DNA from: Anaerolineales bacterium
GTDB taxonomy: Bacteria > Chloroflexota > Anaerolineae > Anaerolineales > RBG-16-64-43
NCBI GenBank assembly: GCA_049511715.1
Contig: JBEKXU010000007.1
Span: forward strand, 8,615 to 72,614
DNA: 64,000 bases
Direction of reading: 5' to 3'
The translations under genes were made by a program, and so were the position numbers. Positions within the stretch are counted from its first letter, which is position 1, and every line of letters begins with the position of its first letter. The notes under the pieces were generated by a model. That model was not told where the DNA came from. It saw nothing but the letters and a program-made list of their open reading frames with translations, and ran no database searches. Positions 1 to 64,000 of this stretch are shown here, in pieces.

Positions 1-2425
1 TGATCCGGCCAATCCCCTGCTGGTGTCCTGTCGGTCCGGGGCCAAGTTTTCCATGCCCGGGATGATGGACACCGTGCTGAACCTCGGTCTTAATGACGAC
101 ACGGCGCAGGGAATGATTGAATTGACGGAAAACCCGCGCTTTGTCTACGATGCCTACCGGCGTCTGGTGCAGATGTTCGGCACCGTGGTCATGGGCGTTC
201 CGGACGAGCCTTTTGAGAAAGTTCTGGAGGAATTCCGCAAGCGGCGTGGGGTTTCTTCCGACGCCGACTTGAAGACGGATGACCTCAAGGCGATCACCGC
301 CCGTTTCAAGGACCTTGTCCATGAGCACACCGGTCGGGAGTTCCCCTCCGACCCCCTGGAGCAATTGCGCCTGGCAACCGAGGCGGTTTTCAAATCCTGG
401 AACGGGAAACGGGCCATTGACTACCGCAATGCCGCGGGCATTTCCCATGACCTGGGGACCGCTGTGAGTATTGTGACCATGGTCTTCGGAAACATGGGCT
501 CAGATTCCGGCACCGGGGTGGTGACCACCCGCAACGTGACCGACGGCACCAAACAGCTGGAGGGCGACTTCCTGACGAATGCCCAGGGAGAGGATGTGGT
601 GGCGGGCACTCGGGCCACCCGTCCGATTTCGGCCCTCAAAGACGAAATGCCCAAGATCTACGCGCAGTTTGCACGGGTCTGCCAGCAGCTGGAGAAGCAC
701 TACCGCGAGACCCAGGATGTCGAGTTCACGATCGAACGCGGAAAGCTGTGGATGTTGCAGACGCGGGACGCCAAGCGCACAGCTCAGGCGGCGATTCGCA
801 TCGCGGTCGAGATGGTCAAAGAGGGTCTGATCACGCGGACCGAAGCGGTCGAGCGGGTCCAGCCGGAACATGTCGACTTCTTCCTGCACCCCCAGTTTGA
901 TCCCGCGGAGAAACGCGCCGCCGAGGGGAGGGGGGACTTGATTGCCAAGGGTCTCAACGTCTCGCCCGGCGCCGCCGTCGGACAGATCACTTTTGACGCG
1001 GATACCGCCGAGCGCTGGTCCAAGGTTGACAAGAAAGACGTGATCATGGTCCGCCCGGAGACCAAGCCGGACGATGTGCATGGGATGCTCGCGGCCAAGG
1101 GCATCCTGACCAGCCGCGGGGGGCGCACCAGCCACGCCGCCCTGGTGGCCCGCCAGTTTGGGAAGCCTGCGGTTGTGGGAGTAGCCGCGATCGAGGTCGA
1201 CCTGGAGCGTCGCATCTTCAAAGTGGGCAGTCGGGTGTTCCAAGAGGGCGACTTTGTTTCGATCGATGGCACCTCGGGCGAGGTGTTTGCCGGAAAGATC
1301 AAGTCGGTGGTCCCGGATATCACGGACCCCTTCTTGAACGAGCTGCTGTCCTGGGCCGATAAGATCCGCCGCCTGGGAGTTTGGGCCAACGCCGACTACC
1401 CCAAAGATGCGGAGCGCGCCCGCCGCAACGGGGCGCAGGGGATTGGGCTTTGCCGAACCGAACACATGTTTTTCCAGACCGAACGTCTTCCGATTGTCCA
1501 GCAGATGATTCTTGCCAAGACACTTCAGGAACGCAAGAATGCCTTGGACAAGTTGCTGCCTTTCCAGCGCTCGGACTTCGTGGGCTTGTTCCGCGCGATG
1601 GACGGCCTGCCGGTCACCATCCGCTTGATTGACCCGCCGATGCACGAATTCCTGCCCTCCTATGAGTCCCTTCTTCAGGAGGTCACCGAACTGAGGGTCC
1701 GTGGGAAGAATCCGTCGCTCCTGGCCGAAAAGGAGAAAATGATGTCGGCCGTGGAGGCGCTGCGCGAGGACAACCCGATGCTTGGCTTGCGAGGGGTGCG
1801 TCTGGGCATTCACATCCCGGAGCTTACCCAGATGCAAGTCCGGGCGATCTTTGAGGCGGCCTGCCAGTGCACCAAGGAGGGCCTGAAGGTCCATCCCAAG
1901 GTCATGATCCCTCTGATCTCTCACATCAACGAGCTGCGCCTGGAACAGACCGCGCTGGAGGAAGAGGCCAAGCGGGTCATGGAGGAACAGGGGGTCAAGA
2001 TTCCCTACATGTTCGGGACCATGATCGAGATCCCGCGGGCGGCCCTCACCGCCGACCGGATCGCGGAGTTGGCGCAGTTCTTTTCCTTCGGCACCAACGA
2101 CCTGACGCAAATGACTTTCGGCATCTCGCGCGACGATGCGGAAACCGGATTCTTGATGGAATACCTGGACAAGGGGATTCTGCCTGAGAATCCGTTCGCC
2201 AGCATCGATGAGACGGGGGTCGGCAAGCTGATGGAGATGGGGGTCAAACTGGGCCGGGCAACACGCCCCTCCCTGGAGGTCGGGATCTGCGGCGAACACG
2301 GCGGCGATCCAAAATCGATTGCCTTCTGCCACCGCATCGGCCTGGACTACGTCTCCTGCTCGCCCTTCCGGGTGCCGATTGCTCGGCTCGCCGCGGCCCA
2401 CGCCGCCTTGCAGGATAAGAAGTAG
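1..2425 (+). CDS. ppdK: pyruvate, phosphate dikinase (C-terminal ~800 aa; 5' end lies upstream of the window)
   Basis: The frame is open to the window edge. Motifs: MPGMMDTVLNLGLND, phospho-His swivel TSRGGRTSHAALVARQ, and PEP-utilizer C-terminal motifs GLCRTEHMF, FFSFGTNDLTQ and ICGEHGGDP. Confidence 0.95.
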   Translation, partial: DPANPLLVSCRSGAKFSMPGMMDTVLNLGLNDDTAQGMIELTENPRFVYDAYRRLVQMFGTVVMGVPDEPFEKVLEEFRKRRGVSSDADLKTDDLKAITARFKDLVHEHTGREFPSDPLEQLRLATEAVFKSWNGKRAIDYRNAAGISHDLGTAVSIVTMVFGNMGSDSGTGVVTTRNVTDGTKQLEGDFLTNAQGEDVVAGTRATRPISALKDEMPKIYAQFARVCQQLEKHYRETQDVEFTIERGKLWMLQTRDAKRTAQAAIRIAVEMVKEGLITRTEAVERVQPEHVDFFLHPQFDPAEKRAAEGRGDLIAKGLNVSPGAAVGQITFDADTAERWSKVDKKDVIMVRPETKPDDVHGMLAAKGILTSRGGRTSHAALVARQFGKPAVVGVAAIEVDLERRIFKVGSRVFQEGDFVSIDGTSGEVFAGKIKSVVPDITDPFLNELLSWADKIRRLGVWANADYPKDAERARRNGAQGIGLCRTEHMFFQTERLPIVQQMILAKTLQERKNALDKLLPFQRSDFVGLFRAMDGLPVTIRLIDPPMHEFLPSYESLLQEVTELRVRGKNPSLLAEKEKMMSAVEALREDNPMLGLRGVRLGIHIPELTQMQVRAIFEAACQCTKEGLKVHPKVMIPLISHINELRLEQTALEEEAKRVMEEQGVKIPYMFGTMIEIPRAALTADRIAELAQFFSFGTNDLTQMTFGISRDDAETGFLMEYLDKGILPENPFASIDETGVGKLMEMGVKLGRATRPSLEVGICGEHGGDPKSIAFCHRIGLDYVSCSPFRVPIARLAAAHAALQDKK

Positions 2426-2463
2426 CCGGAGGTCTTCCGCGGGCCGTCCCCCTGGGAAAAGCC

Positions 2464-2496
2464 ATCGGGCGGGGAAGAACCCCGCCCGATTTGATT
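2464..2496 (+). terminator. intrinsic terminator-like hairpin after ppdK (could act in both directions, since it sits between convergent genes)
   Basis: Perfect 11-bp stem ATCGGGCGGGG / CCCCGCCCGAT with loop AAGAA, followed by TTGATT, 39 nt after the ppdK stop. Confidence 0.65.
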
Positions 2497-2548
2497 CCTG
2501 CCTGCCGGGCGAGCGGCGCGGGGCCGGATCCTGCGCTACGGTCGAACC

Positions 2549-3052
2549 TCACCATCCCTGCAGGAAGGTGCCCCAATCCTGGTTGTCATGCAAGTGACGG
2601 CCAAAGAGGTAAACGGCTGTGGCGGAGGGTTCGCGCGGCGCATGCAGCAGGTGCATGTGGGCCTCATCCGAAGTGCGTCCCCCCTTATGCCGGTTGCAAC
2701 TCGGGCAGGCGGCCACGAGATTGTCCCAGGAATGGCTTCCACCGCGATGGCGCGGGATCACGTGGTCCACCGTCAGGTGAGGGGTTTGGCGGCCGCAGTA
2801 TTGGCAGGTGAATTCGTCCCGGCGAAACACCTCCCGCTTGCTCAGGCGGACCCGCGGATGCGGCCGGTGGATCATCTTCTCGAGTTGGATGACGGAGGGA
2901 CGCGGGAACGTGAGGCGCACGGTCCGAACATACCCGCGACCGTTCGCGAGCATGCGGGCCTTTCCGGCCACGATCAGATTCAGAGCCCGATGGGTGTTGC
3001 ACACGTGAAGCGGCTCAAAGTTTGCGTTCAATACCAGGACGAGTTCGCTCAC
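2549..3052 (-). CDS. HNH endonuclease family protein
   Basis: 167-aa ORF with the HNH / zinc-finger core CQYCGRQTPHLTVDHVIPRHRGGSHSWDNLVAACPSCNRHKG. Confidence 0.85.
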   Translation of the reverse strand: MSELVLVLNANFEPLHVCNTHRALNLIVAGKARMLANGRGYVRTVRLTFPRPSVIQLEKMIHRPHPRVRLSKREVFRRDEFTCQYCGRQTPHLTVDHVIPRHRGGSHSWDNLVAACPSCNRHKGGRTSDEAHMHLLHAPREPSATAVYLFGRHLHDNQDWGTFLQGW

Positions 3053-3278
3053 CTAATTCTCCCGATCTTGGGAGCGAGTATAGCACGCCGGTTCCAGGAT
3101 CGACAAGAGTCAAGCACCGCTTCTCGGTGGAGGGCCGCACACGGTCCTTACCCTGGGTCCTGAACCCCCAGGAGCCTCGTGGGAATCCATGGCCGGACGC
3201 GTCTGGGGAGGCTTCCCCTGAGCCGATGGCGGGGGTCGTCCCAAGAACCCGCCCGGAAGAGGCCGGGACAGGGGACTC

Positions 3279-4424
3279 TTACGTAAACCTCTTTCGGACC
3301 TCCGCGCTCAAAAAGTCCATCGTCCAGACGACGATGACGATGCCTAGGATCGCCGTCCCGGCCTTCGAGTAGTCGAGCAGATTGATCTCCTGGCTCAGGT
3401 AGAAGCCGATGCCTCCACCGCCCACAAACCCGAGGATGGTGCTGATCCGGACGTTGATATCCCAGTGATAGATGACAAATGAGATAAAGTCCGGGACAAC
3501 CTGCGGCACCACGGCAAACCGAACGGCCTCCGGTCGGCTGGCCCCTGTTGCCGTGACCGCCTCGAGCGGGCCGGGGTCAATGTTCTCGACCGCCTCCGAG
3601 AACAACTTGCCCAGGGAGGCGATGGTAACCACGGACAAGGCCAGCACGCCGGCAAACGGCCCAAAACCAACCCAGAAGGCGAACACCGTGGCTAGCACCA
3701 ATGACTCGTAGGAGCGCACAATATCCAGGATCGCGCGAACCACCGTGTAGACGGCGTTTCCCAGCCAGGTCCCACCCATAATGTTTCGGGCGGCCAGGAA
3801 GCTTACCGGCACGGCCACAAGGGTTCCCGCCGTGGTGGCCAAGAGGGCCATGAAGACGGTCTGGATGATCAGGTTGATGACGTCATTCAACGCTGGGCTC
3901 GGCAAGAGACCTCCGGTTGGGACTGAGGTCTCCACTTGCAAATGGCTGGCCTTGCCGCCCGTGGTGGTATTGATCGGACGCACCTGAATCTGCTGGCTGA
4001 AGGTGCCCCGGGAATCGGTCTGGGCTAGCTCAGAGAACAGGTCGAAGCCGCTCGGCAGAAGCCACTGGATCTTCACTTGTTCATTCGGGGGCAAGTCGAA
4101 CCCCTCGACCGTAATCATGTCCATCGGGTTGGCGCAGGATACGCTCGGGACAAAGCGCGGCCCACTGCTCGGGGCCCTTGTGGCGGCAGCTGAACCGCAG
4201 GGGACGGGGAAAACGAGATCCAGAGTGCTGTTCACGGTCCGGCGCGTCACCAGGTCGGGATGAAGAAGCTCGCTGAGGATCTCTTGGCTCTTGGGGAGCG
4301 AGGTGACCAGCTTGACCAGATCAATCTGGGTCACCCGATACCCGATCACGTAGGCTCCAATCGCCAGGAGCGCGAAGAGAACGGTGACCAACCGGCGTCG
4401 CAGACTGAAATCTCTGGGAGTCAT
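3279..4424 (-). CDS. phnE: phosphonate ABC transporter permease PhnE (long form with an inserted extracytoplasmic domain)
   Basis: PhnE-type permease core (SFLAARNIMGG, GASRPEAVRFAVVPQVVPDFISFVIYHWDINVRISTILGFVGGGGIG). The stop of the upstream permease is 1 nt from this start. Confidence 0.85.
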   Translation of the reverse strand: MTPRDFSLRRRLVTVLFALLAIGAYVIGYRVTQIDLVKLVTSLPKSQEILSELLHPDLVTRRTVNSTLDLVFPVPCGSAAATRAPSSGPRFVPSVSCANPMDMITVEGFDLPPNEQVKIQWLLPSGFDLFSELAQTDSRGTFSQQIQVRPINTTTGGKASHLQVETSVPTGGLLPSPALNDVINLIIQTVFMALLATTAGTLVAVPVSFLAARNIMGGTWLGNAVYTVVRAILDIVRSYESLVLATVFAFWVGFGPFAGVLALSVVTIASLGKLFSEAVENIDPGPLEAVTATGASRPEAVRFAVVPQVVPDFISFVIYHWDINVRISTILGFVGGGGIGFYLSQEINLLDYSKAGTAILGIVIVVWTMDFLSAEVRKRFT

Positions 4425-4425
4425 G

Positions 4426-5829
4426 CTAGACCAATTGCGCTCGGACCCGAGCGCTCACGGCATCCAGCACCAACACGATCACGGCGATGGCAATAAAACA
4501 GCATCCCACCGGACGAAACTGGCCCTTGGTGATCCATTGGTAGAGATAAAAGCCGATTCCGCCGCCCCCGACAAACCCGATGATGGTCGAAGTGCGCACG
4601 TTGATGTCCCAGCGATAGATAGTGAAGGAAGTGAAGGGGGGCACGATTTGAGGGATGACGGCGTATCGGACCATCTGGGGCCAGGAGCCTCCGGTCGCCC
4701 GAACGGCTTCGAGCGGCCCGGGGTCGATCCCCTCAATGACCTCGGAGTAGAGCTTGGCCAGAGCAGCGATGCTATGCAGGCCAATGGCAATAACCCCGGC
4801 GAAGGGGCCTAATCCGACAATGACCACGAAGATGATCGCGATGATCAGCGGCTCAATGGAGCGCAGGATGTTGAGGGCGGTCCTGGTGAGCGTGTAAATG
4901 GCCAGGGTGACCACGTTGCCGCCCATGAGATTGCGGGCTGCCAAGAAACTGATCGGGACGGCGACTAGCATCCCTGCGGTGGTCGCCATCAACGCGAGGA
5001 AGATGGTCTGCACGACCCCATCGAGGACGTAGTTGCCATCCTGCGTGAGCTGGTAGCCGGGCAACGGGCGCGACTGCGTCAGGTAGACGGAGTGCTCAAG
5101 CGGCAACGCGGGATTCGGCATGGCGGTGAGGGCGTCGGGCGGGATCTGAATGACGGCGGTCAGATTCCCGTGGGAGTCCGAGGTCCGGATGAGCTCCGCC
5201 GCGAATTGGGGTCCCAGCGGCAACCGGCTGCCGATCGGGGTTGCCCAGTCGATTTCGGTCTGGGCATTGGGCCACAGCCCGCTGGCTCTCACGATCAGCA
5301 CCTCGTTGAGTTGGCCGCAGGAAGGCAGGACCTGAATCTGAATGCCGTTGACCTTGTTGGAAGCCGCGGGGGGGTTGGGCCCGCAGGGGACCTGGATCCC
5401 TACCCAACCGCTATTCGTATATTCCCGATGAGCCACGAAGTCAGGGTGCAACATGGGCCCGAGGATCATTCCGGCCCGGGCCAGGTTCTTGGTAAGCGCC
5501 GAAGGGTCGATCTGGGTGACTTGCCAGCCGATTCCGTACCCCATGACCAGGAGAGCCAAGACCGGGAAAGCTGCCGATCGACCTCTTCCTGCCTTGAGGC
5601 CGTAAGCGTCCCACACGTTCCACAGCCACAGGAAGCCGGGGACGAGGTACCAGCCTTTCACGCCGTACCAGGCCGCCGCCAGAATGGCGACCAGCGTGCT
5701 GAGGAACACCGCCAGCCCGCGATATCTTCTCCCTGCCCAAAATTGCCCCAGGCCAGGAATCAGAAGGGATAGGACCGCGCTCAAGTAGCCGGAGCGGTCG
5801 GATCTCTGGGACGCTGGAGGGGTGAGCAT
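4426..5829 (-). CDS. phnE: phosphonate ABC transporter permease PhnE (long form; N-terminal extra TM hairpin plus inserted domain)
   Basis: Same permease core (SFLAARNLMGG, GGSWPQMVRYAVIPQIVPPFTSFTIYRWDINVRTSTIIGFVGGGGIG). The start is set at ATG 5829, 1 nt after the phnC stop (5831-5833). The longer 5970 start would overlap phnC by 140 nt. Confidence 0.8.
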   Translation of the reverse strand: MLTPPASQRSDRSGYLSAVLSLLIPGLGQFWAGRRYRGLAVFLSTLVAILAAAWYGVKGWYLVPGFLWLWNVWDAYGLKAGRGRSAAFPVLALLVMGYGIGWQVTQIDPSALTKNLARAGMILGPMLHPDFVAHREYTNSGWVGIQVPCGPNPPAASNKVNGIQIQVLPSCGQLNEVLIVRASGLWPNAQTEIDWATPIGSRLPLGPQFAAELIRTSDSHGNLTAVIQIPPDALTAMPNPALPLEHSVYLTQSRPLPGYQLTQDGNYVLDGVVQTIFLALMATTAGMLVAVPISFLAARNLMGGNVVTLAIYTLTRTALNILRSIEPLIIAIIFVVIVGLGPFAGVIAIGLHSIAALAKLYSEVIEGIDPGPLEAVRATGGSWPQMVRYAVIPQIVPPFTSFTIYRWDINVRTSTIIGFVGGGGIGFYLYQWITKGQFRPVGCCFIAIAVIVLVLDAVSARVRAQLV

Positions 5830-5830
5830 G

Positions 5831-6601
5831 CTATTCCTCCTCGACCGTCGCCGCGCGAACCTCTTGGGCTTCCTCGCCGTATATCTCTTTGAATTTTGCC
5901 CGGTCGATCTCGCGCGGGAGCCCCTCAAAGACCTTAGCGCCCTCCTTGAGTCCAATGACCCGAGTCCCATAGCGATGGACGAGGTCGAGGAAATGGAGGC
6001 TGCAGATTACGGTGATGCCTTCGCGGTTCAGTTGTTCCAGGTAGTGGAGGATGGAATGGGCCAGGACCGGGTCCAGCGAGGCAACCGGTTCGTCCGCGAG
6101 AATCAGCTTCGGTTCCTGCATCAACGTGCGGGCGATACCTACTCTTTGTTGTTGTCCTCCGGACAGAGTGTCGGCCCGGACGGAGACCTTGTCGGCAATG
6201 CCGACTCGCTCCAAGGCTCGAAGCGCGAGCTCGCGGTCCGAGCGGGGCCAGATTCCGATCAGGCTCAGCAGCGGGTTGGCGTACCCCAGCCTGCCCGCGA
6301 GAACGTTGGTAAGGACACTGCTTCGCTTGACCAGGTTGAATTGCTGGAACACCATGCCAATGTGACGGCGAGCCTTGCGTAATTCCGCGGGAGGAGCTTT
6401 GGTGAGGTCCAGGTCATCCCACAGGATACGACCCTCCGTCGGGTCGATCAGGCGGTTAATACAACGCAGCAAAGTGGATTTGCCGGAGCCGGAGAGGCCG
6501 ATCACTACCAGAAATTCTCCGTCCTGGACCGTAAAGCTCACATCCTTCAAGGCGACCGTCCCACTGGGGTACACCTTGGTCAGGTGTTCAACTTGGAGCA
6601 A
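5831..6601 (-). CDS. phnC: phosphonate ABC transporter ATP-binding protein PhnC
   Basis: Walker A GLSGSGKST, ABC signature LSGGQQQRV, Walker B LILADEP; operon position between phnD and phnE. Confidence 0.9.
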   Translation of the reverse strand: MLQVEHLTKVYPSGTVALKDVSFTVQDGEFLVVIGLSGSGKSTLLRCINRLIDPTEGRILWDDLDLTKAPPAELRKARRHIGMVFQQFNLVKRSSVLTNVLAGRLGYANPLLSLIGIWPRSDRELALRALERVGIADKVSVRADTLSGGQQQRVGIARTLMQEPKLILADEPVASLDPVLAHSILHYLEQLNREGITVICSLHFLDLVHRYGTRVIGLKEGAKVFEGLPREIDRAKFKEIYGEEAQEVRAATVEEE

Positions 6602-6682
6602 GATGCCACCTCGGGTTGGCCGAAAGGAGTTCAGGGGAGAGAGGAAAACACTCCCTCCCCTGAAGTACGCCTGTGGGAGATG

Positions 6683-7723
6683 CTATTTCACGTACTGGCT
6701 GAGGTCAATACCGGACGATTGCAGGTAGGAGCGGAACTGATCATAGAACGTGTCCTGGCCCTGGGTCAGCCCGCCGATCTGGTAAAGGTCGTTGAGCGCC
6801 TTCTTGCCAGCATCCGTGCCGGCGATCTGGAGCATGGCGGCCGTGATCTTGGCTTGCATGTCCTGGGGCATATCGGGGGCGTAGGACATGTTGTCATTGG
6901 GGATGATCGGAGGCGTCTCGAACACCACCTCGACCTTGGTCATGATATCGGGCAGGTCAGTGGTCACGTCCGCCCGCGCATCCACGTACGTGGTCCCGAA
7001 GTCACAGATGCCGCCCACATAGACGGCCCGCGCGACTTGGTCGTGGCCTTCCAAGTACAGAGGGGCCTTGAGATCCGTGTCCGGATTGAGGCCGGCGCTC
7101 TTCAGGAAGATGAGAGGCAGGACGTATCCCGAAGCGGATTGCGGATCAACGAAGCAGGGACGCTTCCCCTTGAATTGCAGCAGGGTCGAGATATCGGCGC
7201 TGGTTGCCGGCGTGTCGGCCGCAGGCTTGTAACCCGCGTCCGCGCGGGCGATGAACTGGGAACCGTAGTATTGCGATCCGTTGCGCATGGTGATCAGGGC
7301 CACATTCGCGTAACCCTTTTGATGGGCCAGGATGTAGGCGAAGGTCGCCATCCAGCCGATTTGGGCGTTGCCCGAGCCCATAGCCTCGGTCAGTGCGGCG
7401 TAGGAAGTCGGAACGACCCCCTTGAAGGTCAGGCCGGTGGCCTGCGACAGGAGGTCGAGGACTTCCGTCCCGCCGGTCGTTATGGACTGCGAGGTGGCCG
7501 AGGGCTCAAAACCGACCACGATTGGGTTCGCGGCAGTCCCCAGGTTGGCGACGGTGGCCTCCGTGGGGCTCGCCGCGGGCGCCGCGGTTGGCGCAGCTGG
7601 CGCGGTAGGGGCGGTCGCTTCCGTCGGTGCTGCGGTCGGCACGGGAGTCGCGGCCGGCGCGCAGGCAGCCATGACCACGACCAGAAGGGGTGCCACCACT
7701 AGCAGAAGGGTTCGATTGCGCAT
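6683..7723 (-). CDS. phnD: phosphonate ABC transporter substrate-binding lipoprotein PhnD
   Basis: Signal peptide ending in Cys (LLVVVMAAC), a ~40-aa Pro/Thr/Ala linker, then a PhnD-like binding domain. Strong SD GGAGGAAAGGAG upstream of the ATG. Confidence 0.85.
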   Translation of the reverse strand: MRNRTLLLVVAPLLVVVMAACAPAATPVPTAAPTEATAPTAPAAPTAAPAASPTEATVANLGTAANPIVVGFEPSATSQSITTGGTEVLDLLSQATGLTFKGVVPTSYAALTEAMGSGNAQIGWMATFAYILAHQKGYANVALITMRNGSQYYGSQFIARADAGYKPAADTPATSADISTLLQFKGKRPCFVDPQSASGYVLPLIFLKSAGLNPDTDLKAPLYLEGHDQVARAVYVGGICDFGTTYVDARADVTTDLPDIMTKVEVVFETPPIIPNDNMSYAPDMPQDMQAKITAAMLQIAGTDAGKKALNDLYQIGGLTQGQDTFYDQFRSYLQSSGIDLSQYVK

Positions 7724-7909
7724 GGGGTGCTCCTTTCCTCCTCAGACATCGGCTGATTGCAAGTGCGCGGCAAGACATCACGGATTGCCAGGATTCGCTC
7801 CGGGTAACCACCTCCCTTTCGTTGGGCTATGTGATCGGTCACGTGCGGCCAACCTATACTACCCCGGCTCTCGCCTTCTTGCAACCGTGTCGCGGCCGAG
7901 CGTATACTC

Positions 7910-10357
7910 ATGCCATCTTTTCTTTCAGCAAAACTTTCGTCGCCTATGTCTATTTCCCTCTCGGGTCCCCACTATCAATTCGACCTGCAACCGCAGGAGG
8001 GCGCCTGGAGCCTGCATCGCAGAACCGGCCTCGTCCCGCTCGTGGAAGGGGCGCGAATGGGAGCCGCTTGGACCGACCGGAAGGGCCGAGCCGCGTGGGT
8101 CGGATCCCTGCAAGGGAGCTCGGTTTCCTCCCGCTCAGGAGAGATTGGCGGGGTTGGGACGGTAAGTGAGTTGCTCCTGGAACGCGACTTGCGCAGGGAA
8201 GGCTTGTGGATTGGCGTGGAGTTTGCCCTGGCTCGTGAAAAACCAATCCTTCTCTGGCGCGTACGCTTTGAAAACCGAGGAGTGCACCCGGTTTGGCTTG
8301 ATCGGTTTGATCTGCTCACCGTGGGGCCCAAGGCCCTGCGGGACACTTCGCGCTCCTGGCTCATAAGCGTGTTGCGAGGACCCTTAGCCTCGGCGGCGCC
8401 TGGCGCCTTGCGCCTGTCAGATTCTCCGGACTCCCTCACTTGTTTTGTCAATGGCTGGCAGGGGTGGAGCTTTGCGGGCAGCCTGGGCGAACGCCAGCGC
8501 CTCCCGACTTTCAAGTTGGGCCCTCTCCAGTCACCGATGCACGACAACGGGGGCGCCCGGCTCCCCGCCCATCCCGGACACTTCGTCTCGGAGATGTTCA
8601 CCAGCCTGAATGACTTGAGCCAAGGCGCCAGCCTCGTCGCAGGGTTTCTTTCCCAAAAAGAAGCGTTCGGAAGTGCCGAGGTTTGGCTGGATCGGTTCGC
8701 GCCTTCCCTCTGGTTGCGGGAGAGCGGGGACGGAATGCGCCTGGATCCGACCCGCACTTTCTCCACGGATTGGGCCTGTCTGCTCCTCGCCGCCGAGGGA
8801 GAGGAACTCCTGGGAACCTATCTTGAGAGCGTCGGGGCGGCGAATCAAGCGCGTTTGCCGAAGGAAGAACCCGTTGGCTGGTGCAGTTGGTACCAGTTCT
8901 TCAAGCAGGTCAGCGAAGATGACCTGCTTGCCAACGTGGAGGCAGCGAAACAAAAGCGCTCCAGCCTTCCCATCGATGTCATTCAACTGGATGACGGATA
9001 CGAGGCCGAGCTGGGAGATTGGGACAGGCGCAACGAAAGGTTCCCCCACGACTTTCGATGGCTGGCGGGAAAGATCCGGGAAGCCGGGTTCACGCCGGGC
9101 TTGTGGCTGGCCCCGTTCCTGGCGAAAGACTCTTCACAGCTGTCCAGGCAGCATCCGCAATGGCTTCTTCGCAGCAGGCTGATCGGCCGCGCTTCCGCCG
9201 GGTTTTCTCTCGATGGTTTCTTGGGCGCACTTGATCCCACGCGACCGGAGGTCCTGGACCATCTGCAGAAACTCATTCGCACGGCGGTCGCCGAGTGGGG
9301 GTTCGGCTACTTGAAGCTCGATTTCCTGTATGCGGGCGCGCTGCGCGGGAGGTATACCGACCCCACGGTGACGAGAGCTCAGGCCTTGCGTCGAGCCTTG
9401 GAAGCAATTCGCCAGTCCGCCGGAGAGGACACTTTTCTCGTCGGGTGCGGGTGTCCCCTGGGGTCCGGTATTGGGGTTTTCGACGCCATGCGGATTGGCG
9501 AGGATGTCGATCGAAACTGGTACCCCACATTCCGAGGACTCACCCGCTTTCTGCGCGAAGATCCGTCCTTTCCGGCGGCAAGAAATGCCATCCGCAACAC
9601 ACTCACCCGCAGCGTGCTCAGCCACCGGTGGTGGCTTAATGATCCGGACTGCCTGATTGTCCGCGAGACCGATAACAATCTCTCCACGGCCGAAAGGCAG
9701 TCCCTGGCGACCGCGCTGGCCGTATCCGGCGGGATGATCGTGTTCTCGGATGACCTGCGGAACCTTTCCGGGCCCTCCGAGCGAATAGCCCAGGCCCTGC
9801 TCCCGGCTCAGGGCCCGGCGGGTCGCGTCCTGGACTGGGCGGACCGCGACTATCCCTCCTTAGTCTTGGTGACCCACCGGGGCGCGCTGGGGCAATGGAC
9901 GACTCTGGCGGTCTTCAACTGGAGTGACCGGGAAGACGACATTGAGGTTCCGCTGGAGCGCGTCGGTTGGTCTGAGGGAATGGTCGTCCACAGCTTCTGG
10001 GACGATGAGCTCTACGAGGTTCGGGGGAGGGGGATTGTGCTTCAAGGGATCGAACCCCACGGATGCCGACTCCTGGCCGCTTTTCCAAGAATGCGGACGG
10101 CCTCCTGGGTCGGGAGCACACTACATGTCTCTCAAGGGCGGGAGGTCGCGAGCTGGGCTGCCGGGGTGGAGGGGGCGGTTTGCCAACTCCGGGTTGGGCG
10201 GAAGGCCGAGGGGGAGATACTTCTGGCATTTCCGACCCGGCCTACCGGGGCCCAGATCAACGGACAGGCAGTCTCAGGAAGGGACCGCGGCTCGGGGATC
10301 TGGGAGTTCGCTGTCTCCCTTGACCAGCAGGCGGAACTGCGGATCTGGTATGAATAG
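7910..10357 (+). CDS. glycoside hydrolase family 36 (alpha-galactosidase-like)
   Basis: Motifs CSWYQFF, IDVIQLDDGY, GFTPGLWLAPF, YLKLDFLY, GCGCPLG, RIGEDV and WLNDPDC are typical of GH36/melibiase enzymes. The start is uncertain (ATG 7910 or ATG 7946). Confidence 0.75.
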   Translation: MPSFLSAKLSSPMSISLSGPHYQFDLQPQEGAWSLHRRTGLVPLVEGARMGAAWTDRKGRAAWVGSLQGSSVSSRSGEIGGVGTVSELLLERDLRREGLWIGVEFALAREKPILLWRVRFENRGVHPVWLDRFDLLTVGPKALRDTSRSWLISVLRGPLASAAPGALRLSDSPDSLTCFVNGWQGWSFAGSLGERQRLPTFKLGPLQSPMHDNGGARLPAHPGHFVSEMFTSLNDLSQGASLVAGFLSQKEAFGSAEVWLDRFAPSLWLRESGDGMRLDPTRTFSTDWACLLLAAEGEELLGTYLESVGAANQARLPKEEPVGWCSWYQFFKQVSEDDLLANVEAAKQKRSSLPIDVIQLDDGYEAELGDWDRRNERFPHDFRWLAGKIREAGFTPGLWLAPFLAKDSSQLSRQHPQWLLRSRLIGRASAGFSLDGFLGALDPTRPEVLDHLQKLIRTAVAEWGFGYLKLDFLYAGALRGRYTDPTVTRAQALRRALEAIRQSAGEDTFLVGCGCPLGSGIGVFDAMRIGEDVDRNWYPTFRGLTRFLREDPSFPAARNAIRNTLTRSVLSHRWWLNDPDCLIVRETDNNLSTAERQSLATALAVSGGMIVFSDDLRNLSGPSERIAQALLPAQGPAGRVLDWADRDYPSLVLVTHRGALGQWTTLAVFNWSDREDDIEVPLERVGWSEGMVVHSFWDDELYEVRGRGIVLQGIEPHGCRLLAAFPRMRTASWVGSTLHVSQGREVASWAAGVEGAVCQLRVGRKAEGEILLAFPTRPTGAQINGQAVSGRDRGSGIWEFAVSLDQQAELRIWYE

Positions 10358-10398
10358 AGGCAGGCTGGTTCCCGCTGCCAAGCGACAACACGCCGGAG

Positions 10399-12537
10399 GT
10401 GAAGACGTTGCCCTCTGACCCGATGCATTACTTCTTTCATCCCAACGCCATCGTCGCCGTCGGGATCTCACGCAGCCCGACCAAGCTTGGGTACGGCCTC
10501 GCTCGCAATCTGCTGAGAACATCGCCCGTGCCTGTTTTCCTGGTTCATCCGCAGGGGGGGAGCTGGAACGGGACGCGCGTGTACCGATCCCTCGAGGAGA
10601 TTGAGACGCCCGTCGACTTGGCGGTCATCCTAGTTTCCGCTCCGGGCGTTCCGGAAGTCCTGCGGGCATGCGGCGATCATGGGGTGAAGGCGGCGATTGT
10701 CCAGGCGGGAGGGTTTCGCGAATCCGGCCCCCGAGGGGCCGAGCTGGAGCGGGAGCTGATCGCTGCCGCAGAAGCGGCCAACATTCGGGTCATGGGACCA
10801 AACTGCATCGGGGTGATCGATACTCATCTTCCTCTGGACACGACCTTTCTGTTTTCCTACGAACATGTTCCCGGCGGCTTGGCTTTTGTCTCGCATTCGG
10901 GGGCTACTTGTGCGGGGATGCTTGACTGGGCCCACCATGAGGGCTGGGGAATCTCTCGGCTGGTCAGCCTAGGAAACGCTGCCGACCTGACCGAATGTGA
11001 TGCGTTGCTTTCCCTGATGAGTGACAAGAACACCCGCAGCATTGCCCTCTACCTGGAAGGGGTTCGCTCGGGGGACCGGTTCGTGCAGGTAGCTGCGCAA
11101 GTGACACGTGCCAAGCCTCTGGTCGCCATGAAAGTAGGGGCGACTCAGGCGGGGAGCCGCGCGGTGGCCTCTCACACGGGGGCGCTGGCAGGGAGTGACC
11201 GGGTCTACGAAGCCGCCCTCCGCCGTTGCGGTATTGTCCGCGCGCGAACTTTCGATGAGCTTATTGACTGGTCCCGTTGCCTGGCGGAAATGCCCTTGCC
11301 CAAGGGACCGAGACTGGCCATCCTTACGAATGCGGGCGGACCCGGAGTCATCGCCGCGGATTCCTCCGAGGGGAACCATCTTGAACTCACGCCATTGTCA
11401 AGTCGGACGCAGGATGAACTTCGCGCCCTACTGCCCCCCGCGGCCGGACTCGGCAATCCCATTGACACCCTGGCCTCCGGCGGTCCCGAGCAGCATGCCG
11501 CTTGCGCCCGGATCCTCCTGGATGACCCCGAGGTGAATGCTTTGGCGGTCGTCATCGTTCCTCCTCCGATGTTCTCGACCGAAGAGGTCGCTCGCGCGCT
11601 GGTCCCGGTGTTGCGGGTCGCGTCCAAGCCTTCCGCCGTGTGCGTGCTGGGTGGAACTCTGGCCGAACCAGCCCGGGCTGTCTTTCGCGAGGCCGAGATC
11701 CCCGACTACCCGACCCCGGAGCGCGCGGTCGGAGCGATCGGCGCGCTTTGGGCCCGCCGCAGGATGCTGGATGTCTTGGACCAGCCGCCCATTATCGTGA
11801 CGGCGCTTCGATCCGCGTTCCTCAAAGGACTGCTTGCGGAGGAGCCTGCAGGGCCTCTGTCGGCGGGCTCGGCTCTCCGGCTCATGGAGGGCTGTGGGGT
11901 ACCCACCCCGGAATGGGAACTAGTCGCCTCCGAGGAGCAAGCGCGAAAGGCCGCGGCGAGGATTGGTTACCCCGTGGCGGTCAAGGTGGCCAGCCCCGAT
12001 GTCATTCACAAATCTGAACAGAGAGGGGTACGGCTGGGGATCGACCGCGAAGAGGAAGTTTCCAAGATCTTTCGCGAGATGCAATCTCGCTTGGGTGGGG
12101 TGGACCGCCCCGTACCCCTCCTGGTCCAGCGCATGGTCGCCCCGGGGCAGGAGGTCATCGTCGGCGCGCTGCGGGATCCGCAGTTTGGCCCTCTCGTGAT
12201 GTTCGGACTGGGAGGAAAGGAGGTGGAGGGGATCGGCGACGTTGCTTTTGCTCTGGCTCCCCTCAGACCCTGCGATGTCGATTTCCTCCTGGACCACACC
12301 TGGGCCGGTCGAAGACTAAAGGGCTTCCGGGATCTTCCGGCTGGCGATCGGATGGCTGTGAGCCGCACTCTCGCGGTGCTGGGCGAACTACTGACGGCCT
12401 ATCCCGAACTGGAATCCGTTGAAATCAATCCTCTGATCGTCCTCGGAAAGGACATGGGAGCCTTTGCGGTCGACGTCCGCGCCAGCCTCCGCGCTGGCGC
12501 GCAAAGGGGCTCTCAGCAGGATCCCGAGAAAACCTAG
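10399..12537 (+). CDS. ADP-forming acetyl/acyl-CoA synthetase (fused alpha+beta: CoA-binding plus ATP-grasp)
   Basis: N-terminal CoA-binding/succinyl-CoA-synthetase-like region (IVAVGISRSP, GPNCIGV, SHSGA). C-terminal ATP-grasp region (YPVAVKVASPDVIHKSE, VEINPLIV). The start is either GTG 10399 or ATG 10423. Confidence 0.85.
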   Translation: MKTLPSDPMHYFFHPNAIVAVGISRSPTKLGYGLARNLLRTSPVPVFLVHPQGGSWNGTRVYRSLEEIETPVDLAVILVSAPGVPEVLRACGDHGVKAAIVQAGGFRESGPRGAELERELIAAAEAANIRVMGPNCIGVIDTHLPLDTTFLFSYEHVPGGLAFVSHSGATCAGMLDWAHHEGWGISRLVSLGNAADLTECDALLSLMSDKNTRSIALYLEGVRSGDRFVQVAAQVTRAKPLVAMKVGATQAGSRAVASHTGALAGSDRVYEAALRRCGIVRARTFDELIDWSRCLAEMPLPKGPRLAILTNAGGPGVIAADSSEGNHLELTPLSSRTQDELRALLPPAAGLGNPIDTLASGGPEQHAACARILLDDPEVNALAVVIVPPPMFSTEEVARALVPVLRVASKPSAVCVLGGTLAEPARAVFREAEIPDYPTPERAVGAIGALWARRRMLDVLDQPPIIVTALRSAFLKGLLAEEPAGPLSAGSALRLMEGCGVPTPEWELVASEEQARKAAARIGYPVAVKVASPDVIHKSEQRGVRLGIDREEEVSKIFREMQSRLGGVDRPVPLLVQRMVAPGQEVIVGALRDPQFGPLVMFGLGGKEVEGIGDVAFALAPLRPCDVDFLLDHTWAGRRLKGFRDLPAGDRMAVSRTLAVLGELLTAYPELESVEINPLIVLGKDMGAFAVDVRASLRAGAQRGSQQDPEKT

Positions 12538-13082
12538 CGCGGGGGAGTAACCAGACAGGGGGCCTTCTGCAAGAACGGGAAATCCCTCTCGCTGGATGTG
12601 GTCCTCGGCGAGCTTCCCTTGGAGGGGCCCGTCCCGAGAAGGACAAAGTGTGGCAGGGCCGACATGGTCTGGCTCAGGCGGATTTCCGGCCCGTCAAGGC
12701 TCGCTGCGTTTTCGTCGCGTGGGTCGGCGGTGATCTCTGCCTCGATCGCAATGGCCCTGAGAACCCTGCCGGTTCTGGGGAAGGGAGCAGACCGGCAACA
12801 CCATCGCGGTCTGGGGGGCACGAAACCATACCTGGCGCTTTGCCTTTGAGTGCAGGCGAGGCTGGGCCGCGTCATGGGGCGTCCGGCTCAGCGTGCTCAT
12901 TGCCGAGCCGTCTGTCCGCTGAGAACTCGGCTCCCGGCAATGGGGTTGAAAAACAGAGCGGCTCGTTCTTATCGCCTTGCTGGAGCGGCCGAGGGGGCCT
13001 CACCTCTTGGGATTGTCCTCTGGAGCGCATTCCGCCAGGACGCGGTGGGCTCGCTCGTCCGGCGCATCCCCTCGCAGGGCCT

Positions 13083-14105
13083 TCATTGTGCGACTACTCT
13101 GGACCGCAGGAAGCCCAACCTGGCTTCCACCAGGCCGGCGCTTCGTTGCAGAGCCTCCCAAGGGCTGCTGGCCTCGATGGCCAGCGAGGCGGAAACACTC
13201 CCGCGCAGGGCGGCCTCCACCGGGCTCAGATTCTCGCACCAGCCGGCCAGGAAACCGCCGGAGAAGGCATCCCCGACGCCGGTCGGGTTGCGAGGAGAGG
13301 AAACCGGGTAGGCGGGCAGTTGATAATGCTTTCCAGATTGCCGGTCGAAGAGCCAGCAACCCAACGGGCCGCGTTTGATCACGACGACTTGAGGGCCGGC
13401 CTCGGCGAATCGTTCAGCCATCTCTTGGAGGTCGCGTGTCATTTCTCTGAAAAGAACGCGCGCCTTCCTCTCAGCGACGATCAGAGCGGTCACTCCATGC
13501 AGAAGAACGGGGAGTTCCCGCAGAAGAGACGGCTCCATGTACCGCGCGGAGGGATCGAGGGTCAATGTCGGCAGACCAGCCTGCCGAAGGCTGACGGGGA
13601 GGGTGAGGTGAGTAATGAGGTGGCCGGGGGCCAGGTGCACGCCTTGAACTCCTCGATAGTCCGCGGGAAAATCTGCGGGACGCACAGCCGTAGGAGGGAA
13701 ACTCTCCCGGGACTGTTCGCCTTCTTCGGGTGAAGTGTAGTGGGCCAGATCCTTTGGCAAAGGGGCCCCCAGTCTCCCGAATTGACGAACCGGATCTCGC
13801 TCGGAGTGCTCATCCCATGAGCGGTACCAGCGGAAGGAGGCGCAAGGGTAGGAACCCGGCAATACGCGGACTCCGGCGGTATCGATTCCTCGTTGTCGCA
13901 TCTCCTCCAGGCGCATCTGGGGGTAGTTTTCGCCCACCCGTGCGACCAACCCGACAGGGCGGGGTGTCCAAACTCGGGCCCCGACGGCAGAAGTCAAGGC
14001 ACTGCCCCCCGGAAGCCTAAGGAAGATCTCGTCGTTAGGCGAGATCGTGTAGCTTTCGCTGAGCGTGCCAACCATAACCAGCTGAGGAATCTCGATTTCA
14101 GGCAT
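13083..14105 (-). CDS. PfkB-family carbohydrate kinase
   Basis: C-terminal PfkB signature NPTGVGDAFSGGFLAGW. Start set at ATG 14105 (MPEIEIPQLVMVG); the upstream extension to 14252 runs through the neighbouring promoter region. Confidence 0.75.
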   Translation of the reverse strand: MPEIEIPQLVMVGTLSESYTISPNDEIFLRLPGGSALTSAVGARVWTPRPVGLVARVGENYPQMRLEEMRQRGIDTAGVRVLPGSYPCASFRWYRSWDEHSERDPVRQFGRLGAPLPKDLAHYTSPEEGEQSRESFPPTAVRPADFPADYRGVQGVHLAPGHLITHLTLPVSLRQAGLPTLTLDPSARYMEPSLLRELPVLLHGVTALIVAERKARVLFREMTRDLQEMAERFAEAGPQVVVIKRGPLGCWLFDRQSGKHYQLPAYPVSSPRNPTGVGDAFSGGFLAGWCENLSPVEAALRGSVSASLAIEASSPWEALQRSAGLVEARLGFLRSRVVAQ

Positions 14106-14151
14106 TTTCTCTTCGCACCGGTCGAGCGATCGTTGTGGTTTCCTTGCTGCC

Positions 14152-14181
14152 TTGCACGCCTTTTGGCGAACAGTATATAAT
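14152..14181 (+). promoter_or_regulatory. sigma-70-type promoter candidate for the response-regulator gene
   Basis: TTGCAC (14152-14157), 18-nt spacer, TATAAT (14176-14181), in the pfkB/regulator divergent gap. Confidence 0.5.
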
Positions 14182-14251
14182 ACGCGGTGCGGTGGCTCCA
14201 TCCATGTCCTGGCCGAATGGAGCGCCGCTCTTTTCCCAGGTCCACAACCCA

Positions 14252-14932
14252 ATGCCGTTGGCGAAGATCCTTCTTATCGAGAGCGAGCGAACCACGATCC
14301 CGTCTCAGGGATCCGCTTTGTTGAAAAAGGGGTTTGCCTTGATGGTGGAGAATTCCCCCCACAAGGCAATCGAACGCGCGCGGGCGACCGCTCCCGATGT
14401 CGTTGTGTTGGATGCCGTCTCGCTCCGAACCAGCGGGGTGCGTCTCTCGCGCACCTTGCATTCGAAACTGAACGGGTGCCCGATCGTCTTGATCACTCGT
14501 GCCCAGCTCGACAGTTCGGCGGAGGCTGGCGCGAGCGTCGTCCTGGTTCCCCCATTTACTCCTCGCAAATTGATCAACGCGATCCGACGATTGATGCCAG
14601 GGGACGAGGATAGTTGTCTTCAAGTAGGGCCCATCAAACTCAACCTGGCCCAGGGCAAAGTGTCCTGTGGTGGGCGCGAGGATCACGTGACCCCCAAGCA
14701 GGCTCGCCTACTGGAGGTCCTGATGCGCCACCCGGGCCAACTGCTGACGAGAAAGTTTCTCCTTAAAGCGGTTTGGGAAACCGATTATACCGGAGACACG
14801 CGCACGCTCGATGTGCACGTGTCCTGGCTCCGGCAAGTGGTGGAAGCGGACCCCGAACATCCCCGCTATGTCAAGACGATCCGCGGGATGGGCTATCGTC
14901 TGGATGTCCCCGAGGTCGGCCGCAAGACCTGA
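14252..14932 (+). CDS. OmpR-family response regulator (atypical receiver plus winged-helix DNA-binding domain)
   Basis: Receiver domain (KILLIESE, DVVVLDAV, VLITR) followed by Trans_reg_C (LTPKQARLLEVLMRH, RTLDVHVSWLRQ, IRGMGYRL). The start lies downstream of the predicted promoter, at ATG 14252 or alternatively 14204. Confidence 0.8.
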   Translation: MPLAKILLIESERTTIPSQGSALLKKGFALMVENSPHKAIERARATAPDVVVLDAVSLRTSGVRLSRTLHSKLNGCPIVLITRAQLDSSAEAGASVVLVPPFTPRKLINAIRRLMPGDEDSCLQVGPIKLNLAQGKVSCGGREDHVTPKQARLLEVLMRHPGQLLTRKFLLKAVWETDYTGDTRTLDVHVSWLRQVVEADPEHPRYVKTIRGMGYRLDVPEVGRKT

Positions 14933-16251
14933 TCTCCCGGCCACGAAAAAGCGAACTCGGTGGCGGCCAGGTTGCCTGCCGCGCTGAAGGCCTGGACGCG
15001 TACCGTGTATTCTCCGGCGGAGGCATACGCATGCTCCAGGGCAGTGGGGGCGGTTGCCCCGCGCCAGGGCCGAGGCCCCTGCGCCAAGCTGCGGAAAACC
15101 GGCGGCCGATAGTCGAAGTCTGCCTCCCAGTAGTCTAGAGAGGTCGGAAAGCCCTGCGGTTCGCAGGGCCGGAAGTCCTGAAGACCAACGCGGATCCCTT
15201 CGGGAGTGCTCTCGGTCGCGAGACTCAGGATTCCGTCGAGCCTTTCAGCCCTGGCTCCCTGGTCTGTGCCTGCTCTCGTGGCTTCTTCCAGGAGGAACGG
15301 TTCAGCCTGCGCAAGCGTCATGCGACGCAGGCCAATCCGGATGGCCTGAGGGAGAAGGTCGACCCCGACCCATTTGCGGCCGAGACTTTCGGCCACCCTG
15401 AGGGTCGTTCCCGATCCGCAGAAGAAGTCGGCCACCCAGTCTCCCGGATCACTGGAGGCAAGGAGAACGCGCTCCAGCAAGGCCTGGGGCTTCTGCGTGG
15501 GGTAGCCGGTACGCTCAGCGTGCAGGCGGGCGACCACGGGAAAATACCACCAGTCCTCGGGGACTTTTCCTCGGTCCAGGTCTGGCGTTTTTCCAAACCC
15601 GGCGCGTTTCGATGAGGCGAAAGTCCTTCGGGTGGACGGATTGTAGGGGATCCGAACTCGATCCGCTCGAAACAGATGCTGATCACCCTTCCGGTACGCC
15701 AGCAGCGTGTCGTGTTTCCGGTTGAAATAGGACCGGACCGGCGAGGGCCCGTGATAAACCCAAATGATCTCATTGAGAAAGTGGTCCCGGCCAAAGATCT
15801 CGTCGAGCAGCAGCCGGGCGTAATGAACCAACCGCCAATCTAGGTGCAGGTAAAGGGTTCCATCCTCGGCCAGCAGGTCGCGGATCAGAACCAGCCGGGG
15901 ATACAGCCAGGAAAGATACTCCTCCAGTCCGGACCAAACATCCTGATACCCGTCGCCAAGTTGCCATGCTTCCGGTTTCCTGGAATCCTCACCCTGCCCG
16001 ATGCGACGCGGAAATTCCTTTCCCGTTCCGAAGGGCGGATCCGCGTAGATCAGACGGAAGCGGTTCCGCCATTGGGGAAGCAGGGCCGTCATGACCAGGA
16101 GGTTGTCGCCCAGGATGAGCCGGTTGGGTTCGGTGCGGAGCGGCAAGGGTCCGCAGGGGTAGAGTTCGGCACGAGTCGTCAGCTGTCCCGCGGGGTATTC
16201 GATCTCCCCCTTACCGGGCCAATCCAGCAGAACGGAACGGCCTCGAGACAT
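14893..16251 (-). CDS. beta-class N6-adenine/N4-cytosine DNA methyltransferase with a C-terminal PKD-like domain
   Basis: Motif IV IYADPPF precedes motif I DFFCGSGTT, which is the N6_N4_Mtase order. The last ~110 aa resemble a PKD fold (YWEADFDY, LEHAYASAGEYTVRVQAFSAAGN). Confidence 0.85.
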   Translation of the reverse strand: MSRGRSVLLDWPGKGEIEYPAGQLTTRAELYPCGPLPLRTEPNRLILGDNLLVMTALLPQWRNRFRLIYADPPFGTGKEFPRRIGQGEDSRKPEAWQLGDGYQDVWSGLEEYLSWLYPRLVLIRDLLAEDGTLYLHLDWRLVHYARLLLDEIFGRDHFLNEIIWVYHGPSPVRSYFNRKHDTLLAYRKGDQHLFRADRVRIPYNPSTRRTFASSKRAGFGKTPDLDRGKVPEDWWYFPVVARLHAERTGYPTQKPQALLERVLLASSDPGDWVADFFCGSGTTLRVAESLGRKWVGVDLLPQAIRIGLRRMTLAQAEPFLLEEATRAGTDQGARAERLDGILSLATESTPEGIRVGLQDFRPCEPQGFPTSLDYWEADFDYRPPVFRSLAQGPRPWRGATAPTALEHAYASAGEYTVRVQAFSAAGNLAATEFAFSWPGDQVLRPTSGTSRR

Positions 16252-16281
16252 GCCGGGCCTGGAGAACCCTCCGGTGGCGGT

Positions 16282-17625
16282 CTACGCGGAAGAAGACGGA
16301 CTTGAGCGCTGACCGAATTTGGCCTTCAGGAGGCCGGAAAGATTGGGCTGTCCGATTTCCTTCAACTCGTAGCGCACCCGCTGCGAGGGCTTGTTGATTC
16401 GGATGAGCCGACCCAGGTCAATCGGGGTTCCGATCAGGACCAATTCGGCTGGAGAGTTATTGATCGTCTGAGACAACTCTTGCATCTGCTCCGCGCTGTA
16501 TCCCATGGCCGGAAGGACAGCTCCAGTTGTCGCGTATTTTTCGTAGGTTTTCTTGATCGATCCGACGGCATAGGGGCGGGGGTCGATGATCTCCGCCGCC
16601 CCAAACTGCTTGGCCGCAAGCCAGGCGGCGCCAAAAGACATCTCACCATGGGTAAGTGTCGGGCCATCCTCAACGGCCAGGACCTTCTTGCCGGTGATCG
16701 CCGCCGGATCCTCGACCTGCAAGGGAGAGGCCGCCTCGATGATCTGGGCGGAGGGATTCAGCCGGCGCAGGTTTTCGCGAACGGCCGCCACGGATTCCTT
16801 GGACGCAGTGTCCACCTTGTTGAGAATGAGCACATCGGCCGACCGGACATTCGCCTCCCCGGGGAAGTAGCGGCTCTCGTGGCCCGCCCGCAGAGGATCC
16901 GCAATCACGATCTTGAAATCACTGACGAAGAACGGAAGATCGTTGTTGCCCCCATCCCAGAGAATGATGTCAACTTCTTTCTCGGCCTGGCGCAGGATTC
17001 GTTCATAGTCCACCCCGGCAAAGACAACAACCCCGAGAGCCAGATGGGGCTCGTATTCCTCGCGCTCTTCGATCGTGCACTTGAACTTGTCGAGATCGTC
17101 CAGCTGGGCGAAGCGTTGAACGGCCTGGGCAACGAGATCTCCATAGGGCATGGGATGCCGTACCGCGGCGACGCGATAGCCCAGGTCGCGCAGGATCATG
17201 GCGACTCGACGGGAAGTCTGACTCTTCCCCGCGCCCGTCCGCACGGCACAAACCGAAACCACAGGCCGCTTCGATTGGAGTTGGGTGGCCCGTGCGCCCA
17301 GGAGGAGAAAATCGGCGCCGCACGCAACCACCTGGGAGGCTCGATGCATCACGGCTTCATGGGAAATATCGCTGTAGGCGAAGACCACCTCGTCAACCTT
17401 CAGATCGCGAATGAGCGGCTCGAGTTCGCTCTCCGGATAGATGGGGATTCCCTGCGGGTAAAGCCTGCCCGCCAGCTCCGCCGGGTAGATTCGATTCTCA
17501 ATATTAGGGATCTGGGTGGCGGTGAACGCCACCACCTCGGCCTCCGGCCTGTCCCGGTAGACCAGGTTGAAGTCGTGAAAATCGCGACCCGCCGCGCCCA
17601 TGATGAGAATTCGTCTTCTCGGCAT
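16282..17625 (-). CDS. COG2403-family P-loop protein (cyclic 2,3-diphosphoglycerate synthetase-like / predicted GTPase)
   Basis: N-terminus ILIMGAAGRDFHDFN, Walker A VCAVRTGAGKSQTS, RHPMPYGDL. The family was assigned from memory of this conserved N-terminal pattern. Confidence 0.6.
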   Translation of the reverse strand: MPRRRILIMGAAGRDFHDFNLVYRDRPEAEVVAFTATQIPNIENRIYPAELAGRLYPQGIPIYPESELEPLIRDLKVDEVVFAYSDISHEAVMHRASQVVACGADFLLLGARATQLQSKRPVVSVCAVRTGAGKSQTSRRVAMILRDLGYRVAAVRHPMPYGDLVAQAVQRFAQLDDLDKFKCTIEEREEYEPHLALGVVVFAGVDYERILRQAEKEVDIILWDGGNNDLPFFVSDFKIVIADPLRAGHESRYFPGEANVRSADVLILNKVDTASKESVAAVRENLRRLNPSAQIIEAASPLQVEDPAAITGKKVLAVEDGPTLTHGEMSFGAAWLAAKQFGAAEIIDPRPYAVGSIKKTYEKYATTGAVLPAMGYSAEQMQELSQTINNSPAELVLIGTPIDLGRLIRINKPSQRVRYELKEIGQPNLSGLLKAKFGQRSSPSSSA

Positions 17626-17684
17626 GCCATTTCCTTTCGCAGTCGGGGAATCGGGCTAGGGGCGTTCGTCCCCTTCGAGCGGTC

Positions 17685-19490
17685 TCACATCGCGTCCGGC
17701 GCTTCAACCCCCAGCAATCTTAGGCTGTTGGCCAGAGTCTGCCGAGCGGCTGCCACGATGGCCAGCCGCACGGCGCGTTCGCTCGGGCCGGCTTGCAGAA
17801 CCGGACAGGCTTGGTAGAACTCGGTAAACGACTTCGCCAGGCTGTAGGCGTAGTTGGCCATGTGCAGAGGTTTGTATTCCAGGGCGGCCCGCTGGACTTC
17901 AACTGGGAATCGCGAGATCAGATCCACCAAGTCGATCTCCGCTGGCGCCAGCGAATAGTCCGCGATGATCGGCTCGGATGGCAGGTCCGCCTTCTCCAGG
18001 ATGCTTGAGGCGCGCACGTGTGCGTACTGGATATACGGAGCCGCTTGTCCGTCAAAGCTGAGGGCCGATTCCCAGCTGAAGGTGATTTGCTTGGTGTTGT
18101 CGACCGAAAGCATCACGTACTTCAGGGCACCCAGCCCGACTTGCCAAGCTACCTGGTCCCGCGCTTCTCCGGTCAGCTCCGGGTTCTTCTTCGCGATGAT
18201 GTCCAAGACGCGGCGCTGAGCCTCCTGGGCCACATCCATGAAGTACACGACCCGACCCCGACGGGCCGACATGGTTCCTTCCGGCAAGGTGACCATTTCG
18301 TAGGCCAAATGAAAGCATTTCGAGGCCTGTTCGAACCCCCATAGTTGCAGGATCTTGAAGACTTGTTGAAAGTGCAGGCTCTGTCGGGCATCGACAACAT
18401 AAACCGATCGGTCGATCTGGAATTTCTCGAATTTGATTTCCGCCAGCGCTAAGTCCTTGGTCAGATACAGGGTGGTTCCATCGCTTCGCAAAAGGACGGC
18501 GGTCCGGTAGGTTTCTTTCTTGAGGCCCAGCTTCTCGTCGATGCGGACGATGACCGGCCCTCCCTGTGGGCGCTCATCCTCGGCTATCCCCCGTCGGATG
18601 AGCTCCTCAACGATGGCCTTGGCCGGCTCGTCCGCCTCGCTCTCGAAGAAGAACACGTCGATGGGAATCCTCAACAGCCTCAAGATTTCCGCAAGCTCAT
18701 CGAGGCTCCATTGGCGAGTGCGCCGCCACAGCTCTCGGGTCTCCGGGTCTCCCGTATCCCACTTTTGATAGAGGTCCTTGACCTCTTGATTGTATCCTTC
18801 CCGGAGAACCCGCTGCTCCTCAGTTTCCGGGTTCTGCGGTTCGAGTAGGGCGGTGGCCTCGGTGTAGATCTTGGCCAGCCATCGCCCGCGCTCCATGAGG
18901 CCGTCGGGCTCTTGGCCCTGGTAGAACTTGTGGTAGGCCCACAGGCAACGAATTACTCCCAGACCGATGTCCCCCGGATAGCTGGCCCGAACGGTACGGA
19001 AGCCGGCAAACTCGACCAGCCGGGCGAGCGATTCGCCGAGTGCCGCATTGCGGAAATGGCCAATGTGAAACGAATGGTGAGTGTTGGGCTGCGCAAACTC
19101 GACCATCACCCGCTCGGCTCTTGGTTCTCCTCTTCCAAACTCCGCGGCCTGCTGCAACACAACCTGGAGAACATGGCTGACATAGCGCCGGGTGTCGAAA
19201 TACAAGTTCACATACCCGCGCGAGGCCTCCACGCGCTCGAAGTCCTGGGAAAGGTTCAGCCCTTCGGCGATTGCCTTGGCCAGCCGTTGGGCCTCCTCCG
19301 GCACCGGCAGCGAGGAGCGTCCCGATCGCACGAGCGCGGCTGCAGCCTTGAGGCAGACCGAGGTCGCGACCCCCCATTGGTGAGAGAGAGGAATCGGTGT
19401 CCATTCGACTGCCAGGTCCGCCGGGCCACCTTTTCGTTCAATGCCGGCGCGAATCTGGGATCCAACCCCTTCCAGTTCGGGTTCGTACAT
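17685..19490 (-). CDS. argS: arginine--tRNA ligase
   Basis: HIGH motif (NTHHSFHIGHFRNA), ArgRS-type MSARRGRVV in place of KMSKS, DALR anticodon-binding region (APYIQYAHVRASSILEKA), C-terminal Met. Confidence 0.9.
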   Translation of the reverse strand: MYEPELEGVGSQIRAGIERKGGPADLAVEWTPIPLSHQWGVATSVCLKAAAALVRSGRSSLPVPEEAQRLAKAIAEGLNLSQDFERVEASRGYVNLYFDTRRYVSHVLQVVLQQAAEFGRGEPRAERVMVEFAQPNTHHSFHIGHFRNAALGESLARLVEFAGFRTVRASYPGDIGLGVIRCLWAYHKFYQGQEPDGLMERGRWLAKIYTEATALLEPQNPETEEQRVLREGYNQEVKDLYQKWDTGDPETRELWRRTRQWSLDELAEILRLLRIPIDVFFFESEADEPAKAIVEELIRRGIAEDERPQGGPVIVRIDEKLGLKKETYRTAVLLRSDGTTLYLTKDLALAEIKFEKFQIDRSVYVVDARQSLHFQQVFKILQLWGFEQASKCFHLAYEMVTLPEGTMSARRGRVVYFMDVAQEAQRRVLDIIAKKNPELTGEARDQVAWQVGLGALKYVMLSVDNTKQITFSWESALSFDGQAAPYIQYAHVRASSILEKADLPSEPIIADYSLAPAEIDLVDLISRFPVEVQRAALEYKPLHMANYAYSLAKSFTEFYQACPVLQAGPSERAVRLAIVAAARQTLANSLRLLGVEAPDAM

Positions 19491-19615
19491 AAGGACGAAT
19501 CACTCCCTGCGGCTCCCGAAGCCCGCCCTTCTTCTGCCGTGGATTCCCCCGGTGCAGCCGAGGAAAGAACGCCGCGGCGATTATATACGAAGGTGGGGGA
19601 CCAACTCGCAGGGCC

Positions 19616-19652
19616 GAGCAAAGCAAAGCAAAGGCCCCCGCCAAGGGGGGCC
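19616..19652 (-). terminator. intrinsic terminator after rpsT
   Basis: On the minus strand, GGCCCCC-CTTGGC-GGGGGCC hairpin followed by TTTGCTTTGCTTTGCTC, 43 nt after the rpsT stop. Confidence 0.6.
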
Positions 19653-19694
19653 CCTCGTCTCTCTTTGTTCCCCTGCTGCGCGGACTCCCCCATT

Positions 19695-19979
19695 CTAGGG
19701 GGTCCCTTTTTTTGTCTCCGCGGACTTGCTGTAGAGTTTCATCAGCCGGCTCTTTCTTCGGGCGGCGTTGTTCTTGTGGATGCGCCCCCTCTCCGCGGCG
19801 CGGTCGAGCTGACGAATGGCTTCCTTGACCGCGCCGGCTGATTCCTCCTTGGACCCCTTGCGGACGGCCAAGCGAGCCTTGCGAACCGCGGAACGGGACC
19901 GATTCACAGCGAGTCGGTTGCGATCCCGTTTGCGTCCATTGCTGCGAATGCGCTTGAGCGCAGAATCAGTCTTTGCCAA
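19695..19979 (-). CDS. rpsT: 30S ribosomal protein S20
   Basis: 94-aa basic protein MAKTDSALKRIRSNGRKRDRNRLAVNRSRSAVRKA. TTG start 5 nt after SD GGAGGA. Confidence 0.9.
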   Translation of the reverse strand: MAKTDSALKRIRSNGRKRDRNRLAVNRSRSAVRKARLAVRKGSKEESAGAVKEAIRQLDRAAERGRIHKNNAARRKSRLMKLYSKSAETKKGTP

Positions 19980-20026
19980 ACGAATCCTCCGGTCTATGCC
20001 AGCCTGCGTCGAATGAGTAGAAAGTG

Positions 20027-20055
20027 ATTTTATCGTATTGCCTTAACGCTGTCCA
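20027..20055 (-). promoter_or_regulatory. sigma-70-type promoter candidate for rpsT
   Basis: On the minus strand, TGGACA (20055-20050), 17-nt spacer, TAAAAT (20032-20027), about 48 nt upstream of the rpsT start. Confidence 0.5.
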
Positions 20056-20070
20056 GCCCCGCGAACGAGG

Positions 20071-21183
20071 TCACCCCCGCCAGAAGAACGACTCGACCCG
20101 TCGTTGCGCTTGGAGCAGCCACGACCGCATTCTGGCCAGAATGCGGAGGAGGAAGAAGCCAGATCGCCACCATGCGGCCTGACGACCCTGCCCGGCGATG
20201 ACCCACTCAATCATGGCAGACCCCCAGGTGAGGCCCGCACCGAATCCCACCAGCACGATCCGATTGCCCGGCTTGATCTTCCCGGCTTCCACAGCTTCGC
20301 AGACAGCAATCGGAATGGAGGCGGTCGACGTGTTTCCATATCGGTCCACGTTCACGACGAATCGCTCCAAGGGCAGGCCTAGGCTCTTGGCGGCCATTTC
20401 GATAATCCGCAGGTTGGCCTGGTGGGGGACAATCCGGTCAATGTCTCGAAGGCGAATCCCAGCTTTCCGAGTGACTTCTCTTGTGGCGGAGACCATGACC
20501 CGCGTCGCGAATCGATAGACTTCCGGGCCGTTCATCGACACGTAGTGGAGCCCTTTTTCAACCGTCTCTTTGCTCGTCGGAAAACGGCTTCCGCCAGCGG
20601 GAAGGGAGAGAAGATCGCCTCCCGATCCATCCGAGTGCATGGTGTGAGCCAGCAGGCCCCCTTCTTGTGCACTGGCCTGCAATACGAAGGCGCCGGCCCC
20701 ATCCCCGAAAAGGACGCAAGTGGCCCGGTCCTGCCAGTTCACAATCCGGGAAAGGGTTTCGGCTCCAATCACCAGGGCGCGCTCGTAACCTCCGGTGGCG
20801 ATCATCTGGGTCGCTACGGCCAAGGCATAGATGAAGCCCGTGCAGGCGGCGGAGAGATCGAAAGCGCCCGCGTGCGTTGCACCCAGTCGATCTTGGACCA
20901 GGCAGGCCGTAGCTGGAAAAATGTGCTCAGGCGAGGAGGTGGCGACGATGATCAGGTCGATTTGAAGGGGAGTCAGGCCTGCCAGTAGCAGAGCCTGACG
21001 GGCGGCATCGGTTGCCAAACTGGCGGTCGTTTGGTCCGGTTCTGCGATATGGCGCTCCCGAATGCCCGTCCGCGAAAGGATCCAATCCTCGGAGGTGTCC
21101 ACCATTTGAGCTAGATCGCCGTTGGTGAGCACTCGGCGGGGGACGCTCATGCCCCAGCCGACAATGTGCGCATACCGGGTCAT
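20071..21183 (-). CDS. fabH: 3-oxoacyl-ACP synthase III with a ~45-aa C-terminal extension
   Basis: TSEDWILSRTGIRERH, active-site Cys in SAACTGFIYAL, VPHQANLRI, GNTSTASIP, GFGAGLTWGS. Confidence 0.9.
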   Translation of the reverse strand: MTRYAHIVGWGMSVPRRVLTNGDLAQMVDTSEDWILSRTGIRERHIAEPDQTTASLATDAARQALLLAGLTPLQIDLIIVATSSPEHIFPATACLVQDRLGATHAGAFDLSAACTGFIYALAVATQMIATGGYERALVIGAETLSRIVNWQDRATCVLFGDGAGAFVLQASAQEGGLLAHTMHSDGSGGDLLSLPAGGSRFPTSKETVEKGLHYVSMNGPEVYRFATRVMVSATREVTRKAGIRLRDIDRIVPHQANLRIIEMAAKSLGLPLERFVVNVDRYGNTSTASIPIAVCEAVEAGKIKPGNRIVLVGFGAGLTWGSAMIEWVIAGQGRQAAWWRSGFFLLRILARMRSWLLQAQRRVESFFWRG

Positions 21184-22439
21184 TCCCTGGCCTCCTCCTC
21201 TCTGGGGGGCGGGCCGAAGACCAGGCAGGCGTTATGTCCGCCAAATCCAAAGGAGTTGGACATGACGTACCGGACTGTCTTCCGGCGAGAACGATTGGGC
21301 ACGTAGTCCAAATCGCAATCCGGATCGGGGGTTTCATAGTTAATCGTCGGCGGCAGAATTCCTTCGCGAATGGCCAGGACCGAAAAGATCGCTTCCACTC
21401 CGCCGGCAGCTCCCAACAGGTGCCCGGTCATCGACTTGGTCGAGGAGACAGGAATGCCATGGGCCCGTTCCTCAAAAACCTGCTTGAGGGCGGCTGTTTC
21501 GCTGCGGTCGTTGAGCACAGTGCTTGTTCCGTGAGCATTGACATAGTCGATGTCCCCCGGGGCGAGCCCGGCGTCCTTCAGGGCGAGGCGCAGGCACTCG
21601 GCCGCCCCGGCGCCGTCCTCGCGAGGGGCGGAAATGTGATAGGCATCATTGTTAATCCCGTACCCTTTCAACTCGGCCAGGATCCTGGCTCCACGCCGGG
21701 AAGCGTGAGCGAGCGACTCCAGGACCAGGATCCCTGCTCCCTCGCCTGTCACAAATCCGTCCCGGTGAAGGTCAAAAGGTCGGGAGGCCTTTTCCGGGGC
21801 ATCGTTCCTTCGGGATAGAGCGCCCATCGTCAAGAAACCCGCCATCGCCAGTTTGACGATCCCCGCCTCGGCCCCTCCTGCGATCATCACGTCAGCGGCC
21901 CCTCGCCGGATTACCTCAGCGGCTTCGCCCACCGCGTGCGATCCGGTGGCACACGCTGAAGCCACCGCCAGATTCGGTCCTCTCATGCCGAAGTGGATGG
22001 CGATTTGAGCTCCGGCACTGTCGGGCAACATCAGAGGAACCAGAAAAGCGCTGACCCGGCGGGGTCCCAGCTTGGCCAGGGTCTCAGCTCCTTCGAGCAG
22101 CGTGGCGATCCCCCCGATGCCCGTCCCGACCAGCACTCCCATCCGGGCCCGGTCGCCGTCCTCGACGCGCAACCCAGCCGACTCTACCGCCTGCTCCGCC
22201 GCGGCCAGGGCGAACTGGCTGTAGCGATCCAGGCGCCGGGCCTCCTTGCGTCCGAAATGAGCAACGGGGTCGAACCCCTTGACCTCCGCCGCGAAGCGGC
22301 TCTCTAGCTCGCTGGCATCAAAGAGCGTGATCGGGCCGACCCCCGATTGGCCCTGAATGGCATTGGCCCAGGTGGATGGCACATCGTTGCCGAGCGGGGT
22401 AAGGCATCCCAACCCCGTAATTACGACGCGGGGGCGCAT
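21180..22439 (-). CDS. fabF: 3-oxoacyl-ACP synthase II
   Basis: Active-site Cys in VASACATGSHAVG, His motifs NAHGTST and SMTGHLLGAAG, C-terminal NSFGFGGHNA. 4-nt overlap with fabH. Confidence 0.95.
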   Translation of the reverse strand: MRPRVVITGLGCLTPLGNDVPSTWANAIQGQSGVGPITLFDASELESRFAAEVKGFDPVAHFGRKEARRLDRYSQFALAAAEQAVESAGLRVEDGDRARMGVLVGTGIGGIATLLEGAETLAKLGPRRVSAFLVPLMLPDSAGAQIAIHFGMRGPNLAVASACATGSHAVGEAAEVIRRGAADVMIAGGAEAGIVKLAMAGFLTMGALSRRNDAPEKASRPFDLHRDGFVTGEGAGILVLESLAHASRRGARILAELKGYGINNDAYHISAPREDGAGAAECLRLALKDAGLAPGDIDYVNAHGTSTVLNDRSETAALKQVFEERAHGIPVSSTKSMTGHLLGAAGGVEAIFSVLAIREGILPPTINYETPDPDCDLDYVPNRSRRKTVRYVMSNSFGFGGHNACLVFGPPPREEEARE

Positions 22440-22835
22440 TGGGCCTCCAGCCTCCTCATCCCCTCGAGGGAAAGCGGAGGGGAGAAAATCGCCATGGATT
22501 CACTACGGGCCTGTTGGCAGAACATGTTGGATGACCTGGACGCAATTTGTAAAGTATAACACCCAGGTGGACGCCTCGGTGCAGGTTTCCGGGGGCCCGC
22601 CCCGGGCGCCCAGGGGCCAGCGCCAGAAGAAGAATGGCGAGGGCGGAGTACACTTGAATAAAGGAATTCATACCCAGATCCGAGTTTGGGAGGCCATGGG
22701 AGCTGGTCCCTCAGGATGCAAAGCCATCTCCTCAGGCTTCTAACCGCATCTCCGCCCGAGGCCGACGTCGGCCAATCCGTTTGTCGCAAAGCATCGGTCC
22801 GTTCAATCATGTGTCCTTGGGTAACTTGCTAAGGT

Positions 22836-23615
22836 ATGGCTAAGAAGGTTCGCTTGGATCTTCTCGTCGCCGAGCGCCAATTGGCCGGCTCGCGTGCCCA
22901 GGCACAGTTGCTGATCCGCGAGGGGCGCGTGCGGCTCAATGGGCAGGCCTGTGACCAGCCCGGAAAGTTGGCGGACCCTTTGAGTCGCGTGGAGCTTACC
23001 GCAAAGCTCCGCTATGTCTCCCGGGGAGGGGAGAAACTCGAGGCCGCACTGCAAACGTTCCCGATCCGGGTGGGGGAGCAGGTCTGCGCCGATGTCGGCG
23101 CCTCCACCGGCGGGTTTACCGACTGCCTCCTTCAGCATGGCGCCAGCCGAGTGTACGCGATCGACGTGGGTCGTGGAATCCTTGAATGGAAACTCCGAAA
23201 CGATTCGCGGGTTGTGGTTCTGGAGGGGGTCAATGCCCGCTACCTGAAATCTCTTCCCGAGCCGATCGGGCTGGCTACCGCGGACGCCTCGTTTATCTCG
23301 CTGCGGCTCATCCTGCCCGCAATGATCACTTGGCTCGGCGCCCAGGGGGAGATTGTAACGTTGGTTAAGCCCCAGTTTGAGGCCGGCCGCAAGGAGGTGG
23401 GACGAGGAGGGGTTGTCCGGGATCCCCTTGTTCATCGGCGCGTTATTGGGGAAGTCGCGCGTGCGGCCGAGGCCCTCGGTTTGTTTGTCCATGGTCTGCT
23501 TCTTTCCCCTCTGGTCGGCCCGGCCGGCAACCGTGAGTTTCTGCTCTGGCTCAGGCGTGACCGCAGCGACCTTCGGCTGGAGACGCTGCTGGATCAGGTC
23601 GTCCTTGCACGCTGA
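22836..23615 (+). CDS. tlyA: TlyA-family rRNA 2'-O-methyltransferase
   Basis: N-terminal S4 domain ([27 protein letters not shown]), [12 protein letters not shown] motif [18 protein letters not shown]. Confidence 0.85.
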
Positions 23616-23704
23616 TCCCGCTTTGTCGGGCTACGAATAAGGTATACTTGCGTGATTGCATGCCCTCCCGCCCGGTGCGGGAGGGTCGCGTGCTGGCCCC
23701 GGGA

Positions 23705-25519
23705 ATGGACACCTCGCATATCCGAAATTTCTGCATTATTGCTCATGTCGACCACGGCAAGTCCACCCTCGCCGATCGGCTACTCCAACGAACGGGGACG
23801 ATACCGGAACGAGAGATGACGGACCAGGTGCTGGACAGCATGGATCTCGAGCGGGAGCGCGGAGTGACGATTAAGGCTTCCGCCGTCCGCATGAACTACG
23901 GCGCTCGAGACGGCCAGACCTATGAGCTCAATCTGATTGATACCCCTGGCCATGTCGACTTCGCCTACGAAGTCAGCCGGGCCCTGGCGGCCTGTGAGGG
24001 TGCGGTCCTGGTCGTGGACGCTTCTCAAGGGATCGAAGCCCAGACTTTGGCCAACCTGTACTTTGCCCTGGACGCCGACCTGGAGATCATCCCGGTCGTG
24101 AACAAGATTGACCTGCCCTCGGCGCGTACTCAGGAAGTGAGCGAGGAGGTTGCCGCCTTGCTTGGGGTCGCTGAGGATTCGGTGATTCGGATCTCAGCCA
24201 AGCTTGGCCAGAACATCGAAAAGGTTCTGGAACAGGTCGTCGCCCAAGTGCCGCCACCCTCGGGGGCGACCGAGAGCCCCCTGCGGGCGCTGATCTTTGA
24301 CTCGCATTACGACTCGTACAAGGGGGTCGTTGCCTATTTGCGCATCCGTGAGGGTCTTCTCGAGATCGGACAGCCTTGCCAGGCCATGGCCACGGGAGCA
24401 CGGTTTGATCCCATTGAGGTCGGCTACTTTGGCCCGGAAATGCGCCCGAGCGCGGCTCTGGCCGCGGGGGAGGTGGGTTACGTGGCGACGGGCCTCAAAA
24501 CGGTCCGCGAGTGCCGGGTGGGCGACACGCTGACCTCTGTCTCTCGGCCTGCCGGAGAACGGTTGCCCGGCTATCGCCAGCTCAAGCCCATGGTTTTCGC
24601 CGGGATCTACCCTGTGGAGGGGGAAGACTACGCCGCCCTGAAAGATGCTCTGGACAAACTTCAGCTCAATGATGCTTCGCTCGTTTTCGAGCCGGAAACC
24701 TCCCAAGCGCTCAATTATGGGTTTCGTTGCGGATTCCTCGGCCTTTTTCACATGGAGATCATCCAGGAACGGTTGGAGCGCGAATACGGCCTGGAGGTAA
24801 TCGCCACGGCGCCCTCCGTCCAGTATGAGGTCCTGCGGCGGGACGGGGCAATCCAGCATGTTTCTTCCCCCGTGGACTTGCCTGAGGAAGCGGAGATCGA
24901 GGAGATTCGCGAGCCCTGGATGCAAATGCAGATCTTCACGCCTGAGGCCTACTATGGCACCGTAATGGATCTGGCGAACCGGCATCGAGCTGTCTTTCGC
25001 ACTCAGGACTACCCCTCTCCGGGGCGCATTCAAATGACCTTTGAGATTCCCCTGGCCGAGTTGATTGTCGACTTCTACGACCAGCTCAAATCGCGGACGC
25101 GCGGCTACGCCTCTCTCGACTACCATTTCCTCGAATACCGCTCGGAAGAATTGGTTCGCCTGGACGTAATGATCAATGAGGAGGTCGTGGATGCCCTGGC
25201 CTCCATCATTCACCGGGAGGAAGCGTATCAGCGAGGCCAGGCCCTGGTCTCCAAGCTGAAGGAACTGATCCCACGGCAGTTGTACGCCGTTCCGATTCAA
25301 GCGGCCGCGGGGGGAAAAGTGATCTCGCGCGCGAATGTCAAGGCTCTGCGCAAGGATGTCTTGGCAAAATGCTATGGGGGTGACATCACGCGCAAGAAGA
25401 AGTTGCTGGAGAAACAGAAGCGCGGCAAGCGTCGCATGAAGAAGGTGGGGCGGGTGGAAATCCCGCAAGAAGCCTTCATGGCAGTCCTTCGGATTCAAAA
25501 CGAGCAGTCGCAGCAGTGA
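23705..25519 (+). CDS. lepA: translation elongation factor 4 (LepA)
   Basis: [30 protein letters not shown], and a LepA-specific C-terminus ([24 protein letters not shown]). The ATG at 23705 gives a canonical N-terminus. Confidence 0.95.
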
Positions 25520-26625
25520 AAGCTCGGATCATGGAAAAGAGCGGGAAAACGAAGACGACACGAGCGATGGCTTGGCGCAGATCGGCCCTCACGTGGCTGC
25601 CTGGGCTCTTGCTGACCATCCTGGCCGTCGTGATCCTCTGGCGGGTTGTGAGCTGGAAAGAGGTCCTGGGCGCTTGGGCAAGGGCTCGTCCATGGGTGAT
25701 TCTGCCGGGCCTGGTTCTCATGGTACTGGCTCAACTGTCCCGAGCGATGGGCTGGCGGTACCTTGTGGATCGCAAGGTGAGCGTCGCACGATCCTTCTCT
25801 GTCCTTAATGTCGGCTACCTCCTTAACACCCTATTGCCTTTTCGCCTGGGAGACCTGAGCCGGGCCGTTCTGGCAGGACTGCCCGGGCGGGGGGATTCGC
25901 TCCTCTCCGTGAGTTCGGCTCTGTCTGCCGTGGTCGTCGAGCGGGTGGTTGACCTGCTGGTCACGGGGTTGATCGGGTTGGCCGCCGTCGCCTTCTTTGC
26001 CGGCACCTCCTGGGCCGGTCGAGCTCTGGAGGTCACCTTGCTCCTGGCCGTCCTGGGCACCCTGGCTCTTTTCGCACTGGCCATGGCTCGGGCAGGGATC
26101 GTCAGGGTCGTACAGAGAGAGCTGGGTAGAGTGGCGTGGCTGGAACCGTGGGTCGTTCGCCTGGACGAATTCCTGGCAGGGATCCAGGTCATTGGACGGT
26201 GGAGTGTCGCGGTCCCGGCTGTGGCAGGAATCCTGGGGGCGTGGCTGGCGTGGATGCTGGAGTATTGGGTGATCCTGGAGGGGTTTGTTCCTGGCGCGGG
26301 ACTGAATCTGGCCCTGGCAGCTCTGGCGGGGGGCGCGCTAGGAGTCATGATCCCCTCCTCGCCCAACTCTCTCGGGGTGTATGAAGCTGCCGTGGTGGGC
26401 GTCCTCTCCGTCGCGGGGATGTCTCCCGGAGTCGCCCTGGCTTTTGCTCTGTCCATCCATGTCCTGAACACGATTGGGGTATTTGCCCTCGGGATCTGGG
26501 GTTTGCTGCGGGAGGAACAGACCCTTGGACAGCTTGTGACAGCCGTGATGCAAATCCGAGGGCGGAAGCAACCCAGTGAGGGGCCGGATGTTCCTGCGCC
26601 CCCGTATGCGGGGAGCGAAGGCTGA
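25516..26625 (+). CDS. flippase-like membrane protein (lysylphosphatidylglycerol-synthase TM-region family)
   Basis: ~8 predicted TM segments with the family pattern [11 protein letters not shown] ... [23 protein letters not shown] 25516 overlaps the lepA stop; alternative ATGs at 25531 and 25567. Confidence 0.6.
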
Positions 26626-26631
26626 ACTCCG

Positions 26632-27831
26632 ATGCGGATTCTGATTGTCCTGACATACTACCGCCCTCATGTCTCCGGCCTGACGATCTACACCGAGCGC
26701 GTGGCTCGAGCGCTGGCCCGTCGCGGGCATCAGGTCACGGTCCTGACCTCAAGGTTTGACCGCCGCCTTCCCGCTCGGGAAAGCCTCGAGGGGGTCGAAA
26801 TCATTCGGCCCTGGGTGATGGCCAGGGTGAGCAGAGGGGTGCTCATGCCCACCATCGGAAGCTGGGCCTCGCTGCTCGTCCCCTCCCACGATGCGATCAG
26901 CATCCACCTGCCACAGTTCGATGCCCCCGGCATTGCCCTGCGTGGGCGCCTCTTCCGAAAGCCGACGCTCCTCACGTACCATTGTGACCTAAGTCTCCCG
27001 CCCACGGCTTTCAACTACCTTGCCAATCAAGTGGTGCACGCAGCCAATCATCTTGCGGCCGGTGCGGCCCACGGGATCGTTGCCTACACCCGTGACTATG
27101 CCGAGAACTCTCCTTTTCTGGCCCGCTACCTGAACAAGGTAATTGTGATTCCGCCTCCCGTGGAAGTCGCTGAGGTGAGCGAGGAAGAGGTGGAGATCTT
27201 CCGGTCGTGCCATGGTCTGAACCATCACCGGGTCATTGGGATGGCGGCCCGACTGGCGACCGAAAAGGGGGTTGAGTACTTGCTCGAAGCTCTTCCGGGT
27301 GTGCTTGAGAGGTACCCCGACCTGCAAGTCCTTTTTGCCGGGCAGAATCAGAATGTGCTCGGGGAGGAGGCCTACGCACGGAAGTTGCTTCCGGTCATCG
27401 CGCGCCTCGGGAATCATTGGAAGTTCTTGGGAACGCTGGACCCCAGGGCCATGGCAACGTTCTTTCGGGCCTGTGACGTGACGGTACTGCCCAGCATCAA
27501 CAGCACCGAGAGCTTCGGCCTTGTTCAGATTGAGTCGATGATGTGCGGACGTCCGGTTGTGGCCTCGGCTCTGCCCGGGGTGAGACAACCTGTCCGCAAC
27601 ACGGGCATGGGCCGCCTCGTCCCTCCGAGAGACGGACGGGCCCTAGCCGAGGCCCTCTTGGAGATCCTTGACCATCCTGAAGCCTACGACAAGCCCACCC
27701 AGGATCTTCAGGCCGTCTACGCGCCGGATGCGGTGGCCGCCCAGTATGAACAGCAATTCTTGGAACTGGAGCGCCAGCTGGCCGTCCAAGGTTCGCGGCA
27801 CAACTCCGGCCCCTCCAGGGGGCGGAAGTGA
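26632..27831 (+). CDS. glycosyltransferase family 4
   Basis: MRILIVLTYYRPHVSGLT N-terminus and C-terminal GT-B motif PSINSTESFGLVQIESMMCGRPVVAS. Confidence 0.85.
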   Translation: MRILIVLTYYRPHVSGLTIYTERVARALARRGHQVTVLTSRFDRRLPARESLEGVEIIRPWVMARVSRGVLMPTIGSWASLLVPSHDAISIHLPQFDAPGIALRGRLFRKPTLLTYHCDLSLPPTAFNYLANQVVHAANHLAAGAAHGIVAYTRDYAENSPFLARYLNKVIVIPPPVEVAEVSEEEVEIFRSCHGLNHHRVIGMAARLATEKGVEYLLEALPGVLERYPDLQVLFAGQNQNVLGEEAYARKLLPVIARLGNHWKFLGTLDPRAMATFFRACDVTVLPSINSTESFGLVQIESMMCGRPVVASALPGVRQPVRNTGMGRLVPPRDGRALAEALLEILDHPEAYDKPTQDLQAVYAPDAVAAQYEQQFLELERQLAVQGSRHNSGPSRGRK

Positions 27832-28622
27832 CTCCATCCGGGAACGATCGAGTGCTTTGGAACCACCTCCTGGACTTACCCTACTTCCGTGCGCTCCTGC
27901 GAGCCGTGGAGGATGGCTTTTACCAAGGGCTGACCCTGCCGGAGCCGACCCTGGACATAGGCTGCGGAGACGGGCATTTTGCCTCTGTCGCCTTTTCCCG
28001 GCGCATTGATGTGGGATTGGATCCTTCGTTTTTGGTCCTGCCCGAGGCGAAAAGGCGCGGGGGTTATCGCCTGGTAGTGCAAGGGGACGGGATGCGGATT
28101 CCTTTTCCTACCGCTTGGTTTGCCAGTGCGATGAGCAACTCGGTGCTGGAACACATTCCCAGGGTGGACGAGGTAGTCGTGGAGATCGGTCGGGTGCTCA
28201 AGCCCGGAGCTCCCTTTGTGTTCTGCGTTCCGAACCCCCGCTACCTTTCCTATCTTTCCGTGGCGAGGATCCTCGCCGCCGTCGGCCTGCAGCGAGCGGC
28301 TGGCTACTATCGGGATTGGTTCCGGCGAATGTCCCGAACGTACAACCTTGATGAGGCCGAGGGTTGGCGGGCCCGGCTGGATCGAGCCGGGTTGGTTCTG
28401 GAATCTTCCTGGGACTATTTCTCGGAATCCTCCCTGCGTACGCTGGAATGGGGACACTACCTGGGGCTGCCCTGCCTGGTTGCCCGCAAGCTCACCGGGA
28501 GATGGATTCTCTGGAAGTCCAAGATCAACTTGGCGCTGACCTGGCGGCTCGTCTCGCCACATTTTCATGAGGCGACCCCAGCCCAGGGGGCCTACACCTT
28601 CTACGTCGCCAGGCGGGCATGA
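27828..28622 (+). CDS. class I SAM-dependent methyltransferase
   Basis: Motif I LDIGCGDGHF and post-I/II regions (SNSVLEHIP, IGRVLKPGAPFVF). 4-nt overlap with the GT4 stop. Confidence 0.8.
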   Translation: MTPSGNDRVLWNHLLDLPYFRALLRAVEDGFYQGLTLPEPTLDIGCGDGHFASVAFSRRIDVGLDPSFLVLPEAKRRGGYRLVVQGDGMRIPFPTAWFASAMSNSVLEHIPRVDEVVVEIGRVLKPGAPFVFCVPNPRYLSYLSVARILAAVGLQRAAGYYRDWFRRMSRTYNLDEAEGWRARLDRAGLVLESSWDYFSESSLRTLEWGHYLGLPCLVARKLTGRWILWKSKINLALTWRLVSPHFHEATPAQGAYTFYVARRA

Positions 28623-28658
28623 CTCCCTTCGACGAAGGCTATCTTCATACCCGCACAA

Positions 28659-29303
28659 ATGAAAGGCTGCCTGTTGCCCGCCCTCAACCAATACCGGCGG
28701 CCGAATGGCTTCCACGCCGGTCTTGCATGGCCCTACGACCGCCCGCGGCGGCGTCCGTCCGGGGCGGGTTGGGGTCTGGGTCACCTTATTGGGCAGTTGG
28801 AAGGGGACCCTGGGCTTCATCCCGTCGACGTGAATCCATGGACCTAGGGCCGAGCTTGGCAGGTCGCTCCCTGCATGCGGGTCAATGAGGTTTCTGCCGA
28901 GTGTGTCTTCTGCGGAGCGAAAAGCTTTAGTGTCGTCATCATCAAGCACATCGTCGGACACCTGATTCACCCGGATCAGGCCCTTCACGAACTCGGCAGA
29001 GTGCTGGTCCCAGGAGGAACCCTGATTCTCTCTACCCCCAATCTGAGCTCCCTGCTTCGTCCGCTCAACGGCGGCCGGTGGATCGCGTCTCAGGATCCTA
29101 CCTACCTCTCATTGAAGCCGCCGGATGAGTGGCTGGATCCGGTCGATCGGGCCGCCGAGGTCCAAGTGCGAAGAGTTATCAGCGACGGGTTTTGGGATGC
29201 GCCCTATCTTCCATTTGTCGCAGCGGTCATGCAAAAGCTTTTCTTTGGATCGCTGGGTGGCGTCCATGCAAGTGGCGGGTGGGTCCTTCTCCCTCTCCGC
29301 TAG
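28659..29303 (+). pseudogene. decayed class I methyltransferase (in-frame TAG at 28845-28847, degenerate motif I)
   Basis: One frame reads ...RPSGAGWGLGHLIGQLEGDPGLHPVDVNPWT*GRAWQ...SFSVVIIKHIVGHLIHPDQALHELGRVLVPGGTLILSTPN. The Methyltransf_11-like C-half is intact. Motif I is mutated (GAGWG instead of D-x-G-C-G) and interrupted by a stop. An ATG at 28619 that overlaps the upstream stop is in a different frame. Confidence 0.45.
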
Positions 29304-29352
29304 GGGAGAGTATGATTGCAATCGGGCGCAGGCATTTTGGGGCAAACCATCA

Positions 29353-31704
29353 ATGAATGAGCCCACAGCTTCTCTTCTGGACTGGATCCGGGCGGAACTC
29401 AGGCAACCGGCCGTCAAGCGCGCTATTCGCGGGTTCCTGGCTTTGGTTGTCGGGCTGATCGGGCTGAGCTATCTTGCCCTGCGTGGTCCGCTCTCCCCGG
29501 AAGGATACGTGCTGCTCGTGATCGCAGCGGGTCTGGCCGTGTGGGCAGCCCGAGCTCGAGGGCAAGCGGTTCCCGTTCCCCCGATCCCTGTGCCCCCTGA
29601 GCCGGCCCAGCTCTCCTCGGCACCCAAGGTCGTTCGAGGCACCGTCGCCTGGGGTCGGATCCTTCGACCCTGTGCGGCGTTTCTCCTGGCGCTCGTCGCT
29701 CAGGCCGTCATGGATCTCCGCCCCAGCGGGTACCCCGCCAGCACGCGGCTGGCAGGCGTTCTCTACCTTCTACCGATTCTGGTTCTGATTTGGTCCTGGC
29801 GGGCGGGCGATTGGCAGGTCCTTGAGTTGCGTGAGGAAGCCGATCCTGCGGGTTCCTGGGTGCTCTCGTTGCCCTCCGTACTTTGCGCGTGGTTGGGGGC
29901 CGGTCTGAGCCTGGCGGCCTATCTTGCCTTCAAGGGTGACGTTTTCACCCCGACCAACCTGACTCTCTGGATCCTTGCGCTGCTCTTGTGGCTCGTTGCC
30001 CTGTCCCCATCGGAGTCGGGAACTCCCCGTGTGCTGCGCCTGCTCAAAGAGTGGGCCCAGCGGCTTTGGGCGAGGCTGAAGAGCCTGGAGAACGGAGTAC
30101 ACCTTTCCGGGTGGACTCTCCTGGTCTTGTCGGGGTTTCTCCTGGCCGCCTTTTTCCGTCTCTACCGGCTCGATCTGGTGGCCCCCGAGATGACGAGTGA
30201 CCACGCTGAAAAGTTGCTGGATGTCATGGATGTTATCGCAGGCAAATACTCAACCTTCTTCCCGCGCAATACCGGGCGCGAGTTTATTGAATTCTATCTG
30301 GCCGCTTTTGTCGCAACGACCTTTGGCACAGGGATTTCCTTCATCACCCTGAAAATCGTCACGGCGGCAGCCGGGCTGGCCACGCTTCCCTACGTCTACC
30401 TGCTCGGCAAGGAGATTGCGGACCGGAGAGTGGGCCTGGTCGCCATGGTTTTGACCGGCATTGCCTACTGGCCAAATGTGAACAGCCGGATCGGGCTGCG
30501 CTTCCCCTTCCTTCCTCTCTTTGTGGCTCCGGCCCTGTATTACCTGATCCGTGGCTTGCGCCATCGCCGGGCGGAGGATTTCCTCTGGGCGGGGATTGCC
30601 CTGGGCCTTGGGTTTAATGGCTACTCCCCGATTCGCATTCTGCCCTTCGTCATGCTGGCGGCCGTGATCCTCTTCAGCCTCCACCGCCAGGCGAAGGGCT
30701 CGCGAGTCTGGGCCTGGAAAGGTCTGCTGGCCGCCTTCGTCCCGGCGTTCGTCCTGGGCCTGCCGCTCTTGCACTACGCCATGAATAATCCGTTTGTCTT
30801 TTGGGAGCGCACCCTGACGCGAATCGGTCAGAGCGAGGCGACCTACCCCGGCAACCCGATCCTCCTCTTCGTGCAGAACCAGATTAATGCGCTGCTGATG
30901 TTCAATTGGAGCGACGGCACGGCCTGGTTCTTGGGCGTGCCCGGCCGGCCAGCCCTGGATATCGTGAGTGCGGCCCTGTTGGTTCTGGGACTCTTTTTTT
31001 TGTTGGGCAGGTACCTGCGCCACCGGAACTGGTTGGATCTGTTCCTGCTCTTCTCCATTCCGCTGCTGATGCTTCCCTCTTCGCTGGCAATTGCCTTCCC
31101 GATCGAGAATCCGGCGGAGAACCGCACCTCCGGAGTCTACCCGATCGTTTTCGTGGTGGTCGCCATCGGAGCGGTCATGCTCCTGGACACCCTGAAGGGC
31201 CGCCTGTCGCAATGGAGTTATCGCTTTCTCGTCCTGCCTTGTGCCGGCCTGCTGTTCATGGGTGCGATGGTGCAGAACTACCAGATCACCTTTGAACAGT
31301 ATCCGACTCAGTATCGGCTGGCGGCTCAGAACGCCTCGGAGATTGGCGCACTGGTGGAGGCTTTTGCCCGTTCGGTGGGTGACTACCAGGACGCGTATGT
31401 TATCCCTTACCCCTATTGGGTGGACACGCGCTTGGTAGGAATGTACGGGGGAGATCCTAGCCGGGACTTCGCGCTTCCCCCGGCGTCTCTGCAAACGCTG
31501 AACCCGGAAGGGCAGCCGCTGCTCATTGTGTTCAACCGGAATGATCGCGACACCTTGAAGGTTGTCTCTTCGCGGTTCCCTTCCGGACGACTGCAGCGGT
31601 TCGCCTCCAAGGTTCCGGACCACGATTTCTTCTATTACTTCGTTCCCGGGAGCCCAACCCAGTCAGCTGGGCAATCCGCAGGATCCGCCTCGTCAAGCCC
31701 ATAG
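29353..31704 (+). CDS. GT-C-fold polytopic glycosyltransferase-like protein (ArnT/PMT_2-like)
   Basis: More than 12 hydrophobic segments. PMT_2-like core FFRLYRLDLVAPEMTSDHAEK ... LPYVYLLGKEIADRRVGLVAMVLTGIAYWPNV ... LGFNGYSPIRILPF, plus a C-terminal soluble domain. ATG 29353 was chosen because the 29125 start overlaps the upstream pseudogene. Confidence 0.65.
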   Translation: MNEPTASLLDWIRAELRQPAVKRAIRGFLALVVGLIGLSYLALRGPLSPEGYVLLVIAAGLAVWAARARGQAVPVPPIPVPPEPAQLSSAPKVVRGTVAWGRILRPCAAFLLALVAQAVMDLRPSGYPASTRLAGVLYLLPILVLIWSWRAGDWQVLELREEADPAGSWVLSLPSVLCAWLGAGLSLAAYLAFKGDVFTPTNLTLWILALLLWLVALSPSESGTPRVLRLLKEWAQRLWARLKSLENGVHLSGWTLLVLSGFLLAAFFRLYRLDLVAPEMTSDHAEKLLDVMDVIAGKYSTFFPRNTGREFIEFYLAAFVATTFGTGISFITLKIVTAAAGLATLPYVYLLGKEIADRRVGLVAMVLTGIAYWPNVNSRIGLRFPFLPLFVAPALYYLIRGLRHRRAEDFLWAGIALGLGFNGYSPIRILPFVMLAAVILFSLHRQAKGSRVWAWKGLLAAFVPAFVLGLPLLHYAMNNPFVFWERTLTRIGQSEATYPGNPILLFVQNQINALLMFNWSDGTAWFLGVPGRPALDIVSAALLVLGLFFLLGRYLRHRNWLDLFLLFSIPLLMLPSSLAIAFPIENPAENRTSGVYPIVFVVVAIGAVMLLDTLKGRLSQWSYRFLVLPCAGLLFMGAMVQNYQITFEQYPTQYRLAAQNASEIGALVEAFARSVGDYQDAYVIPYPYWVDTRLVGMYGGDPSRDFALPPASLQTLNPEGQPLLIVFNRNDRDTLKVVSSRFPSGRLQRFASKVPDHDFFYYFVPGSPTQSAGQSAGSASSSP

Positions 31705-31746
31705 CGCCTCGACCTCAGCAATCCAAAACAGGCAGGTGTCGACAAC

Positions 31747-34700
31747 ATGAGCGAACATGAGCTCGAAGTGAAGAGGCAAGCGGAAGTCGGTCCTCAGAGT
31801 CCGATCCCTCCCCAGGAGGCGGCAGGCTTCCGCCGCGAGCGCGGCTCAGGCTGGCGTAGGTTCGCTGGATTCCTTTTCGACCTGATCTTGCTGGCCCTGA
31901 TTGGCATCGGGGTCGCCTGGCGCCTCAGTTGGGTCAACTGGAGCGAGGGCACAGATTTGAATCCCGATGAGTACGGCTTGACCGAGAATCTCACCGACCT
32001 GTCGATTCCCCAATCGCTGAGCGATTACTTCAACACGCGTCTCTCATCGATCAGTCCCTACCAGAAGTACGACGTCAACGGGAATGCGACTACCCCCGGC
32101 GCAAACAACGGCTTCGTTTACGGCCAGTTGCCGATTACCATCATTCGCTGGGTTGCTGAAAAGACGGGCAACACAGGTTATGACGATATCCGCCTCTTGG
32201 GTCGGCGGCTCTCGTCTTTTTGTGACATTCTCACGTTGCTTTTTCTGTTCTTGATCGGCCTGCGTTTGTACGGCCGGAGGGTGGGGCTGCTGGCTTCGGC
32301 TTTGGGTGCCTTGGCCGTACTCGAAATTCAGTATTCGCACTTCATGACGGTCGACAACTTCGCCTTGTTCTTTTCCGTGGTGGCGATGTTTGCCGCGGTG
32401 CAGGTGTCGAAGGACCGCGAGTCCGATTCGCGCAGGCTGTCCAGTTGGGGCTGGTACGCGCTGTTCGGTGTGGCCTTTGGCATGACCATGGCCTCGCGGG
32501 TGAACCTGTTCCCCCTGGCCGCCGAGCTTGTTGTCGCTGCCGGAATCTCCTACTACCGACAATTGAAGAACTCCGCAGCTGAATCGCCAAGAATTCTGGC
32601 GGCGGTGGCTGGGAAACTCGTTGTTGCGGGATTGATCTCGTTCCTCGTGTTCCGGGTCACCCAGCCGATGTCCTTCCGCGCCCTTCGGGGCGACACCACT
32701 CTTTCCACCCTGAACCTGAACCCGGACTGGGTGGCAAGCATGAAGGTGGCGCTGGAGCAATCGAACGGCATCGGCGGCGGACCTCCGGGCGAGCAATGGA
32801 CTAATCGGCCGATCATCGTCTTTCCACTTGTGAACATGATCCTTTGGGGATTGGGGCTCCCTCTCGGGCTGATGGCTTCGGGAGGGTTCTTCTTGGCTCT
32901 CTGGCGCTCCTGGAAAGGAGCCTGGGAGACGCACCTTCTGCCCCTCACGTGGGCCGGTGGGTATTTCCTTTTCATGGGAACCCGGTTCGTCAAATCGATC
33001 CGCTACTTTCTCCCGGTTTATCCCTTCATGGCGCTGTTGGCGGCCTGGGCCCTCCTTGAAATATGGAATCGAGTACGCGCCCTAAGGCAGAGCGGGAAGC
33101 CGAGGAGAGCGCTCTCCTGGGCCGGACCGGCCGCCGGGGTAGGCCTGTTTGTCGTGGTCCTGGGCGGGACGTTTCTTTACGCCTGGGGATTCACGGGAAT
33201 CTACCGTCACGAAAACACGAGGATCCAGGCTTCCCGCTGGATCTTTCAGAATGTCCCTGCGACTTTCACGGTCGAGATTCAAACCTCGACCGGCTTATAC
33301 AACGAACCGGTTCCGGTTCCTTATGGAACCCAGGTCGGCGCGAATCCCGCCCTTCTGCTCCCCTTCGAGGCGCACGTGGACGGGCAGGCGATTAGAGTCG
33401 AGGTGGCCCACGCACGCGGAGCCAGCGGAAGCGACGGTTCGGGCCAGCTGCAAGTTGTCCTTTCCAGCAATGCGGCGGGTTCGCAGCCCCTGGCTGAGGC
33501 CGCCTTGCAGGTTCCTGCGGTTGGGTCCGACCCGCGTGGGCAGTCGTCCAGCGCTCCGCTGAAGCCTGCGGCGGTGACGGCCAACCAGGTCTACTATCTC
33601 CTGGTCGCCGCCTCCCAGGGAGCGCCCATCAGTGTTTCGGGAGCCGCGGTCGCCAGCGAGAGCTGGGACGAGGGGCTTCCCCTGCGGATCGACGGACGCG
33701 ATCCCTTTGGCGGGCTCTACCAAGGCCTCACGATGGAGGTGCGTTGGCCGGACGATGAGAACAAGAGGCAAATGTTCATTCAGAATCTGGCGGCTTCCGA
33801 TTACATCTTCCTGTCCAGCCAACGGGGGTTATGGAGTCCGACGCGGTTGCCGCGTTCCTACCCCCTCACGGTGGCGTACTATCAGGACCTTTTTGCCGGG
33901 CGTCTCGGCTTTACTCTGGTGGCCCAGTTCCAGCAGCCGATTCGGATCGGGCCGCTGGTGCTGTCGGATCTCGCTGGAACCGTGGGATGGAACCAGACTC
34001 CCACGCTGCCCGTTTACAACAGCAACCTCTTCGCGGCGGAAGAAGCCTTTAGCGTTTATGACCACGCACCGGTATGGATCTTCAAGAAAAGCCCCAACTT
34101 TGACTTGAGCAAGGTGAAGGCCGTTTTGGATTCCGTGGACCTCCAGTACGTGGTTCCGGCCGATCCTCGGAATCCGATCCCGGCCATGAATGCCCTGATG
34201 CTGCCGCCCGATCGGTTGGCCGAGCAACGGGCTGGCGGAACATGGGCCTCCATGTTTTCCAGGCTTTCGGCCCAAAACTCAGTGGAAGTCCTGGGAGTGG
34301 TACTTTGGTTTCTTTGGGTGCTCCTGACCGGCTGGGCCGCCTTTCCGCTTGTCACTCTGGCGCTCAAGGGACTACCCGACCTGGGATACTCGCTGGCCCG
34401 GGTCGCCGGCTGGCTTCTCATCGCCTGGCTGGCTTGGCTGCTGGGCAGCTACGAAGTGCCCTTCGTGAGAATCACGTTGCTGGCCTTGTGGGCCGGCCTG
34501 ATCGCGGTGGGGGTCGCGATGTTTCTTATCGGCCGCCGCGAGTGGAAGGAGAAGCTGCGCCAGCATTGGCGGACCTGGGGCACGATGGAACTGGTCTTCC
34601 TGGCGCTCTTCCTTTTCGACTTGTTGCTGCGCTATGGCAACTCCGACCTCTGGCACCCCTCGTTCGGAGGGGAGAAGCCGATGGACTTCTCCTATTTCAA

Positions 34701-36717
34701 CGCCGTCATTAAGAGCACTTCCTTTCCCCCCTATGATCCCTGGTTTGCCGGGGGCCTCATCAATTATTACTACTTCGGGTTTGTCATCCTGGCTATCCCG
34801 ACCAAACTCCTGGCCATCCTCCCTTCGTTCGCTTACAACCTGAGCCTCCCATCGCTTTTCGCGATGCTGGGCCTGGCGGGCTTTGGTATTGGCTGGAGCT
34901 TGGCGACTCGGTTGCGGGAGGACGGCCATGTCCCTGTCTCTCCGCTTCTGGCGGGGGCGGCGGCAACCGTCGGCCTGATCCTCATCGGAAACCTCGGTGA
35001 AGTCCGGATGGTCTGGGAGGGCTGGATCGGGGCCAGCGGGCTCAAGATTCAGAATGGCCTGATGTTCGGCCTGGGCAGCGTCCTCAATGCTGCGTCGGGC
35101 ACCTGGCGGGTGTTCACCCAGCAGGCCACTTTCCCCTATGGCACTGGGGACTGGTATTGGATTCCCTCCCGTGCCATCCCTGTTCCCAATGGTCCAGGAG
35201 GGGTCCCCACGGAGGCCCAGCCCATTACCGAGTTCCCCTTCTTCACGTTTCTTTACGGCGACCCTCACGCCCACATGATCGCGATGCCCCTGACGGTGCT
35301 GGCCGTGGGTTTCGCGGTCTCGTTGGTTCTTCGGCCGCAACAGACGCGGCGATGGTCCGAGATTGTGCCGGCCTTGATTCTGGGATCCCTGGTGATCGGT
35401 GCCCTCCGCCCCACCAACACTTGGGACTTCCCGACCTATCTGGGGCTTGGGGTTGTGGCGGTTGGGTATGCCAATTGGAAAGCGGCTCCACCGGGCCACC
35501 CCACAGGGAGAGCTTGGGCCGCCGTGACTCTGGGAGTGGCGGAGATCGCCGCCCTGGTCGGCTTGTCCTTCCTCCTCTATCAGCCCTACTCCCAATGGTA
35601 CCTTCAGGGCTACACCTCGTTCCAATTCTGGACGGGCTCAAAGACACCCCTCGATTCGTACCTGATCATCCACGGGGTCTTTCTCTTCGTCCTGGTGAGC
35701 TTCCTGGTTCTCCTGACCAGGGACTGGCTGGCCAGCACCCCGCTGGCGGCTGTTGGGCGCTGGAGAAGGAATGGCCTGCTCGGATATGCGCTGGTGGGCT
35801 TTGTGGTCCTTCTGTTCGCGATCGTGCTCCTCTGGATGTTGCAGTATCAGGCCGTGGCCTTCGCCCTGCCGCTCATCGTCTGGGCGGGGTTGTTGGCGCT
35901 TCAGAAGAACCTTTCGGAGGCCAAGCGCCTTATTTTGGGGATGATGGTCGTGGCTCTGGCACTCACCGTGGTGGTGGAATTCGTGGTTCTGTCGGGCGAC
36001 ATCAGCCGCATGAATACGGTCTTCAAGTTCTATATCCAGGTCTGGATTCTGTTTGCGTTGGCGGCCGGGCCGGCCCTGGCATGGCTGCTGGCTTCGCGTG
36101 GTCAGTGGAGCCCTCGACTGGGCTCGCTTTGGACCGTCGCCGTGACCCTGCTGGTGTTGGGAGCCGCCTTCTACACCTATCAGGCCGGTCTCTCCAAGGT
36201 GGAGGACCGCATGGCCCCCAATGCGCCGCGCACCCTGGACGGGATGACCTATATGGCTTATGCCCAGTACGCGGATCAGGGGCAGACCATGGACTTGAAC
36301 GAAGACTTCCAGGCCATTGAGTGGATGCAGGAGAATATCATCGGATCCCCGGTCATCGTCGAGGCCAATACGGTCGAATACCACTGGGGATCCCGCTTCA
36401 CGATCTACACGGGCCTGCCCGGGGTGGTGGGGTGGGACTGGCATCAGCGTCAGCAGCGAGGGGTGGTCTCGCCGGTGGAAGTGGACGCGCGAGTGCAAGA
36501 AGTAAAGGAGTTCTATACCACTACCGACCAGGGCTGGGCGCGCCAATTCCTGAGCCGGTATCAGGTCAGCTATATTGTGGTCGGAGAGTTGGAACGCGCC
36601 TACTATCCGTCCGCCGGGCTGGAGAAATTCTCTCAGATGCAGGCCAAGGGATGGCTGCAGAAGGTCTATTCGGCCGGACACACTGTCATTTACAAGGTGG
36701 TTGGCTCGCCGAACTAG
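31747..36717 (+). CDS. 1656-aa fusion membrane protein: N-terminal GT-C/PMT_2-like module, ~360-aa non-membrane central region, C-terminal YYY (DUF2298, chlor_Arch_YYY) domain
   Basis: Uninterrupted 4971-nt ORF. N-module carries NPDEYG and LFLFLIGLRLYGRRVGLLASALGALAVLEIQYSHF. C-module carries GEKPMDFSYFNAVIKSTSFPPYDPWFAGGLINYYYFGF, EFPFFTFLYGDPHAH and RMNTVFKFY, and is colinear with the next gene. Confidence 0.7.
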   Translation: MSEHELEVKRQAEVGPQSPIPPQEAAGFRRERGSGWRRFAGFLFDLILLALIGIGVAWRLSWVNWSEGTDLNPDEYGLTENLTDLSIPQSLSDYFNTRLSSISPYQKYDVNGNATTPGANNGFVYGQLPITIIRWVAEKTGNTGYDDIRLLGRRLSSFCDILTLLFLFLIGLRLYGRRVGLLASALGALAVLEIQYSHFMTVDNFALFFSVVAMFAAVQVSKDRESDSRRLSSWGWYALFGVAFGMTMASRVNLFPLAAELVVAAGISYYRQLKNSAAESPRILAAVAGKLVVAGLISFLVFRVTQPMSFRALRGDTTLSTLNLNPDWVASMKVALEQSNGIGGGPPGEQWTNRPIIVFPLVNMILWGLGLPLGLMASGGFFLALWRSWKGAWETHLLPLTWAGGYFLFMGTRFVKSIRYFLPVYPFMALLAAWALLEIWNRVRALRQSGKPRRALSWAGPAAGVGLFVVVLGGTFLYAWGFTGIYRHENTRIQASRWIFQNVPATFTVEIQTSTGLYNEPVPVPYGTQVGANPALLLPFEAHVDGQAIRVEVAHARGASGSDGSGQLQVVLSSNAAGSQPLAEAALQVPAVGSDPRGQSSSAPLKPAAVTANQVYYLLVAASQGAPISVSGAAVASESWDEGLPLRIDGRDPFGGLYQGLTMEVRWPDDENKRQMFIQNLAASDYIFLSSQRGLWSPTRLPRSYPLTVAYYQDLFAGRLGFTLVAQFQQPIRIGPLVLSDLAGTVGWNQTPTLPVYNSNLFAAEEAFSVYDHAPVWIFKKSPNFDLSKVKAVLDSVDLQYVVPADPRNPIPAMNALMLPPDRLAEQRAGGTWASMFSRLSAQNSVEVLGVVLWFLWVLLTGWAAFPLVTLALKGLPDLGYSLARVAGWLLIAWLAWLLGSYEVPFVRITLLALWAGLIAVGVAMFLIGRREWKEKLRQHWRTWGTMELVFLALFLFDLLLRYGNSDLWHPSFGGEKPMDFSYFNAVIKSTSFPPYDPWFAGGLINYYYFGFVILAIPTKLLAILPSFAYNLSLPSLFAMLGLAGFGIGWSLATRLREDGHVPVSPLLAGAAATVGLILIGNLGEVRMVWEGWIGASGLKIQNGLMFGLGSVLNAASGTWRVFTQQATFPYGTGDWYWIPSRAIPVPNGPGGVPTEAQPITEFPFFTFLYGDPHAHMIAMPLTVLAVGFAVSLVLRPQQTRRWSEIVPALILGSLVIGALRPTNTWDFPTYLGLGVVAVGYANWKAAPPGHPTGRAWAAVTLGVAEIAALVGLSFLLYQPYSQWYLQGYTSFQFWTGSKTPLDSYLIIHGVFLFVLVSFLVLLTRDWLASTPLAAVGRWRRNGLLGYALVGFVVLLFAIVLLWMLQYQAVAFALPLIVWAGLLALQKNLSEAKRLILGMMVVALALTVVVEFVVLSGDISRMNTVFKFYIQVWILFALAAGPALAWLLASRGQWSPRLGSLWTVAVTLLVLGAAFYTYQAGLSKVEDRMAPNAPRTLDGMTYMAYAQYADQGQTMDLNEDFQAIEWMQENIIGSPVIVEANTVEYHWGSRFTIYTGLPGVVGWDWHQRQQRGVVSPVEVDARVQEVKEFYTTTDQGWARQFLSRYQVSYIVVGELERAYYPSAGLEKFSQMQAKGWLQKVYSAGHTVIYKVVGSPN

Positions 36718-36774
36718 CCTGATGGGGTCTGCTCCGGCCTCCCTCGGTTCCCCGGCTTATCTTCCGCGGCCTGA

Positions 36775-39339
36775 ATGAGCACCAATCTGCTCGCGTTCTG
36801 GAAATGGTGGGCGGCCCTTCTGCTTTTGGGCGCGGCCGCCTGGCCTCTGATTTTCTACCTCTTCCGGAGGTTGCCGGATCGGGGCCTGACCCTGGCTCGT
36901 CCCTTTGGCCTTTTGCTCGTGGGCTACCTGTTCTGGCTGGGAGCCTCCTTCGGGTTTTGGACCAACACGGCAGGTTCCGCCGCAGCGGCCGCGATCGCCG
37001 TGTTCGCGGTCGGCACGACCGCGTGCCTCCACGCTAGGGTGAGCCCTTGGGCTTGGCTGGGCCGTAAGAGGCGGATGGCCCTCGCCCAGGAGGCCGTGTT
37101 CCTCCTTGCGTTCACCGCCTGGGCCTGGGTGCGGGCGAACAATCCTGCTGCCGTCGACACCGAAAAGCCGATGGAGTTGGCGTTCATCAACTCGATCTTG
37201 CGATCGGTGACCTTTCCTCCCCGGGACCCGTGGCTTTCAGGCTACGCAATTTCCTACTACTACTTTGGCTATGTCCTGGTGGCCATGCTGGCCAAGATGG
37301 CCGCTGTGAGTGGGGCGTATGCCTTCAACCTGGGAGTCTCTTCCTGGTATGGGATGGCGGGACTGGCGGCCTATGGATTATTGAGCAATCTGCTGGCCCT
37401 GCGCGAGCGCGGGCGGGGTGCCCAGGAACGCTTTCGCTGGGCGGGTCTCCTGGCCCCTCTGACCCTGCTAGGCGTTGGGAACTTCGAGGGCATTCTCGAG
37501 GTTCTCTACAATCTCCACATTGGGTGGAGCGGCCAAAGCGGGCCGTTTTGGCAATGGCTCGATATTCTTGACCTTTCCTCACCCCCGACAAGCCCGGCGA
37601 CTCTGGATCCAACTCACTATCGCTTCTGGTGGTGGTGGCGCGCCTCGCGGGTCATCCAGGATCGGGACTTGCTGGGACGGAGTTTCAGCCTCCAGCCCAT
37701 CGATGAGTTCCCCTCCTTTTCGTTCATGTTGGGCGATCTTCACCCACACGTTCTGGCCCTCCCCATGGGGCTGGCCGTCCTGGGGTTGGGGCTGGAGCTC
37801 TTGCTTCGGATTTGGCGTTTGCCGGGCGCGCCGCGAAGGAGGCCCAGCCTAGGCGCCTTGTTTCCTCTTCCGTTGGCCGGGTTTGCCTCGCTGGTCCTTG
37901 GCGGGCTCGCCTTTCTCAACACGTGGGATTTTCCGGTCTACCTGCTCATCTGCGCCGGCGCAACCTGGCTTGCATGGCGAAAATGGGGGAGGCCGGGTCT
38001 CGGGCCTCTGGCCGGACGGTGGGGAGAGATTCTCGCGCTCGGGGTTCTCCTGTACCTGCCCTTCTATCTCAGCTTCTCATCCCAGGCGGCCGGCGTTCTG
38101 CCCAACCTCATCTTTGTCACAAAAGGTCAACAGTTCGCCGTGATGTTTGGGCCACTCCTGATTCCCGTGGCACTATGGCTTGGCTCTCTGGCCCTCTCGC
38201 GGAGGGGGCAGTTGGCCTGGGGGCGCGGTTTCCTGTTGGCGGCCGGGCTCGCCTTCGGTCTCTTTTCCTTCTCGCTCTTGCTGGGAGCGCTGGCGGTGCA
38301 AGACCCGTATGCGGCCCCCTTCGTCAGCAAACTCATCCAGCCGATGAGTGTCCGCCAGGCCGTGCTGGCGCTTCTCCAGCGGCGGTTGGTCATGCCGGGG
38401 TCTCTGATCGCTCTCGTGGCCCTCCTGACGCTGGTCTTCGCCGCGTTGCTGCCGAAAGGTCGGAAGCGCGATGCCTGCGCAGGAGGCGGCACGGAGTCTT
38501 CTCCCAAGAAGGGAAACCTGTGCCTTGCGCCGCAAGGGTTTTCCCCCGCGGAGATATTCCTGCTGTTGCTGGTTGCGGTGGGGGCGGCCCTGGTGCTCGT
38601 GCCCGAGTTTGTCTACCTGCGAGACCAATTCGGGGCGCGCATGAACACCGTCTTCAAGTTTTACTTCCAGGCCTGGGCGTATTGGAGTCTCGCTGCGGCC
38701 TATGGCCTGGTGGTCCTTTGGGGTTGGCGGCAGAGTCGATCGCAGGCCCCTTCCCACCCGGCGCGGGAAGGTGGGACGCCCTTCTGGATCCGGCTGAGCT
38801 GTGGCCTTGCTGTCGCTGGGTTGCTCCTGGGGTTCCTCTACACGCCCCTTTCGGTTTGGACGAAGACCTCTGGTTTTGGCCTCGGATCTTCGGCGACCCT
38901 GGACGCCTCCGCCCACTTGGAGTTGGACGATCCTGCCGACGCGCAGGCCATCGCTTGGATCAATTCCAATCTGAAGGGCGGCCCAATGGCCGAGGCGGTG
39001 GGGGGGGATTACACGAACTTCGCGCGAATCTCAACCTACACGGGCCTTCCGACGGTACTGGGTTGGCCTGGCCACGAAGGGCAGTGGAGGGGTGGGTATA
39101 ATGAGATCGGCTCCCGCCAGGACGACATGGCCCAACTCTACCGCACCCAGGATTGGACGATGGCGCTCAACATCATTGAGCGATACCAAATCCAGTATGT
39201 TTACTATGGCCCCCTGGAGATCCAGGCGTACGGAAGCTCCGGCCTGGCGAAATTCCAGGCCCACCTGCGCGTCGCGTATCACAGCGAGCAGGTGACTATC
39301 TTCGAGGTCGAGCCGAACGCATCCTCCGGAGGCTCTTAG
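36775..39339 (+). CDS. YYY-domain (DUF2298 / chlor_Arch_YYY) integral membrane protein
   Basis: TEKPMELAFINSILRSVTFPPRDPWLSGYAISYYYFGYV, EFPSFSFMLGDLHPH, NTWDFPVYL, RMNTVFKFYFQAW, YTGLPTVLGWPGHEGQWRG. Confidence 0.75.
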   Translation: MSTNLLAFWKWWAALLLLGAAAWPLIFYLFRRLPDRGLTLARPFGLLLVGYLFWLGASFGFWTNTAGSAAAAAIAVFAVGTTACLHARVSPWAWLGRKRRMALAQEAVFLLAFTAWAWVRANNPAAVDTEKPMELAFINSILRSVTFPPRDPWLSGYAISYYYFGYVLVAMLAKMAAVSGAYAFNLGVSSWYGMAGLAAYGLLSNLLALRERGRGAQERFRWAGLLAPLTLLGVGNFEGILEVLYNLHIGWSGQSGPFWQWLDILDLSSPPTSPATLDPTHYRFWWWWRASRVIQDRDLLGRSFSLQPIDEFPSFSFMLGDLHPHVLALPMGLAVLGLGLELLLRIWRLPGAPRRRPSLGALFPLPLAGFASLVLGGLAFLNTWDFPVYLLICAGATWLAWRKWGRPGLGPLAGRWGEILALGVLLYLPFYLSFSSQAAGVLPNLIFVTKGQQFAVMFGPLLIPVALWLGSLALSRRGQLAWGRGFLLAAGLAFGLFSFSLLLGALAVQDPYAAPFVSKLIQPMSVRQAVLALLQRRLVMPGSLIALVALLTLVFAALLPKGRKRDACAGGGTESSPKKGNLCLAPQGFSPAEIFLLLLVAVGAALVLVPEFVYLRDQFGARMNTVFKFYFQAWAYWSLAAAYGLVVLWGWRQSRSQAPSHPAREGGTPFWIRLSCGLAVAGLLLGFLYTPLSVWTKTSGFGLGSSATLDASAHLELDDPADAQAIAWINSNLKGGPMAEAVGGDYTNFARISTYTGLPTVLGWPGHEGQWRGGYNEIGSRQDDMAQLYRTQDWTMALNIIERYQIQYVYYGPLEIQAYGSSGLAKFQAHLRVAYHSEQVTIFEVEPNASSGGS

Positions 39340-39342
39340 CTT

Positions 39343-41157
39343 ATGAAGGCTGTTGGCCAGCCCGGGTCTGTCGCTCCACCGCCGCCCCAGGCGTCGGCGC
39401 TCGATTCTTTCTTCCGAGAGCACGAGATGGCCTTGTATGCGGGGGCGGTGGCCATTGCCCTGGCTCTGCGGTTTGCTGGTCTGTCCGCGTTCCCGCTAAG
39501 TGACACAGAGGCCGCCCAGGCCTGGGCGGCTCTTCATCTCGCGCGGGGCCAGATCGTAGCCGACCTGGGGGCCACCAATCCTCTGTACACCGTCCTCACG
39601 GCCGCCCTGTTTTTCGTCGGGGGACCAGGCGACTTTCTGGCCCGACTGTGGCCTGCTGTCGCGGGCACGGCTGTGGTCCTTCTGCCCCTTGGCATGAGGC
39701 GGGCCTTTAACCGGTCGGAGGCGATTCTGGCCTCCTTCCTGCTTGCCCTTTCCCCGGGGATCACCGCGATCTCCCACCTGGCGGGGGGCGCCACCCTTGC
39801 GCTCTTGCCGATGGGAATCCTCATTCTGCTTGCCGCGGAGGAAGGACTGGCCCAGAGCCCCGGGCTGGCCGGTGTTTGTGCAGGCGCAGCGTTGGCCACC
39901 GGGAGCGATGGCCTCACCGGGCTGCTTCTGCTCGGGTTGGGGATTGGAATTGCCAGCCTCTGGGCAAGGAAGGCAAGCAGGGCCGTGCCGATCGAGGGGA
40001 CCATCCGGGACGATGTTTCCCGCTTGCTGGCGTCCTCTCGCTTTTGGATCGCCGCTGCCTTGTCATTCGCAATTGGGGTGACCGGACTCCTTTTTCCAGC
40101 CGGCTTGGGAGTGTTCGCCTCGGGGTTGCAAAGATGGGCCTCCGAGCTGGTTCAGCCCGCAGGATACTCCGTGGGGCAGATGGTGCTGCTCCTGCTGGGT
40201 TACGAAGGCCTGGCCTTTCTGGGCTGTCTCACGGCTATGGGCTTGCTCCGCAGCGAGCGGATGAGCGGGGGCCTGTTTTTCCTTCTGGCTTTCTTGGGCT
40301 TGGCAGTGCTCTGGTGCCTCCTTCGCCCAGGGCGGTCTCCGGAGGATGCGATCTGGGTCCTCTTCCCCATGGTGATCTTGGCCAGCAGGGGGATCTATCG
40401 AACGCTATGCACCTTTGCCGCTTCTCACAGCCGCTGGGCGAGTCGGTGCCAGGTCCTGGCGAGTCTGGCGCTGGGAGTTTTTGCCTGGCAGAGCTTTGCC
40501 GGGCACGCGGTCCTGGGCGGACAAGTGCCGGACAGTTCCGCTGCCATCCGGATTGGCGTCGGGGTTGTCGCGATTGTGGCGATGGTTGTGCTGGCCGGTC
40601 TCTTTGCCACGAGCTGGAGCGAAAATGTGAGCGTGGCGGCCGCCGGGCTGGGCCTGGCGGTCGGGATTCTTCTCTTGGTGGGCCAGATCTCAGCCGCGGC
40701 CAATCTCGCAGGGACCCGGCGCGGAGAGGCCAACGAAGTGTGGTGGCCCTCTGCCACGACGAATCAACTGGGATTCCTGGTGAGCAATTTGCAGCAAATC
40801 TCAGAATGGCAGACCGGAACCCCTGAGGATCTGCCGATCGTGGTCTCGGGCGATCCCGACAGCGCGGTGGGCTGGGCGCTCAGATCGTTCCCCAACACCT
40901 CCTATGCCATTCCCAATGCAGGCGCCGACCCGGCGGTATACCTTTCCATTGAGGTCGCAGGAAAGAATCAGCCCCTGCCGCCATTCTCGGCAGCGTACAT
41001 GGGCGAGCCCTTCACCCTGCAGACGTATCGGGCCTGGAGCGACTTCCCCCCGGACCTGCTGGCTTGGTGGATTTATCGAATGGCTCCGACTCGGACTGAG
41101 CGGGTCATCCTGTGGGCGCGGCAGGACGTGCTGAACCCAGGCCCTGGAAAAGGCTAG
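39343..41157 (+). CDS. polytopic membrane protein, GT-C-like N-terminus (function unknown)
   Basis: ~12 hydrophobic segments. First-loop pattern LRFAGLSAFPLSDTEAAQAWAAL resembles the R-x-L-x-PL-x-DE-A motif of ArnT/PMT_2 enzymes. ~130-aa C-terminal soluble domain. Starts 3 nt after the previous stop. Confidence 0.5.
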   Translation: MKAVGQPGSVAPPPPQASALDSFFREHEMALYAGAVAIALALRFAGLSAFPLSDTEAAQAWAALHLARGQIVADLGATNPLYTVLTAALFFVGGPGDFLARLWPAVAGTAVVLLPLGMRRAFNRSEAILASFLLALSPGITAISHLAGGATLALLPMGILILLAAEEGLAQSPGLAGVCAGAALATGSDGLTGLLLLGLGIGIASLWARKASRAVPIEGTIRDDVSRLLASSRFWIAAALSFAIGVTGLLFPAGLGVFASGLQRWASELVQPAGYSVGQMVLLLLGYEGLAFLGCLTAMGLLRSERMSGGLFFLLAFLGLAVLWCLLRPGRSPEDAIWVLFPMVILASRGIYRTLCTFAASHSRWASRCQVLASLALGVFAWQSFAGHAVLGGQVPDSSAAIRIGVGVVAIVAMVVLAGLFATSWSENVSVAAAGLGLAVGILLLVGQISAAANLAGTRRGEANEVWWPSATTNQLGFLVSNLQQISEWQTGTPEDLPIVVSGDPDSAVGWALRSFPNTSYAIPNAGADPAVYLSIEVAGKNQPLPPFSAAYMGEPFTLQTYRAWSDFPPDLLAWWIYRMAPTRTERVILWARQDVLNPGPGKG

Positions 41158-41175
41158 CGAGAGTTCGGGAGGCTC

Positions 41176-41907
41176 ATGGCAAGGCTGGGTGGAGACTCCG
41201 GAATCATCGCGATCGATGGGACGGCCGCTTCCGGCAAGACCACCCTCGCCCGATGCCTGGCCGAGCATCTGGGGTATCTTTACTTTGATACCGGGGTGAT
41301 GTACCGCGCGCTCACTCTGGCCGCAATACGCAAAGGATTGTCCACGGCGGACGAGGCGGGCCTGAGTGAGCTGGCCGAGCGGATCACCATCGACGTCCGT
41401 CCTCCCAGTGTGAAGGATGGAAGACCTTGCACCGTTCTGTTGGACGGGGAAGACGTGACCTGGCTGATCCGGTCGGAGCAGGTGGATCAGCTGGTTTCCC
41501 CCGTGTCCGTCTTCGCGGAGGTCCGCCGGGCGCTTTCGGCTCAGCAAAGGCGCATCGGTCTGCGCGGGCGCGTGGTGATGGTCGGGCGGGACATTGGAAC
41601 AGTGGTCCTTCCCGAAGCGGATCTGAAGATCTTCCTGGACGCCTCTCTGGAGGAACGGGCCAGGCGCCGGCATTTGGAGCTGGAGGCGAGGGGCTTCGCT
41701 CCCTCTCTGGAGGAGGTGCGCCGCTCGCTCGGGGAGCGGGACCGCATTGACTCGGAACGCTCGGTGGCTCCTCTGCGGGCCGCCGCCGACGCCGTGCGTA
41801 TTGACTCGACTAGACTTAGCGTTCAAGAGGTCTACGAGCAGGTGGAGGCCATGATCCCGAAAGGAATGGCGGAACCAGGCCAGCCAGGGAAGAACACGGC
41901 GGGCTGA
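41176..41907 (+). CDS. cmk: cytidylate kinase
   Basis: P-loop IAIDGTAASGKTT, FDTGVMYRA. SD GGGAGG upstream. Confidence 0.9.
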   Translation: MARLGGDSGIIAIDGTAASGKTTLARCLAEHLGYLYFDTGVMYRALTLAAIRKGLSTADEAGLSELAERITIDVRPPSVKDGRPCTVLLDGEDVTWLIRSEQVDQLVSPVSVFAEVRRALSAQQRRIGLRGRVVMVGRDIGTVVLPEADLKIFLDASLEERARRRHLELEARGFAPSLEEVRRSLGERDRIDSERSVAPLRAAADAVRIDSTRLSVQEVYEQVEAMIPKGMAEPGQPGKNTAG

Positions 41908-41979
41908 GCGCCATCAGAGTAGGCACACGGCTTTCCGCCGCACAAGAGGTAAGACCCACAGTTGAGAGGAGTCCTCACC

Positions 41980-42720
41980 GTGAATCCCGCCGCGAGCTTG
42001 GGCAAGAAGCGCTTCGCTTGGGGGGGCCGTCCGTATGTCCCTTCCCGCTTCGTACCGATCCGGACCGTCCTGCACTTCCTGCTGAGAAACTTCGCCTGCC
42101 GCATGCTCATTCGTCTCGAGGGCGTCGAAGGGTTGCAGAACATTCCTCCTTCCGGTGCCGCGATCTTGATGATCAACCACATTGCCTTCGTGGACCCGCT
42201 GGTCGTCATGGCCGTAGCCCCCAGGTTGGTCGTCCCCATGGCGAAGATCGAGGTATACAGTCTGCCGGTTATCGGCCTGTTCCCGAAGCTCTACGGGGTC
42301 ATCCCGGTCCGACGCAGTGAGGTGGATCGGCGGGCTTTGGCCATGGCTCTGGACGTGCTGGAGGCGGGAGAGACCGTTCTGGTTGCTCCGGAAGGGCACC
42401 GGGGATCGGCCCTGCAGCAGGGAAAGGAAGGCATGGCCTTCTTGGCTATCCGCTCGGGCGCTCCGGTAGTCCCGGTGGCCATTGACGGAACGGTGGGATA
42501 TCCCTCTGCCGATCCCAGACGCTGGGCTCGGGGGGGAGCGCACATCACCTTCGGGAAGCCATTTCGATTGCATCCGGCCTTGGGCGAATCGCTGCGCGGA
42601 CAACTGCGGGAAATGACCGACGAAGCCATGCGTCAGGTGGCTTCGATGCTTCCTCCTGCGCGCCGGGGAGTCTATGCCGCCTCGGTCTCGTCGCCTCCCA
42701 GGCATCTCGACTTCTCTTGA
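41980..42720 (+). CDS. plsC: 1-acyl-sn-glycerol-3-phosphate acyltransferase
   Basis: HX4D motif NHIAFVD and VAPEGHRG. Start placed at GTG 41980, 10 nt after GAGGAG (the ORF opens at TTG 41962). Confidence 0.8.
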   Translation: MNPAASLGKKRFAWGGRPYVPSRFVPIRTVLHFLLRNFACRMLIRLEGVEGLQNIPPSGAAILMINHIAFVDPLVVMAVAPRLVVPMAKIEVYSLPVIGLFPKLYGVIPVRRSEVDRRALAMALDVLEAGETVLVAPEGHRGSALQQGKEGMAFLAIRSGAPVVPVAIDGTVGYPSADPRRWARGGAHITFGKPFRLHPALGESLRGQLREMTDEAMRQVASMLPPARRGVYAASVSSPPRHLDFS

Positions 42721-42893
42721 GCCCAAGTCCATTCCAGTGGGGTCGATGACCGTCCATACCCGCTTGCAGGGGCCGTCGGAAGCTTCACGAACTCGCCTCC
42801 TCGGCGCTCGGCCGATTGCTCGCGGGTCGCTTTCCACGTGGAAGGACCTGCCGGACCACCCTGCGAGGGGCCTCCGCCGTGCCTGATCCGGTC

Positions 42894-44285
42894 ATGGGCA
42901 GGGTCCGGACGGTCGCCGCGGGGGGCCTGGGGAGCCGTCTGGGGATCAAACCTGGCGACCAACTGTTGGAGGTCAATGGCCACGCCGTTGAGGACGTGAT
43001 CGATGTCCAGTTTTACGCCGCGGAAGACCGCGTGGAACTGGTTTGGTTCCGCGACGGTATCCCCCGACGGGCCGAGGCGGACCGACGGCCGGGAGAAGGG
43101 CTCGGCCTGGAATTCGACCACCCGACCTTCGACATTGACATTCGCCGCTGCAACAACCTTTGCTCTTTTTGTTTTGTGCTGCAGACCGCGCCGCACATGC
43201 GGCGAACGCTGTACATCAAGGATGACGATTACCGCTATTCGTTTCTCTTCGGACATTTCGTGACGCTCACGAATCTGAAGCCAAGAGATTGGGAGCGCAT
43301 CGTTGAGCAGCACCTTTCCCCCTTGTACGTCTCGGTCCACTCGACCGAACTCGAGTTGCGACGAGCCTGTCTGGCCAACCCTTCGGCACCCGATATCCTC
43401 GATCAAATCCGTTTTCTGGTTGAGAAAGGGATCGAGCTGCATGCCCAAGTGGTTCTACTTCCAGGCCGGAATGACGGCGAGCACCTGGATCGATCACTCA
43501 CGGATCTGGCCCGGTTCTACCCGGGGGTGCGCTCGTGCACGGTGGTGCCCGTGGGATTGACCCGCCATCAGCGCCACGGTCATCGGCCCTTCACCCCAGA
43601 GGAATGTCGGTCTGTCCTGGACCAAGTGGAGACTCGCCAACAGGAGTTTCTTGGTCAGATGGGTTCTCGCTTTGGCTTCCTGACTGATGAATGGTATCTG
43701 GTGGCGGGTCGGCCCATTCCCGCCAACGCATACTACGAAGGCCTCGACTTGCGCGAAAATGGCCTGGGCATGGTGAGGGACTTTCTCAACGACTGGGCGG
43801 CCGTCCGGCGGGAGGTTTCCCGGCTGCCAAGGAAGGCCGCGTGGCGTCGGGCGACGCTGGTGACCGGTACGCTTTTTGCGCCGACGCTCAAGAACGCGGC
43901 GCAGGAGTTTAACCTCCTGGCCGGCAGCGCACTCGAAGTCAGGGGGGTGACCAATGCTCGCTTGGGCTCCACGGTAACCGTGGCAGGGCTTCTGATGGGC
44001 CGGGAGGTCATCCAGGCGCTACAGGTCGGCGACCCGGGGGAACTGCTGGTCCTGCCCAGACGCATGTTCGACCATCCGCAGGCGCTGAGCCTGGACGACA
44101 TTTCTCCGCTCGAAGTGGCCAGAGAACTTCGGGTGCCCGTCTATCTCGGCGATTCCATGGGGGACGTGCTCCACGCGCTGCAGGGCACCAATCCGCTTTC
44201 CGTCCGCCCCGAGGATGCGAAGCTCACCCCGCAGTTGCTCCGCGCAGGCGGGTGGGCCGTTGAAAAGAACCTGCCGTCGGCGTAA
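42894..44285 (+). CDS. PDZ plus radical-SAM-like plus DUF512 domain protein
   Basis: PDZ-like N-terminus (GLGSRLGIKPGDQLLEVNGHAV), CX3CX2C cluster motif CNNLCSFC, and a DUF512-like C-terminal half. Confidence 0.7.
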   Translation: MGRVRTVAAGGLGSRLGIKPGDQLLEVNGHAVEDVIDVQFYAAEDRVELVWFRDGIPRRAEADRRPGEGLGLEFDHPTFDIDIRRCNNLCSFCFVLQTAPHMRRTLYIKDDDYRYSFLFGHFVTLTNLKPRDWERIVEQHLSPLYVSVHSTELELRRACLANPSAPDILDQIRFLVEKGIELHAQVVLLPGRNDGEHLDRSLTDLARFYPGVRSCTVVPVGLTRHQRHGHRPFTPEECRSVLDQVETRQQEFLGQMGSRFGFLTDEWYLVAGRPIPANAYYEGLDLRENGLGMVRDFLNDWAAVRREVSRLPRKAAWRRATLVTGTLFAPTLKNAAQEFNLLAGSALEVRGVTNARLGSTVTVAGLLMGREVIQALQVGDPGELLVLPRRMFDHPQALSLDDISPLEVARELRVPVYLGDSMGDVLHALQGTNPLSVRPEDAKLTPQLLRAGGWAVEKNLPSA

Positions 44286-44341
44286 TCGACCCAGATTCTT
44301 TCAGGCTGCGGGGATCTGCCCGCGGGCGGTATGACGGCAGG

Positions 44342-45652
44342 TCAACGTTCCGCGGCGGAGCGAGGGGACCCGGCCGGCCGAGCGCCACCGAGCGGCGCCA
44401 ACGGCAGCCTCACGGTGAAGGTCGTCCCTTCTCCCAGCTTGCTCGCGACTTCGATTCGTCCCCGGTGACTCTCGACGATATGGCGCGCGATATATAGCCC
44501 CAGCCCCGTGCCCGGCGCTCGCGACTCTCCGCCCTTGCCGCGAAAGAACCTCTCAAAGACTTGGTTCAGGCTGTCTTCCCCAATTCCGACTCCGGAGTCG
44601 GTGACTTCGATGCAAGCCTGATCGGCGTCGCTTTCGGAAGGGGAACTTACCCGGCGGGCGCGCAGGAGCACCAGGCCGTTGGGCCGGTTGTATTTCACGG
44701 CGTTGGACAGCAAGTTGAGCACAACCTGCTTGATCCTGGCTCGGTCTGCAAAAAGCTCCAGAGGCTCGGCATCGAATTCGCGAACAAATCGCAATTCTTG
44801 AGCATGCATCAGGGGGGTCAAGATTTCCGAGCACTCTGAGAGCAGCGGGCAGAGCTGGAAACGCTCCGGCTGGTAGCGATTGCGCCCTGATTCCAGTCGG
44901 GCCAGGTCAAGGTACTCGTCAGTAAGTTCCGCCAAGCGCCGGATCTCCTGGCGGAGGGTGGCGAGCACTGAGTTGCGCTGCGTATCCTTCAATTCGGGGC
45001 GCTCCAAAAGGGCCGCGGCCGTTTCCAGTGCGCCCAGAGGAGTTCGAATCTCGTGCACGAGTTCCGTGATCAAGTCGCTTTGCTCGAACAACCTCATGCT
45101 CTCAATCGCTACCGCGGCCTGACCGGCCAAAGCTTGCAGCGCCGCAACATCCTCGGGAGCAAACCCGTGGGATTCTCTGGAGAACACCTCCAGGACTCCG
45201 ATTTTTTGGACCTTCCCCTCCAACGGCACCCCGATGAATGCGCTGGGCAAGCTCGGGGCGAGCAGGGCCAGTTCATAGGGCACCGGGCCGTTTTCCACGG
45301 CTCGGCTGATTCCCTCGGGTCCCATAACCAGGGGCTCTCCGGAGGCGATCGCCATGCCTGCCAGACTTCGATCTGGAGGAACCTCGCGGATGCCCAGCGC
45401 GGCCAAGCCCGGATGAGTGGTGGCCTCCACGTGCAGGTCCCCCGAGAGAGGCTCCACGAGCAGGAGGGCGGCTCCGTCGCATTCGAGCAGGCGGGTAGCC
45501 GCCAGAGCCACCCTCTCCAACAGGTCGCTGAGGTGCAGGGCCGAGCTGAGGTCCCGCACCAAGTCCAGCAGCAAGACGTAGCGCCGTAACAGTTCGGGGT
45601 AGTTGCGGGCCGCGGTGTCGGGCCCCACGGGACGTGGCTCAAAGAGCGACAT
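44342..45652 (-). CDS. soluble GAF-domain sensor histidine kinase
   Basis: GAF region, H-box ELVHEIRTPLGAL, N box LLSNAVKYN, G boxes DSGVGI and GTGLGLYIA; no TM segments. Start is ATG 45652 (GAGG 8 nt upstream); the ORF opens at 45712. Confidence 0.8.
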   Translation of the reverse strand: MSLFEPRPVGPDTAARNYPELLRRYVLLLDLVRDLSSALHLSDLLERVALAATRLLECDGAALLLVEPLSGDLHVEATTHPGLAALGIREVPPDRSLAGMAIASGEPLVMGPEGISRAVENGPVPYELALLAPSLPSAFIGVPLEGKVQKIGVLEVFSRESHGFAPEDVAALQALAGQAAVAIESMRLFEQSDLITELVHEIRTPLGALETAAALLERPELKDTQRNSVLATLRQEIRRLAELTDEYLDLARLESGRNRYQPERFQLCPLLSECSEILTPLMHAQELRFVREFDAEPLELFADRARIKQVVLNLLSNAVKYNRPNGLVLLRARRVSSPSESDADQACIEVTDSGVGIGEDSLNQVFERFFRGKGGESRAPGTGLGLYIARHIVESHRGRIEVASKLGEGTTFTVRLPLAPLGGARPAGSPRSAAER

Positions 45653-46430
45653 GGAGAGCCTCATCGGATAACTTCGGTAGGACCTCGGCGATATCTTCCC
45701 GGAGGACGACATCCGCGCGAGGGTCCAAGTAGGTGGGAAGGCGGTTGATGATAATCAGGTGAGCCCCATGTTGAAGCGCATCCATGGGGAGCATTGCCGC
45801 CGGAGTTACTTCCAGGGACGAGCCCACGACGAGGACGAGACGAGCCTTGGAGAATTCCCGATGCGCCCGCTGGAGAAGGGGTTGCGAAAGCTGTTCTCCA
45901 AAAAGGATGACATTGGGCTTGAGGACTCCGCCGCAGATCTCGCAGCGGGGCACGTCAGTCGGCTGGCGCAGCCAGCGCGTCAGCGGATCGGGGCCGTGGA
46001 GACGATAGCAGTTGAGGCACACGGCTTCCCGGAAACTCCCGTGGATCTGCAGAACCCGGGACGAGCCGGCTTGCTGGTGGAGATCATCGATGTTCTGCGT
46101 GACCACGCATTGCAGGCGCCCCGCCTTTTCCAAATGCGCCAGAGCCCAATGGGCGGCATTGGGTCTCGAGTTCATCCAGCCCTGAGCCAGCGGCCGGATC
46201 CACTCGTAGAAGCGCTCCGGATGATAGCGAAAGACGGCCTGTGAGGCCACCTCCATCGGGTCGACCCGTTCCCATAAGCCCAACCCAGGGCTTCGGAAAT
46301 CCGGGATCCCCGAGGGGGTCGAGATGCCCGCACCTGTCAGAGCCACGGTGTAGGGCGAGGAGAAAATCAGTTCTCGGGCAAGACGGAGGTGCGAGGGGGT
46401 ATCGCTGCGGGCACTCGGGTCGAGGGTCAT
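45639..46430 (-). CDS. NAD-dependent protein deacylase (Sir2/CobB family)
   Basis: GAGISTPSGIPDFRS, TQNIDDLH, catalytic His in QIHGS, Zn ribbon CLNC ... CEICGG. ATGA overlap with the upstream gene. Confidence 0.9.
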   Translation of the reverse strand: MTLDPSARSDTPSHLRLARELIFSSPYTVALTGAGISTPSGIPDFRSPGLGLWERVDPMEVASQAVFRYHPERFYEWIRPLAQGWMNSRPNAAHWALAHLEKAGRLQCVVTQNIDDLHQQAGSSRVLQIHGSFREAVCLNCYRLHGPDPLTRWLRQPTDVPRCEICGGVLKPNVILFGEQLSQPLLQRAHREFSKARLVLVVGSSLEVTPAAMLPMDALQHGAHLIIINRLPTYLDPRADVVLREDIAEVLPKLSDEALHVAL

Positions 46431-47569
46431 GCAGGCGCTTTGCTGGCCAGACGGTCGGCGAGTTGGCGCATTTGATCCGAGATGAGGGCGTTGGGATCGT
46501 GCAGCACCAGGGGGACCCCATTCTCGGCCGACTGAAAGGCCAGCTCAGGGGCGGGGGTAATGCTTCCCAGCGCTGGCTTGCCGATCATTTCCTCAATCTT
46601 GGAACGCGCCATTTGCAGGCTCGAGCGCTCCCGGTTGGCCAGCACGAAATCGACCCTGGTCCGAGGCACGCCGGCCGCCTCAAGGTCGGCCATCAAGGAG
46701 CGCGCCATGAGCACGGTATAGCGCACGGGCTCCAGGAGCACAAGAATCTGGTCCGCCAGGGGCAGAATGCGCAGCGCCGAAAGCGAGAAACCGCTCCCGA
46801 GATCCAGAAACAAGAAGCGCGTCATCATTGCCAAGCGCCGGACGATGATTTCCAGGCGATCCGTTTCTTTCAGCAGCGCGTAGTCGTGCGGATCGGCCGA
46901 TCCCAGGAGGAAGCGGGCGCCGCTGGAGTGGTTGACAATTTCCTTTTCGATGGTTCTTGCGTCCAGCTCATCTCGAGGCTTCTGGAGCAATGCCGTCAAA
47001 CCCGAGGGGCGGTTGATCCCCAGAAGGAACGATCCGATGGATTGTCCCGGCCGGATCTCACACAGAATCACGTCCAGCCTCTTGTTGGCCATGAGGACGG
47101 CCAGATTGACCGCCAGGGTTGTCGTGCCCAGTCCTCCCTTGGCTCCGATGAAAGCCAGAATCCTCGCCCGCTGGCTGGGTGCCACGGTCGCCGCCGGCTT
47201 GGCTCTGCCCAGGAGGGCCTTCACATGGGCCAGCAACTCTGCGGGGTGAGTTGGCTTGGGCAGATAATCATCTGCCCCGGCCTCAAAACCTTGGACCTTG
47301 TCGTCGACCTGGGCCTTGGCGGTGAACATCAGGATCGGAACGGAGGCAAAAAGAGGGTCCGCCCGCAGTCGGCGGCAGACCTCGAACCCATCCAGGTCCG
47401 GCATCATGACGTCGAGCAGGATGAGATCTGGTCGCTCACCGGCGGCCTTGCTGAGCGCCTGCGTGCCGTTGATCGCGGCCACGATGGAGTAGCCTCGCCG
47501 CTGGAGCATCATCCCAACCAGCTTGAGCGTGTCTAGGTCGTCGTCCACGATCAGGATTTTCTCGGGCAT
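46427..47569 (-). CDS. response-regulator receiver fused to a MinD/ParA/CpaE-type ATPase
   Basis: Canonical receiver (ILIVDDD, LILLDVMMPDLDG, MFTAK, DDYLPKP), then deviant Walker A FIGAKGGLGTTT. Start at ATG 47569 (MPEKILIVDDD). Confidence 0.8.
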   Translation of the reverse strand: MPEKILIVDDDLDTLKLVGMMLQRRGYSIVAAINGTQALSKAAGERPDLILLDVMMPDLDGFEVCRRLRADPLFASVPILMFTAKAQVDDKVQGFEAGADDYLPKPTHPAELLAHVKALLGRAKPAATVAPSQRARILAFIGAKGGLGTTTLAVNLAVLMANKRLDVILCEIRPGQSIGSFLLGINRPSGLTALLQKPRDELDARTIEKEIVNHSSGARFLLGSADPHDYALLKETDRLEIIVRRLAMMTRFLFLDLGSGFSLSALRILPLADQILVLLEPVRYTVLMARSLMADLEAAGVPRTRVDFVLANRERSSLQMARSKIEEMIGKPALGSITPAPELAFQSAENGVPLVLHDPNALISDQMRQLADRLASKAPA

Positions 47570-47631
47570 CTCTGCCAGGGCCTCCCGCGCGCAGTATCCG
47601 AGTCTAGCACATTCGCTGAGGCCAGACAAGT

Positions 47632-47653
47632 TTCAAGCAGTATTCAAGCAGTA
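47632..47653. repeat. perfect tandem direct repeat, 2 x 11 bp (TTCAAGCAGTA)
   Basis: TTCAAGCAGTA occurs at 47632-47642 and 47643-47653, followed by TTGCG. A third GCAGTAT core lies at 47591-47597. The site is in the divergent intergenic region of the signalling locus. Confidence 0.8.
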
Positions 47654-47780
47654 TTGCGTTGGTCCCCCGGGCATATAATCCTCGGGGAAGAAAGGCCCGC
47701 GGCTGGTCTGAAATGCCCTCCCACGTTGCCAAGCAAGAAGAACGTAGTGCAGCGGCACGCCGCTTGCACCGGGGACGATC

Positions 47781-50700
47781 ATGACCTTTGAACTCTGGCT
47801 CCAAGGGATTCCTCAGTTCCCGATTCTGCCTTTTCAAATCCCTGTTCTCCTTTTCCTTGCCTTTCTCCTCGCCATCGTCTTCACTCAGTCCCTTCCAGGC
47901 TCCCTGAATCTGGGCTGGGCTCAAAAGGGCCTTTGGATAGGGCTTGCCATCCTCGCCGCCGGGCTGTCGGGCGTTGCGGTCGTGCGCATCCCGGTGACTG
48001 GTCTGGCGACCATGCCGGGCATCCCCCTGAGCCCCCCAGAACCGCTGGCAGGACTGGTCGCCATGGTTCCGGTGGTCCTGGGAGCCGGCCTTCTGGGGCC
48101 CTTGCCTGCCATCACGCTGGGTTTGGTCGTTGGCGGCGAGCGAGCTTTCCTCGACACCCACCAGGCTTTGACCATCCTGGAGTACGGCTTGGTTGCTTGG
48201 AGCGTGGCTTGGTTCGTGCGGCAAGATTACACGGGACGGTTCTTCGCATTTCTGCGGCAGCCTGTCGGCGCTTGCTTGGGATCCGTGCCGTTTGCGCTCG
48301 TCCTGCGCCTTCTGACCGACTATGGCTATGCCCGCAGCGATCTGGTTGTGAGTACAGATTTCGTTCTTTCACGTCTCCCTGGCCATGCGTTGGCAATCGT
48401 GCTCGAATTCGCGGCGGCCGGGCTCATCGGGCAGGGCTTGAAGGCGCTCTTGGGGAGGCGTTGGCCGGGCCCCTCCAGGGTCCGGTCAGCCTGGTTTCAA
48501 CGCAGGCTCGTATGGCACCTGAGTCTTTGGCTTACCTTGCCTCTGGCTTTGATGGCCGTCCTGATTCTGGCCGCGACCGTCACCCAGTCGCAAGCCCAGG
48601 CGCAAGAGGCGCTCTTGGAGCAGGTCCGGATGTCTTCTCAGGAGGCCGCAAGCGCCTTGTCCGTTTCGCTGATGACCGGACAGACCCTCCTTCAGGAAAT
48701 GGGCAATGATGTGCTGCGCCTGCAAGGGGCCCCGGGTTCCCTGCAGTCCTACCTGTCCGATCGGTTGCAGCAGCCTGCCTACTTCCAGCAATTGGCCTTC
48801 CTGACCGGCCCCAATCATGTGGTGGCCGCTTACCCCTCGCTGCCCGACCCCTTTTGCAGCGAGCCCGCAGAAAACCAGGGATGCCTGCAGGCACTCAAGG
48901 GGTCGTCGTGGTTGGGCTGGATTGACATGCCGGGTTCGGAAAACCCTTGGCTTTCCATGATCCAGCCGGTGCTTGCCGGTCAAGGGCAAGTGGTTGGCTT
49001 TGTGGTTGGGCGCACCTCGCTTGAGATCAATCCTCTCCTTTCCCCAGCTCGGACCTCTCTCCAGTGGATCAGCGGGTCGCAGGGGCTTTTGCTCGACGCC
49101 CAGGGAAATGTCCTTTATCCTGCCCAGGCCGAGCCCTGGGTCGGAGAGAAGGCGGCCGGGCATGATGAGCAGGGCGGGTCATGGTACCTGGATACCACTT
49201 CGGACGGACGACGCAGGCTGAGCTACCTCTTTCCGATGTCCTACCCGAACTGGGATGTAGTCATCCGCGTGCCCGAGGAGAATGCCTTTCGGGCTTCCCT
49301 GGACGTCGGAATCCGGGTCGGCCTTCTTATTCTCCTGGTCACCGTGATGACCCAACTTCTCGTGATGCTCATTGCGCAGCAGATCACCCAGCCGCTCCGA
49401 GGCTTGGTGGCTGCGGCCGAGGGGATTGCGGCGGGAGACCTGGATCGCCGGGTGGAGGTGCAGGGGGAGGACGAGTTCGGTGTTCTGGGCCGCGCTTTCG
49501 AGACCATGCAGCGCAATCTGAAGAGGCAGGCGCGGGATCAGGATCTGCTCCTACGCGCCAGTCAGACGGTGGCCAGCCAGTTGGACTTGCAGGAGGCTTT
49601 CCGGACCCTGCTTCAGGGGGCCCTGGCGGTCAGCGGAGCCGCTGGAGCCCGAATCGTTCTGGTGTCTTCCTCCGCCTCCGCCTCGGGCTACCGCGAGTTC
49701 TTTCAGGGTGACCTGGCGGAAAAAATGGCCTCGCTGGACGAATACGTTGTGTCCCTGGTGCGGGAGCGTTCGCCTTGGGCCGTAGGCAACCTGGCTCGGG
49801 AGAGGAACCTCTTTCCCTCCTACTTCACGGCTCAGTTGGGCGCCTTGCTTGCCTTCCACCTCATGCAATCGGACCGCTTCTACGGGGCGCTGTGGCTTGC
49901 CTTTGCCCAGCCGCAGGTGTTTGATCAGGGTACGCTGGACCTTCTGGCCGCACTGGCCAGCCAGGCGGCGGTGGCCGCCTCGAATGCTCGGCTGCTCGAG
50001 TCTGCGGAAGGCGGGAGGCAAAGGCTGGAGGCCATACTCTCGGCCATTCCGGACGGCGTGCTGATGACCGATGCCGACGGACGGCTGCTTTTCTACAACG
50101 CGGCCGCTCGGGAATTGCTGGGGGCTCCGCTGCCGGAAACGGGTCAGGTTCTCCCGGAGCACGGCGCGCTGGCGGAGCTTTCCGAGGCGCTGCGCGGTTC
50201 CCCCTCCGAGGGAGGGAATCTCGAGATGCCCGGAGCGGACGGGCGGGAGTTGCTGGTGTCTGTGGGAAACGTGCCCGGCACGGGCTCCGGATCGCTGGGC
50301 CAAGTCTGCCTGATCCAGGATGTGACGCGCTTCAAGCAGCTGGAAGACTTGAAATCCGAGTTTGTTCACACCGTGAGTCATGACCTGCGCCGGCCGCTCA
50401 CGCAGATTGGGGGCTTGGCGAACATGCTCGAGATGCTTGGCCCGGTCAATTCAGCCCAGCAGGAGTACATCGGCCGCATCCGCGCGGCCGTGCAGAACAC
50501 GACCCGTCTGGTGGAGGATCTCCTGGACTTGAGTCGGATTGAAGAGGGGGTCGGATCCAAACGGGAGCCGGTGGAGATCCGGGAGCTGGTTACCCGAGTG
50601 GTTGAGGATTTCCGCAGCGAAGCCGGGTCGCGAAGCGTCCAGGTAACCGTGCTGCTGCCAAATCAGCTGCCCAAGATTCAGGCGGACCGGGCGTTGTTGG

Positions 50701-51023
50701 AGCGGGCGCTGGGGAATCTCATTGACAATGCGATCCACTTCAACCGGGCCGGCGGATCCGTGCAAGTCCGTGCCGACGTCCGGGACGAGCAGCTGTTGAT
50801 TGCCGTGGAAGACACGGGTTCAGGAATTGCTCCGGCCGATCAAGGCCGGATCTTCGAACGGTTCTACCACGCCGGGAATCGCGATCCCTCTTCTCCGCCG
50901 GGCTGGGGCTTGGGGCTGGCGATCGTCAAGTCCATCGCCGACTGGCACCAGGGCCGGGTGTGGGTCGAGAGCCAGCTGGGAAAAGGAAGCACCTTCTACC
51001 TGTCGCTGCCGCTTTCGCCCTGA
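47781..51023 (+). CDS. multi-sensor membrane histidine kinase (polytopic N-module, extracytoplasmic domain, HAMP, GAF, PAS, HisKA, HATPase)
   Basis: ~7 N-terminal TM segments, a ~230-aa loop, TM plus HAMP (ITQPLRGLVAAAEGIAAGDLDRRV), H-box FVHTVSHDLRRPL, NLIDNAIHF, DTGSGI, GWGLGLAIV. Confidence 0.85.
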   Translation: MTFELWLQGIPQFPILPFQIPVLLFLAFLLAIVFTQSLPGSLNLGWAQKGLWIGLAILAAGLSGVAVVRIPVTGLATMPGIPLSPPEPLAGLVAMVPVVLGAGLLGPLPAITLGLVVGGERAFLDTHQALTILEYGLVAWSVAWFVRQDYTGRFFAFLRQPVGACLGSVPFALVLRLLTDYGYARSDLVVSTDFVLSRLPGHALAIVLEFAAAGLIGQGLKALLGRRWPGPSRVRSAWFQRRLVWHLSLWLTLPLALMAVLILAATVTQSQAQAQEALLEQVRMSSQEAASALSVSLMTGQTLLQEMGNDVLRLQGAPGSLQSYLSDRLQQPAYFQQLAFLTGPNHVVAAYPSLPDPFCSEPAENQGCLQALKGSSWLGWIDMPGSENPWLSMIQPVLAGQGQVVGFVVGRTSLEINPLLSPARTSLQWISGSQGLLLDAQGNVLYPAQAEPWVGEKAAGHDEQGGSWYLDTTSDGRRRLSYLFPMSYPNWDVVIRVPEENAFRASLDVGIRVGLLILLVTVMTQLLVMLIAQQITQPLRGLVAAAEGIAAGDLDRRVEVQGEDEFGVLGRAFETMQRNLKRQARDQDLLLRASQTVASQLDLQEAFRTLLQGALAVSGAAGARIVLVSSSASASGYREFFQGDLAEKMASLDEYVVSLVRERSPWAVGNLARERNLFPSYFTAQLGALLAFHLMQSDRFYGALWLAFAQPQVFDQGTLDLLAALASQAAVAASNARLLESAEGGRQRLEAILSAIPDGVLMTDADGRLLFYNAAARELLGAPLPETGQVLPEHGALAELSEALRGSPSEGGNLEMPGADGRELLVSVGNVPGTGSGSLGQVCLIQDVTRFKQLEDLKSEFVHTVSHDLRRPLTQIGGLANMLEMLGPVNSAQQEYIGRIRAAVQNTTRLVEDLLDLSRIEEGVGSKREPVEIRELVTRVVEDFRSEAGSRSVQVTVLLPNQLPKIQADRALLERALGNLIDNAIHFNRAGGSVQVRADVRDEQLLIAVEDTGSGIAPADQGRIFERFYHAGNRDPSSPPGWGLGLAIVKSIADWHQGRVWVESQLGKGSTFYLSLPLSP

Positions 51024-51613
51024 GGCCCTGGCTCGCGGTGGCTGTTCCTCTGGGGGGGCCCTACCGGGGCGCCTGCCTGACCGCGGCGTCGCTCTTCTCC
51101 TCCTTTTAGCAAGAGTTGAAAAGTGAACTCGAATCCCAGCCAGGGGAAGGCTGGTGGACTCGAGTATCTGGTTCTTCCGCCAGATGCCGACCTCCAGGGC
51201 CTAGTTGACCTCGTCAAATAGTAGGCGCAGTTCCAACTCTTGATCGAACGGGGCCTTGGGAACTTTGATTCCCCAGCCGAATAGGGGAATACGTGGGCAG
51301 GCATTCACCATACCGTGTTCCCGCAGACAGCCTGCCCGGGCCAGGCCAGGGAAGATATCCGTGGGCGAGGAATGAGGTTTGGGGTGAGTCCAAGACCGGA
51401 AGAGGCTGTTGCCTTCCTCCACCGCCCGGACGAAACGCATTCCGGGGATCTCCCGGTCGTGGAATGGACTTGGTGATTGTTGCCTACCCTGGACCGGTGG
51501 GCCAGGGCGCCGGTCGACCTCTTCCCGGGAGCGTAGCCGCGGGTGTCCACTTTTCGACTTTGAATGACACGTTGCTCTTCTCCTCCTTGAAACTTCGTTG
51601 CTGAACAGTTAGA

Positions 51614-53074
51614 ATGACCTCCATGTCTCCCATGACCTATGACGAAGCCCTCGATTACCTTTATTCCTTCGTCGACTACAGCCTGCAGCGTTCCTACCGC
51701 TACTCGCCGGCAACTTTCGACCTTGCCCGGATGCGCGAATTGCTTGACAAGCTTTCCCATCCTGAGCGCTCGTACAAGGTAATTCATGTCGCCGGGACCA
51801 AGGGAAAGGGATCGGTGTCCGCCATGTGCGCTTCGGCGTTGCGGGCGGCCGGTTACCACATCGGGTTCTACACTTCCCCTCACCTGGTAGACTATGCGGA
51901 GCGAATCCAAGCGGACGGGCATGACATCCCCCACGAACGCCTGGCCGAGCTGGTCGAAGAGATCCGCCCGGTGGTGGATGCGATCCCGCGGCTTACTACC
52001 TTTGAGATCACCACCGCTCTGGGCTTTCTCTACTTTGCGCGGGAAAAGGTCGAGGTGGCGGTGGTTGAAGTGGGTTTGGGCGGGCGCCTGGACGCCACCA
52101 ACTTGGTCCATCCGCTGGTTTCCGTGATCACCTCTCTTTCCCTGGATCATACTCATCTTCTGGGCCACACCTTGGCAGAGATCGCCCGGGAGAAGGCCGG
52201 GATCATCAAGCCCGGGGTGCCGGTAGTCATCGCACCTCAGAGTACGGAGGCACTGCGGGTCCTTGAGATGATCGCCGAGGAGCGCCAATCGCCCCTGGTG
52301 CAGGTGGGGCGCGACTGGCTCTTTGCTCCGCACACCCATTCGCTTGACGGCCAATCCCTTTTCATCTGGTCGGCGGCAGAACAGGATCGCGTCAACAGCT
52401 TCCTGGAGAATGGAAGGGAACTGGAATGGGTTCCGCCCCGCTACGAGATTCCGCTCCTGGGGTACCACCAGGTGATCAACGCGGCGGTGGCCTACGCCGC
52501 TCTCAAGGAAGCCGGGGATCGGGGCTTGCCGATCCGCGAAGAGGCGATCCGCGAGGGTTTTCGGAGCGTGGAGTGGCCGGCCCGGTTCCAGATTCTCCAT
52601 CGCCGTCCGTTCGTGGTGGTGGATTCCGCCCACAACCGCGACTCGGCCGCTCGGTTGCGGACGGCGCTTGACGATTACTTCCCTTCCAGGAAAGTGATCC
52701 TCATCTTTGGGGCCTCCGTGGACAAAGATATCGACGGGATCCTGGATGAACTGATCCCTCGCATTTCCCGCGTGATGGTCACGCAGGCTGACCATCCGCG
52801 GGCCTCTGACGCTGACGACTTGGCGGCACGGGTCCGCACTCGCGGCTGCCCGGTGGAGATCCATCAGCCGGTGGCGAACGCCTTGCAGCGCGCGCTCGAG
52901 CTGGCCAGGGACGAAGAGGTTGTCCTTTCTGCCGGGAGCATGTTCGTCTCAGCCGCTGTGCTTGGGGCTTGGCCCGAGGTCTGGGAATCTGAGGCCAGCC
53001 GACGGGTTCAGCAGAGGATTGCGGCGAACCTGCCGATGGAAGGATCAGGAGATGAGTGGTCCGGACTTCCGTGA
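51614..53074 (+). CDS. folC: bifunctional folylpolyglutamate synthase / dihydrofolate synthase
   Basis: YDEALDYLYSF, Mur-ligase P-loop HVAGTKGKGS, SLDHTHLLG, DSAHN. Alternative in-frame starts at 51623 and 51632. Confidence 0.9.
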   Translation: MTSMSPMTYDEALDYLYSFVDYSLQRSYRYSPATFDLARMRELLDKLSHPERSYKVIHVAGTKGKGSVSAMCASALRAAGYHIGFYTSPHLVDYAERIQADGHDIPHERLAELVEEIRPVVDAIPRLTTFEITTALGFLYFAREKVEVAVVEVGLGGRLDATNLVHPLVSVITSLSLDHTHLLGHTLAEIAREKAGIIKPGVPVVIAPQSTEALRVLEMIAEERQSPLVQVGRDWLFAPHTHSLDGQSLFIWSAAEQDRVNSFLENGRELEWVPPRYEIPLLGYHQVINAAVAYAALKEAGDRGLPIREEAIREGFRSVEWPARFQILHRRPFVVVDSAHNRDSAARLRTALDDYFPSRKVILIFGASVDKDIDGILDELIPRISRVMVTQADHPRASDADDLAARVRTRGCPVEIHQPVANALQRALELARDEEVVLSAGSMFVSAAVLGAWPEVWESEASRRVQQRIAANLPMEGSGDEWSGLP

Positions 53075-55565
53075 CTGGCAGTTGCGGTCCGAGTTCAGCG
53101 AGGTCTTGGGGAACCGAACCGATGAACTGCAACGGGTCCATGACGCAACGCTAGACGCGGACGGTCTGGTCAGCTGTGCCGTGCTCCCGTTGCGGGACAT
53201 GGTCATGTTCCCGCGGATGGTCAGCCCCCTGTTTGTGGCCCGCGAGTCCACCCTGGCGGCCATTGAGGCCGCTCAGGCTGCGGGGGAAACGGTGTTGGCC
53301 CTGCTCCAGCTCGACCCCGAGGTCTCCGAGCCCTCACCTCAGGATCTTCATGCCATTGGAACGGAGACGGCGGTCGGCCGAATTCTGCACATGCCCGACG
53401 GCTCGACGACCGTTCTGGCCCAAGGGCGCAGACGCCTCGCGGTCACAGAGTTCATTCAGACCCGGCCCTATCTGCGAGTGAAGGCTCGCCCGATCTTCGA
53501 GTCCAAAGAGAAGAGCCGTGAGACCGAGGCCCTGATGCGGGCCGTGCTGGCCTTGTTTGAGAAAGTGGTGCAGCTCAACCGTAGCCTCCCGGAAGAGGCC
53601 TACGTCTTCGCGATGAATGTCGAGGAGCCGGGCTGGCTTGCGGATCTGATTGCCTCGGCGTTGGGAATTCCAGTCGCCGAGCGTCAGCAGGTGCTGGAAA
53701 TCATCGATCCGGGCCAGAGGCTGCAACGGATGAGCATTCTTCTGGGGCGCGAACTGGACGTGCTCGAACTGGAGAGCCGCATCCATAGCCGCGTCCAGAG
53801 CGAGGTCGATCGAACCCAACGCGAATACTATCTGCGCGAGCAGATCAAGGCGATCCAGAACGAGCTGGGGGAGGCGGACAGTTGGACCAAGGAACTGGCG
53901 GTGGTCCGCAAGGCCATTGAGGATTCCGGCATGCCGGCGGAAGTTCATGAAAAGGCCCTGAAGGAACTGGAGCGCCTCGCGCAAATGCCCTCCCTGGCCC
54001 CGGAGGTGGCCATCGTTCGCACGTACTTGGACTGGCTCGTGGAACTGCCCTGGAGCAAGGGCACGCAAGACAATCTGGATGTGAAGAACGCCGCCCGTGT
54101 GTTGGATGAGCGTCATTATGGCCTGCCGCGGGCGAAAGAGCGCATCTTGGAATACATCGCCGTGCGCAGCCTTGCGCCCGAGAAACAGAAACAGCCGATC
54201 CTCTGTTTTGTTGGTCCGCCAGGGACTGGCAAGACTTCTCTTGGGAAATCGATCGCTGAGGCTCTGGGCCGCAAGTTCGTGCGGGTTTCGTTAGGGGGTG
54301 TCCGGGACGAAGCGGAGATCCGCGGCCACCGCCGGACGTATATTGGCGCCCTGCCGGGTCGCATCCTGCAGACGATGAGGCGGGCAGCAACGGTAAACCC
54401 TCTTTTCATGTTGGACGAGATTGACAAGCTGGGCGCGGACTTTCGCGGTGACCCCGCAGCGGCTTTGCTGGAGGTGCTGGATCCGGAGCAGAACTTCTCC
54501 TTTGAGGATCACTACCTGGATGTGCCCTACGATTTGTCCAAGGTCATGTTCATCACTACGGCGAATATTCTGGCTCCTGTGCCACCGGCCCTTCAGGATC
54601 GGATGGAGGTCATCGAGTTCCCAGGGTACATCGAAGAGGAGAAACTCGCGATTGCTCGCATGTTCTTGATCCCACGGCAGCGCAGCGAAAACGGGCTGGA
54701 GAGGGAGAAACTTACGCTGCCCGACGCGACGATCCGGCGCATCATCCGCGAGTACACCTGGGAAGCCGGGGTGCGCAATCTGGAGCGTGAGATAGGTCGC
54801 GTCCTGCGGAAAGTCGCGCGAAAGAAGGCGGAGGGGCAGGAGATCCCGCACAGAATAGGCTTGGCCAGCGTCCCGCGATTTCTGGGCCCGCCGCAGTTCT
54901 TCCTGCTTGAGGCGGAAAAGAAGGACGAGGTGGGGGTTGCAACGGCTCTGGCCTGGACAGAAGCGGGCGGGGACACGATGCCGGTCGAGATCGCCCTCCT
55001 GGAGGGCAAGGGGAACCTTCAGATTACCGGCCAGGTAGGGGAAGTCATGCAGGAATCGGCCCAGGCGGCCATATCCTTCCTGAAGACGCGCGCCCGGCAG
55101 TGGGCGATTGATCCTCAGCGGTTCGAGAAAACGGATGTGCACATCCACGTTCCCGAAGGGTCCATTCCCAAAGACGGACCCAGCGCAGGAATAACGATCG
55201 CCACGGCCCTCATCTCGGCCTTTACTGGGCGTCGGGTCCATAGAGAAGTGGGCATGACGGGCGAGATCACATTGCGCGGCAGGGTCCTCCCCGTTGGGGG
55301 GGTGCGTGAAAAGGTGCTGGCCGCGCATCGGATCGGCCTCAAAACGGTCATTTTGCCAGCCCGGAACGAAAAGGACTTGACCGAGGTGCCGCAAAAAGTG
55401 CGAGACGAACTGACGATCAAGCTCGTCTCGCAAATGGACGAGGTGCTGGCCGTCGCCATACACCCGCCGGACGACGGCCATTTGAAGGGCCGCGCCTCTC
55501 GCGCTGCGCGACGAGCCACAGGCACCCGGCGGGCCCCGCGAAGATCTGCCCCGACGACTCACTAG
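53052..55565 (+). CDS. lon: ATP-dependent Lon protease
   Basis: LON N-domain, Walker A GPPGTGKTS, catalytic Ser in PKDGPSAGIT, Lys in GGVREKVLAAHR. ATG 53052 follows SD AGGAG and overlaps the folC end by 23 nt. Confidence 0.95.
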   Translation: MSGPDFRDWQLRSEFSEVLGNRTDELQRVHDATLDADGLVSCAVLPLRDMVMFPRMVSPLFVARESTLAAIEAAQAAGETVLALLQLDPEVSEPSPQDLHAIGTETAVGRILHMPDGSTTVLAQGRRRLAVTEFIQTRPYLRVKARPIFESKEKSRETEALMRAVLALFEKVVQLNRSLPEEAYVFAMNVEEPGWLADLIASALGIPVAERQQVLEIIDPGQRLQRMSILLGRELDVLELESRIHSRVQSEVDRTQREYYLREQIKAIQNELGEADSWTKELAVVRKAIEDSGMPAEVHEKALKELERLAQMPSLAPEVAIVRTYLDWLVELPWSKGTQDNLDVKNAARVLDERHYGLPRAKERILEYIAVRSLAPEKQKQPILCFVGPPGTGKTSLGKSIAEALGRKFVRVSLGGVRDEAEIRGHRRTYIGALPGRILQTMRRAATVNPLFMLDEIDKLGADFRGDPAAALLEVLDPEQNFSFEDHYLDVPYDLSKVMFITTANILAPVPPALQDRMEVIEFPGYIEEEKLAIARMFLIPRQRSENGLEREKLTLPDATIRRIIREYTWEAGVRNLEREIGRVLRKVARKKAEGQEIPHRIGLASVPRFLGPPQFFLLEAEKKDEVGVATALAWTEAGGDTMPVEIALLEGKGNLQITGQVGEVMQESAQAAISFLKTRARQWAIDPQRFEKTDVHIHVPEGSIPKDGPSAGITIATALISAFTGRRVHREVGMTGEITLRGRVLPVGGVREKVLAAHRIGLKTVILPARNEKDLTEVPQKVRDELTIKLVSQMDEVLAVAIHPPDDGHLKGRASRAARRATGTRRAPRRSAPTTH

Positions 55566-55704
55566 ACCAGCCGTATGGCTTGCCTTCCTGCTCCAGGGTC
55601 CGAATTGGCTCCGGACCTGAGCCCTGTTGCCCGCGGGGCATCAAGAGGCGCTGGAAGAACTCGCCGAGCCGTGGGGGGGAACAGATACTCAAGGACGGCC
55701 GAAA

Positions 55705-56517
55705 ATGCCCAAGCGCCTGCAGGGGAAAGTGGCCCTGATCACTGGAGCCTCCTCGGGAATCGGCCATGCGACCGCGATTGCCTTCGCCGAGGCCGGCGCG
55801 CACGTGATCCTCACCGCCCGGCGCCAGGACCGGCTTCGGGACCTTGCCTCGTGGATCCAGAGGCAGCCGGCGGCACCGGAAGCGTTGGCAATTGCAGGGG
55901 ATCTGCTGCGGCCAGAGGATATTTGCGGCATCGCGGCATCGGCCCTGGCCTGGAAAGGCCACGTGGATTTCCTGGTCAACAATGCCGGATTCGGCCGCTT
56001 GCGCTGGCTCGACGAGCTCGAGGCGGTCCACGACATCGAGGAGCAGATCTGGCTCGGCCTGACCAGTTGCGTTTTGCTCACGCGCCAAATACTGCCGTCC
56101 ATGATGGCTCAGCGATCCGGCTGCATCATCAACGTCTCCTCGCTGGCCGGACTGCTCGGGATCCCGACTGACAGCGTTTATTCGGCGGCCAAATTCGGCC
56201 TGCGCGGATTCGGGGAAGCCTTGGGCAGGGAGGTGAAGGGGCTGGGCATCCATGTGTGCACTTTTTGCCCGGGTCCGGTTGCCACAGAGTTCGGATCCCA
56301 TGCCGGTCGCAGAGCGGAAACGGCGGTTTGGGGGGCCTCCTTGTGGCGCCTGTCGGCTGAGCCGGTAGCGCAGCGGATTGTGGGCTTGGCAACCCATCCA
56401 CGCCGCCTCGTTGTCTGGCCCCGGACAGCTCTCCCCATTGTCTGGCTGAACACATTGTTTCCCGGACTGATGGATTTGCTCGTGGATCACTTCTATGTGC
56501 GGCGCATCCGCCGGTGA
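55705..56517 (+). CDS. SDR-family oxidoreductase
   Basis: Cofactor motif TGASSGIGHA, NNAG, catalytic YSAAK. ATG 55705 gives the standard N-terminus MPKRLQGKVALITG. Confidence 0.85.
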   Translation: MPKRLQGKVALITGASSGIGHATAIAFAEAGAHVILTARRQDRLRDLASWIQRQPAAPEALAIAGDLLRPEDICGIAASALAWKGHVDFLVNNAGFGRLRWLDELEAVHDIEEQIWLGLTSCVLLTRQILPSMMAQRSGCIINVSSLAGLLGIPTDSVYSAAKFGLRGFGEALGREVKGLGIHVCTFCPGPVATEFGSHAGRRAETAVWGASLWRLSAEPVAQRIVGLATHPRRLVVWPRTALPIVWLNTLFPGLMDLLVDHFYVRRIRR

Positions 56518-56606
56518 TCCCTCGGGGCAGGCCAGAAGAGCCTGCCATCAGACCGGAGAGGAGGGGGCCCCTTGTGCGCACTCGCCAGCGAGAATCGGCC
56601 TCAGCG

Positions 56607-56636
56607 TTGTGAGAGCCGGCAGGGCCCTGCTATAAT
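56607..56636 (+). promoter_or_regulatory. sigma-70-type promoter for tRNA-Thr
   Basis: TTGTGA (56607-56612), 18-nt spacer, consensus TATAAT (56631-56636), ending 9 nt before the mature tRNA 5' end. Confidence 0.6.
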
Positions 56637-56645
56637 GAGCTTGGC

Positions 56646-56718
56646 GCCACGGTAGCTCAATCGGTAGAGCAATCGCTTCGTAAGCGATAGGTTGCGGGTT
56701 CGATTCCCACCCGTGGCT
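56646..56718 (+). tRNA. tRNA-Thr (anticodon CGU)
   Basis: Hand-folded cloverleaf. Acceptor GCCACGG/CCGTGGC (7 bp), D arm GCTC-AATCGGTA-GAGC, anticodon arm ATCGC-TTCGTAA-GCGAT. T arm GCGGG-TTCGATT-CCCAC has one C:A mismatch. Discriminator T; CCA not encoded. Confidence 0.85.
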
Positions 56719-57050
56719 CCTGGGCCTGGAAATCCCAAACAACGTTTGCAAGGAGGACACCCAAAACCCTCCCGAGCCCGGGAGGGGGAGGGTGATGCGT
56801 GCCACTACCACAGGTGCTTCGTTCGCCCTTCCATCCGACCACCTGGAAGGAGGCCTTCTTGGTGCCGCCCACCCAGCGCAGTCTCTTCCGCCCAGGTCGT
56901 TCCCCAGGGAATCTGGCAGCACGTCCGATTTCCCACTCAGCCTCCTAAGCCTCATCGGGTCCTGCGAGGTCGCCTTGACGGGGCTGGAGTTGGCGGTAAG
57001 ATACCTTGTGACCGTAATTCCAATATGGTCATTGGGAAACAGGATCGCCC

Positions 57051-57653
57051 ATGCCGAAAGCGTTCAGCGAACGGGAGAAGGAGTTGATCCGCAAGCGGCT
57101 CATCGCGGCGGGCTACAAGCTTTTTTCCGCCTACGGATTCAACAAGACCAACGTTGAGGAACTGGCCGGTGCGGCCAAGATCTCTAAAGGGGCCTTCTAC
57201 CTTTTTTATGAGTCCAAAGAAGTCTTTTTCATGGATGTCGCCGAATTGGCGGAAGGACGATTCCGCGAAGAACTGCTCGCCACGATCGATTTGCCCGGAC
57301 CTTCGCCCCGAGCCCGCTTGTTGGCCGTTTTCCAGAAGGCGTTTGCGCTCCTGAAAACGATCCCCGTTCTGCAGTTTTTCACGAGCCGTGATTATGACGT
57401 ACTCTTTCGCCGGATGCCTGCAGAAAAGCTGCAAGAGCATTTGGCGAGCGATCAAGTGTTCTTCGAAGAGCTGATCACCCGTTGCCGGAGCGCGGGGATA
57501 CCCATCCAGGTGCCGCCCGAGCAGATCATCCGCTTGTTGTATCCGCTCGTGGTAACCACCTGGCATGAGGAGGATTCTGCCTCCAACAGCTACGGTGGCA
57601 GCGTCGATCTGCTTCTGGAGTTAATCGCGGCTTACTGCTTGGGTGAGGTCTAG
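57051..57653 (+). CDS. TetR/AcrR-family transcriptional regulator
   Basis: N-terminal HTH (LFSAYGFNKTNVEELAGAAKISKGAFYLFYESKEVFF) and a 200-aa all-helical layout, upstream of an ABC exporter. Confidence 0.8.
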   Translation: MPKAFSEREKELIRKRLIAAGYKLFSAYGFNKTNVEELAGAAKISKGAFYLFYESKEVFFMDVAELAEGRFREELLATIDLPGPSPRARLLAVFQKAFALLKTIPVLQFFTSRDYDVLFRRMPAEKLQEHLASDQVFFEELITRCRSAGIPIQVPPEQIIRLLYPLVVTTWHEEDSASNSYGGSVDLLLELIAAYCLGEV

Positions 57654-57709
57654 GCCGTGTTTCAAGGGAGGATCTTCCCCGGGCGGAATCCGGAAGAAGG
57701 GAGCCACGT

Positions 57710-58639
57710 ATGAGCTTGGCCGTGGAAACAGTGGACCTGGGAAAACACTACGGAGAGGTCCGGGCCGTCGAGCACCTTTCTCTGCGGGTCGCCGAAGGGG
57801 AGATCTACGCTTTTCTGGGACTCAATGGCGCCGGGAAAACCACCACGATCCGCATGCTGCTGGGGATGATCAAACCCACCACCGGATATGCCAATGTGCT
57901 TCAAACCCGGGTGCGTCTGGGAAGGCGGGAGCCCTGGGAATCCGTTGGGTATCTCGTGGAGATCCCCCACAGCTATCCGGAGCTGACCGTCCAGGAAAAT
58001 CTGGAAGTGGCCCGTCGCCTGCACCCCGGCACCCCAGAAGGCGCCGTGGGTCGGATCATCGAACGCATGGGGTTGTCGGACTATGCTAGCCGGCGAACAA
58101 GCCACCTTTCGCAGGGTAATGCTCAAAGGCTGGGACTGGCCAAGGCGCTGCTTCATCGTCCCAAACTGCTCTTTCTGGACGAGCCAGCCAACGGCTTGGA
58201 CCCGGCCGGCATCGTCGAAATCCGCGAGCTCCTGATGCAATTGACCCGCGAACAAGGCATGACGGTCTTCATGTCGAGCCACATCCTGGCGGAAGTTGCG
58301 CGGCTTGCCCAGCGCATTGGGATCATCCACAAGGGGCGGCTGCTTCAGGAATTGAGTATCGAGGAGGTGCAACGGAACCGCCGCAGGCGTCTTTTTCTGC
58401 GGGCACGGAATCTGGAGCGCGCCCAGCAGGCGTTGACCGCCGCAGGGCGGCCCGCGGAAATCCTCCCCGAAGGCCGTCTCGAGCTCAAGGACGCCTCTTC
58501 TGTGGAACACCCGGAAGACATCAGCTGCCTCCTGGTTCAGGCCGGGGCCCCGCCCACGGAGTTGGTGGTAGAGGAGGAGGAACTGGAGTCGTATTTTCTC
58601 AGGCTCGTCGGACTGGATCGGGGACGGCAAGATGAATAG
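57710..58639 (+). CDS. ABC transporter ATP-binding protein (ABC-2/DrrA-like subfamily)
   Basis: Walker A GLNGAGKTT, signature LSQGNAQRL, Walker B LLFLDEP, H-loop SSHIL. SD GGGAG 7 nt upstream. Confidence 0.9.
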   Translation: MSLAVETVDLGKHYGEVRAVEHLSLRVAEGEIYAFLGLNGAGKTTTIRMLLGMIKPTTGYANVLQTRVRLGRREPWESVGYLVEIPHSYPELTVQENLEVARRLHPGTPEGAVGRIIERMGLSDYASRRTSHLSQGNAQRLGLAKALLHRPKLLFLDEPANGLDPAGIVEIRELLMQLTREQGMTVFMSSHILAEVARLAQRIGIIHKGRLLQELSIEEVQRNRRRRLFLRARNLERAQQALTAAGRPAEILPEGRLELKDASSVEHPEDISCLLVQAGAPPTELVVEEEELESYFLRLVGLDRGRQDE

Positions 58640-59411
58640 CCTTCCGGACATGCTTTGGATAGAGTTGCGAAAAGCCGTCCGCTCTGGGATGCCCCTCTGG
58701 ACCGCACTGGGATCCTTGGCTATGCCTTTGGGGGTGGCCTTCTTGATCTTCGTCTCCAAGAATCCGCAGATCTCCCAAAGCCTTGGCCTGATTAGCGCCA
58801 AGGCCAATCTGCTGGCCTATTCCGCCACGGACTGGCCAATCTACCTGCGGTTGTCTGCCGAGATCGCCGGAGTCGGAGGGTTTCTCTTGTTTATCTTGGC
58901 CATCAGCTGGGTGTTCGGCCGTGAGTTTGCCGATGGCACGGTGAAGGATCTGCTGTCGGTGCCGGTTCCGCGCTCAAGCATCCTCCTGGCGAAGTTTGTT
59001 GTGGTGGCCCTCTGGTCTGCGCTGCTGACCGTGGTCATGTTCATGATCAGCCTTTTCATGGGTGAAATCATCAGACTCCCAGGAGGCTCCGTCCATGCCC
59101 TCTTGCAGGGCGGAGTTCTGGTAGGGGTAACCGCCGGTCTGGCCTTGGCCGTGACTCTTCCCTTTGCGCTTATCGCCAGCGTGGGACGGGGATACTTGTT
59201 GCCCATTGGTTTGGCGATCTTGACGCTGATAATGACCAACGTCGTGACGATCGCGGGGTGGGGCGAGTACTTTCCCTGGGCGGTGCCTGGACTCTATGCG
59301 CAGGGGAAAACCTCCCTGACGCCGGTCAGCTGCGGCATCGTACTCCTGACCGGCCTGGCGGGCCTGATGGCGACCTATCTTTGGTGGAAGTTTTCCGATC
59401 AGGCCACCTAG
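58632..59411 (+). CDS. ABC-2-type transporter permease
   Basis: 259-aa protein with ~6 hydrophobic segments. 8-nt overlap with the ATPase gene. Confidence 0.7.
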   Translation: MNSLPDMLWIELRKAVRSGMPLWTALGSLAMPLGVAFLIFVSKNPQISQSLGLISAKANLLAYSATDWPIYLRLSAEIAGVGGFLLFILAISWVFGREFADGTVKDLLSVPVPRSSILLAKFVVVALWSALLTVVMFMISLFMGEIIRLPGGSVHALLQGGVLVGVTAGLALAVTLPFALIASVGRGYLLPIGLAILTLIMTNVVTIAGWGEYFPWAVPGLYAQGKTSLTPVSCGIVLLTGLAGLMATYLWWKFSDQAT

Positions 59412-59761
59412 AGACCGGGCTCGCTGGCCACCGGCCCGAGCGTGGGCGAGTAGGCGCTGCTCCTGCCCGGAGGCCTCGGTGCTGCGCTTCTGGCATTCGC
59501 CCTCACTCAGGTCGAAGGTCAAGGCGCATGCCGCGGCTGAGGCGGGCAGGATGGCGTAGGGCGATTAGGTTGCCGAGGACCTGACCGCGAGCGTCTGGGA
59601 GCCGTGCGCCTGGGTTACAACTCTGGGCAGCGGGAGCGAAGGAAGGCAAGGCGCGGGCCAGGATCCTCTTTATCCGCTGAAGGGCCAGACGGGGAAGGGG
59701 GTGAGGGCGAGATTCTGCCCTCCCAGGGCGCGCAGCCAAAGCGGCCGCCCTGTGGGGTGGG

Positions 59762-59767
59762 TATAAT
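59762..59767 (+). promoter_or_regulatory. -10 box candidate placed for a leaderless udk mRNA
   Basis: Consensus TATAAT at 59762-59767, with the udk ATG at 59774 (6 nt between). There is no SD sequence and no clear -35. Confidence 0.35.
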
Positions 59768-59773
59768 GGCCGC

Positions 59774-60412
59774 ATGAGCGAGTTCAAGTGCATCACGATC
59801 GGCATTGCCGGCGGCTCGGGCTCGGGCAAGACCACCGTGGCTCAGGCGATCCTGGGAGACACCGATCCGGGGGCCGTAGCCTACCTGCCGCACGACGGTT
59901 ACTACAAGAATCTGAAAGACCTGACTGGGTCCCGTCGCGAGCTGGTCAATTTTGATCATCCCGACTCGCTCGACACGGCTCTCTTAATTGAACATCTCAA
60001 GGAACTCAAATGCGGACGGGCGATCGAAATGCCCGTCTACGATTTCACTACCCACTCGCGAACCCAGGAAACGCGAGTGGTCGATCCCCATCCGATTCTG
60101 CTGGTCGAAGGGATCTTGATCTTTGCCGATCGGTCGTTGCGGGATCTCTTCGATATCAAGATCTTCGTGGACACGGACCCGGATATCCGCTTCATCCGGC
60201 GCCTGGAGCGTGACATCAGCGAACGCGGGCGCACACTCGAAGCCGTCATCCGCCAGTATCTGACCACGGTTCGGCCGATGCATCTCGAATTTGTCGAACC
60301 GTCCAAGCGTTATGCCGACGTAGTGATCCCGGAAGGCGGGTTCAACCGGGTTGCCCTCGACATGGTGATCGCACGCATCCAGGATATGCTCAGCCACATT
60401 CCAGCGCCGTAG
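59774..60412 (+). CDS. udk: uridine kinase
   Basis: P-loop IGIAGGSGSGKTT, YHDSYY-like PHDGYYK, NFDHPDS, RRLERDISERGR. Confidence 0.9.
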   Translation: MSEFKCITIGIAGGSGSGKTTVAQAILGDTDPGAVAYLPHDGYYKNLKDLTGSRRELVNFDHPDSLDTALLIEHLKELKCGRAIEMPVYDFTTHSRTQETRVVDPHPILLVEGILIFADRSLRDLFDIKIFVDTDPDIRFIRRLERDISERGRTLEAVIRQYLTTVRPMHLEFVEPSKRYADVVIPEGGFNRVALDMVIARIQDMLSHIPAP

Positions 60413-60445
60413 GATCGCCTTCCTCAGCTTCCCATTCAGAGAACC

Positions 60446-61240
60446 ATGCTGGTCTTCATCAAACTCGGCGGCTCCTTGATCACAGACAAATCGAGGCCCA
60501 AGACTCCGCGGTTGGATGTTCTGCAGCGGCTGGCGCAGGAAGTGGCCTCGGCCCGGTCCCTAGCGCCAGAACTGAAGATCCTCCTGGGTCACGGTTCGGG
60601 GTCGTTCGGACATGTTGAGGCGGAGCGGCACGGAACTGTCCGCGGCGTGAAGACTCCGGCCGACTGGTTCGGTTTTGCGGAGGTTTGGCAAGTTGCCGAT
60701 TTGCTCTCGCGAATGGCGGTGGACGCCTTCAGCCGGGAGGGCATCCCGGTGGTGCGCTTTTCTCCCTCCGCAGGGGGGATGGCCGAATCTGGGCGCGTTG
60801 CGGAGATGCTGAGCGAACCCATCCGTGCGGCATTGGATGCCGGTCTCGTGCCCGTGGTCTATGGTGATGTGATGTTCGACCGGGAGCGAGGGGGCACGAT
60901 CGCTTCCACGGAGGACGTCTTTGTGTTCCTGGCGCAGCAGCTTAGACCCGACCGGATCCTGCTGGCAGGGATCGAATCCGGAGTCTATGCCGACTTTCCC
61001 CGGAGGACGCAGATCCTCGCCCGGCTGACCCCGGCCACGTGGGAGGAACATCGCCATGGGGTGGGGGGCAGTTCTGAGGCGGACGTCACCGGTGGGATGG
61101 CTGGGAAGGTGGAGCTCATGCTTGAGTTGGTCCGGAAATTGCCGGCCTTGGAAGTTCTGATCTTCTCGGGGCAGGAACCTAGAGCCGTCACCTCAGCCCT
61201 GCTGGGGAAACCCGTGCCCGGAACATGGATCTCGCTGTGA
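60446..61240 (+). CDS. isopentenyl phosphate kinase (amino-acid-kinase fold)
   Basis: MLVFIKLGGSLITDK and the GHGSGSFGH motif characteristic of IPK. ~264 aa. Confidence 0.75.
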   Translation: MLVFIKLGGSLITDKSRPKTPRLDVLQRLAQEVASARSLAPELKILLGHGSGSFGHVEAERHGTVRGVKTPADWFGFAEVWQVADLLSRMAVDAFSREGIPVVRFSPSAGGMAESGRVAEMLSEPIRAALDAGLVPVVYGDVMFDRERGGTIASTEDVFVFLAQQLRPDRILLAGIESGVYADFPRRTQILARLTPATWEEHRHGVGGSSEADVTGGMAGKVELMLELVRKLPALEVLIFSGQEPRAVTSALLGKPVPGTWISL

Positions 61241-62205
61241 GGGCAACGGCCACCGCCCATCCGAATATCGCGTTCATCAAGTACTGGGGAAACCGAGACG
61301 AGAACCTGCGGCTGCCGGCCAATGGGTCCATCTCGATGAATCTTGAGTCCCTGGCGACCCGGACCACAGTCGATTACCCGGAAGGGCTGGGTGCCGACGA
61401 GGTGTGTTTTGCAGGACGCCCAGCTGGACCCGAGATGTCGGCGCGCGTCGTCGATCATCTGGGGCGCATTCGCACCCTGGCAAAGAGCCCTCTCTTTGCG
61501 CGCGTCGACACGGACAATAATTTTCCTTTAGCCTGCGGCATTGCCTCCTCGGCCTCGGCATTTGCGGCCCTCACCTTGGCCGCCTGCGCTGCCATTGGCC
61601 TAGCGCTCGACCAGAAAGAGCTTTCCCGCCTCGCCCGGTTGGCCTCGGGTTCCGCCTGCCGGTCCATTCCCGGCGGGTTTGTCGAATGGCAGCCGGGGTC
61701 AGGGGATTCGGATTCCTTTGCGACCAGTCTTCTTCCGGCGGGGCACTGGAACCTGACCGATCTAGTCGTCGTCGTCGACCGACAACCAAAGGCCGTGTCT
61801 TCGTCCGAGGGTCACCGCTCGGCCTGGAGCAGCCCGCTCTACCGGTTACGCGTCGACTCTGCCCCCTCACGGTTGGAGGCCTGCCGCAGGTCCTTGTTCG
61901 ACCGGGACTTCACGGCGCTGGCTGAGATCGTCGAAGAGGATTCCCTTTTGCTTCACTCCGTTCTCATGACCTCCACTCCTCCGCTGGTCTACTGGAAGCC
62001 CATTACGGTCGAGATCATTCAGTATGTTCGCCGGTGGCGAGGCCAGGGCCTCCCGATCGCATTCAGCGTTGACGCCGGAGCGAACGTCCACTGCTTGACC
62101 CCGGGAGAATCCGCGCAGGAGGCTTTGGGCCGATTGCAGCAGATCCCCGGTGTCCTGGAGGTGCTCCAAGCCGAACCAGGCGGCCCGGCCGCGCTAACCG
62201 GGTAG
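61225..62205 (+). CDS. mevalonate (di)phosphate decarboxylase family protein (GHMP kinase fold)
   Basis: AHPNIAFIKYWGNRDENLRLPANGSISMNL and GIASSASAFAAL. 16-nt overlap with the IPK gene. Confidence 0.85.
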   Translation: MDLAVRATATAHPNIAFIKYWGNRDENLRLPANGSISMNLESLATRTTVDYPEGLGADEVCFAGRPAGPEMSARVVDHLGRIRTLAKSPLFARVDTDNNFPLACGIASSASAFAALTLAACAAIGLALDQKELSRLARLASGSACRSIPGGFVEWQPGSGDSDSFATSLLPAGHWNLTDLVVVVDRQPKAVSSSEGHRSAWSSPLYRLRVDSAPSRLEACRRSLFDRDFTALAEIVEEDSLLLHSVLMTSTPPLVYWKPITVEIIQYVRRWRGQGLPIAFSVDAGANVHCLTPGESAQEALGRLQQIPGVLEVLQAEPGGPAALTG

Positions 62206-62329
62206 TCGTGCCTTCCCCGAGTTGACTGGCGGGGCCCGAGGAGATGTGAGCCCGGCCAGGTGGCCCCCGGGGGGAGCCAAGAAAGTACCGTGGCCAGAGG
62301 CCGGCTGAGAGAAAATCCCCTGAGCGCAG

Positions 62330-62338
62330 TGATATAAT
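62330..62338 (+). promoter_or_regulatory. extended -10 promoter candidate for rseP
   Basis: TGATATAAT (TGn plus consensus TATAAT) 46 nt upstream of the rseP ATG. Confidence 0.45.
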
Positions 62339-62383
62339 TCGCCTAAAAAGGGTCGTGATTTCTAGTTGGCGCTGGAGAGTGTC

Positions 62384-63439
62384 ATGCTTTCGTCCGTTCC
62401 CGGATGGCTGATCACCATCGTGTTTCTCGGATCCCTCATCTTCATCCATGAGTTTGGCCACTTCGTGGCGGCACGAATTACACGAGTGCAGGTTGCCGAG
62501 TTCGGGCTGGGATACCCTCCGCGGGTGCTTAAGTTGTTCGAGCAGGGAGGCACGCTCTTCAGCCTGAATGCCATCCCCTTTGGAGGTTTCGTCCGGCTGG
62601 CGGGGGAAGATGATCCCAACGTGCAGGGAGGTTTCGCTTCGGCCAGCCGGTGGACGCGGGCGGCGGTCTTGCTGGCAGGCGTGGGGGCCAACCTTTTGAC
62701 CGCCTTGGTCGTGTTCACCTTTGGATTCAAGATCGGATGGCCGGACCGCGTGGCCGTAGTCTCGGTTTCGCCGGGCTCTCCGTCGCAGGCCGCGGGTCTA
62801 CGAGAGGGAGATATCATCCTGCGGGCGGGTAACGAAGTCATCCATCAACCCGAGGACCTATCCTCATTGACCTACAGCAGTCTTGGAAAACCAATCCTTC
62901 TGGAAGTGGGGCGCGGGTCCGAACAGCTTAGCTTGAGGGTTACCCCTCGCACCTCCTGGCCCAGCAACCAGGGTCCGATGGGGATTGTGATGCAAGCCCA
63001 GGTCGTGAACAATTACTCCTGGGGCCAGGCGTTGGAGAGATCGGGGCAGACGATTGAGGAGCAGACTCTCCTGATCGCAACGCTGCCCGCCAAGCTGATC
63101 GAGGGTCAAATTGCCCCCGCTGAGGCTCGGCCGGTCGGGATCGTAGGGATCTACAATCTGACCGTCCAAGCGGTCCAGACCGCTCAGCAAACGGACCAAT
63201 GGGTCATCGTGCTTCAATGGGCGGGCCTTATCAGCACCGCCTTGGCGCTCGGGAACCTCCTTCCGATTCCCGCGTTGGATGGGGGCCGGCTGCTGTTTGT
63301 TGTGATTGAGGCGGTTCGCGGGCGCCGCGTGTCTCCCGAACGGGAGCAGGCCGTGCATGCCATCGGGTTTGTGCTCCTGATTGGACTGATGGTTTACATC
63401 AGCTATCTGGACCTGGTCCATCCGGTCGTCCCTCACTAG
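62384..63439 (+). CDS. rseP: site-2 (M50) intramembrane metalloprotease RseP
   Basis: HEFGH zinc motif in TM1, PDZ (VSPGSPSQAAGLREGDIIL), NLLPIPALDGG. ATG 62384 follows SD GGAGAG; the ORF opens at TTG 62366. Confidence 0.85.
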   Translation: MLSSVPGWLITIVFLGSLIFIHEFGHFVAARITRVQVAEFGLGYPPRVLKLFEQGGTLFSLNAIPFGGFVRLAGEDDPNVQGGFASASRWTRAAVLLAGVGANLLTALVVFTFGFKIGWPDRVAVVSVSPGSPSQAAGLREGDIILRAGNEVIHQPEDLSSLTYSSLGKPILLEVGRGSEQLSLRVTPRTSWPSNQGPMGIVMQAQVVNNYSWGQALERSGQTIEEQTLLIATLPAKLIEGQIAPAEARPVGIVGIYNLTVQAVQTAQQTDQWVIVLQWAGLISTALALGNLLPIPALDGGRLLFVVIEAVRGRRVSPEREQAVHAIGFVLLIGLMVYISYLDLVHPVVPH

Positions 63440-63448
63440 GACTCTCCT

Positions 63449-64000
63449 ATGGCCAGTGTGGAGCTGTTCGAGGCGGCCCTTCGGGCCTTGCAGGACAATG
63501 GGCAGCGGCTGAGCTCCAGGGGAACGGCCGGGCTGTCTGACCTGGATCCCAACCAGGCTCGCCGCCTGTACACGGTGATGCGCGGGATGTCCGTGGAGGC
63601 ACGGTGCGCCTTGCTTGAAAGGCTCGTCGAGGCGGCGGATCGGCGCATCGAACTGGATTTTGAGGCGATTGCGCGCCTGGCCCTATCGGATGAGGACGGC
63701 TCCGTCCGTGCCCAAGCGATACGTGGTCTGTGGGAAAGCAAGGACTGGCGCCTGGCAGAAAAGTTCTTGGGACTGGTCAAGAGCGACCCGGACGGGCAGG
63801 TGCGCTTGCAGGCCGTGATTGCACTGGGCAGGTTCTTGCTGTTGTCGGAGTATGAAGAAATCTCTGCTGAGCTTGGGCGTCGAATCGGAGACTGCTTGCT
63901 TCATCTTGCCCGCAGCGATCAGCCCATGGATATTCGTCGGCGAGCCGTGGAATCTCTGGGCTTCTCTTCGCGGGAGGAGGTCCCGGAGGTCCTGCGGACC
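63449..64000 (+). CDS. HEAT-repeat protein (N-terminal 184 aa; 3' end beyond the window)
   Basis: I translated the frame from ATG 63449 to the window end and found no stop. Repeated D-x-D/E-G-x-VR-x-x-A-x-x-x-LG units (DEDGSVRAQAIRGLW, DPDGQVRLQAVIALG, DIRRRAVESLG). Confidence 0.6.
   Translation, partial: MASVELFEAALRALQDNGQRLSSRGTAGLSDLDPNQARRLYTVMRGMSVEARCALLERLVEAADRRIELDFEAIARLALSDEDGSVRAQAIRGLWESKDWRLAEKFLGLVKSDPDGQVRLQAVIALGRFLLLSEYEEISAELGRRIGDCLLHLARSDQPMDIRRRAVESLGFSSREEVPEVLRT

Follow-up and report, generated by a model that had tools for sequence, protein, structure and literature searches.

The genes between lepA and cmk in this Anaerolineales genome form a real, tightly packed cluster that is conserved across many Anaerolineae and most likely builds a sugar-containing component of the cell surface. 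We put the probability at about 60% that this is a vertically inherited, operon-like Anaerolineae cluster that assembles a cell-envelope glycoconjugate. The window analyzed here is the whole 64-kb stretch of DNA, and an ORF check of it revealed seven intact plus-strand genes in the lepA-to-cmk interval, spaced -4 to +57 nt apart. The features of the region are as follows.

23648-25519, + strand: lepA (elongation factor 4); Pfam GTP_EFTU and LepA_C on the called gene
25516-26625, + strand: P1, MprF-type flippase-like membrane protein, 369 aa; PF03706, TIGR00374
26632-27831, + strand: P2, cytoplasmic GT4 (GT-B fold) glycosyltransferase, 399 aa; Glycos_transf_1
27828-28622, + strand: P3, class I SAM-dependent methyltransferase, 264 aa; Methyltransf_11
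28619-29356, + strand: P4, decayed second class I methyltransferase gene (pseudogene); comparison with the L005 ortholog
29353-31704, + strand: P5, PMT_2-type GT-C membrane protein, 783 aa; PF13231
31747-34266, + strand: N-terminal half of P6 (about aa 1-840), PMT_2-type GT-C module; PF13231
34288-36717, + strand: C-terminal half of P6 (aa 848-1651), DUF2298/Chlor_Arch_YYY module; PF10060, TIGR03662
36775-39339, + strand: P7, stand-alone DUF2298/Chlor_Arch_YYY protein, 854 aa; TIGR03662
39343-41157, + strand: P8, GT-C-fold protein, 604 aa; related to TIGR03663, AF2/Foldseek
41176-41907, + strand: cmk; Pfam Cytidylate_kin
41962-42720, + strand: PlsC-type acyltransferase (plsC); Pfam Acyltransferase

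The upstream boundary gene is lepA, whose stop codon overlaps the GTG start of P1 at 25516, as the first-pass annotation had described; an alternative P1 start, the ATG at 25531, was picked by one gene caller. Likewise, the ORF coordinates reproduce the spacings of +6, -4, +42, +57, and +3 nt given there, the negative value being the 4-nt overlap of the P2 stop with the P3 start, and the four large proteins, estimated at about 3900 aa, add up to 3897 aa (783 + 1656 + 854 + 604). The compact plus-strand module that it proposed holds for seven ORFs but not for the one at 28659, which is not open. At the downstream end, cmk begins 18 nt past the end of P8, and cmk and plsC may lie on the same transcript as the cluster. 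An intergenic scan detected no terminator-like sites between the cluster genes.

Comparison with the closest relative (L005), which has an intact 245-aa ortholog, clarifies the interval between P3 and P5. The ancestral start of P4 is the ATG at 28619, overlapping the P3 stop, which had been taken for an out-of-frame ATG, and the supposed separate gene at 28659 is interrupted by an in-frame TAG at 28845-28847. In addition, a +1 frameshift lies near 28682 and a -1 frameshift leads to a stop at 29301-29303, while the SAM motif has decayed from LEVGCGLG to SGAGWGLG. Because of the two frameshifts, the in-frame TAG, and the degraded SAM motif, P4 is a pseudogene in this genome, although the joined sequence retains a Methyltransf_11 match (2e-5). 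Over 22.5 kb, the JGI and Logan assemblies match the window exactly, lesions included, and intact P4 orthologs are also present in L038, L039, L045, L046, L047, L064, L066, L080, and L084. Thus, of the "methyltransferase(s)" first noted, P3 stands by its Methyltransf_11 match (4.2e-14), whereas the second is a relic here.

The genes at the 5' end encode a flippase-like protein and a cytoplasmic glycosyltransferase. P1 matches PF03706 (the LPG_synthase_TM/UPF0104/PplT domain; E = 1.8e-37) and exceeds the NCBIfam cut-off of TIGR00374, and its orthologs occupy the same position in the loci of relatives. P2 matches Glycos_transf_1 (4e-30) as well as Glyco_trans_4_4 and Glyco_transf_4, and reaches the cut-off of no NCBIfam equivalog model. 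An unlikely alternative is that P1 and P2, with or without a methyltransferase, form a unit of their own that glycosylates a phospholipid headgroup and flips the product, as in gpgSDF, and that the GT-C genes belong to an unrelated pathway. A GT4 enzyme and a UPF0104 flippase are sufficient for GlcN-PG synthesis in Pseudomonas (PMC12713373), the flippase domain (PF03706/PplT) is fused to GT-B domains in Chloroflexi (bioRxiv 10.1101/2022.03.11.483950), and P2 has a weak match (4.8e-10) to the GlcNAc-PG synthase model. However, that match reaches 38.8 of the 480 bits required, the deacetylase gene is absent, and in species that share about 40% identity P1-P8 still adjoin one another on a single strand with hardly any space between them, which argues for one cluster.

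P5, the N-terminal half of P6, and P8 constitute a PMT_2/Agl23-like group. P5 matches PF13231 (PMT_2; 2.2e-11) and bears a conserved loop motif (E279, S282-D-H-A-E-K287, and D290); the longest ORF covering it begins at 29125, and the start at 29353 is backed by L005, in which the gene overlaps the P4 ortholog through an ATGA. P6 (1656 aa in total) is a PMT_2 module fused to a YYY module. Its PF13231 match spans aa 157-277, its PMT_2-type module is followed by a soluble domain, and its N-terminal half carries a PMT-style P73-D74-E75 loop motif in which D74-E75 are at least 90% conserved. By hhalign, this half is related to P5 (96.9%) and to the P8 family (88%). P8 itself has no Pfam match and scores 36 bits (3.9e-9) against a cut-off of 126 for TIGR03663 (Agl23, "flippase activity-associated protein"), but 51/51 members of its family match TIGR03663 and 28/51 match PMT_2. 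By sequence, P8 is a divergent relative of Agl23 and belongs to a Chloroflexota branch. The AF2 model of P8 (pLDDT 77) has ArnT as its top Foldseek match (1e-7, TM-scores 0.50 and 0.54), followed by STT3, ALG9, Pmt4, EmbA/B, AftA/B, and PimE; E56 is its conserved acidic residue, the only one of the loop motif that is retained.

To our knowledge, the YYY/DUF2298 family has no characterized member. An independent DUF2298 gene is located on a Pseudobutyrivibrio plasmid inside a surface-polysaccharide cluster, together with genes for a GT2, an O-antigen-ligase family protein, a DegT aminotransferase, and an NDP-sugar epimerase. In the present cluster, the C-terminal half of P6 matches PF10060 (DUF2298; 7e-117) and TIGR03662 (1.8e-165; 552 bits, with 300 as the cut-off), and P7 matches TIGR03662 (7.8e-142). 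In the AF2 model of P7 (pLDDT 87.9, pTM 0.92), some 13-15 TM helices are followed at the C terminus by a globular domain of roughly 150 aa that resembles its counterpart in AglB-S2. All five of its PDB matches at E<=0.001 are GT-C enzymes with a probability of 1.00, from AglB (2.8e-6), DPY19 (6.6e-5), and STT3A (2e-4), whereas every transporter is at E>=0.1. By predicted fold, the YYY lineage (the C-terminal half of P6 and P7) would therefore be OST/DPY19-like, and it is through modeled fold alone that the family is tied to GT-C: its sequence profile aligns with those of GT-C families at only about 2% by hhalign and matches nothing among PDB sequences. The four GT-C-type proteins hence represent two unrelated-looking lineages, PMT_2/Agl23-like (P5, the N-terminal half of P6, and P8) and YYY.

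It is improbable, in our estimate, that the YYY proteins are transporters, polymerases/ligases, or scaffolds sharing a GT-C-like helical architecture rather than glycosyltransferases. The missing sequence-level similarity to any GT-C family and the low global TM-scores of P7 against its PDB matches (0.27-0.35) would agree with such a role; moreover, the GT-C fold can serve purposes other than transfer, as flippase activity is reported for the GT-C-fold relative Agl23 (PMC11182771). On the other hand, the strong structural matches are GT-C enzymes with transporters at noise level, and the residues invariant in YYY (E130, D151, D310-E311, D321xH323xH325, and D385) form Asp/Glu/His clusters typical of metal-dependent GT-C active sites. 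The invariant motifs of P7 are EKPME, DPW, SYYYFG, IDEFP, GDLHPH, NTWDFP, NT(I/V)FKFY, and GHExQWRG. From the Pfam calls on P5 and the N-terminal half of P6, the family profile of P8, and the predicted folds of P7 and P8, P5-P8 are therefore all GT-C-like, as first proposed, and not the transporters that had been named as the contrary outcome. All of the anticipated domain matches (GT-C, DUF2298, LPG_synthase_TM, Glycos_transf_1, and Methyltransf_11) were obtained.

Synteny was examined in 80 species-representative Chloroflexota loci, with smaller denominators for individual genes. The recurring order is lepA, flippase-like, (SDR epimerase), GT4, MT, (MT), PMT_2, PMT_2-YYY, YYY, Agl23-like, cmk, plsC, and it is found in most of the 80 loci at about 40% identity. 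The P8 ortholog adjoins the P7 ortholog in 60/69 loci, with the P6 ortholog upstream in 54/64, the P5 ortholog in 39/48, and the GT4 (P2) ortholog in 35 of the 44 loci with enough flank; a P3 ortholog is found in 24/44, and cmk lies downstream of the P8 ortholog in 52/66. At the other end, P1 orthologs are preceded by lepA in relatives (e.g., L011, L021, L029, L065, and L077). Conservation of the neighborhood, which the first-pass annotation had put forward as a check, is thus borne out and, since the arrangement is kept in dozens of species, exceeds chance. Because the flanking lepA, cmk, and plsC are housekeeping genes, the order could partly mirror the chromosomal backbone. Taken to its end, this would mean genes that act independently, adjacent without functional meaning, and we consider that very improbable. 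The flanks are likewise conserved in position and the scan gave neither a promoter nor a terminator signal for or against this reading, but every gene of the block has an envelope-glycosylation-type domain. In addition, stops and starts overlap or nearly abut, which suggests translational coupling, and the PMT_2-YYY fusion of P6, present in 42/48 loci, provides direct evidence for joint action of both types.

In the envelope-glycoconjugate pathway that we favor, P2 would glycosylate a membrane lipid on the inner side of the membrane with a nucleotide sugar as donor, the methyltransferase may methylate the added sugar, and P1 would carry the glycolipid to the outer leaflet. There, the GT-C proteins, their catalytic loops exposed on the outside, would extend the glycolipid or pass sugars to an envelope acceptor; we infer this order of building, methylation, flipping, and transfer. 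Candidate products are a lipoglycan, a wall polysaccharide, or a glycoprotein. In many relatives, an extra SDR epimerase/dehydratase gene between the flippase-like gene and the GT4 gene would tailor the sugar; it is absent between P1 and P2 in this genome. The GT-C steps would draw on lipid-phosphate-linked sugar donors, and P8, like archaeal Agl23, may supply such a donor or assist its flipping, instead of or besides transfer. We know of no GT4 enzymes that make polyprenyl-phosphate sugar donors, and the 64-kb window contains neither a polyprenyl-phosphate sugar synthase (GT2) nor a sugar-nucleotide enzyme. Because of the missing synthase, the donor is hypothetical, its synthase presumably being encoded elsewhere in the genome, and the module is not the self-contained pathway once suggested.

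Alternatively, the cluster could be a protein glycosylation system, a possible but doubtful reading in which the GT-C proteins are PMT-like or OST-like O- or N-glycosyltransferases for S-layer, pilin, or archaellin-type proteins, and P1 and P8 provide flipped lipid-linked donors. The best structural neighbors of YYY modify peptides, the AglB-like C-terminal domain and the PMT-type DE loop motif in P6 fit this role, and O-glycosylated surface filaments are reported from Chloroflexota (PMC12488501). However, YYY has neither the WWDYG sequon-binding motif nor an STT3 Pfam match, the cluster encodes no candidate acceptor protein, and four successive GT-C enzymes suit polymer building, as for LM/LAM and arabinogalactan, better than modification of single protein sites.

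Comparison of the proposed envelope-glycoconjugate cluster with known systems shows both shared and distinct elements. In GtrA/GtrB/GtrC, CsbB/GtcA/YfhO, and ArnC/ArnEF/ArnT, a lipid-linked sugar is made inside, flipped, and transferred outside by a GT-C enzyme. The ArnT-like fold of P8 recalls these systems, but the present locus has neither a GT2 polyprenyl-phosphate glycosyltransferase nor a small flippase of the GtrA/GtcA type; instead, a GT4 and a flippase domain of the MprF type accompany four GT-C proteins rather than one. In actinobacterial PIM/LM/LAM and arabinogalactan assembly, cytoplasmic GT4 enzymes (PimA/PimB) prime a membrane lipid, and a GT-C series (PimE, MptA/B, Emb, Aft) extends it outside with polyprenyl-phosphate sugars; the genes are scattered rather than in one operon, and the YYY family is absent. 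PimE, AftA, AftB, and EmbA/B are among the structural matches of P8, a kinship of fold without orthology. P7 shares with AglB/STT3/PglB and DPY19 an architecture of about 13 TM helices with an extracytoplasmic globular domain at the C terminus, but has its own invariant motifs and no sequence-profile similarity to them. Agl23 of Haloarcula hispanica works with hexose-phosphate-dolichol and, in vitro, flips lipid-linked glycans (Lu et al. 2020, as cited in PMC11182771); the P8 family is related to it, but no Agl22-like GT2 synthase lies near P8.

The locus departs less from known schemes than was first claimed, as there are precedents for PF03706 proteins that act as flippases in concert with glycosyltransferases (PMC5898192, PMC12713373, bioRxiv 10.1101/2022.03.11.483950). 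In gpgSDF of Pseudomonas aeruginosa, a GT4-type glycosyltransferase acting on a membrane lipid is paired with a UPF0104 flippase-like protein (PMC12713373), which parallels P2 and P1, but P2 is not an equivalog and the downstream GT-C battery has no counterpart there. In an archaeal neighborhood, UPF0104/PF03706 (arCOG00899) occurs with a PMT/STT3-like protein (arCOG00563, e.g., MJ_1079 and HVO_2052) and an AglD-like glycosyltransferase (Makarova, Galperin and Koonin 2015, PMC5898192). Both arrangements place a PF03706 protein beside a cytoplasmic glycosyltransferase and a GT-C-type protein, and surface glycosylation is predicted. However, the archaeal enzyme is a GT2 (GT-A), often fused to the flippase domain, whereas the bacterial cluster described here combines a separate GT4 (GT-B) with methyltransferases and four GT-C proteins, including YYY.

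The genes lying between lepA and cmk on the + strand, whose products we number P1 to P8 in gene order, form a head-to-tail series that starts after lepA, as read in the first-pass annotation and borne out by the ORF listing. The gaps of +6, -4, +42, +57, and +3 nt reported there are correct, and the summed length of the four large membrane proteins (P5 to P8), estimated at ~3900 aa, is 3897 aa. The window has a GC content of ~62%, and its sequence is identical to the metagenome contigs JGI 3300038418 Ga0427942_000304 and Logan SRR13201824.

Genes of the cluster and its borders (window coordinates, strand, product)
23648-25519, +, lepA
25516-26625, +, P1, flippase-like protein (LPG_synthase_TM)
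26632-27831, +, P2, glycosyltransferase (GT4)
27828-28622, +, P3, methyltransferase (Methyltransf_11)
29353-31704, +, P5, large membrane protein (PMT_2)
31747-36717, +, P6, large membrane protein (PMT_2, aa 157-277; DUF2298/TIGR03662, aa 848-1651)
36775-39339, +, P7, large membrane protein (DUF2298/TIGR03662)
39343-41157, +, P8, large membrane protein (no Pfam match; sub-threshold TIGR03663)
18 nt after the end of P8, cmk, then a PlsC-type acyltransferase gene

In scans for promoters and terminators, no signal exceeded that of shuffled controls. The AT skew on the + strand is -0.18 to -0.26 across the large membrane-protein genes (positions 28001-40000) and likely stems from T-rich codons for hydrophobic residues rather than from a replication signal. 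The next gene after cmk-plsC, in the same orientation (42816-44285), encodes a radical SAM protein that also has PDZ and DUF512 domains. Elsewhere in the window, a 452-aa DNA methyltransferase of the N6_N4_Mtase type is encoded on the - strand (14893-16251), with no obvious restriction partner among its called neighbors.

The gene for P4, the second methyltransferase, had been taken as an open ORF at 28659, which does not hold, as an in-frame TAG is present at 28845-28847. In the closest relative among the loci compared (L005), the P7 ortholog is 78% identical to P7 of the window and the P4 ortholog is an intact 245-aa methyltransferase; alignment to this locus places the true start of P4 at position 28619, where its ATG overlaps the stop codon of P3. 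In addition to the TAG, the reading frame of P4 is shifted twice, by +1 near 28682 and by -1 near 29300, and its SAM-binding motif I is degraded from LEVGCGLG to SGAGWGLG. P4 thus fails as a class I SAM methyltransferase in both its reading frame and motif I, and the lesions are common to two independent assemblies, both identical to the window. Readthrough or recoding of the TAG was dropped as an explanation because the two frameshifts and the degraded SAM motif are also present. P4 is a methyltransferase pseudogene.

Among the large proteins, P5 and the N-terminal half of P6 score 44.6 and 28.1 bits against PF13231 (PMT_2), respectively, with a gathering cut-off of 26.1. P8 scores 36.1 bits (E=3.9e-9) against TIGR03663, below the curated cut-off of 126.25; this family is now named by NCBI "flippase activity-associated protein Agl23." Phmmer searches with each large protein against PDB sequences returned no useful sequence-level relative. 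By profile–profile comparison, P5, the N-terminal half of P6, and the P8 family are related to one another at 78-97% probability. An exhaustive profile search collected 2430 cluster representatives of the P8 family at E<=1e-30, and all 51 of the members sampled matched TIGR03663 (best 5.8e-52), while PMT_2 was matched by 28 of them. On these scores, P8 is a divergent relative of TIGR03663/Agl23 and not a certified member, and relatives of this archaeal flippase-associated protein are abundant in bacteria. Flippase-associated activity on lipid-phosphate/pyrophosphate sugars has been shown for Haloarcula Agl23 only, which suppresses an rft1 deletion in yeast and, in vitro, flips a lipid-linked oligosaccharide (PMC11182771). 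In Foldseek searches, the top match of the AlphaFold2 model of P8 (pLDDT 77) was ArnT (1e-7; TM-scores 0.50 and 0.54), followed at ranks 2-26 by 25 more GT-C matches with probabilities of 0.99-1.00, including STT3 and AglB, ALG9, Pmt4, EmbA/B/C, AftA/B, and PimE. Likewise, the P8 family profile matches the ArnT sequence at E=0.0017.

The C-terminal half of P6 and P7 carry the Chlor_Arch_YYY (DUF2298) domain, scoring 391.7 and 341.2 bits against PF10060 (cut-off 27.8) and 552.5 and 474.4 bits against TIGR03662 (cut-off 300.25). The YYYxG motif reads INYYYFG in P6 and S160-Y-Y-Y-F-G165 in P7, where it is invariant or nearly so among 60 sequences. At the profile level, YYY showed no relationship to the P5, P6 N-terminal, and P8 families (hhalign ~2% probability), and a YYY profile search among PDB sequences found nothing. 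The AlphaFold2 model of P7, built on the 60-sequence alignment (pLDDT 87.9, pTM 0.92), has ~13-15 TM helices and, at the C-terminus, a globular domain of ~150 residues. Its five Foldseek matches to the PDB at E<=0.001 are all GT-C: three Archaeoglobus AglB entries (best 2.8e-6), the C-mannosyltransferase DPY19 (6.6e-5), and human STT3A (2.1e-4), each with a probability of 1.00 although with global TM-scores of only 0.27-0.35. A fourth entry for AglB comes next, at 3.1e-3, and the C-terminal domain on its own matches the C-terminal domain of AglB-S2. Non-GT-C matches start at E>=0.1, with transporters at noise level only. The model thus suggests that YYY is a GT-C lineage recognizable by fold only and closest to the OST/DPY19 branch. 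Since both the WWDYG motif and an STT3 Pfam match are absent from P7, the name oligosaccharyltransferase should not be applied to YYY.

Conserved acidic loop residues compatible with GT-C catalysis occur throughout. P5 has an S-D-H-A-E-K motif (D283/E286 at least 90% conserved) and the P6 N-terminal half a P73-D74-E75 motif (D74-E75 at least 90% conserved). In P8 the residue is E56, and in YYY they are E130, D151, D310-E311, D321-x-H323-x-H325, and D385. E130 and D151 are invariant in P7 and lie in the loop that follows the fourth TM helix and contains two short helices; by the positive-inside rule, our one guide to its orientation, this loop would face outward. Taken together, the profile links among P5, P6, and P8 and the fold matches of P7 and P8 make all four large proteins GT-C-like, as first proposed, in two lineages, one PMT_2/Agl23-like and the other YYY. 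A transporter identity for the large proteins was set aside on the strength of the fold searches with the P7 and P8 models.

P1 scores 129.9 bits (E=1.8e-37) against PF03706 (cut-off 33.4) and 45.7 bits against TIGR00374, "flippase-like" (cut-off 43.2), which makes it a member of the LPG_synthase_TM/UPF0104/PplT flippase-like domain family and a predicted flippase. PF03706 is the flippase domain of MprF. In Archaea, PF03706 proteins beside PMT/STT3-like proteins are predicted to flip lipid-linked glycans (PMC5898192), and in Chloroflexi the domain is found fused with GT-B domains (bioRxiv 10.1101/2022.03.11.483950).

GTDB species representatives were scanned with the P7 alignment, and all stop-to-stop ORFs of the loci were searched with the window proteins. 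One scan yielded 80 loci, nearly all titled Chloroflexota and mostly Anaerolineae, with one labeled Nitrosomonadaceae. Immediately downstream of the P7 ortholog, a P8-like gene is present in 60 of the 69 loci with enough sequence, and the gene directly upstream is P6-like in 54 of 64. The PMT_2-YYY fusion occurs in 42 of 48 loci and P5 in 39 of 48. GT4 is present in 35 of 44 loci, compared with 24 of 44 for the P3-type methyltransferase and 8 of 44 for the P4-type one. Downstream, cmk follows in 52 of 66, and P1 (at least 19/44) and lepA (at least 8/44) are found wherever the 10-kb flank extends to them. Because gene order is kept at only 36-45% protein identity, it has been retained over deep divergence within the class; conservation of the order in relatives is thereby confirmed. 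The cluster is a core, vertically inherited envelope-glycosylation gene set of Anaerolineae.

In many relatives, an additional gene for an NAD-dependent epimerase/dehydratase (PF01370), absent from the window and L005, lies between P1 and GT4; in two loci it encodes a 341-aa PF01370/GDP_Man_Dehyd-like protein (L024, 1599-2624; L065, 1411-2436). Gaps of ~1 kb separate the P1 and GT4 orthologs in L020, L025, L033, L036, and L037. Some MAGs, L047 (5687-10771), L061 (4034-8980), and L063 (3990-9009), have the P6 ortholog broken into two or three ORFs, reflecting either assembly frameshifts or real gene decay, and in L077 its position holds an 875-aa YYY-only protein lacking the PMT_2 half. Solitary P7-like paralogs occur in six loci (L013, L016, L022, L043, L058, and L073). 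In L043, a Brevefilum MAG, a divergently oriented gene of the wall-polymer ligase family LytR-CpsA-Psr (6433-7521) lies two genes from the solitary YYY gene (9971-12418), which may hint at a wall-polymer link or be coincidence.

Beyond Chloroflexota, a Firmicute DUF2298 gene on the Pseudobutyrivibrio xylanivorans plasmid pNP95 (L089) lies in a surface-glycan cluster (622-12870) with genes for a DegT aminotransferase, a glucosyltransferase-domain protein, a GT2, an O-antigen ligase family protein, and an NDP-sugar epimerase/dehydratase. A homolog on a Halarchaeum plasmid confirms the presence of DUF2298 in Archaea; this gene, the sole archaeal one found, runs across the origin of the record, and no glycosylation genes lie beside it. 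By a TIGRFAMs-style claim, YYY and TIGR03663 would occur together in Archaea. Pairing of YYY with Agl23 was not seen for P0282 and P0285, two TIGR03663/PMT-like proteins outside Chloroflexota, neither having a YYY neighbor.

The gene content, the folds, and the conserved linkage are shown by the analyses above, and the mechanism is inferred from established families. GT-C enzymes take lipid-phosphate sugars on the outer face. The most economical reading of these established families would be a three-step scheme, in which the GT4, with or without a methyltransferase, would make a glycolipid inside the cell, P1 would flip it outward, and the GT-C battery would extend or transfer it outside, with P8 possibly acting in donor flipping. 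The end product may be a lipoglycan, wall polysaccharide, or glycoprotein. The first-pass annotation had described a self-contained pathway; however, no GT2 polyprenyl-phosphate sugar synthase is present among the Pfam-annotated called genes at ~5-64 kb of the window, so the module is not self-contained, and the donor is the weak point of the scheme. At 60446-61240, an isopentenyl-phosphate-kinase-type AA_kinase gene overlaps a mevalonate-diphosphate-decarboxylase-like GHMP kinase gene (61225-62205). The pair resembles the alternative ("archaeal-type") mevalonate pathway, which has been reported for Chloroflexota and would supply polyprenyl carriers.

Chloroflexota have no LPS or BAM genes, yet possess extra envelope layers of unresolved composition (PMC13319060, PMC7332563), which makes the cluster a reasonable experimental entry point and a concrete genetic handle on envelope composition and biogenesis. 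Literature searches on DUF2298, TIGR03662/3, and "YYY domain" yielded no paper addressing DUF2298 function; all that they brought up was incidental or unrelated, the unrelated reports concerning Y_Y_Y propeller domains of regulators. This family of thousands of metagenomic members, with essentially no literature, gains here its first functional context and fold assignment. More speculatively, with a probability of about one in four, YYY/DUF2298 would be a hitherto unrecognized OST/DPY19-like GT-C lineage. With Agl23-like and PMT_2-like partners, it would build the enigmatic outer layer(s), non-lipid in nature, of the Chloroflexota envelope, and it would be the bacterial equivalent of an archaeal pathway for lipid-phosphate sugars that Chloroflexota and Archaea have in common.

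Comparing the cluster with known systems, the gpgSDF glycophospholipid operon likewise places a PF03706 protein alongside a GT4 (PMC12713373). However, P2 reaches only 38.8 bits against the GpgS equivalog model NF053787 (cut-off 480) and no deacetylase domain was found in the cluster with Pfam, so that both of these gpgSDF components are missing. The three-component GT2/flippase/GT-C system differs in its adjacent GT2 polyprenyl-phosphate glycosyltransferase, which is lacking among the genes surveyed here. Overall, the scheme is a variant of known ones, namely three-component periplasmic glycosylation, actinobacterial PIM/LM/LAM logic, and the archaeal UPF0104 neighborhood. The cluster is real, useful, and well supported as a module, mechanistically unsurprising, and not categorically new; its new features are the particular gene arrangement in Anaerolineae, which is deeply conserved, the combination of PMT_2-type with YYY-type modules, both paired and fused, and the model-based placement, at the fold level, of the uncharacterized and very abundant DUF2298 beside OST/DPY19 enzymes.

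Follow-up and report, generated by a model that had tools for sequence, protein, structure and literature searches.

A widely conserved Anaerolineae fusion protein combines a GT39-like unit and a YYY/DUF2298 unit, both with a predicted GT-C fold

Work on GT-C enzymes has mostly dealt with proteins of a single core that dimerise non-covalently, and we know of no characterised protein in which two GT-C glycosyltransferase cores are present in one chain. Enzymes of the PMT/GT39 family (yeast Pmt1-Pmt2 and Pmt4, actinobacterial Pmt) transfer mannose to Ser/Thr residues of proteins; loop 5 of the eukaryotic PMTs contains a MIR domain, which the bacterial GT39 enzymes lack. In the mycobacterial lipomannan/LAM pathway, the products of several consecutive GT-C genes work together with GT4 enzymes on an envelope glycan. 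A further group is the two-copy class of TIGR03662, which consists of an N-terminal region, two YYY copies and TPR repeats. In the literature searched, the name DUF2298 occurs in two papers and as a label only, and a biochemical or genetic characterisation was not found. To our knowledge, the envelope of Chloroflexota is atypical in that it lacks LPS as well as BAM. The composition and biogenesis of the layered envelope of Anaerolineae are unresolved (PMC13319060).

The window, which is the whole analysed stretch of 64,000 nucleotides from an Anaerolineales bacterium, harbors a 1656-aa ORF at 31747-36717 (+ strand) with an ATG start and without an internal stop. At 62% GC, a run of 1656 open codons would arise by chance with a probability of ~6e-22. 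A preliminary description had read this region as a single uninterrupted 4971-nt ORF composed of a PMT_2-like module, a non-membrane middle region and a full YYY domain, and both the ORF and its composition were confirmed. Colinear orthologs, each encoded by one uninterrupted ORF of 1576-1917 aa, were found in 68 of the 80 best species-level loci, all of them from Anaerolineae, and in 9 further loci of the 80 the ORF was broken by contig ends only.

A long ORF of this kind could be an artefact of a missed stop, a frameshift or a chimeric assembly of two adjacent genes. Such an origin would be in line with two relatives (L003 and L056) that are split by frameshifts, apparently in error-prone long-read assemblies, with single in-frame stops in two others (L001 and L004), and with the matches listed by the first protein search, among which no protein of at least 1600 aa was present. 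However, full-length representatives of 1570-1924 aa are plentiful, the linker between the units is conserved, and the breaks of the split relatives fall within the YYY part and not at the junction. Above all, the same unbroken colinear ORF was present in 68 independent assemblies from different projects, which refutes a frameshift reading of the architecture, demonstrates that the fusion is genuine and makes an artefact extremely improbable. The in-frame stops of L001 and L004 are likewise located in the YYY part; either an intact fusion is not always needed, or these stops are errors or mark pseudogenes.

Residues 1-487 (31747-33207, + strand) form the N-module, for which Pfam, AF2 and Foldseek predict a PMT/PMT_2-like GT-C core with 11 TM helices and an N-in/C-out orientation. 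In the full protein, Pfam PMT_2 (PF13231) was matched at aa 157-277 with 28.1 bits (cutoff 26.1), and aa 1-480 alone matched PMT (PF02366; 32.6 bits, cutoff 22.7) as well as PMT_2 (29.9 bits, cutoff 26.1). The PMT/GT39 profiles are thus passed by small margins, and homologs of the module match both PF02366 and PF13231. When the AF2 model of unit 1 (pLDDT 87.6, pTM 0.87) was compared with the PDB by Foldseek, the best 33 matches were all GT-C enzymes with E-values down to 1.5e-9, headed by AglB (E 1.5e-9), Pmt4, ArnT, STT3, ALG9, EmbC and PglB. Profiles and predicted structure therefore both support the GT-C-like nature that had been proposed for the N-module.

The sequence motifs quoted in the preliminary description were found at their positions, namely NPDEYG at aa 72-77 (31960-31977, + strand), the block LFLFLIG...VDNF at aa 165-205 and the Ser/Gly/Ala-rich stretch ARGASGSDGSGQLQVVLSSNAAGSQ at aa 556-580. 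P73, D74 and E75 do not vary among 75 family members or among 69 fused proteins. The loop that bears D74 and E75, the first outer loop, is placed outside by topology inference (AF2 helices and the positive-inside rule), and this conserved pair is a candidate catalytic acid pair of the PMT-type 'DE'. With PMT/GT39, unit 1 shares the Pfam PMT and PMT_2 matches, an Asp-Glu pair at this loop position, 11 TM helices with N-in/C-out orientation, and Pmt4 and Pmt1/2 among its top structural matches; moreover, PMTs act as dimers, and the window protein links two GT-C units covalently. In contrast to PMT/GT39, unit 1 lacks MIR and has its own 350-aa C-terminal ectodomain without a Pfam family, it is only ~10-15% identical to solved PMTs and had no match in a sequence-profile search against the PDB, and its partner unit belongs to a different GT-C family. 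In the Pfam scan neither MIR nor another Pfam domain was detected in the loops or the ectodomain of unit 1; this does not count against a PMT-like reaction, because bacterial GT39 enzymes are devoid of MIR as well.

No hydrophobic segment is present between aa 488 and 846, as had been described for this middle region of ~360 aa. It had also been regarded as a separate domain, which did not hold. Hundreds of standalone homologs of unit 1 (~760-845 aa) cover 88-96% of aa 1-850 and include the equivalent region, and such ~800-aa proteins occur in unrelated genomic contexts. On these grounds, the middle region is instead assigned to the GT39-like enzyme as its native C-terminal ectodomain, and residues 1 to ~830, middle region included, constitute one complete predicted GT-C enzyme of GT39-like type. 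The ectodomain starts with a beta-sandwich subdomain at aa ~505-640 (33259-33666, + strand), which is variable in sequence, was modelled by AF2 as strands with high pLDDT and holds the Ser/Gly/Ala-rich stretch; the latter was rejected as a linker, since it lies within the confidently predicted strands. This subdomain is poorly conserved and missing from the 2400-aa two-YYY proteins. Foldseek gave weak jelly-roll matches to 4-1BBL and CBM6 1o8p (E ~0.02-0.05), of which the CBM6 match (E 0.04) only weakly suggests a possible role in carbohydrate binding. It is followed by a conserved alpha/beta subdomain at aa ~650-800 (33694-34146, + strand) with the motifs WDEGLP, DDENK and AEEAFSVYDHxPVWIFKK; standalone GT39-like proteins have this subdomain, and so does every fused form. 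For the middle region, alpha/beta subdomain included, a relaxed scan found no Pfam family even at E<=10.

The C-terminal half was matched by DUF2298 (PF10060) at aa 891-1436 with 392 bits over model positions 1-488 of 488, and by TIGR03662 (Chlor_Arch_YYY) at aa 848-1651 with 552.5 bits (cutoff 300.25) over model positions 2-726 of 727. Its membrane module, aa 847-1486 (34285-36204, + strand), has ~16 predicted TM helices with the N-terminus outside. The AF2 model of unit 2 (pLDDT 90.9) was matched by Foldseek to CeDPY19 (4e-7), AfAglB (1.5e-5), AftA (5e-5, TM 0.57) and ArnT (2e-3); confident PDB matches were GT-C only, with unrelated transporters at a probability of <=0.13. TM-scores to GT-C structures were 0.3-0.57 and the best matches extended over 780-860 aligned columns. 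The YYY module is thus predicted to have a GT-C fold. In the preliminary description YYY had been a domain distinct from its GT-C transferase partner; as YYY is itself a predicted GT-C unit, the whole ORF would encode a tandem of two GT-C units, one GT39-like and one YYY/DUF2298. At the level of sequence, hhalign of the YYY unit against the GT39-like profile of unit 1 gave a probability of 2.9%, i.e. no homology between the membrane units, no further Pfam family, GT-C families included, was found for it at E<=10, and a sequence-profile search against the PDB returned no match.

The membrane module is followed by a C-terminal ectodomain at aa 1487-1656 (36205-36714, + strand; YTGLP..GW.WHQ.QQR), for which AF2 predicts an alpha/beta fold with high pLDDT. 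It contains residues that are invariant across the fused proteins and has no Pfam family of its own in the relaxed scan. A homology to the alpha/beta ectodomain of unit 1 was suggested by eye and rejected (hhalign probability 0.4%).

Three motifs of the outer loops, GGEKPMD (aa 974-980), FPPYDPW (aa 993-999) and NYYYFG (aa 1006-1011), are encoded at 34666-34779 (+ strand), are invariant or nearly so in the 69 fused proteins and are retained in the neighbouring YYY protein. NYYYFG represents the YYYxG motif of the family, with N1006, Y1007-1009 and G1011 invariant. ITEFP (aa 1160-1164) and DPHAH (aa 1172-1176; together 35224-35274, + strand) are located in a large outer loop as a candidate metal or substrate site; I1160, E1162, F1163, P1164, D1172, H1174 and H1176 are invariant in the fused proteins, and the neighbouring YYY protein carries IDEFP...DLHPH. 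Among the known GT-C enzymes, both units are matched best in structure by AglB/PglB/STT3 (GT66) and DPY19 (GT98), which resemble them in that a multi-TM core precedes a C-terminal outer domain and the outer loops carry conserved acidic residues. They differ in that there is no sequence similarity, and the hallmark motifs WWDYG and DxD were not identified in the window protein. ITEFP, DxHxH and GWxWHQ might at most be reminiscent of motifs in these enzymes. Similarly, mycobacterial Emb/Aft enzymes (GT53/GT85) combine a GT-C core with a beta-sandwich-containing outer domain, the structural matches include EmbC and AftA, and the heterodimeric EmbA-EmbB pair resembles the covalent pair of the window protein, whereas by sequence these are different families and each Emb/Aft chain has one GT-C core only.

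Candidate catalytic residues, i.e. D74/E75 in unit 1 and E976, D980, E1162, D1172, H1174, H1176 and D1418 in unit 2, are present in 69 of 69 fused sequences. This bears on the possibility that only one unit is catalytic and the other has degenerated into a scaffold that serves complex assembly or acceptor binding. It is generally known that GT-C dimers often have non-equivalent subunits (Pmt1-Pmt2, EmbA-EmbB), and standalone paralogs of unit 1 could supply the activity. Both units, however, keep their invariant acidic motifs in the 69 fused sequences at an overall identity of 35-60%, and the standalone paralogs of both units have retained them too, so a pseudo-enzyme fusion appears very doubtful.

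Units 1 and 2 are connected by a junction at aa 801-846 (34147-34284, + strand) that is conserved in the 69 fused proteins and leads with the motif L.L...Q..GGTW..F......N into the first YYY helix. It had low pLDDT in AF2 model 1 and formed short helices in model 2. A junction-spanning query was matched end to end in ~130 of the best 150 cluster representatives, and the junction was matched by 603 cluster representatives at E<=1e-30. The Kyte-Doolittle scan under-called TM helices and was therefore replaced by a topology derived from AF2 helices and loop charge (positive-inside, K/R-rich loops), according to which the protein has ~27 predicted TM helices, 11 in unit 1 and ~16 in unit 2. This topology predicts both ectodomains, the central domain being the first of them, as well as every conserved polar motif to be outside the membrane. 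Since unit 1 ends outside and unit 2 starts outside, the two could be joined without an adaptor helix, and both catalytic faces with their ectodomains are predicted to be exposed at the outer face of the cytoplasmic membrane.

The N-module, the middle region and a full YYY domain were combined in 65 of 146 cluster representatives. It had been proposed that this layout is a third architecture besides a single YYY domain and the two-copy class. It indeed matches neither of these two TIGRFAMs layouts, but it is the common form in Anaerolineae (68 of 80 loci) and not novel to the window. A recent, lineage-specific fusion was rejected, as the fusion is class-wide. In a neighbour-joining tree of the N-halves, which is midpoint-rooted and indicative only, the standalone ~800-aa family was a sister or derived branch of the fused forms. 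Proteins of the two-copy class share with the window protein the GT39-like N-terminal module (33-34% identity), the alpha/beta ectodomain and the first YYY in the same order. Unlike these, the window protein carries an additional beta-sandwich subdomain and ends after one YYY stretch without TPR, as confirmed by HMM scans, and the second YYY is encoded by the adjacent gene (36775-39339). Super-fusions of 2300-2500 aa on several independent contigs consist of N-module, YYY and YYY, partly with TPR (P0253, P0256 and P0366), or of PMT_2, N-module and YYY (P0379). The layout is one point on an architectural continuum, and its N-terminal region is common to the two-YYY and TPR class. That other lineages fuse further cluster neighbours into such proteins strengthens the earlier idea that the fusion reflects functional coupling.

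The fusion gene resides in a cluster with the conserved order flippase-like protein, GT4, methyltransferase, PMT_2, fusion, YYY, Agl23-like protein and cmk. In the window, all on the + strand, the genes upstream encode an LPG_synthase_TM flippase-like protein (25516-26625), a GT4 glycosyltransferase (26632-27831; kept upstream in 48 of 53 loci), a SAM methyltransferase (27828-28622; 43 of 53 loci) and a PMT_2-type GT-C protein (29125-31704; PMT_2 44 bits), an 859-aa ORF whose true start is probably further downstream. In 54 of 59 loci the PMT_2 gene lies directly 5' of the fusion gene, and in P0379 the two are fused. On the 3' side, a standalone YYY gene (36775-39339, + strand) was found in 56 of 65 loci; in P0253, P0256 and P0366 it is fused, and in some lineages this second YYY gene is absent. 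Its 854-aa product is a paralog of the C-terminal half, to which it is colinear as had been described (30% identity, E 5e-62, aa 28-811 against aa 30-848). An NDP-sugar epimerase accompanies the cluster in many genomes. A GT2-type polyprenyl-phosphate glycosyltransferase, the presumed donor maker, was not found in the cluster, and scans of the cluster for promoters and terminators found no signal in excess of the shuffled expectation.

The next gene (39343-41157, + strand) encodes a 604-aa protein that scored 36 bits with TIGR03663 (flippase-associated), below the cutoff of 126, and is hence a distant relative of Agl23 only. An Agl23-like neighbour is present in 50 of 58 loci, and the window copy as well as 10 of 10 tested orthologs matched TIGR03663 only, the orthologs with 37-57 bits; the relaxed Pfam scan added no extra family for the 604-aa protein. 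This exclusive match relates the protein to Agl23 of Haloarcula hispanica and fits a supply of flipped lipid-linked sugars, whereas the scores of 36-57 bits against a cutoff of 126 and its position in a separate gene outside the fused ORF set it apart. The Agl23 family has been linked to the flipping of dolichol-linked sugars, and flipping activity was detected in vitro (PMC11182771).

By analogy, YYY might be a translocase or scramblase of lipid-linked sugars, or a non-catalytic carrier-binding partner, that passes the flipped donor on to the GT39-like transferase fused to it, so that the fusion would couple 'flip' to 'transfer'. The consistent vicinity of YYY genes to the Agl23-like gene, the in vitro flipping by Agl23 (PMC11182771) and the lack of a sequence-level link between YYY and any catalytic GT-C family speak for this idea. 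However, ~20 invariant polar residues (E976, D980, E1162, D1172, H1174, H1176, D1418, R1421 and others) lie in predicted outer loops and are followed by a large conserved ectodomain, which is the pattern of a GT-C enzyme and not of a channel; YYY is matched best in structure by catalytic GT-Cs, over 780-860 aligned columns, and the cluster already has two other translocase candidates. We therefore consider a translocase function of YYY rather unlikely.

Building on the anatomy of the ORF, its predicted folds, its conservation and synteny, and the additional fusions, we favor, with a probability of about 0.6, that the ORF encodes two complete GT-C units in tandem for coupled extracytoplasmic glycosylation of an envelope acceptor. 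In this model, for which we infer donor type, catalytic competence, step order and acceptor, the two units would be a covalent heterodimer that performs two coupled or consecutive sugar transfers onto one cell-envelope acceptor, with polyprenyl-phosphate-linked sugars as donors. Lipid-linked sugars would be made by the cytoplasmic GT4, the methyltransferase and often the NDP-sugar epimerase, be translocated by the LPG_synthase_TM-type and Agl23-like proteins, and be used outside by four to five GT-C modules (PMT_2, fusion and second YYY). The acceptor may be a glycan chain carried by a lipid or a wall polymer, or else a secreted protein of the envelope. The missing GT2-type enzyme, the lack of a sequence-level link between YYY and GT-C families, the in-frame stops of L001 and L004 and the absence of the second YYY gene from some lineages speak against this model. 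More tentatively, YYY/DUF2298 might be an unrecognised catalytic GT-C family of Archaea and Chloroflexota, possibly OST- or DPY19-like in mechanism, and the tandem together with its PMT_2, YYY and Agl23-like neighbours a multi-GT-C assembly line for the glycan or glycoprotein layer of the Chloroflexota envelope; in this reading the C-terminal TPR of the 2500-aa super-fusions hints at a protein as acceptor.

The fusion is not peculiar to the genome studied and is already labelled 'YYY/DUF2298 domain-containing' in databases; since it is common and labelled, the value of the analysis lies in the interpretation of the family and not of the individual locus. As a widely conserved natural fusion it offers a defined 1:1 system for the cooperation of GT-C enzymes, which is extended by the fusions to a third core and TPR repeats. 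DUF2298/YYY gains a testable assignment, a predicted GT-C fold with named candidate catalytic residues, and is tied to a conserved, housekeeping-linked gene cluster with a probable role in building part of the Anaerolineae cell envelope.

The open reading frame at 31747-36717 (+) runs for 1656 codons from an ATG without a stop, and the chance probability of such an open run at 62% GC is ~6e-22. In the full protein, Pfam matches were obtained for PMT_2 (aa 157-277) and DUF2298 (aa 891-1436), and the NCBIfam model TIGR03662 (Chlor_Arch_YYY, hereafter YYY) scored 552 bits (cutoff 300) over aa 848-1651. When aa 1-480 were scanned alone, PMT (PF02366; 32.6 bits, cutoff 22.7) and PMT_2 (29.9 bits) both scored above threshold. 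The C-terminal half aligns colinearly with the 854-aa protein encoded next to it (36775-39339 (+); 30% identity, E 5e-62). The uninterrupted frame, this colinearity and the position of each quoted motif are as the preliminary description had them. The fused ORF is thus real and correctly described, but its framing was partly wrong: the domains proposed for a three-part layout were all found, but they form two parts, a GT39-like unit (unit 1, aa 1 to ~830) and a YYY unit (unit 2, aa ~847-1656).

With aa 1-850 as query, 433 relatives were recovered. The best of these are almost all standalone Anaerolineales proteins (Levilinea, Bellilinea and others) of 760-845 aa; they carry both PMT and PMT_2, share ~50% identity with the query and align to 88-96% of it. 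Three of them, each inspected on a long contig, have unrelated surroundings in which no YYY gene occurs. Since these ~800-aa homologues occur in unrelated contexts, the stretch previously taken for a separate central soluble domain is the native C-terminal ectodomain of the GT39-like enzyme and not an insert. The AlphaFold2 model of aa 1-850 was confident (pLDDT 87.6, pTM 0.87). Its helices extend to aa 487 and are followed by a subdomain rich in beta structure (aa ~505-640) and then by an alpha/beta subdomain (aa ~650-800); confidently predicted strands contain the Ser/Gly/Ala-rich stretch. All 33 top PDB matches were GT-C enzymes (AglB, Pmt4, ArnT, STT3, ALG9/12/3, EmbC, PglB, Pmt1/2 and PimE), which, with the PMT and PMT_2 scores, bears out the GT-C similarity suspected for the membrane part (N-module, aa 1-487). 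A sequence-profile search of the PDB with the GT39-like profile found no sequence. The Pfam scan assigned no family to the ectodomain, and of the carbohydrate-binding or Ig-like fold considered for it, weak jelly-roll matches of the beta subdomain were the only sign (4-1BBL and CBM6, E 0.02-0.05). In the NPDEYG motif, P73, D74 and E75 were invariant among the family members compared.

The model of aa 480-1656 was likewise confident (pLDDT 90.9, pTM 0.79), and its high-probability PDB matches were GT-C enzymes only, with the C-mannosyltransferase DPY19 at 4e-7, AglB at 1.5e-5, AftA at 5e-5 (TM 0.57 on target) and ArnT at 2e-3. Unrelated transporters reached a probability of <=0.13 against the model. 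The YYY unit might instead be a translocase, a reading of lower weight. At the sequence level, hhalign of the YYY against the GT39-like profile gave 2.9% probability, YYY members matched PF10060 alone in Pfam even at E<=10, and a PDB sequence search with the YYY profile found nothing. With no support at that level, the assignment of DUF2298 to GT-C is based on the predicted fold and on the pattern of invariant polar residues (GGE976-x-PMD980, FPPYDPW, NYYY1009, ITE1162FP, D1172-x-H-A-H1176 and GD1418..R.N). The earlier pairing of a YYY domain with a GT-C transferase holds as regards the fusion, but not as a contrast of types, since YYY itself is GT-C-like in the model.

Membrane topology was inferred from the AlphaFold2 helices and the distribution of Lys/Arg in loops. 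Unit 1 is predicted to have 11 TM helices, with its N-terminus inside and its C-terminus outside; K/R-rich loops at aa 1-34, 176-178, 222-232, 270-282 and 441-458 were placed inside, D74/E75 and the long loop aa 306-357 outside. The ectodomain, whose side of the membrane the preliminary description had left to such a prediction, would thus be extracytoplasmic. Unit 2 probably starts outside, crosses the membrane with ~16 TM helices and ends outside, with K/R-rich loops at aa 929-945, 1196-1202, 1326-1343 and 1385-1393 placed inside and all its conserved acidic and histidine motifs outside. The units appear to join without an adaptor helix, and in the standalone YYY neighbour the helix equivalent to the first of unit 2 stands at the very start. 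As modelled, one chain comprises two complete GT-C-type units, each with conserved outward-facing acidic motifs; that one of the two is a scaffold is given lower weight.

The GT39-to-YYY junction is unbroken in the nearest relatives with shared synteny: locus L001 aligns in a single frame over aa 44-1654 of the window protein and L004 through aa 31-1052, while L003 is colinear but frameshifted. A one-genome-per-species scan gave 596 confirmed matches, and the best 80 loci all belong to MAGs of Anaerolineae, among them Villigracilis, Longilinea, Leptolinea, Bellilinea, Thermanaerothrix and Anaerolinea. Of these 80, 68 have one unbroken ORF (1576-1917 aa, median 1724) that matches the window protein colinearly from aa ~10-60 to aa ~1652; nine others are truncated at contig ends, one carries a frameshift and two are shorter forms. 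These independent assemblies answer the earlier concern about a split ORF, and an artefactual origin of the long frame is accorded lower weight. Searching 1.84 billion cluster representatives with a query across the junction (aa 640-1010) gave 3855 relatives (603 at E<=1e-30), and ~130 of the best 150 matched the query over its full length. N-module, the non-membrane middle region and full YYY were found together in 65 of 146 junction-matching representatives (median 1706 aa). From the 68 loci and 65 representatives, the fused architecture is the norm for this gene in Anaerolineae and not a peculiarity of the window.

L001 and L004, both from short-read metagenomes, each contain one in-frame stop within the YYY part (TAG at L001:3848-3850; TAA at L004:7093-7095, in place of the Tyr of a conserved GL.D.GY motif), past which conserved sequence resumes in the same frame; they may be true nonsense alleles, cases of natural fission or read-through, or errors. 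Several frameshifts occur throughout the fused gene of L003 and in L056:6166-7874, on contigs named in long-read-assembler style, so that gene callers give fragments of 900-1100 aa. Such fragments probably account for the many 'YYY proteins' of odd intermediate length, and for the lack of any >1420 aa, in the first protein search. L053:1819-4623 is a 934-aa ORF whose YYY unit is of the fused type (49% identity with the C-half); upstream of it are only small unrelated ORFs, and it is possibly a natural fission form without the GT39-like unit.

Longer super-fusions (2315-2521 aa) are present on several independent contigs. Three representatives of 2434-2521 aa (P0253, P0256 and P0366) combine an N-module homologue (33-34% identity), an alpha/beta ectodomain lacking the beta-sandwich and two YYY units, with C-terminal TPR repeats as well in P0366; P0379 (2315 aa) carries an upstream-type PMT_2 module followed by N-module, middle region and YYY. 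Given the shared N-module, the 'additional N-terminal region' of the TIGRFAMs class with two YYY copies and TPR is this same GT39-like module. The 'third architecture' proposed earlier does have one YYY after a GT39-like module, but it is widespread and belongs to the same series as the super-fusions, the later modules being separate adjacent genes. In a midpoint-rooted NJ tree of N-halves from fused and standalone proteins, 66 fused proteins form one clade, the window protein, L001, L003 and L004 adjoin 73 standalone proteins, and two more fused proteins branch below. This points to fusion as the ancestral condition, with the standalone family as a derived paralogue, although such a tree is only indicative.

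The fusion lies in a co-directional cluster that begins with lepA and ends with cmk (41176). After lepA follow genes for an LPG_synthase_TM flippase-like protein (from 25516), a GT4 (from 26632), a methyltransferase (from 27828) and a PMT_2 GT-C (from 29125) directly before the fusion; the second YYY (from 36775) directly after it and a 604-aa protein (from 39343) precede cmk. The gene order of the cluster is conserved, and neighbouring GT-C genes are fused to this protein elsewhere. Among loci with enough flank, the upstream genes were present in 54/59 (PMT_2), 48/53 (GT4) and 43/53 (methyltransferase), the downstream ones in 56/65 (second YYY), 50/58 (604-aa protein) and 51/58 (cmk). In many relatives an NDP-sugar epimerase/dehydratase (SDR) gene separates the flippase-like gene from GT4 (e.g. 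L013:1225-2262, L049:1577-2602); in the window no SDR gene occupies that site, 25516-26625 being followed directly by 26632. Some Anaerolineae (L022, L030, L037 and L065) have the Agl23-like gene and cmk immediately after the fused gene and no second YYY gene, so the standalone YYY paralogue is dispensable or relocated in those lineages. TIGR03663 (Agl23) was the sole match of the 604-aa protein (39343-41157 (+)) and of 10/10 orthologues, far under cutoff; Agl23 has been proposed as a flippase for hexose-P-dolichol and in vitro flips M5GN2-PP-Dol (PMC11182771). The 859-aa PMT_2 ORF (29125-31704 (+)) is probably over-extended at its 5' end: orthologues have ~700-720 aa and alignments start at about residue 120-270, and the likelier start is M77 (nt 29353) or a GTG/TTG further downstream. 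AT skew across the GT-C gene row (28000-40000) is strongly negative (-0.18 to -0.26) and mostly much less so elsewhere in the window (48001-50000 also falls to -0.22), likely reflecting T-rich codons of very hydrophobic proteins, all on the + strand.

The remaining window is ordinary chromosome (argS, fabH/F, lon, rseP, a mevalonate-pathway gene). The last of these, a diphosphomevalonate decarboxylase-like gene (61225-62205 (+)), points to a mevalonate route to isoprenoids in the organism, which bears on polyprenyl carrier supply. A DNA methylase (N6_N4_Mtase) and a 446-aa protein with a weak CobW/GTPase match adjoin at 14893-16251 (-) and 16282-17625 (-), with no restriction enzyme evident; the methylase may be an orphan, or the two may form an unusual restriction-modification or defence pair. 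Four ORFs of 306-518 aa matched no Pfam family, 12648-13733 (+), 51305-52864 (-) and 57662-58807 (-) at E<=1e-5 and 41914-42837 (-) at E<=1e-3; the last of them, overlapped by an ORF on the + strand, is perhaps no gene.

We propose that the fusion is a covalent GT-C heterodimer, which would transfer sugars from polyprenyl-phosphate carriers, outside the cytoplasmic membrane and in two coupled steps, to an acceptor in the envelope. GT4, methyltransferase and epimerase would make the lipid-linked substrates, and the flippase-like and Agl23-like proteins would carry them across the membrane. As to the kind of acceptor, the GT-C gene row, GT4 and the beta-sandwich ectodomain here resemble lipoglycan or wall-polysaccharide pathways; the PMT-type motif, the OST, PMT and DPY19 structural matches and the TPR of the super-fusions resemble protein glycosylation. 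To our knowledge there is no characterised tandem GT-C polypeptide, and the literature gives no function for DUF2298. LPS and BAM pathways are absent from Chloroflexota, whose layered envelope is believed to consist of polysaccharide or protein (PMC13319060). The cluster may be relevant to the nature of this envelope.
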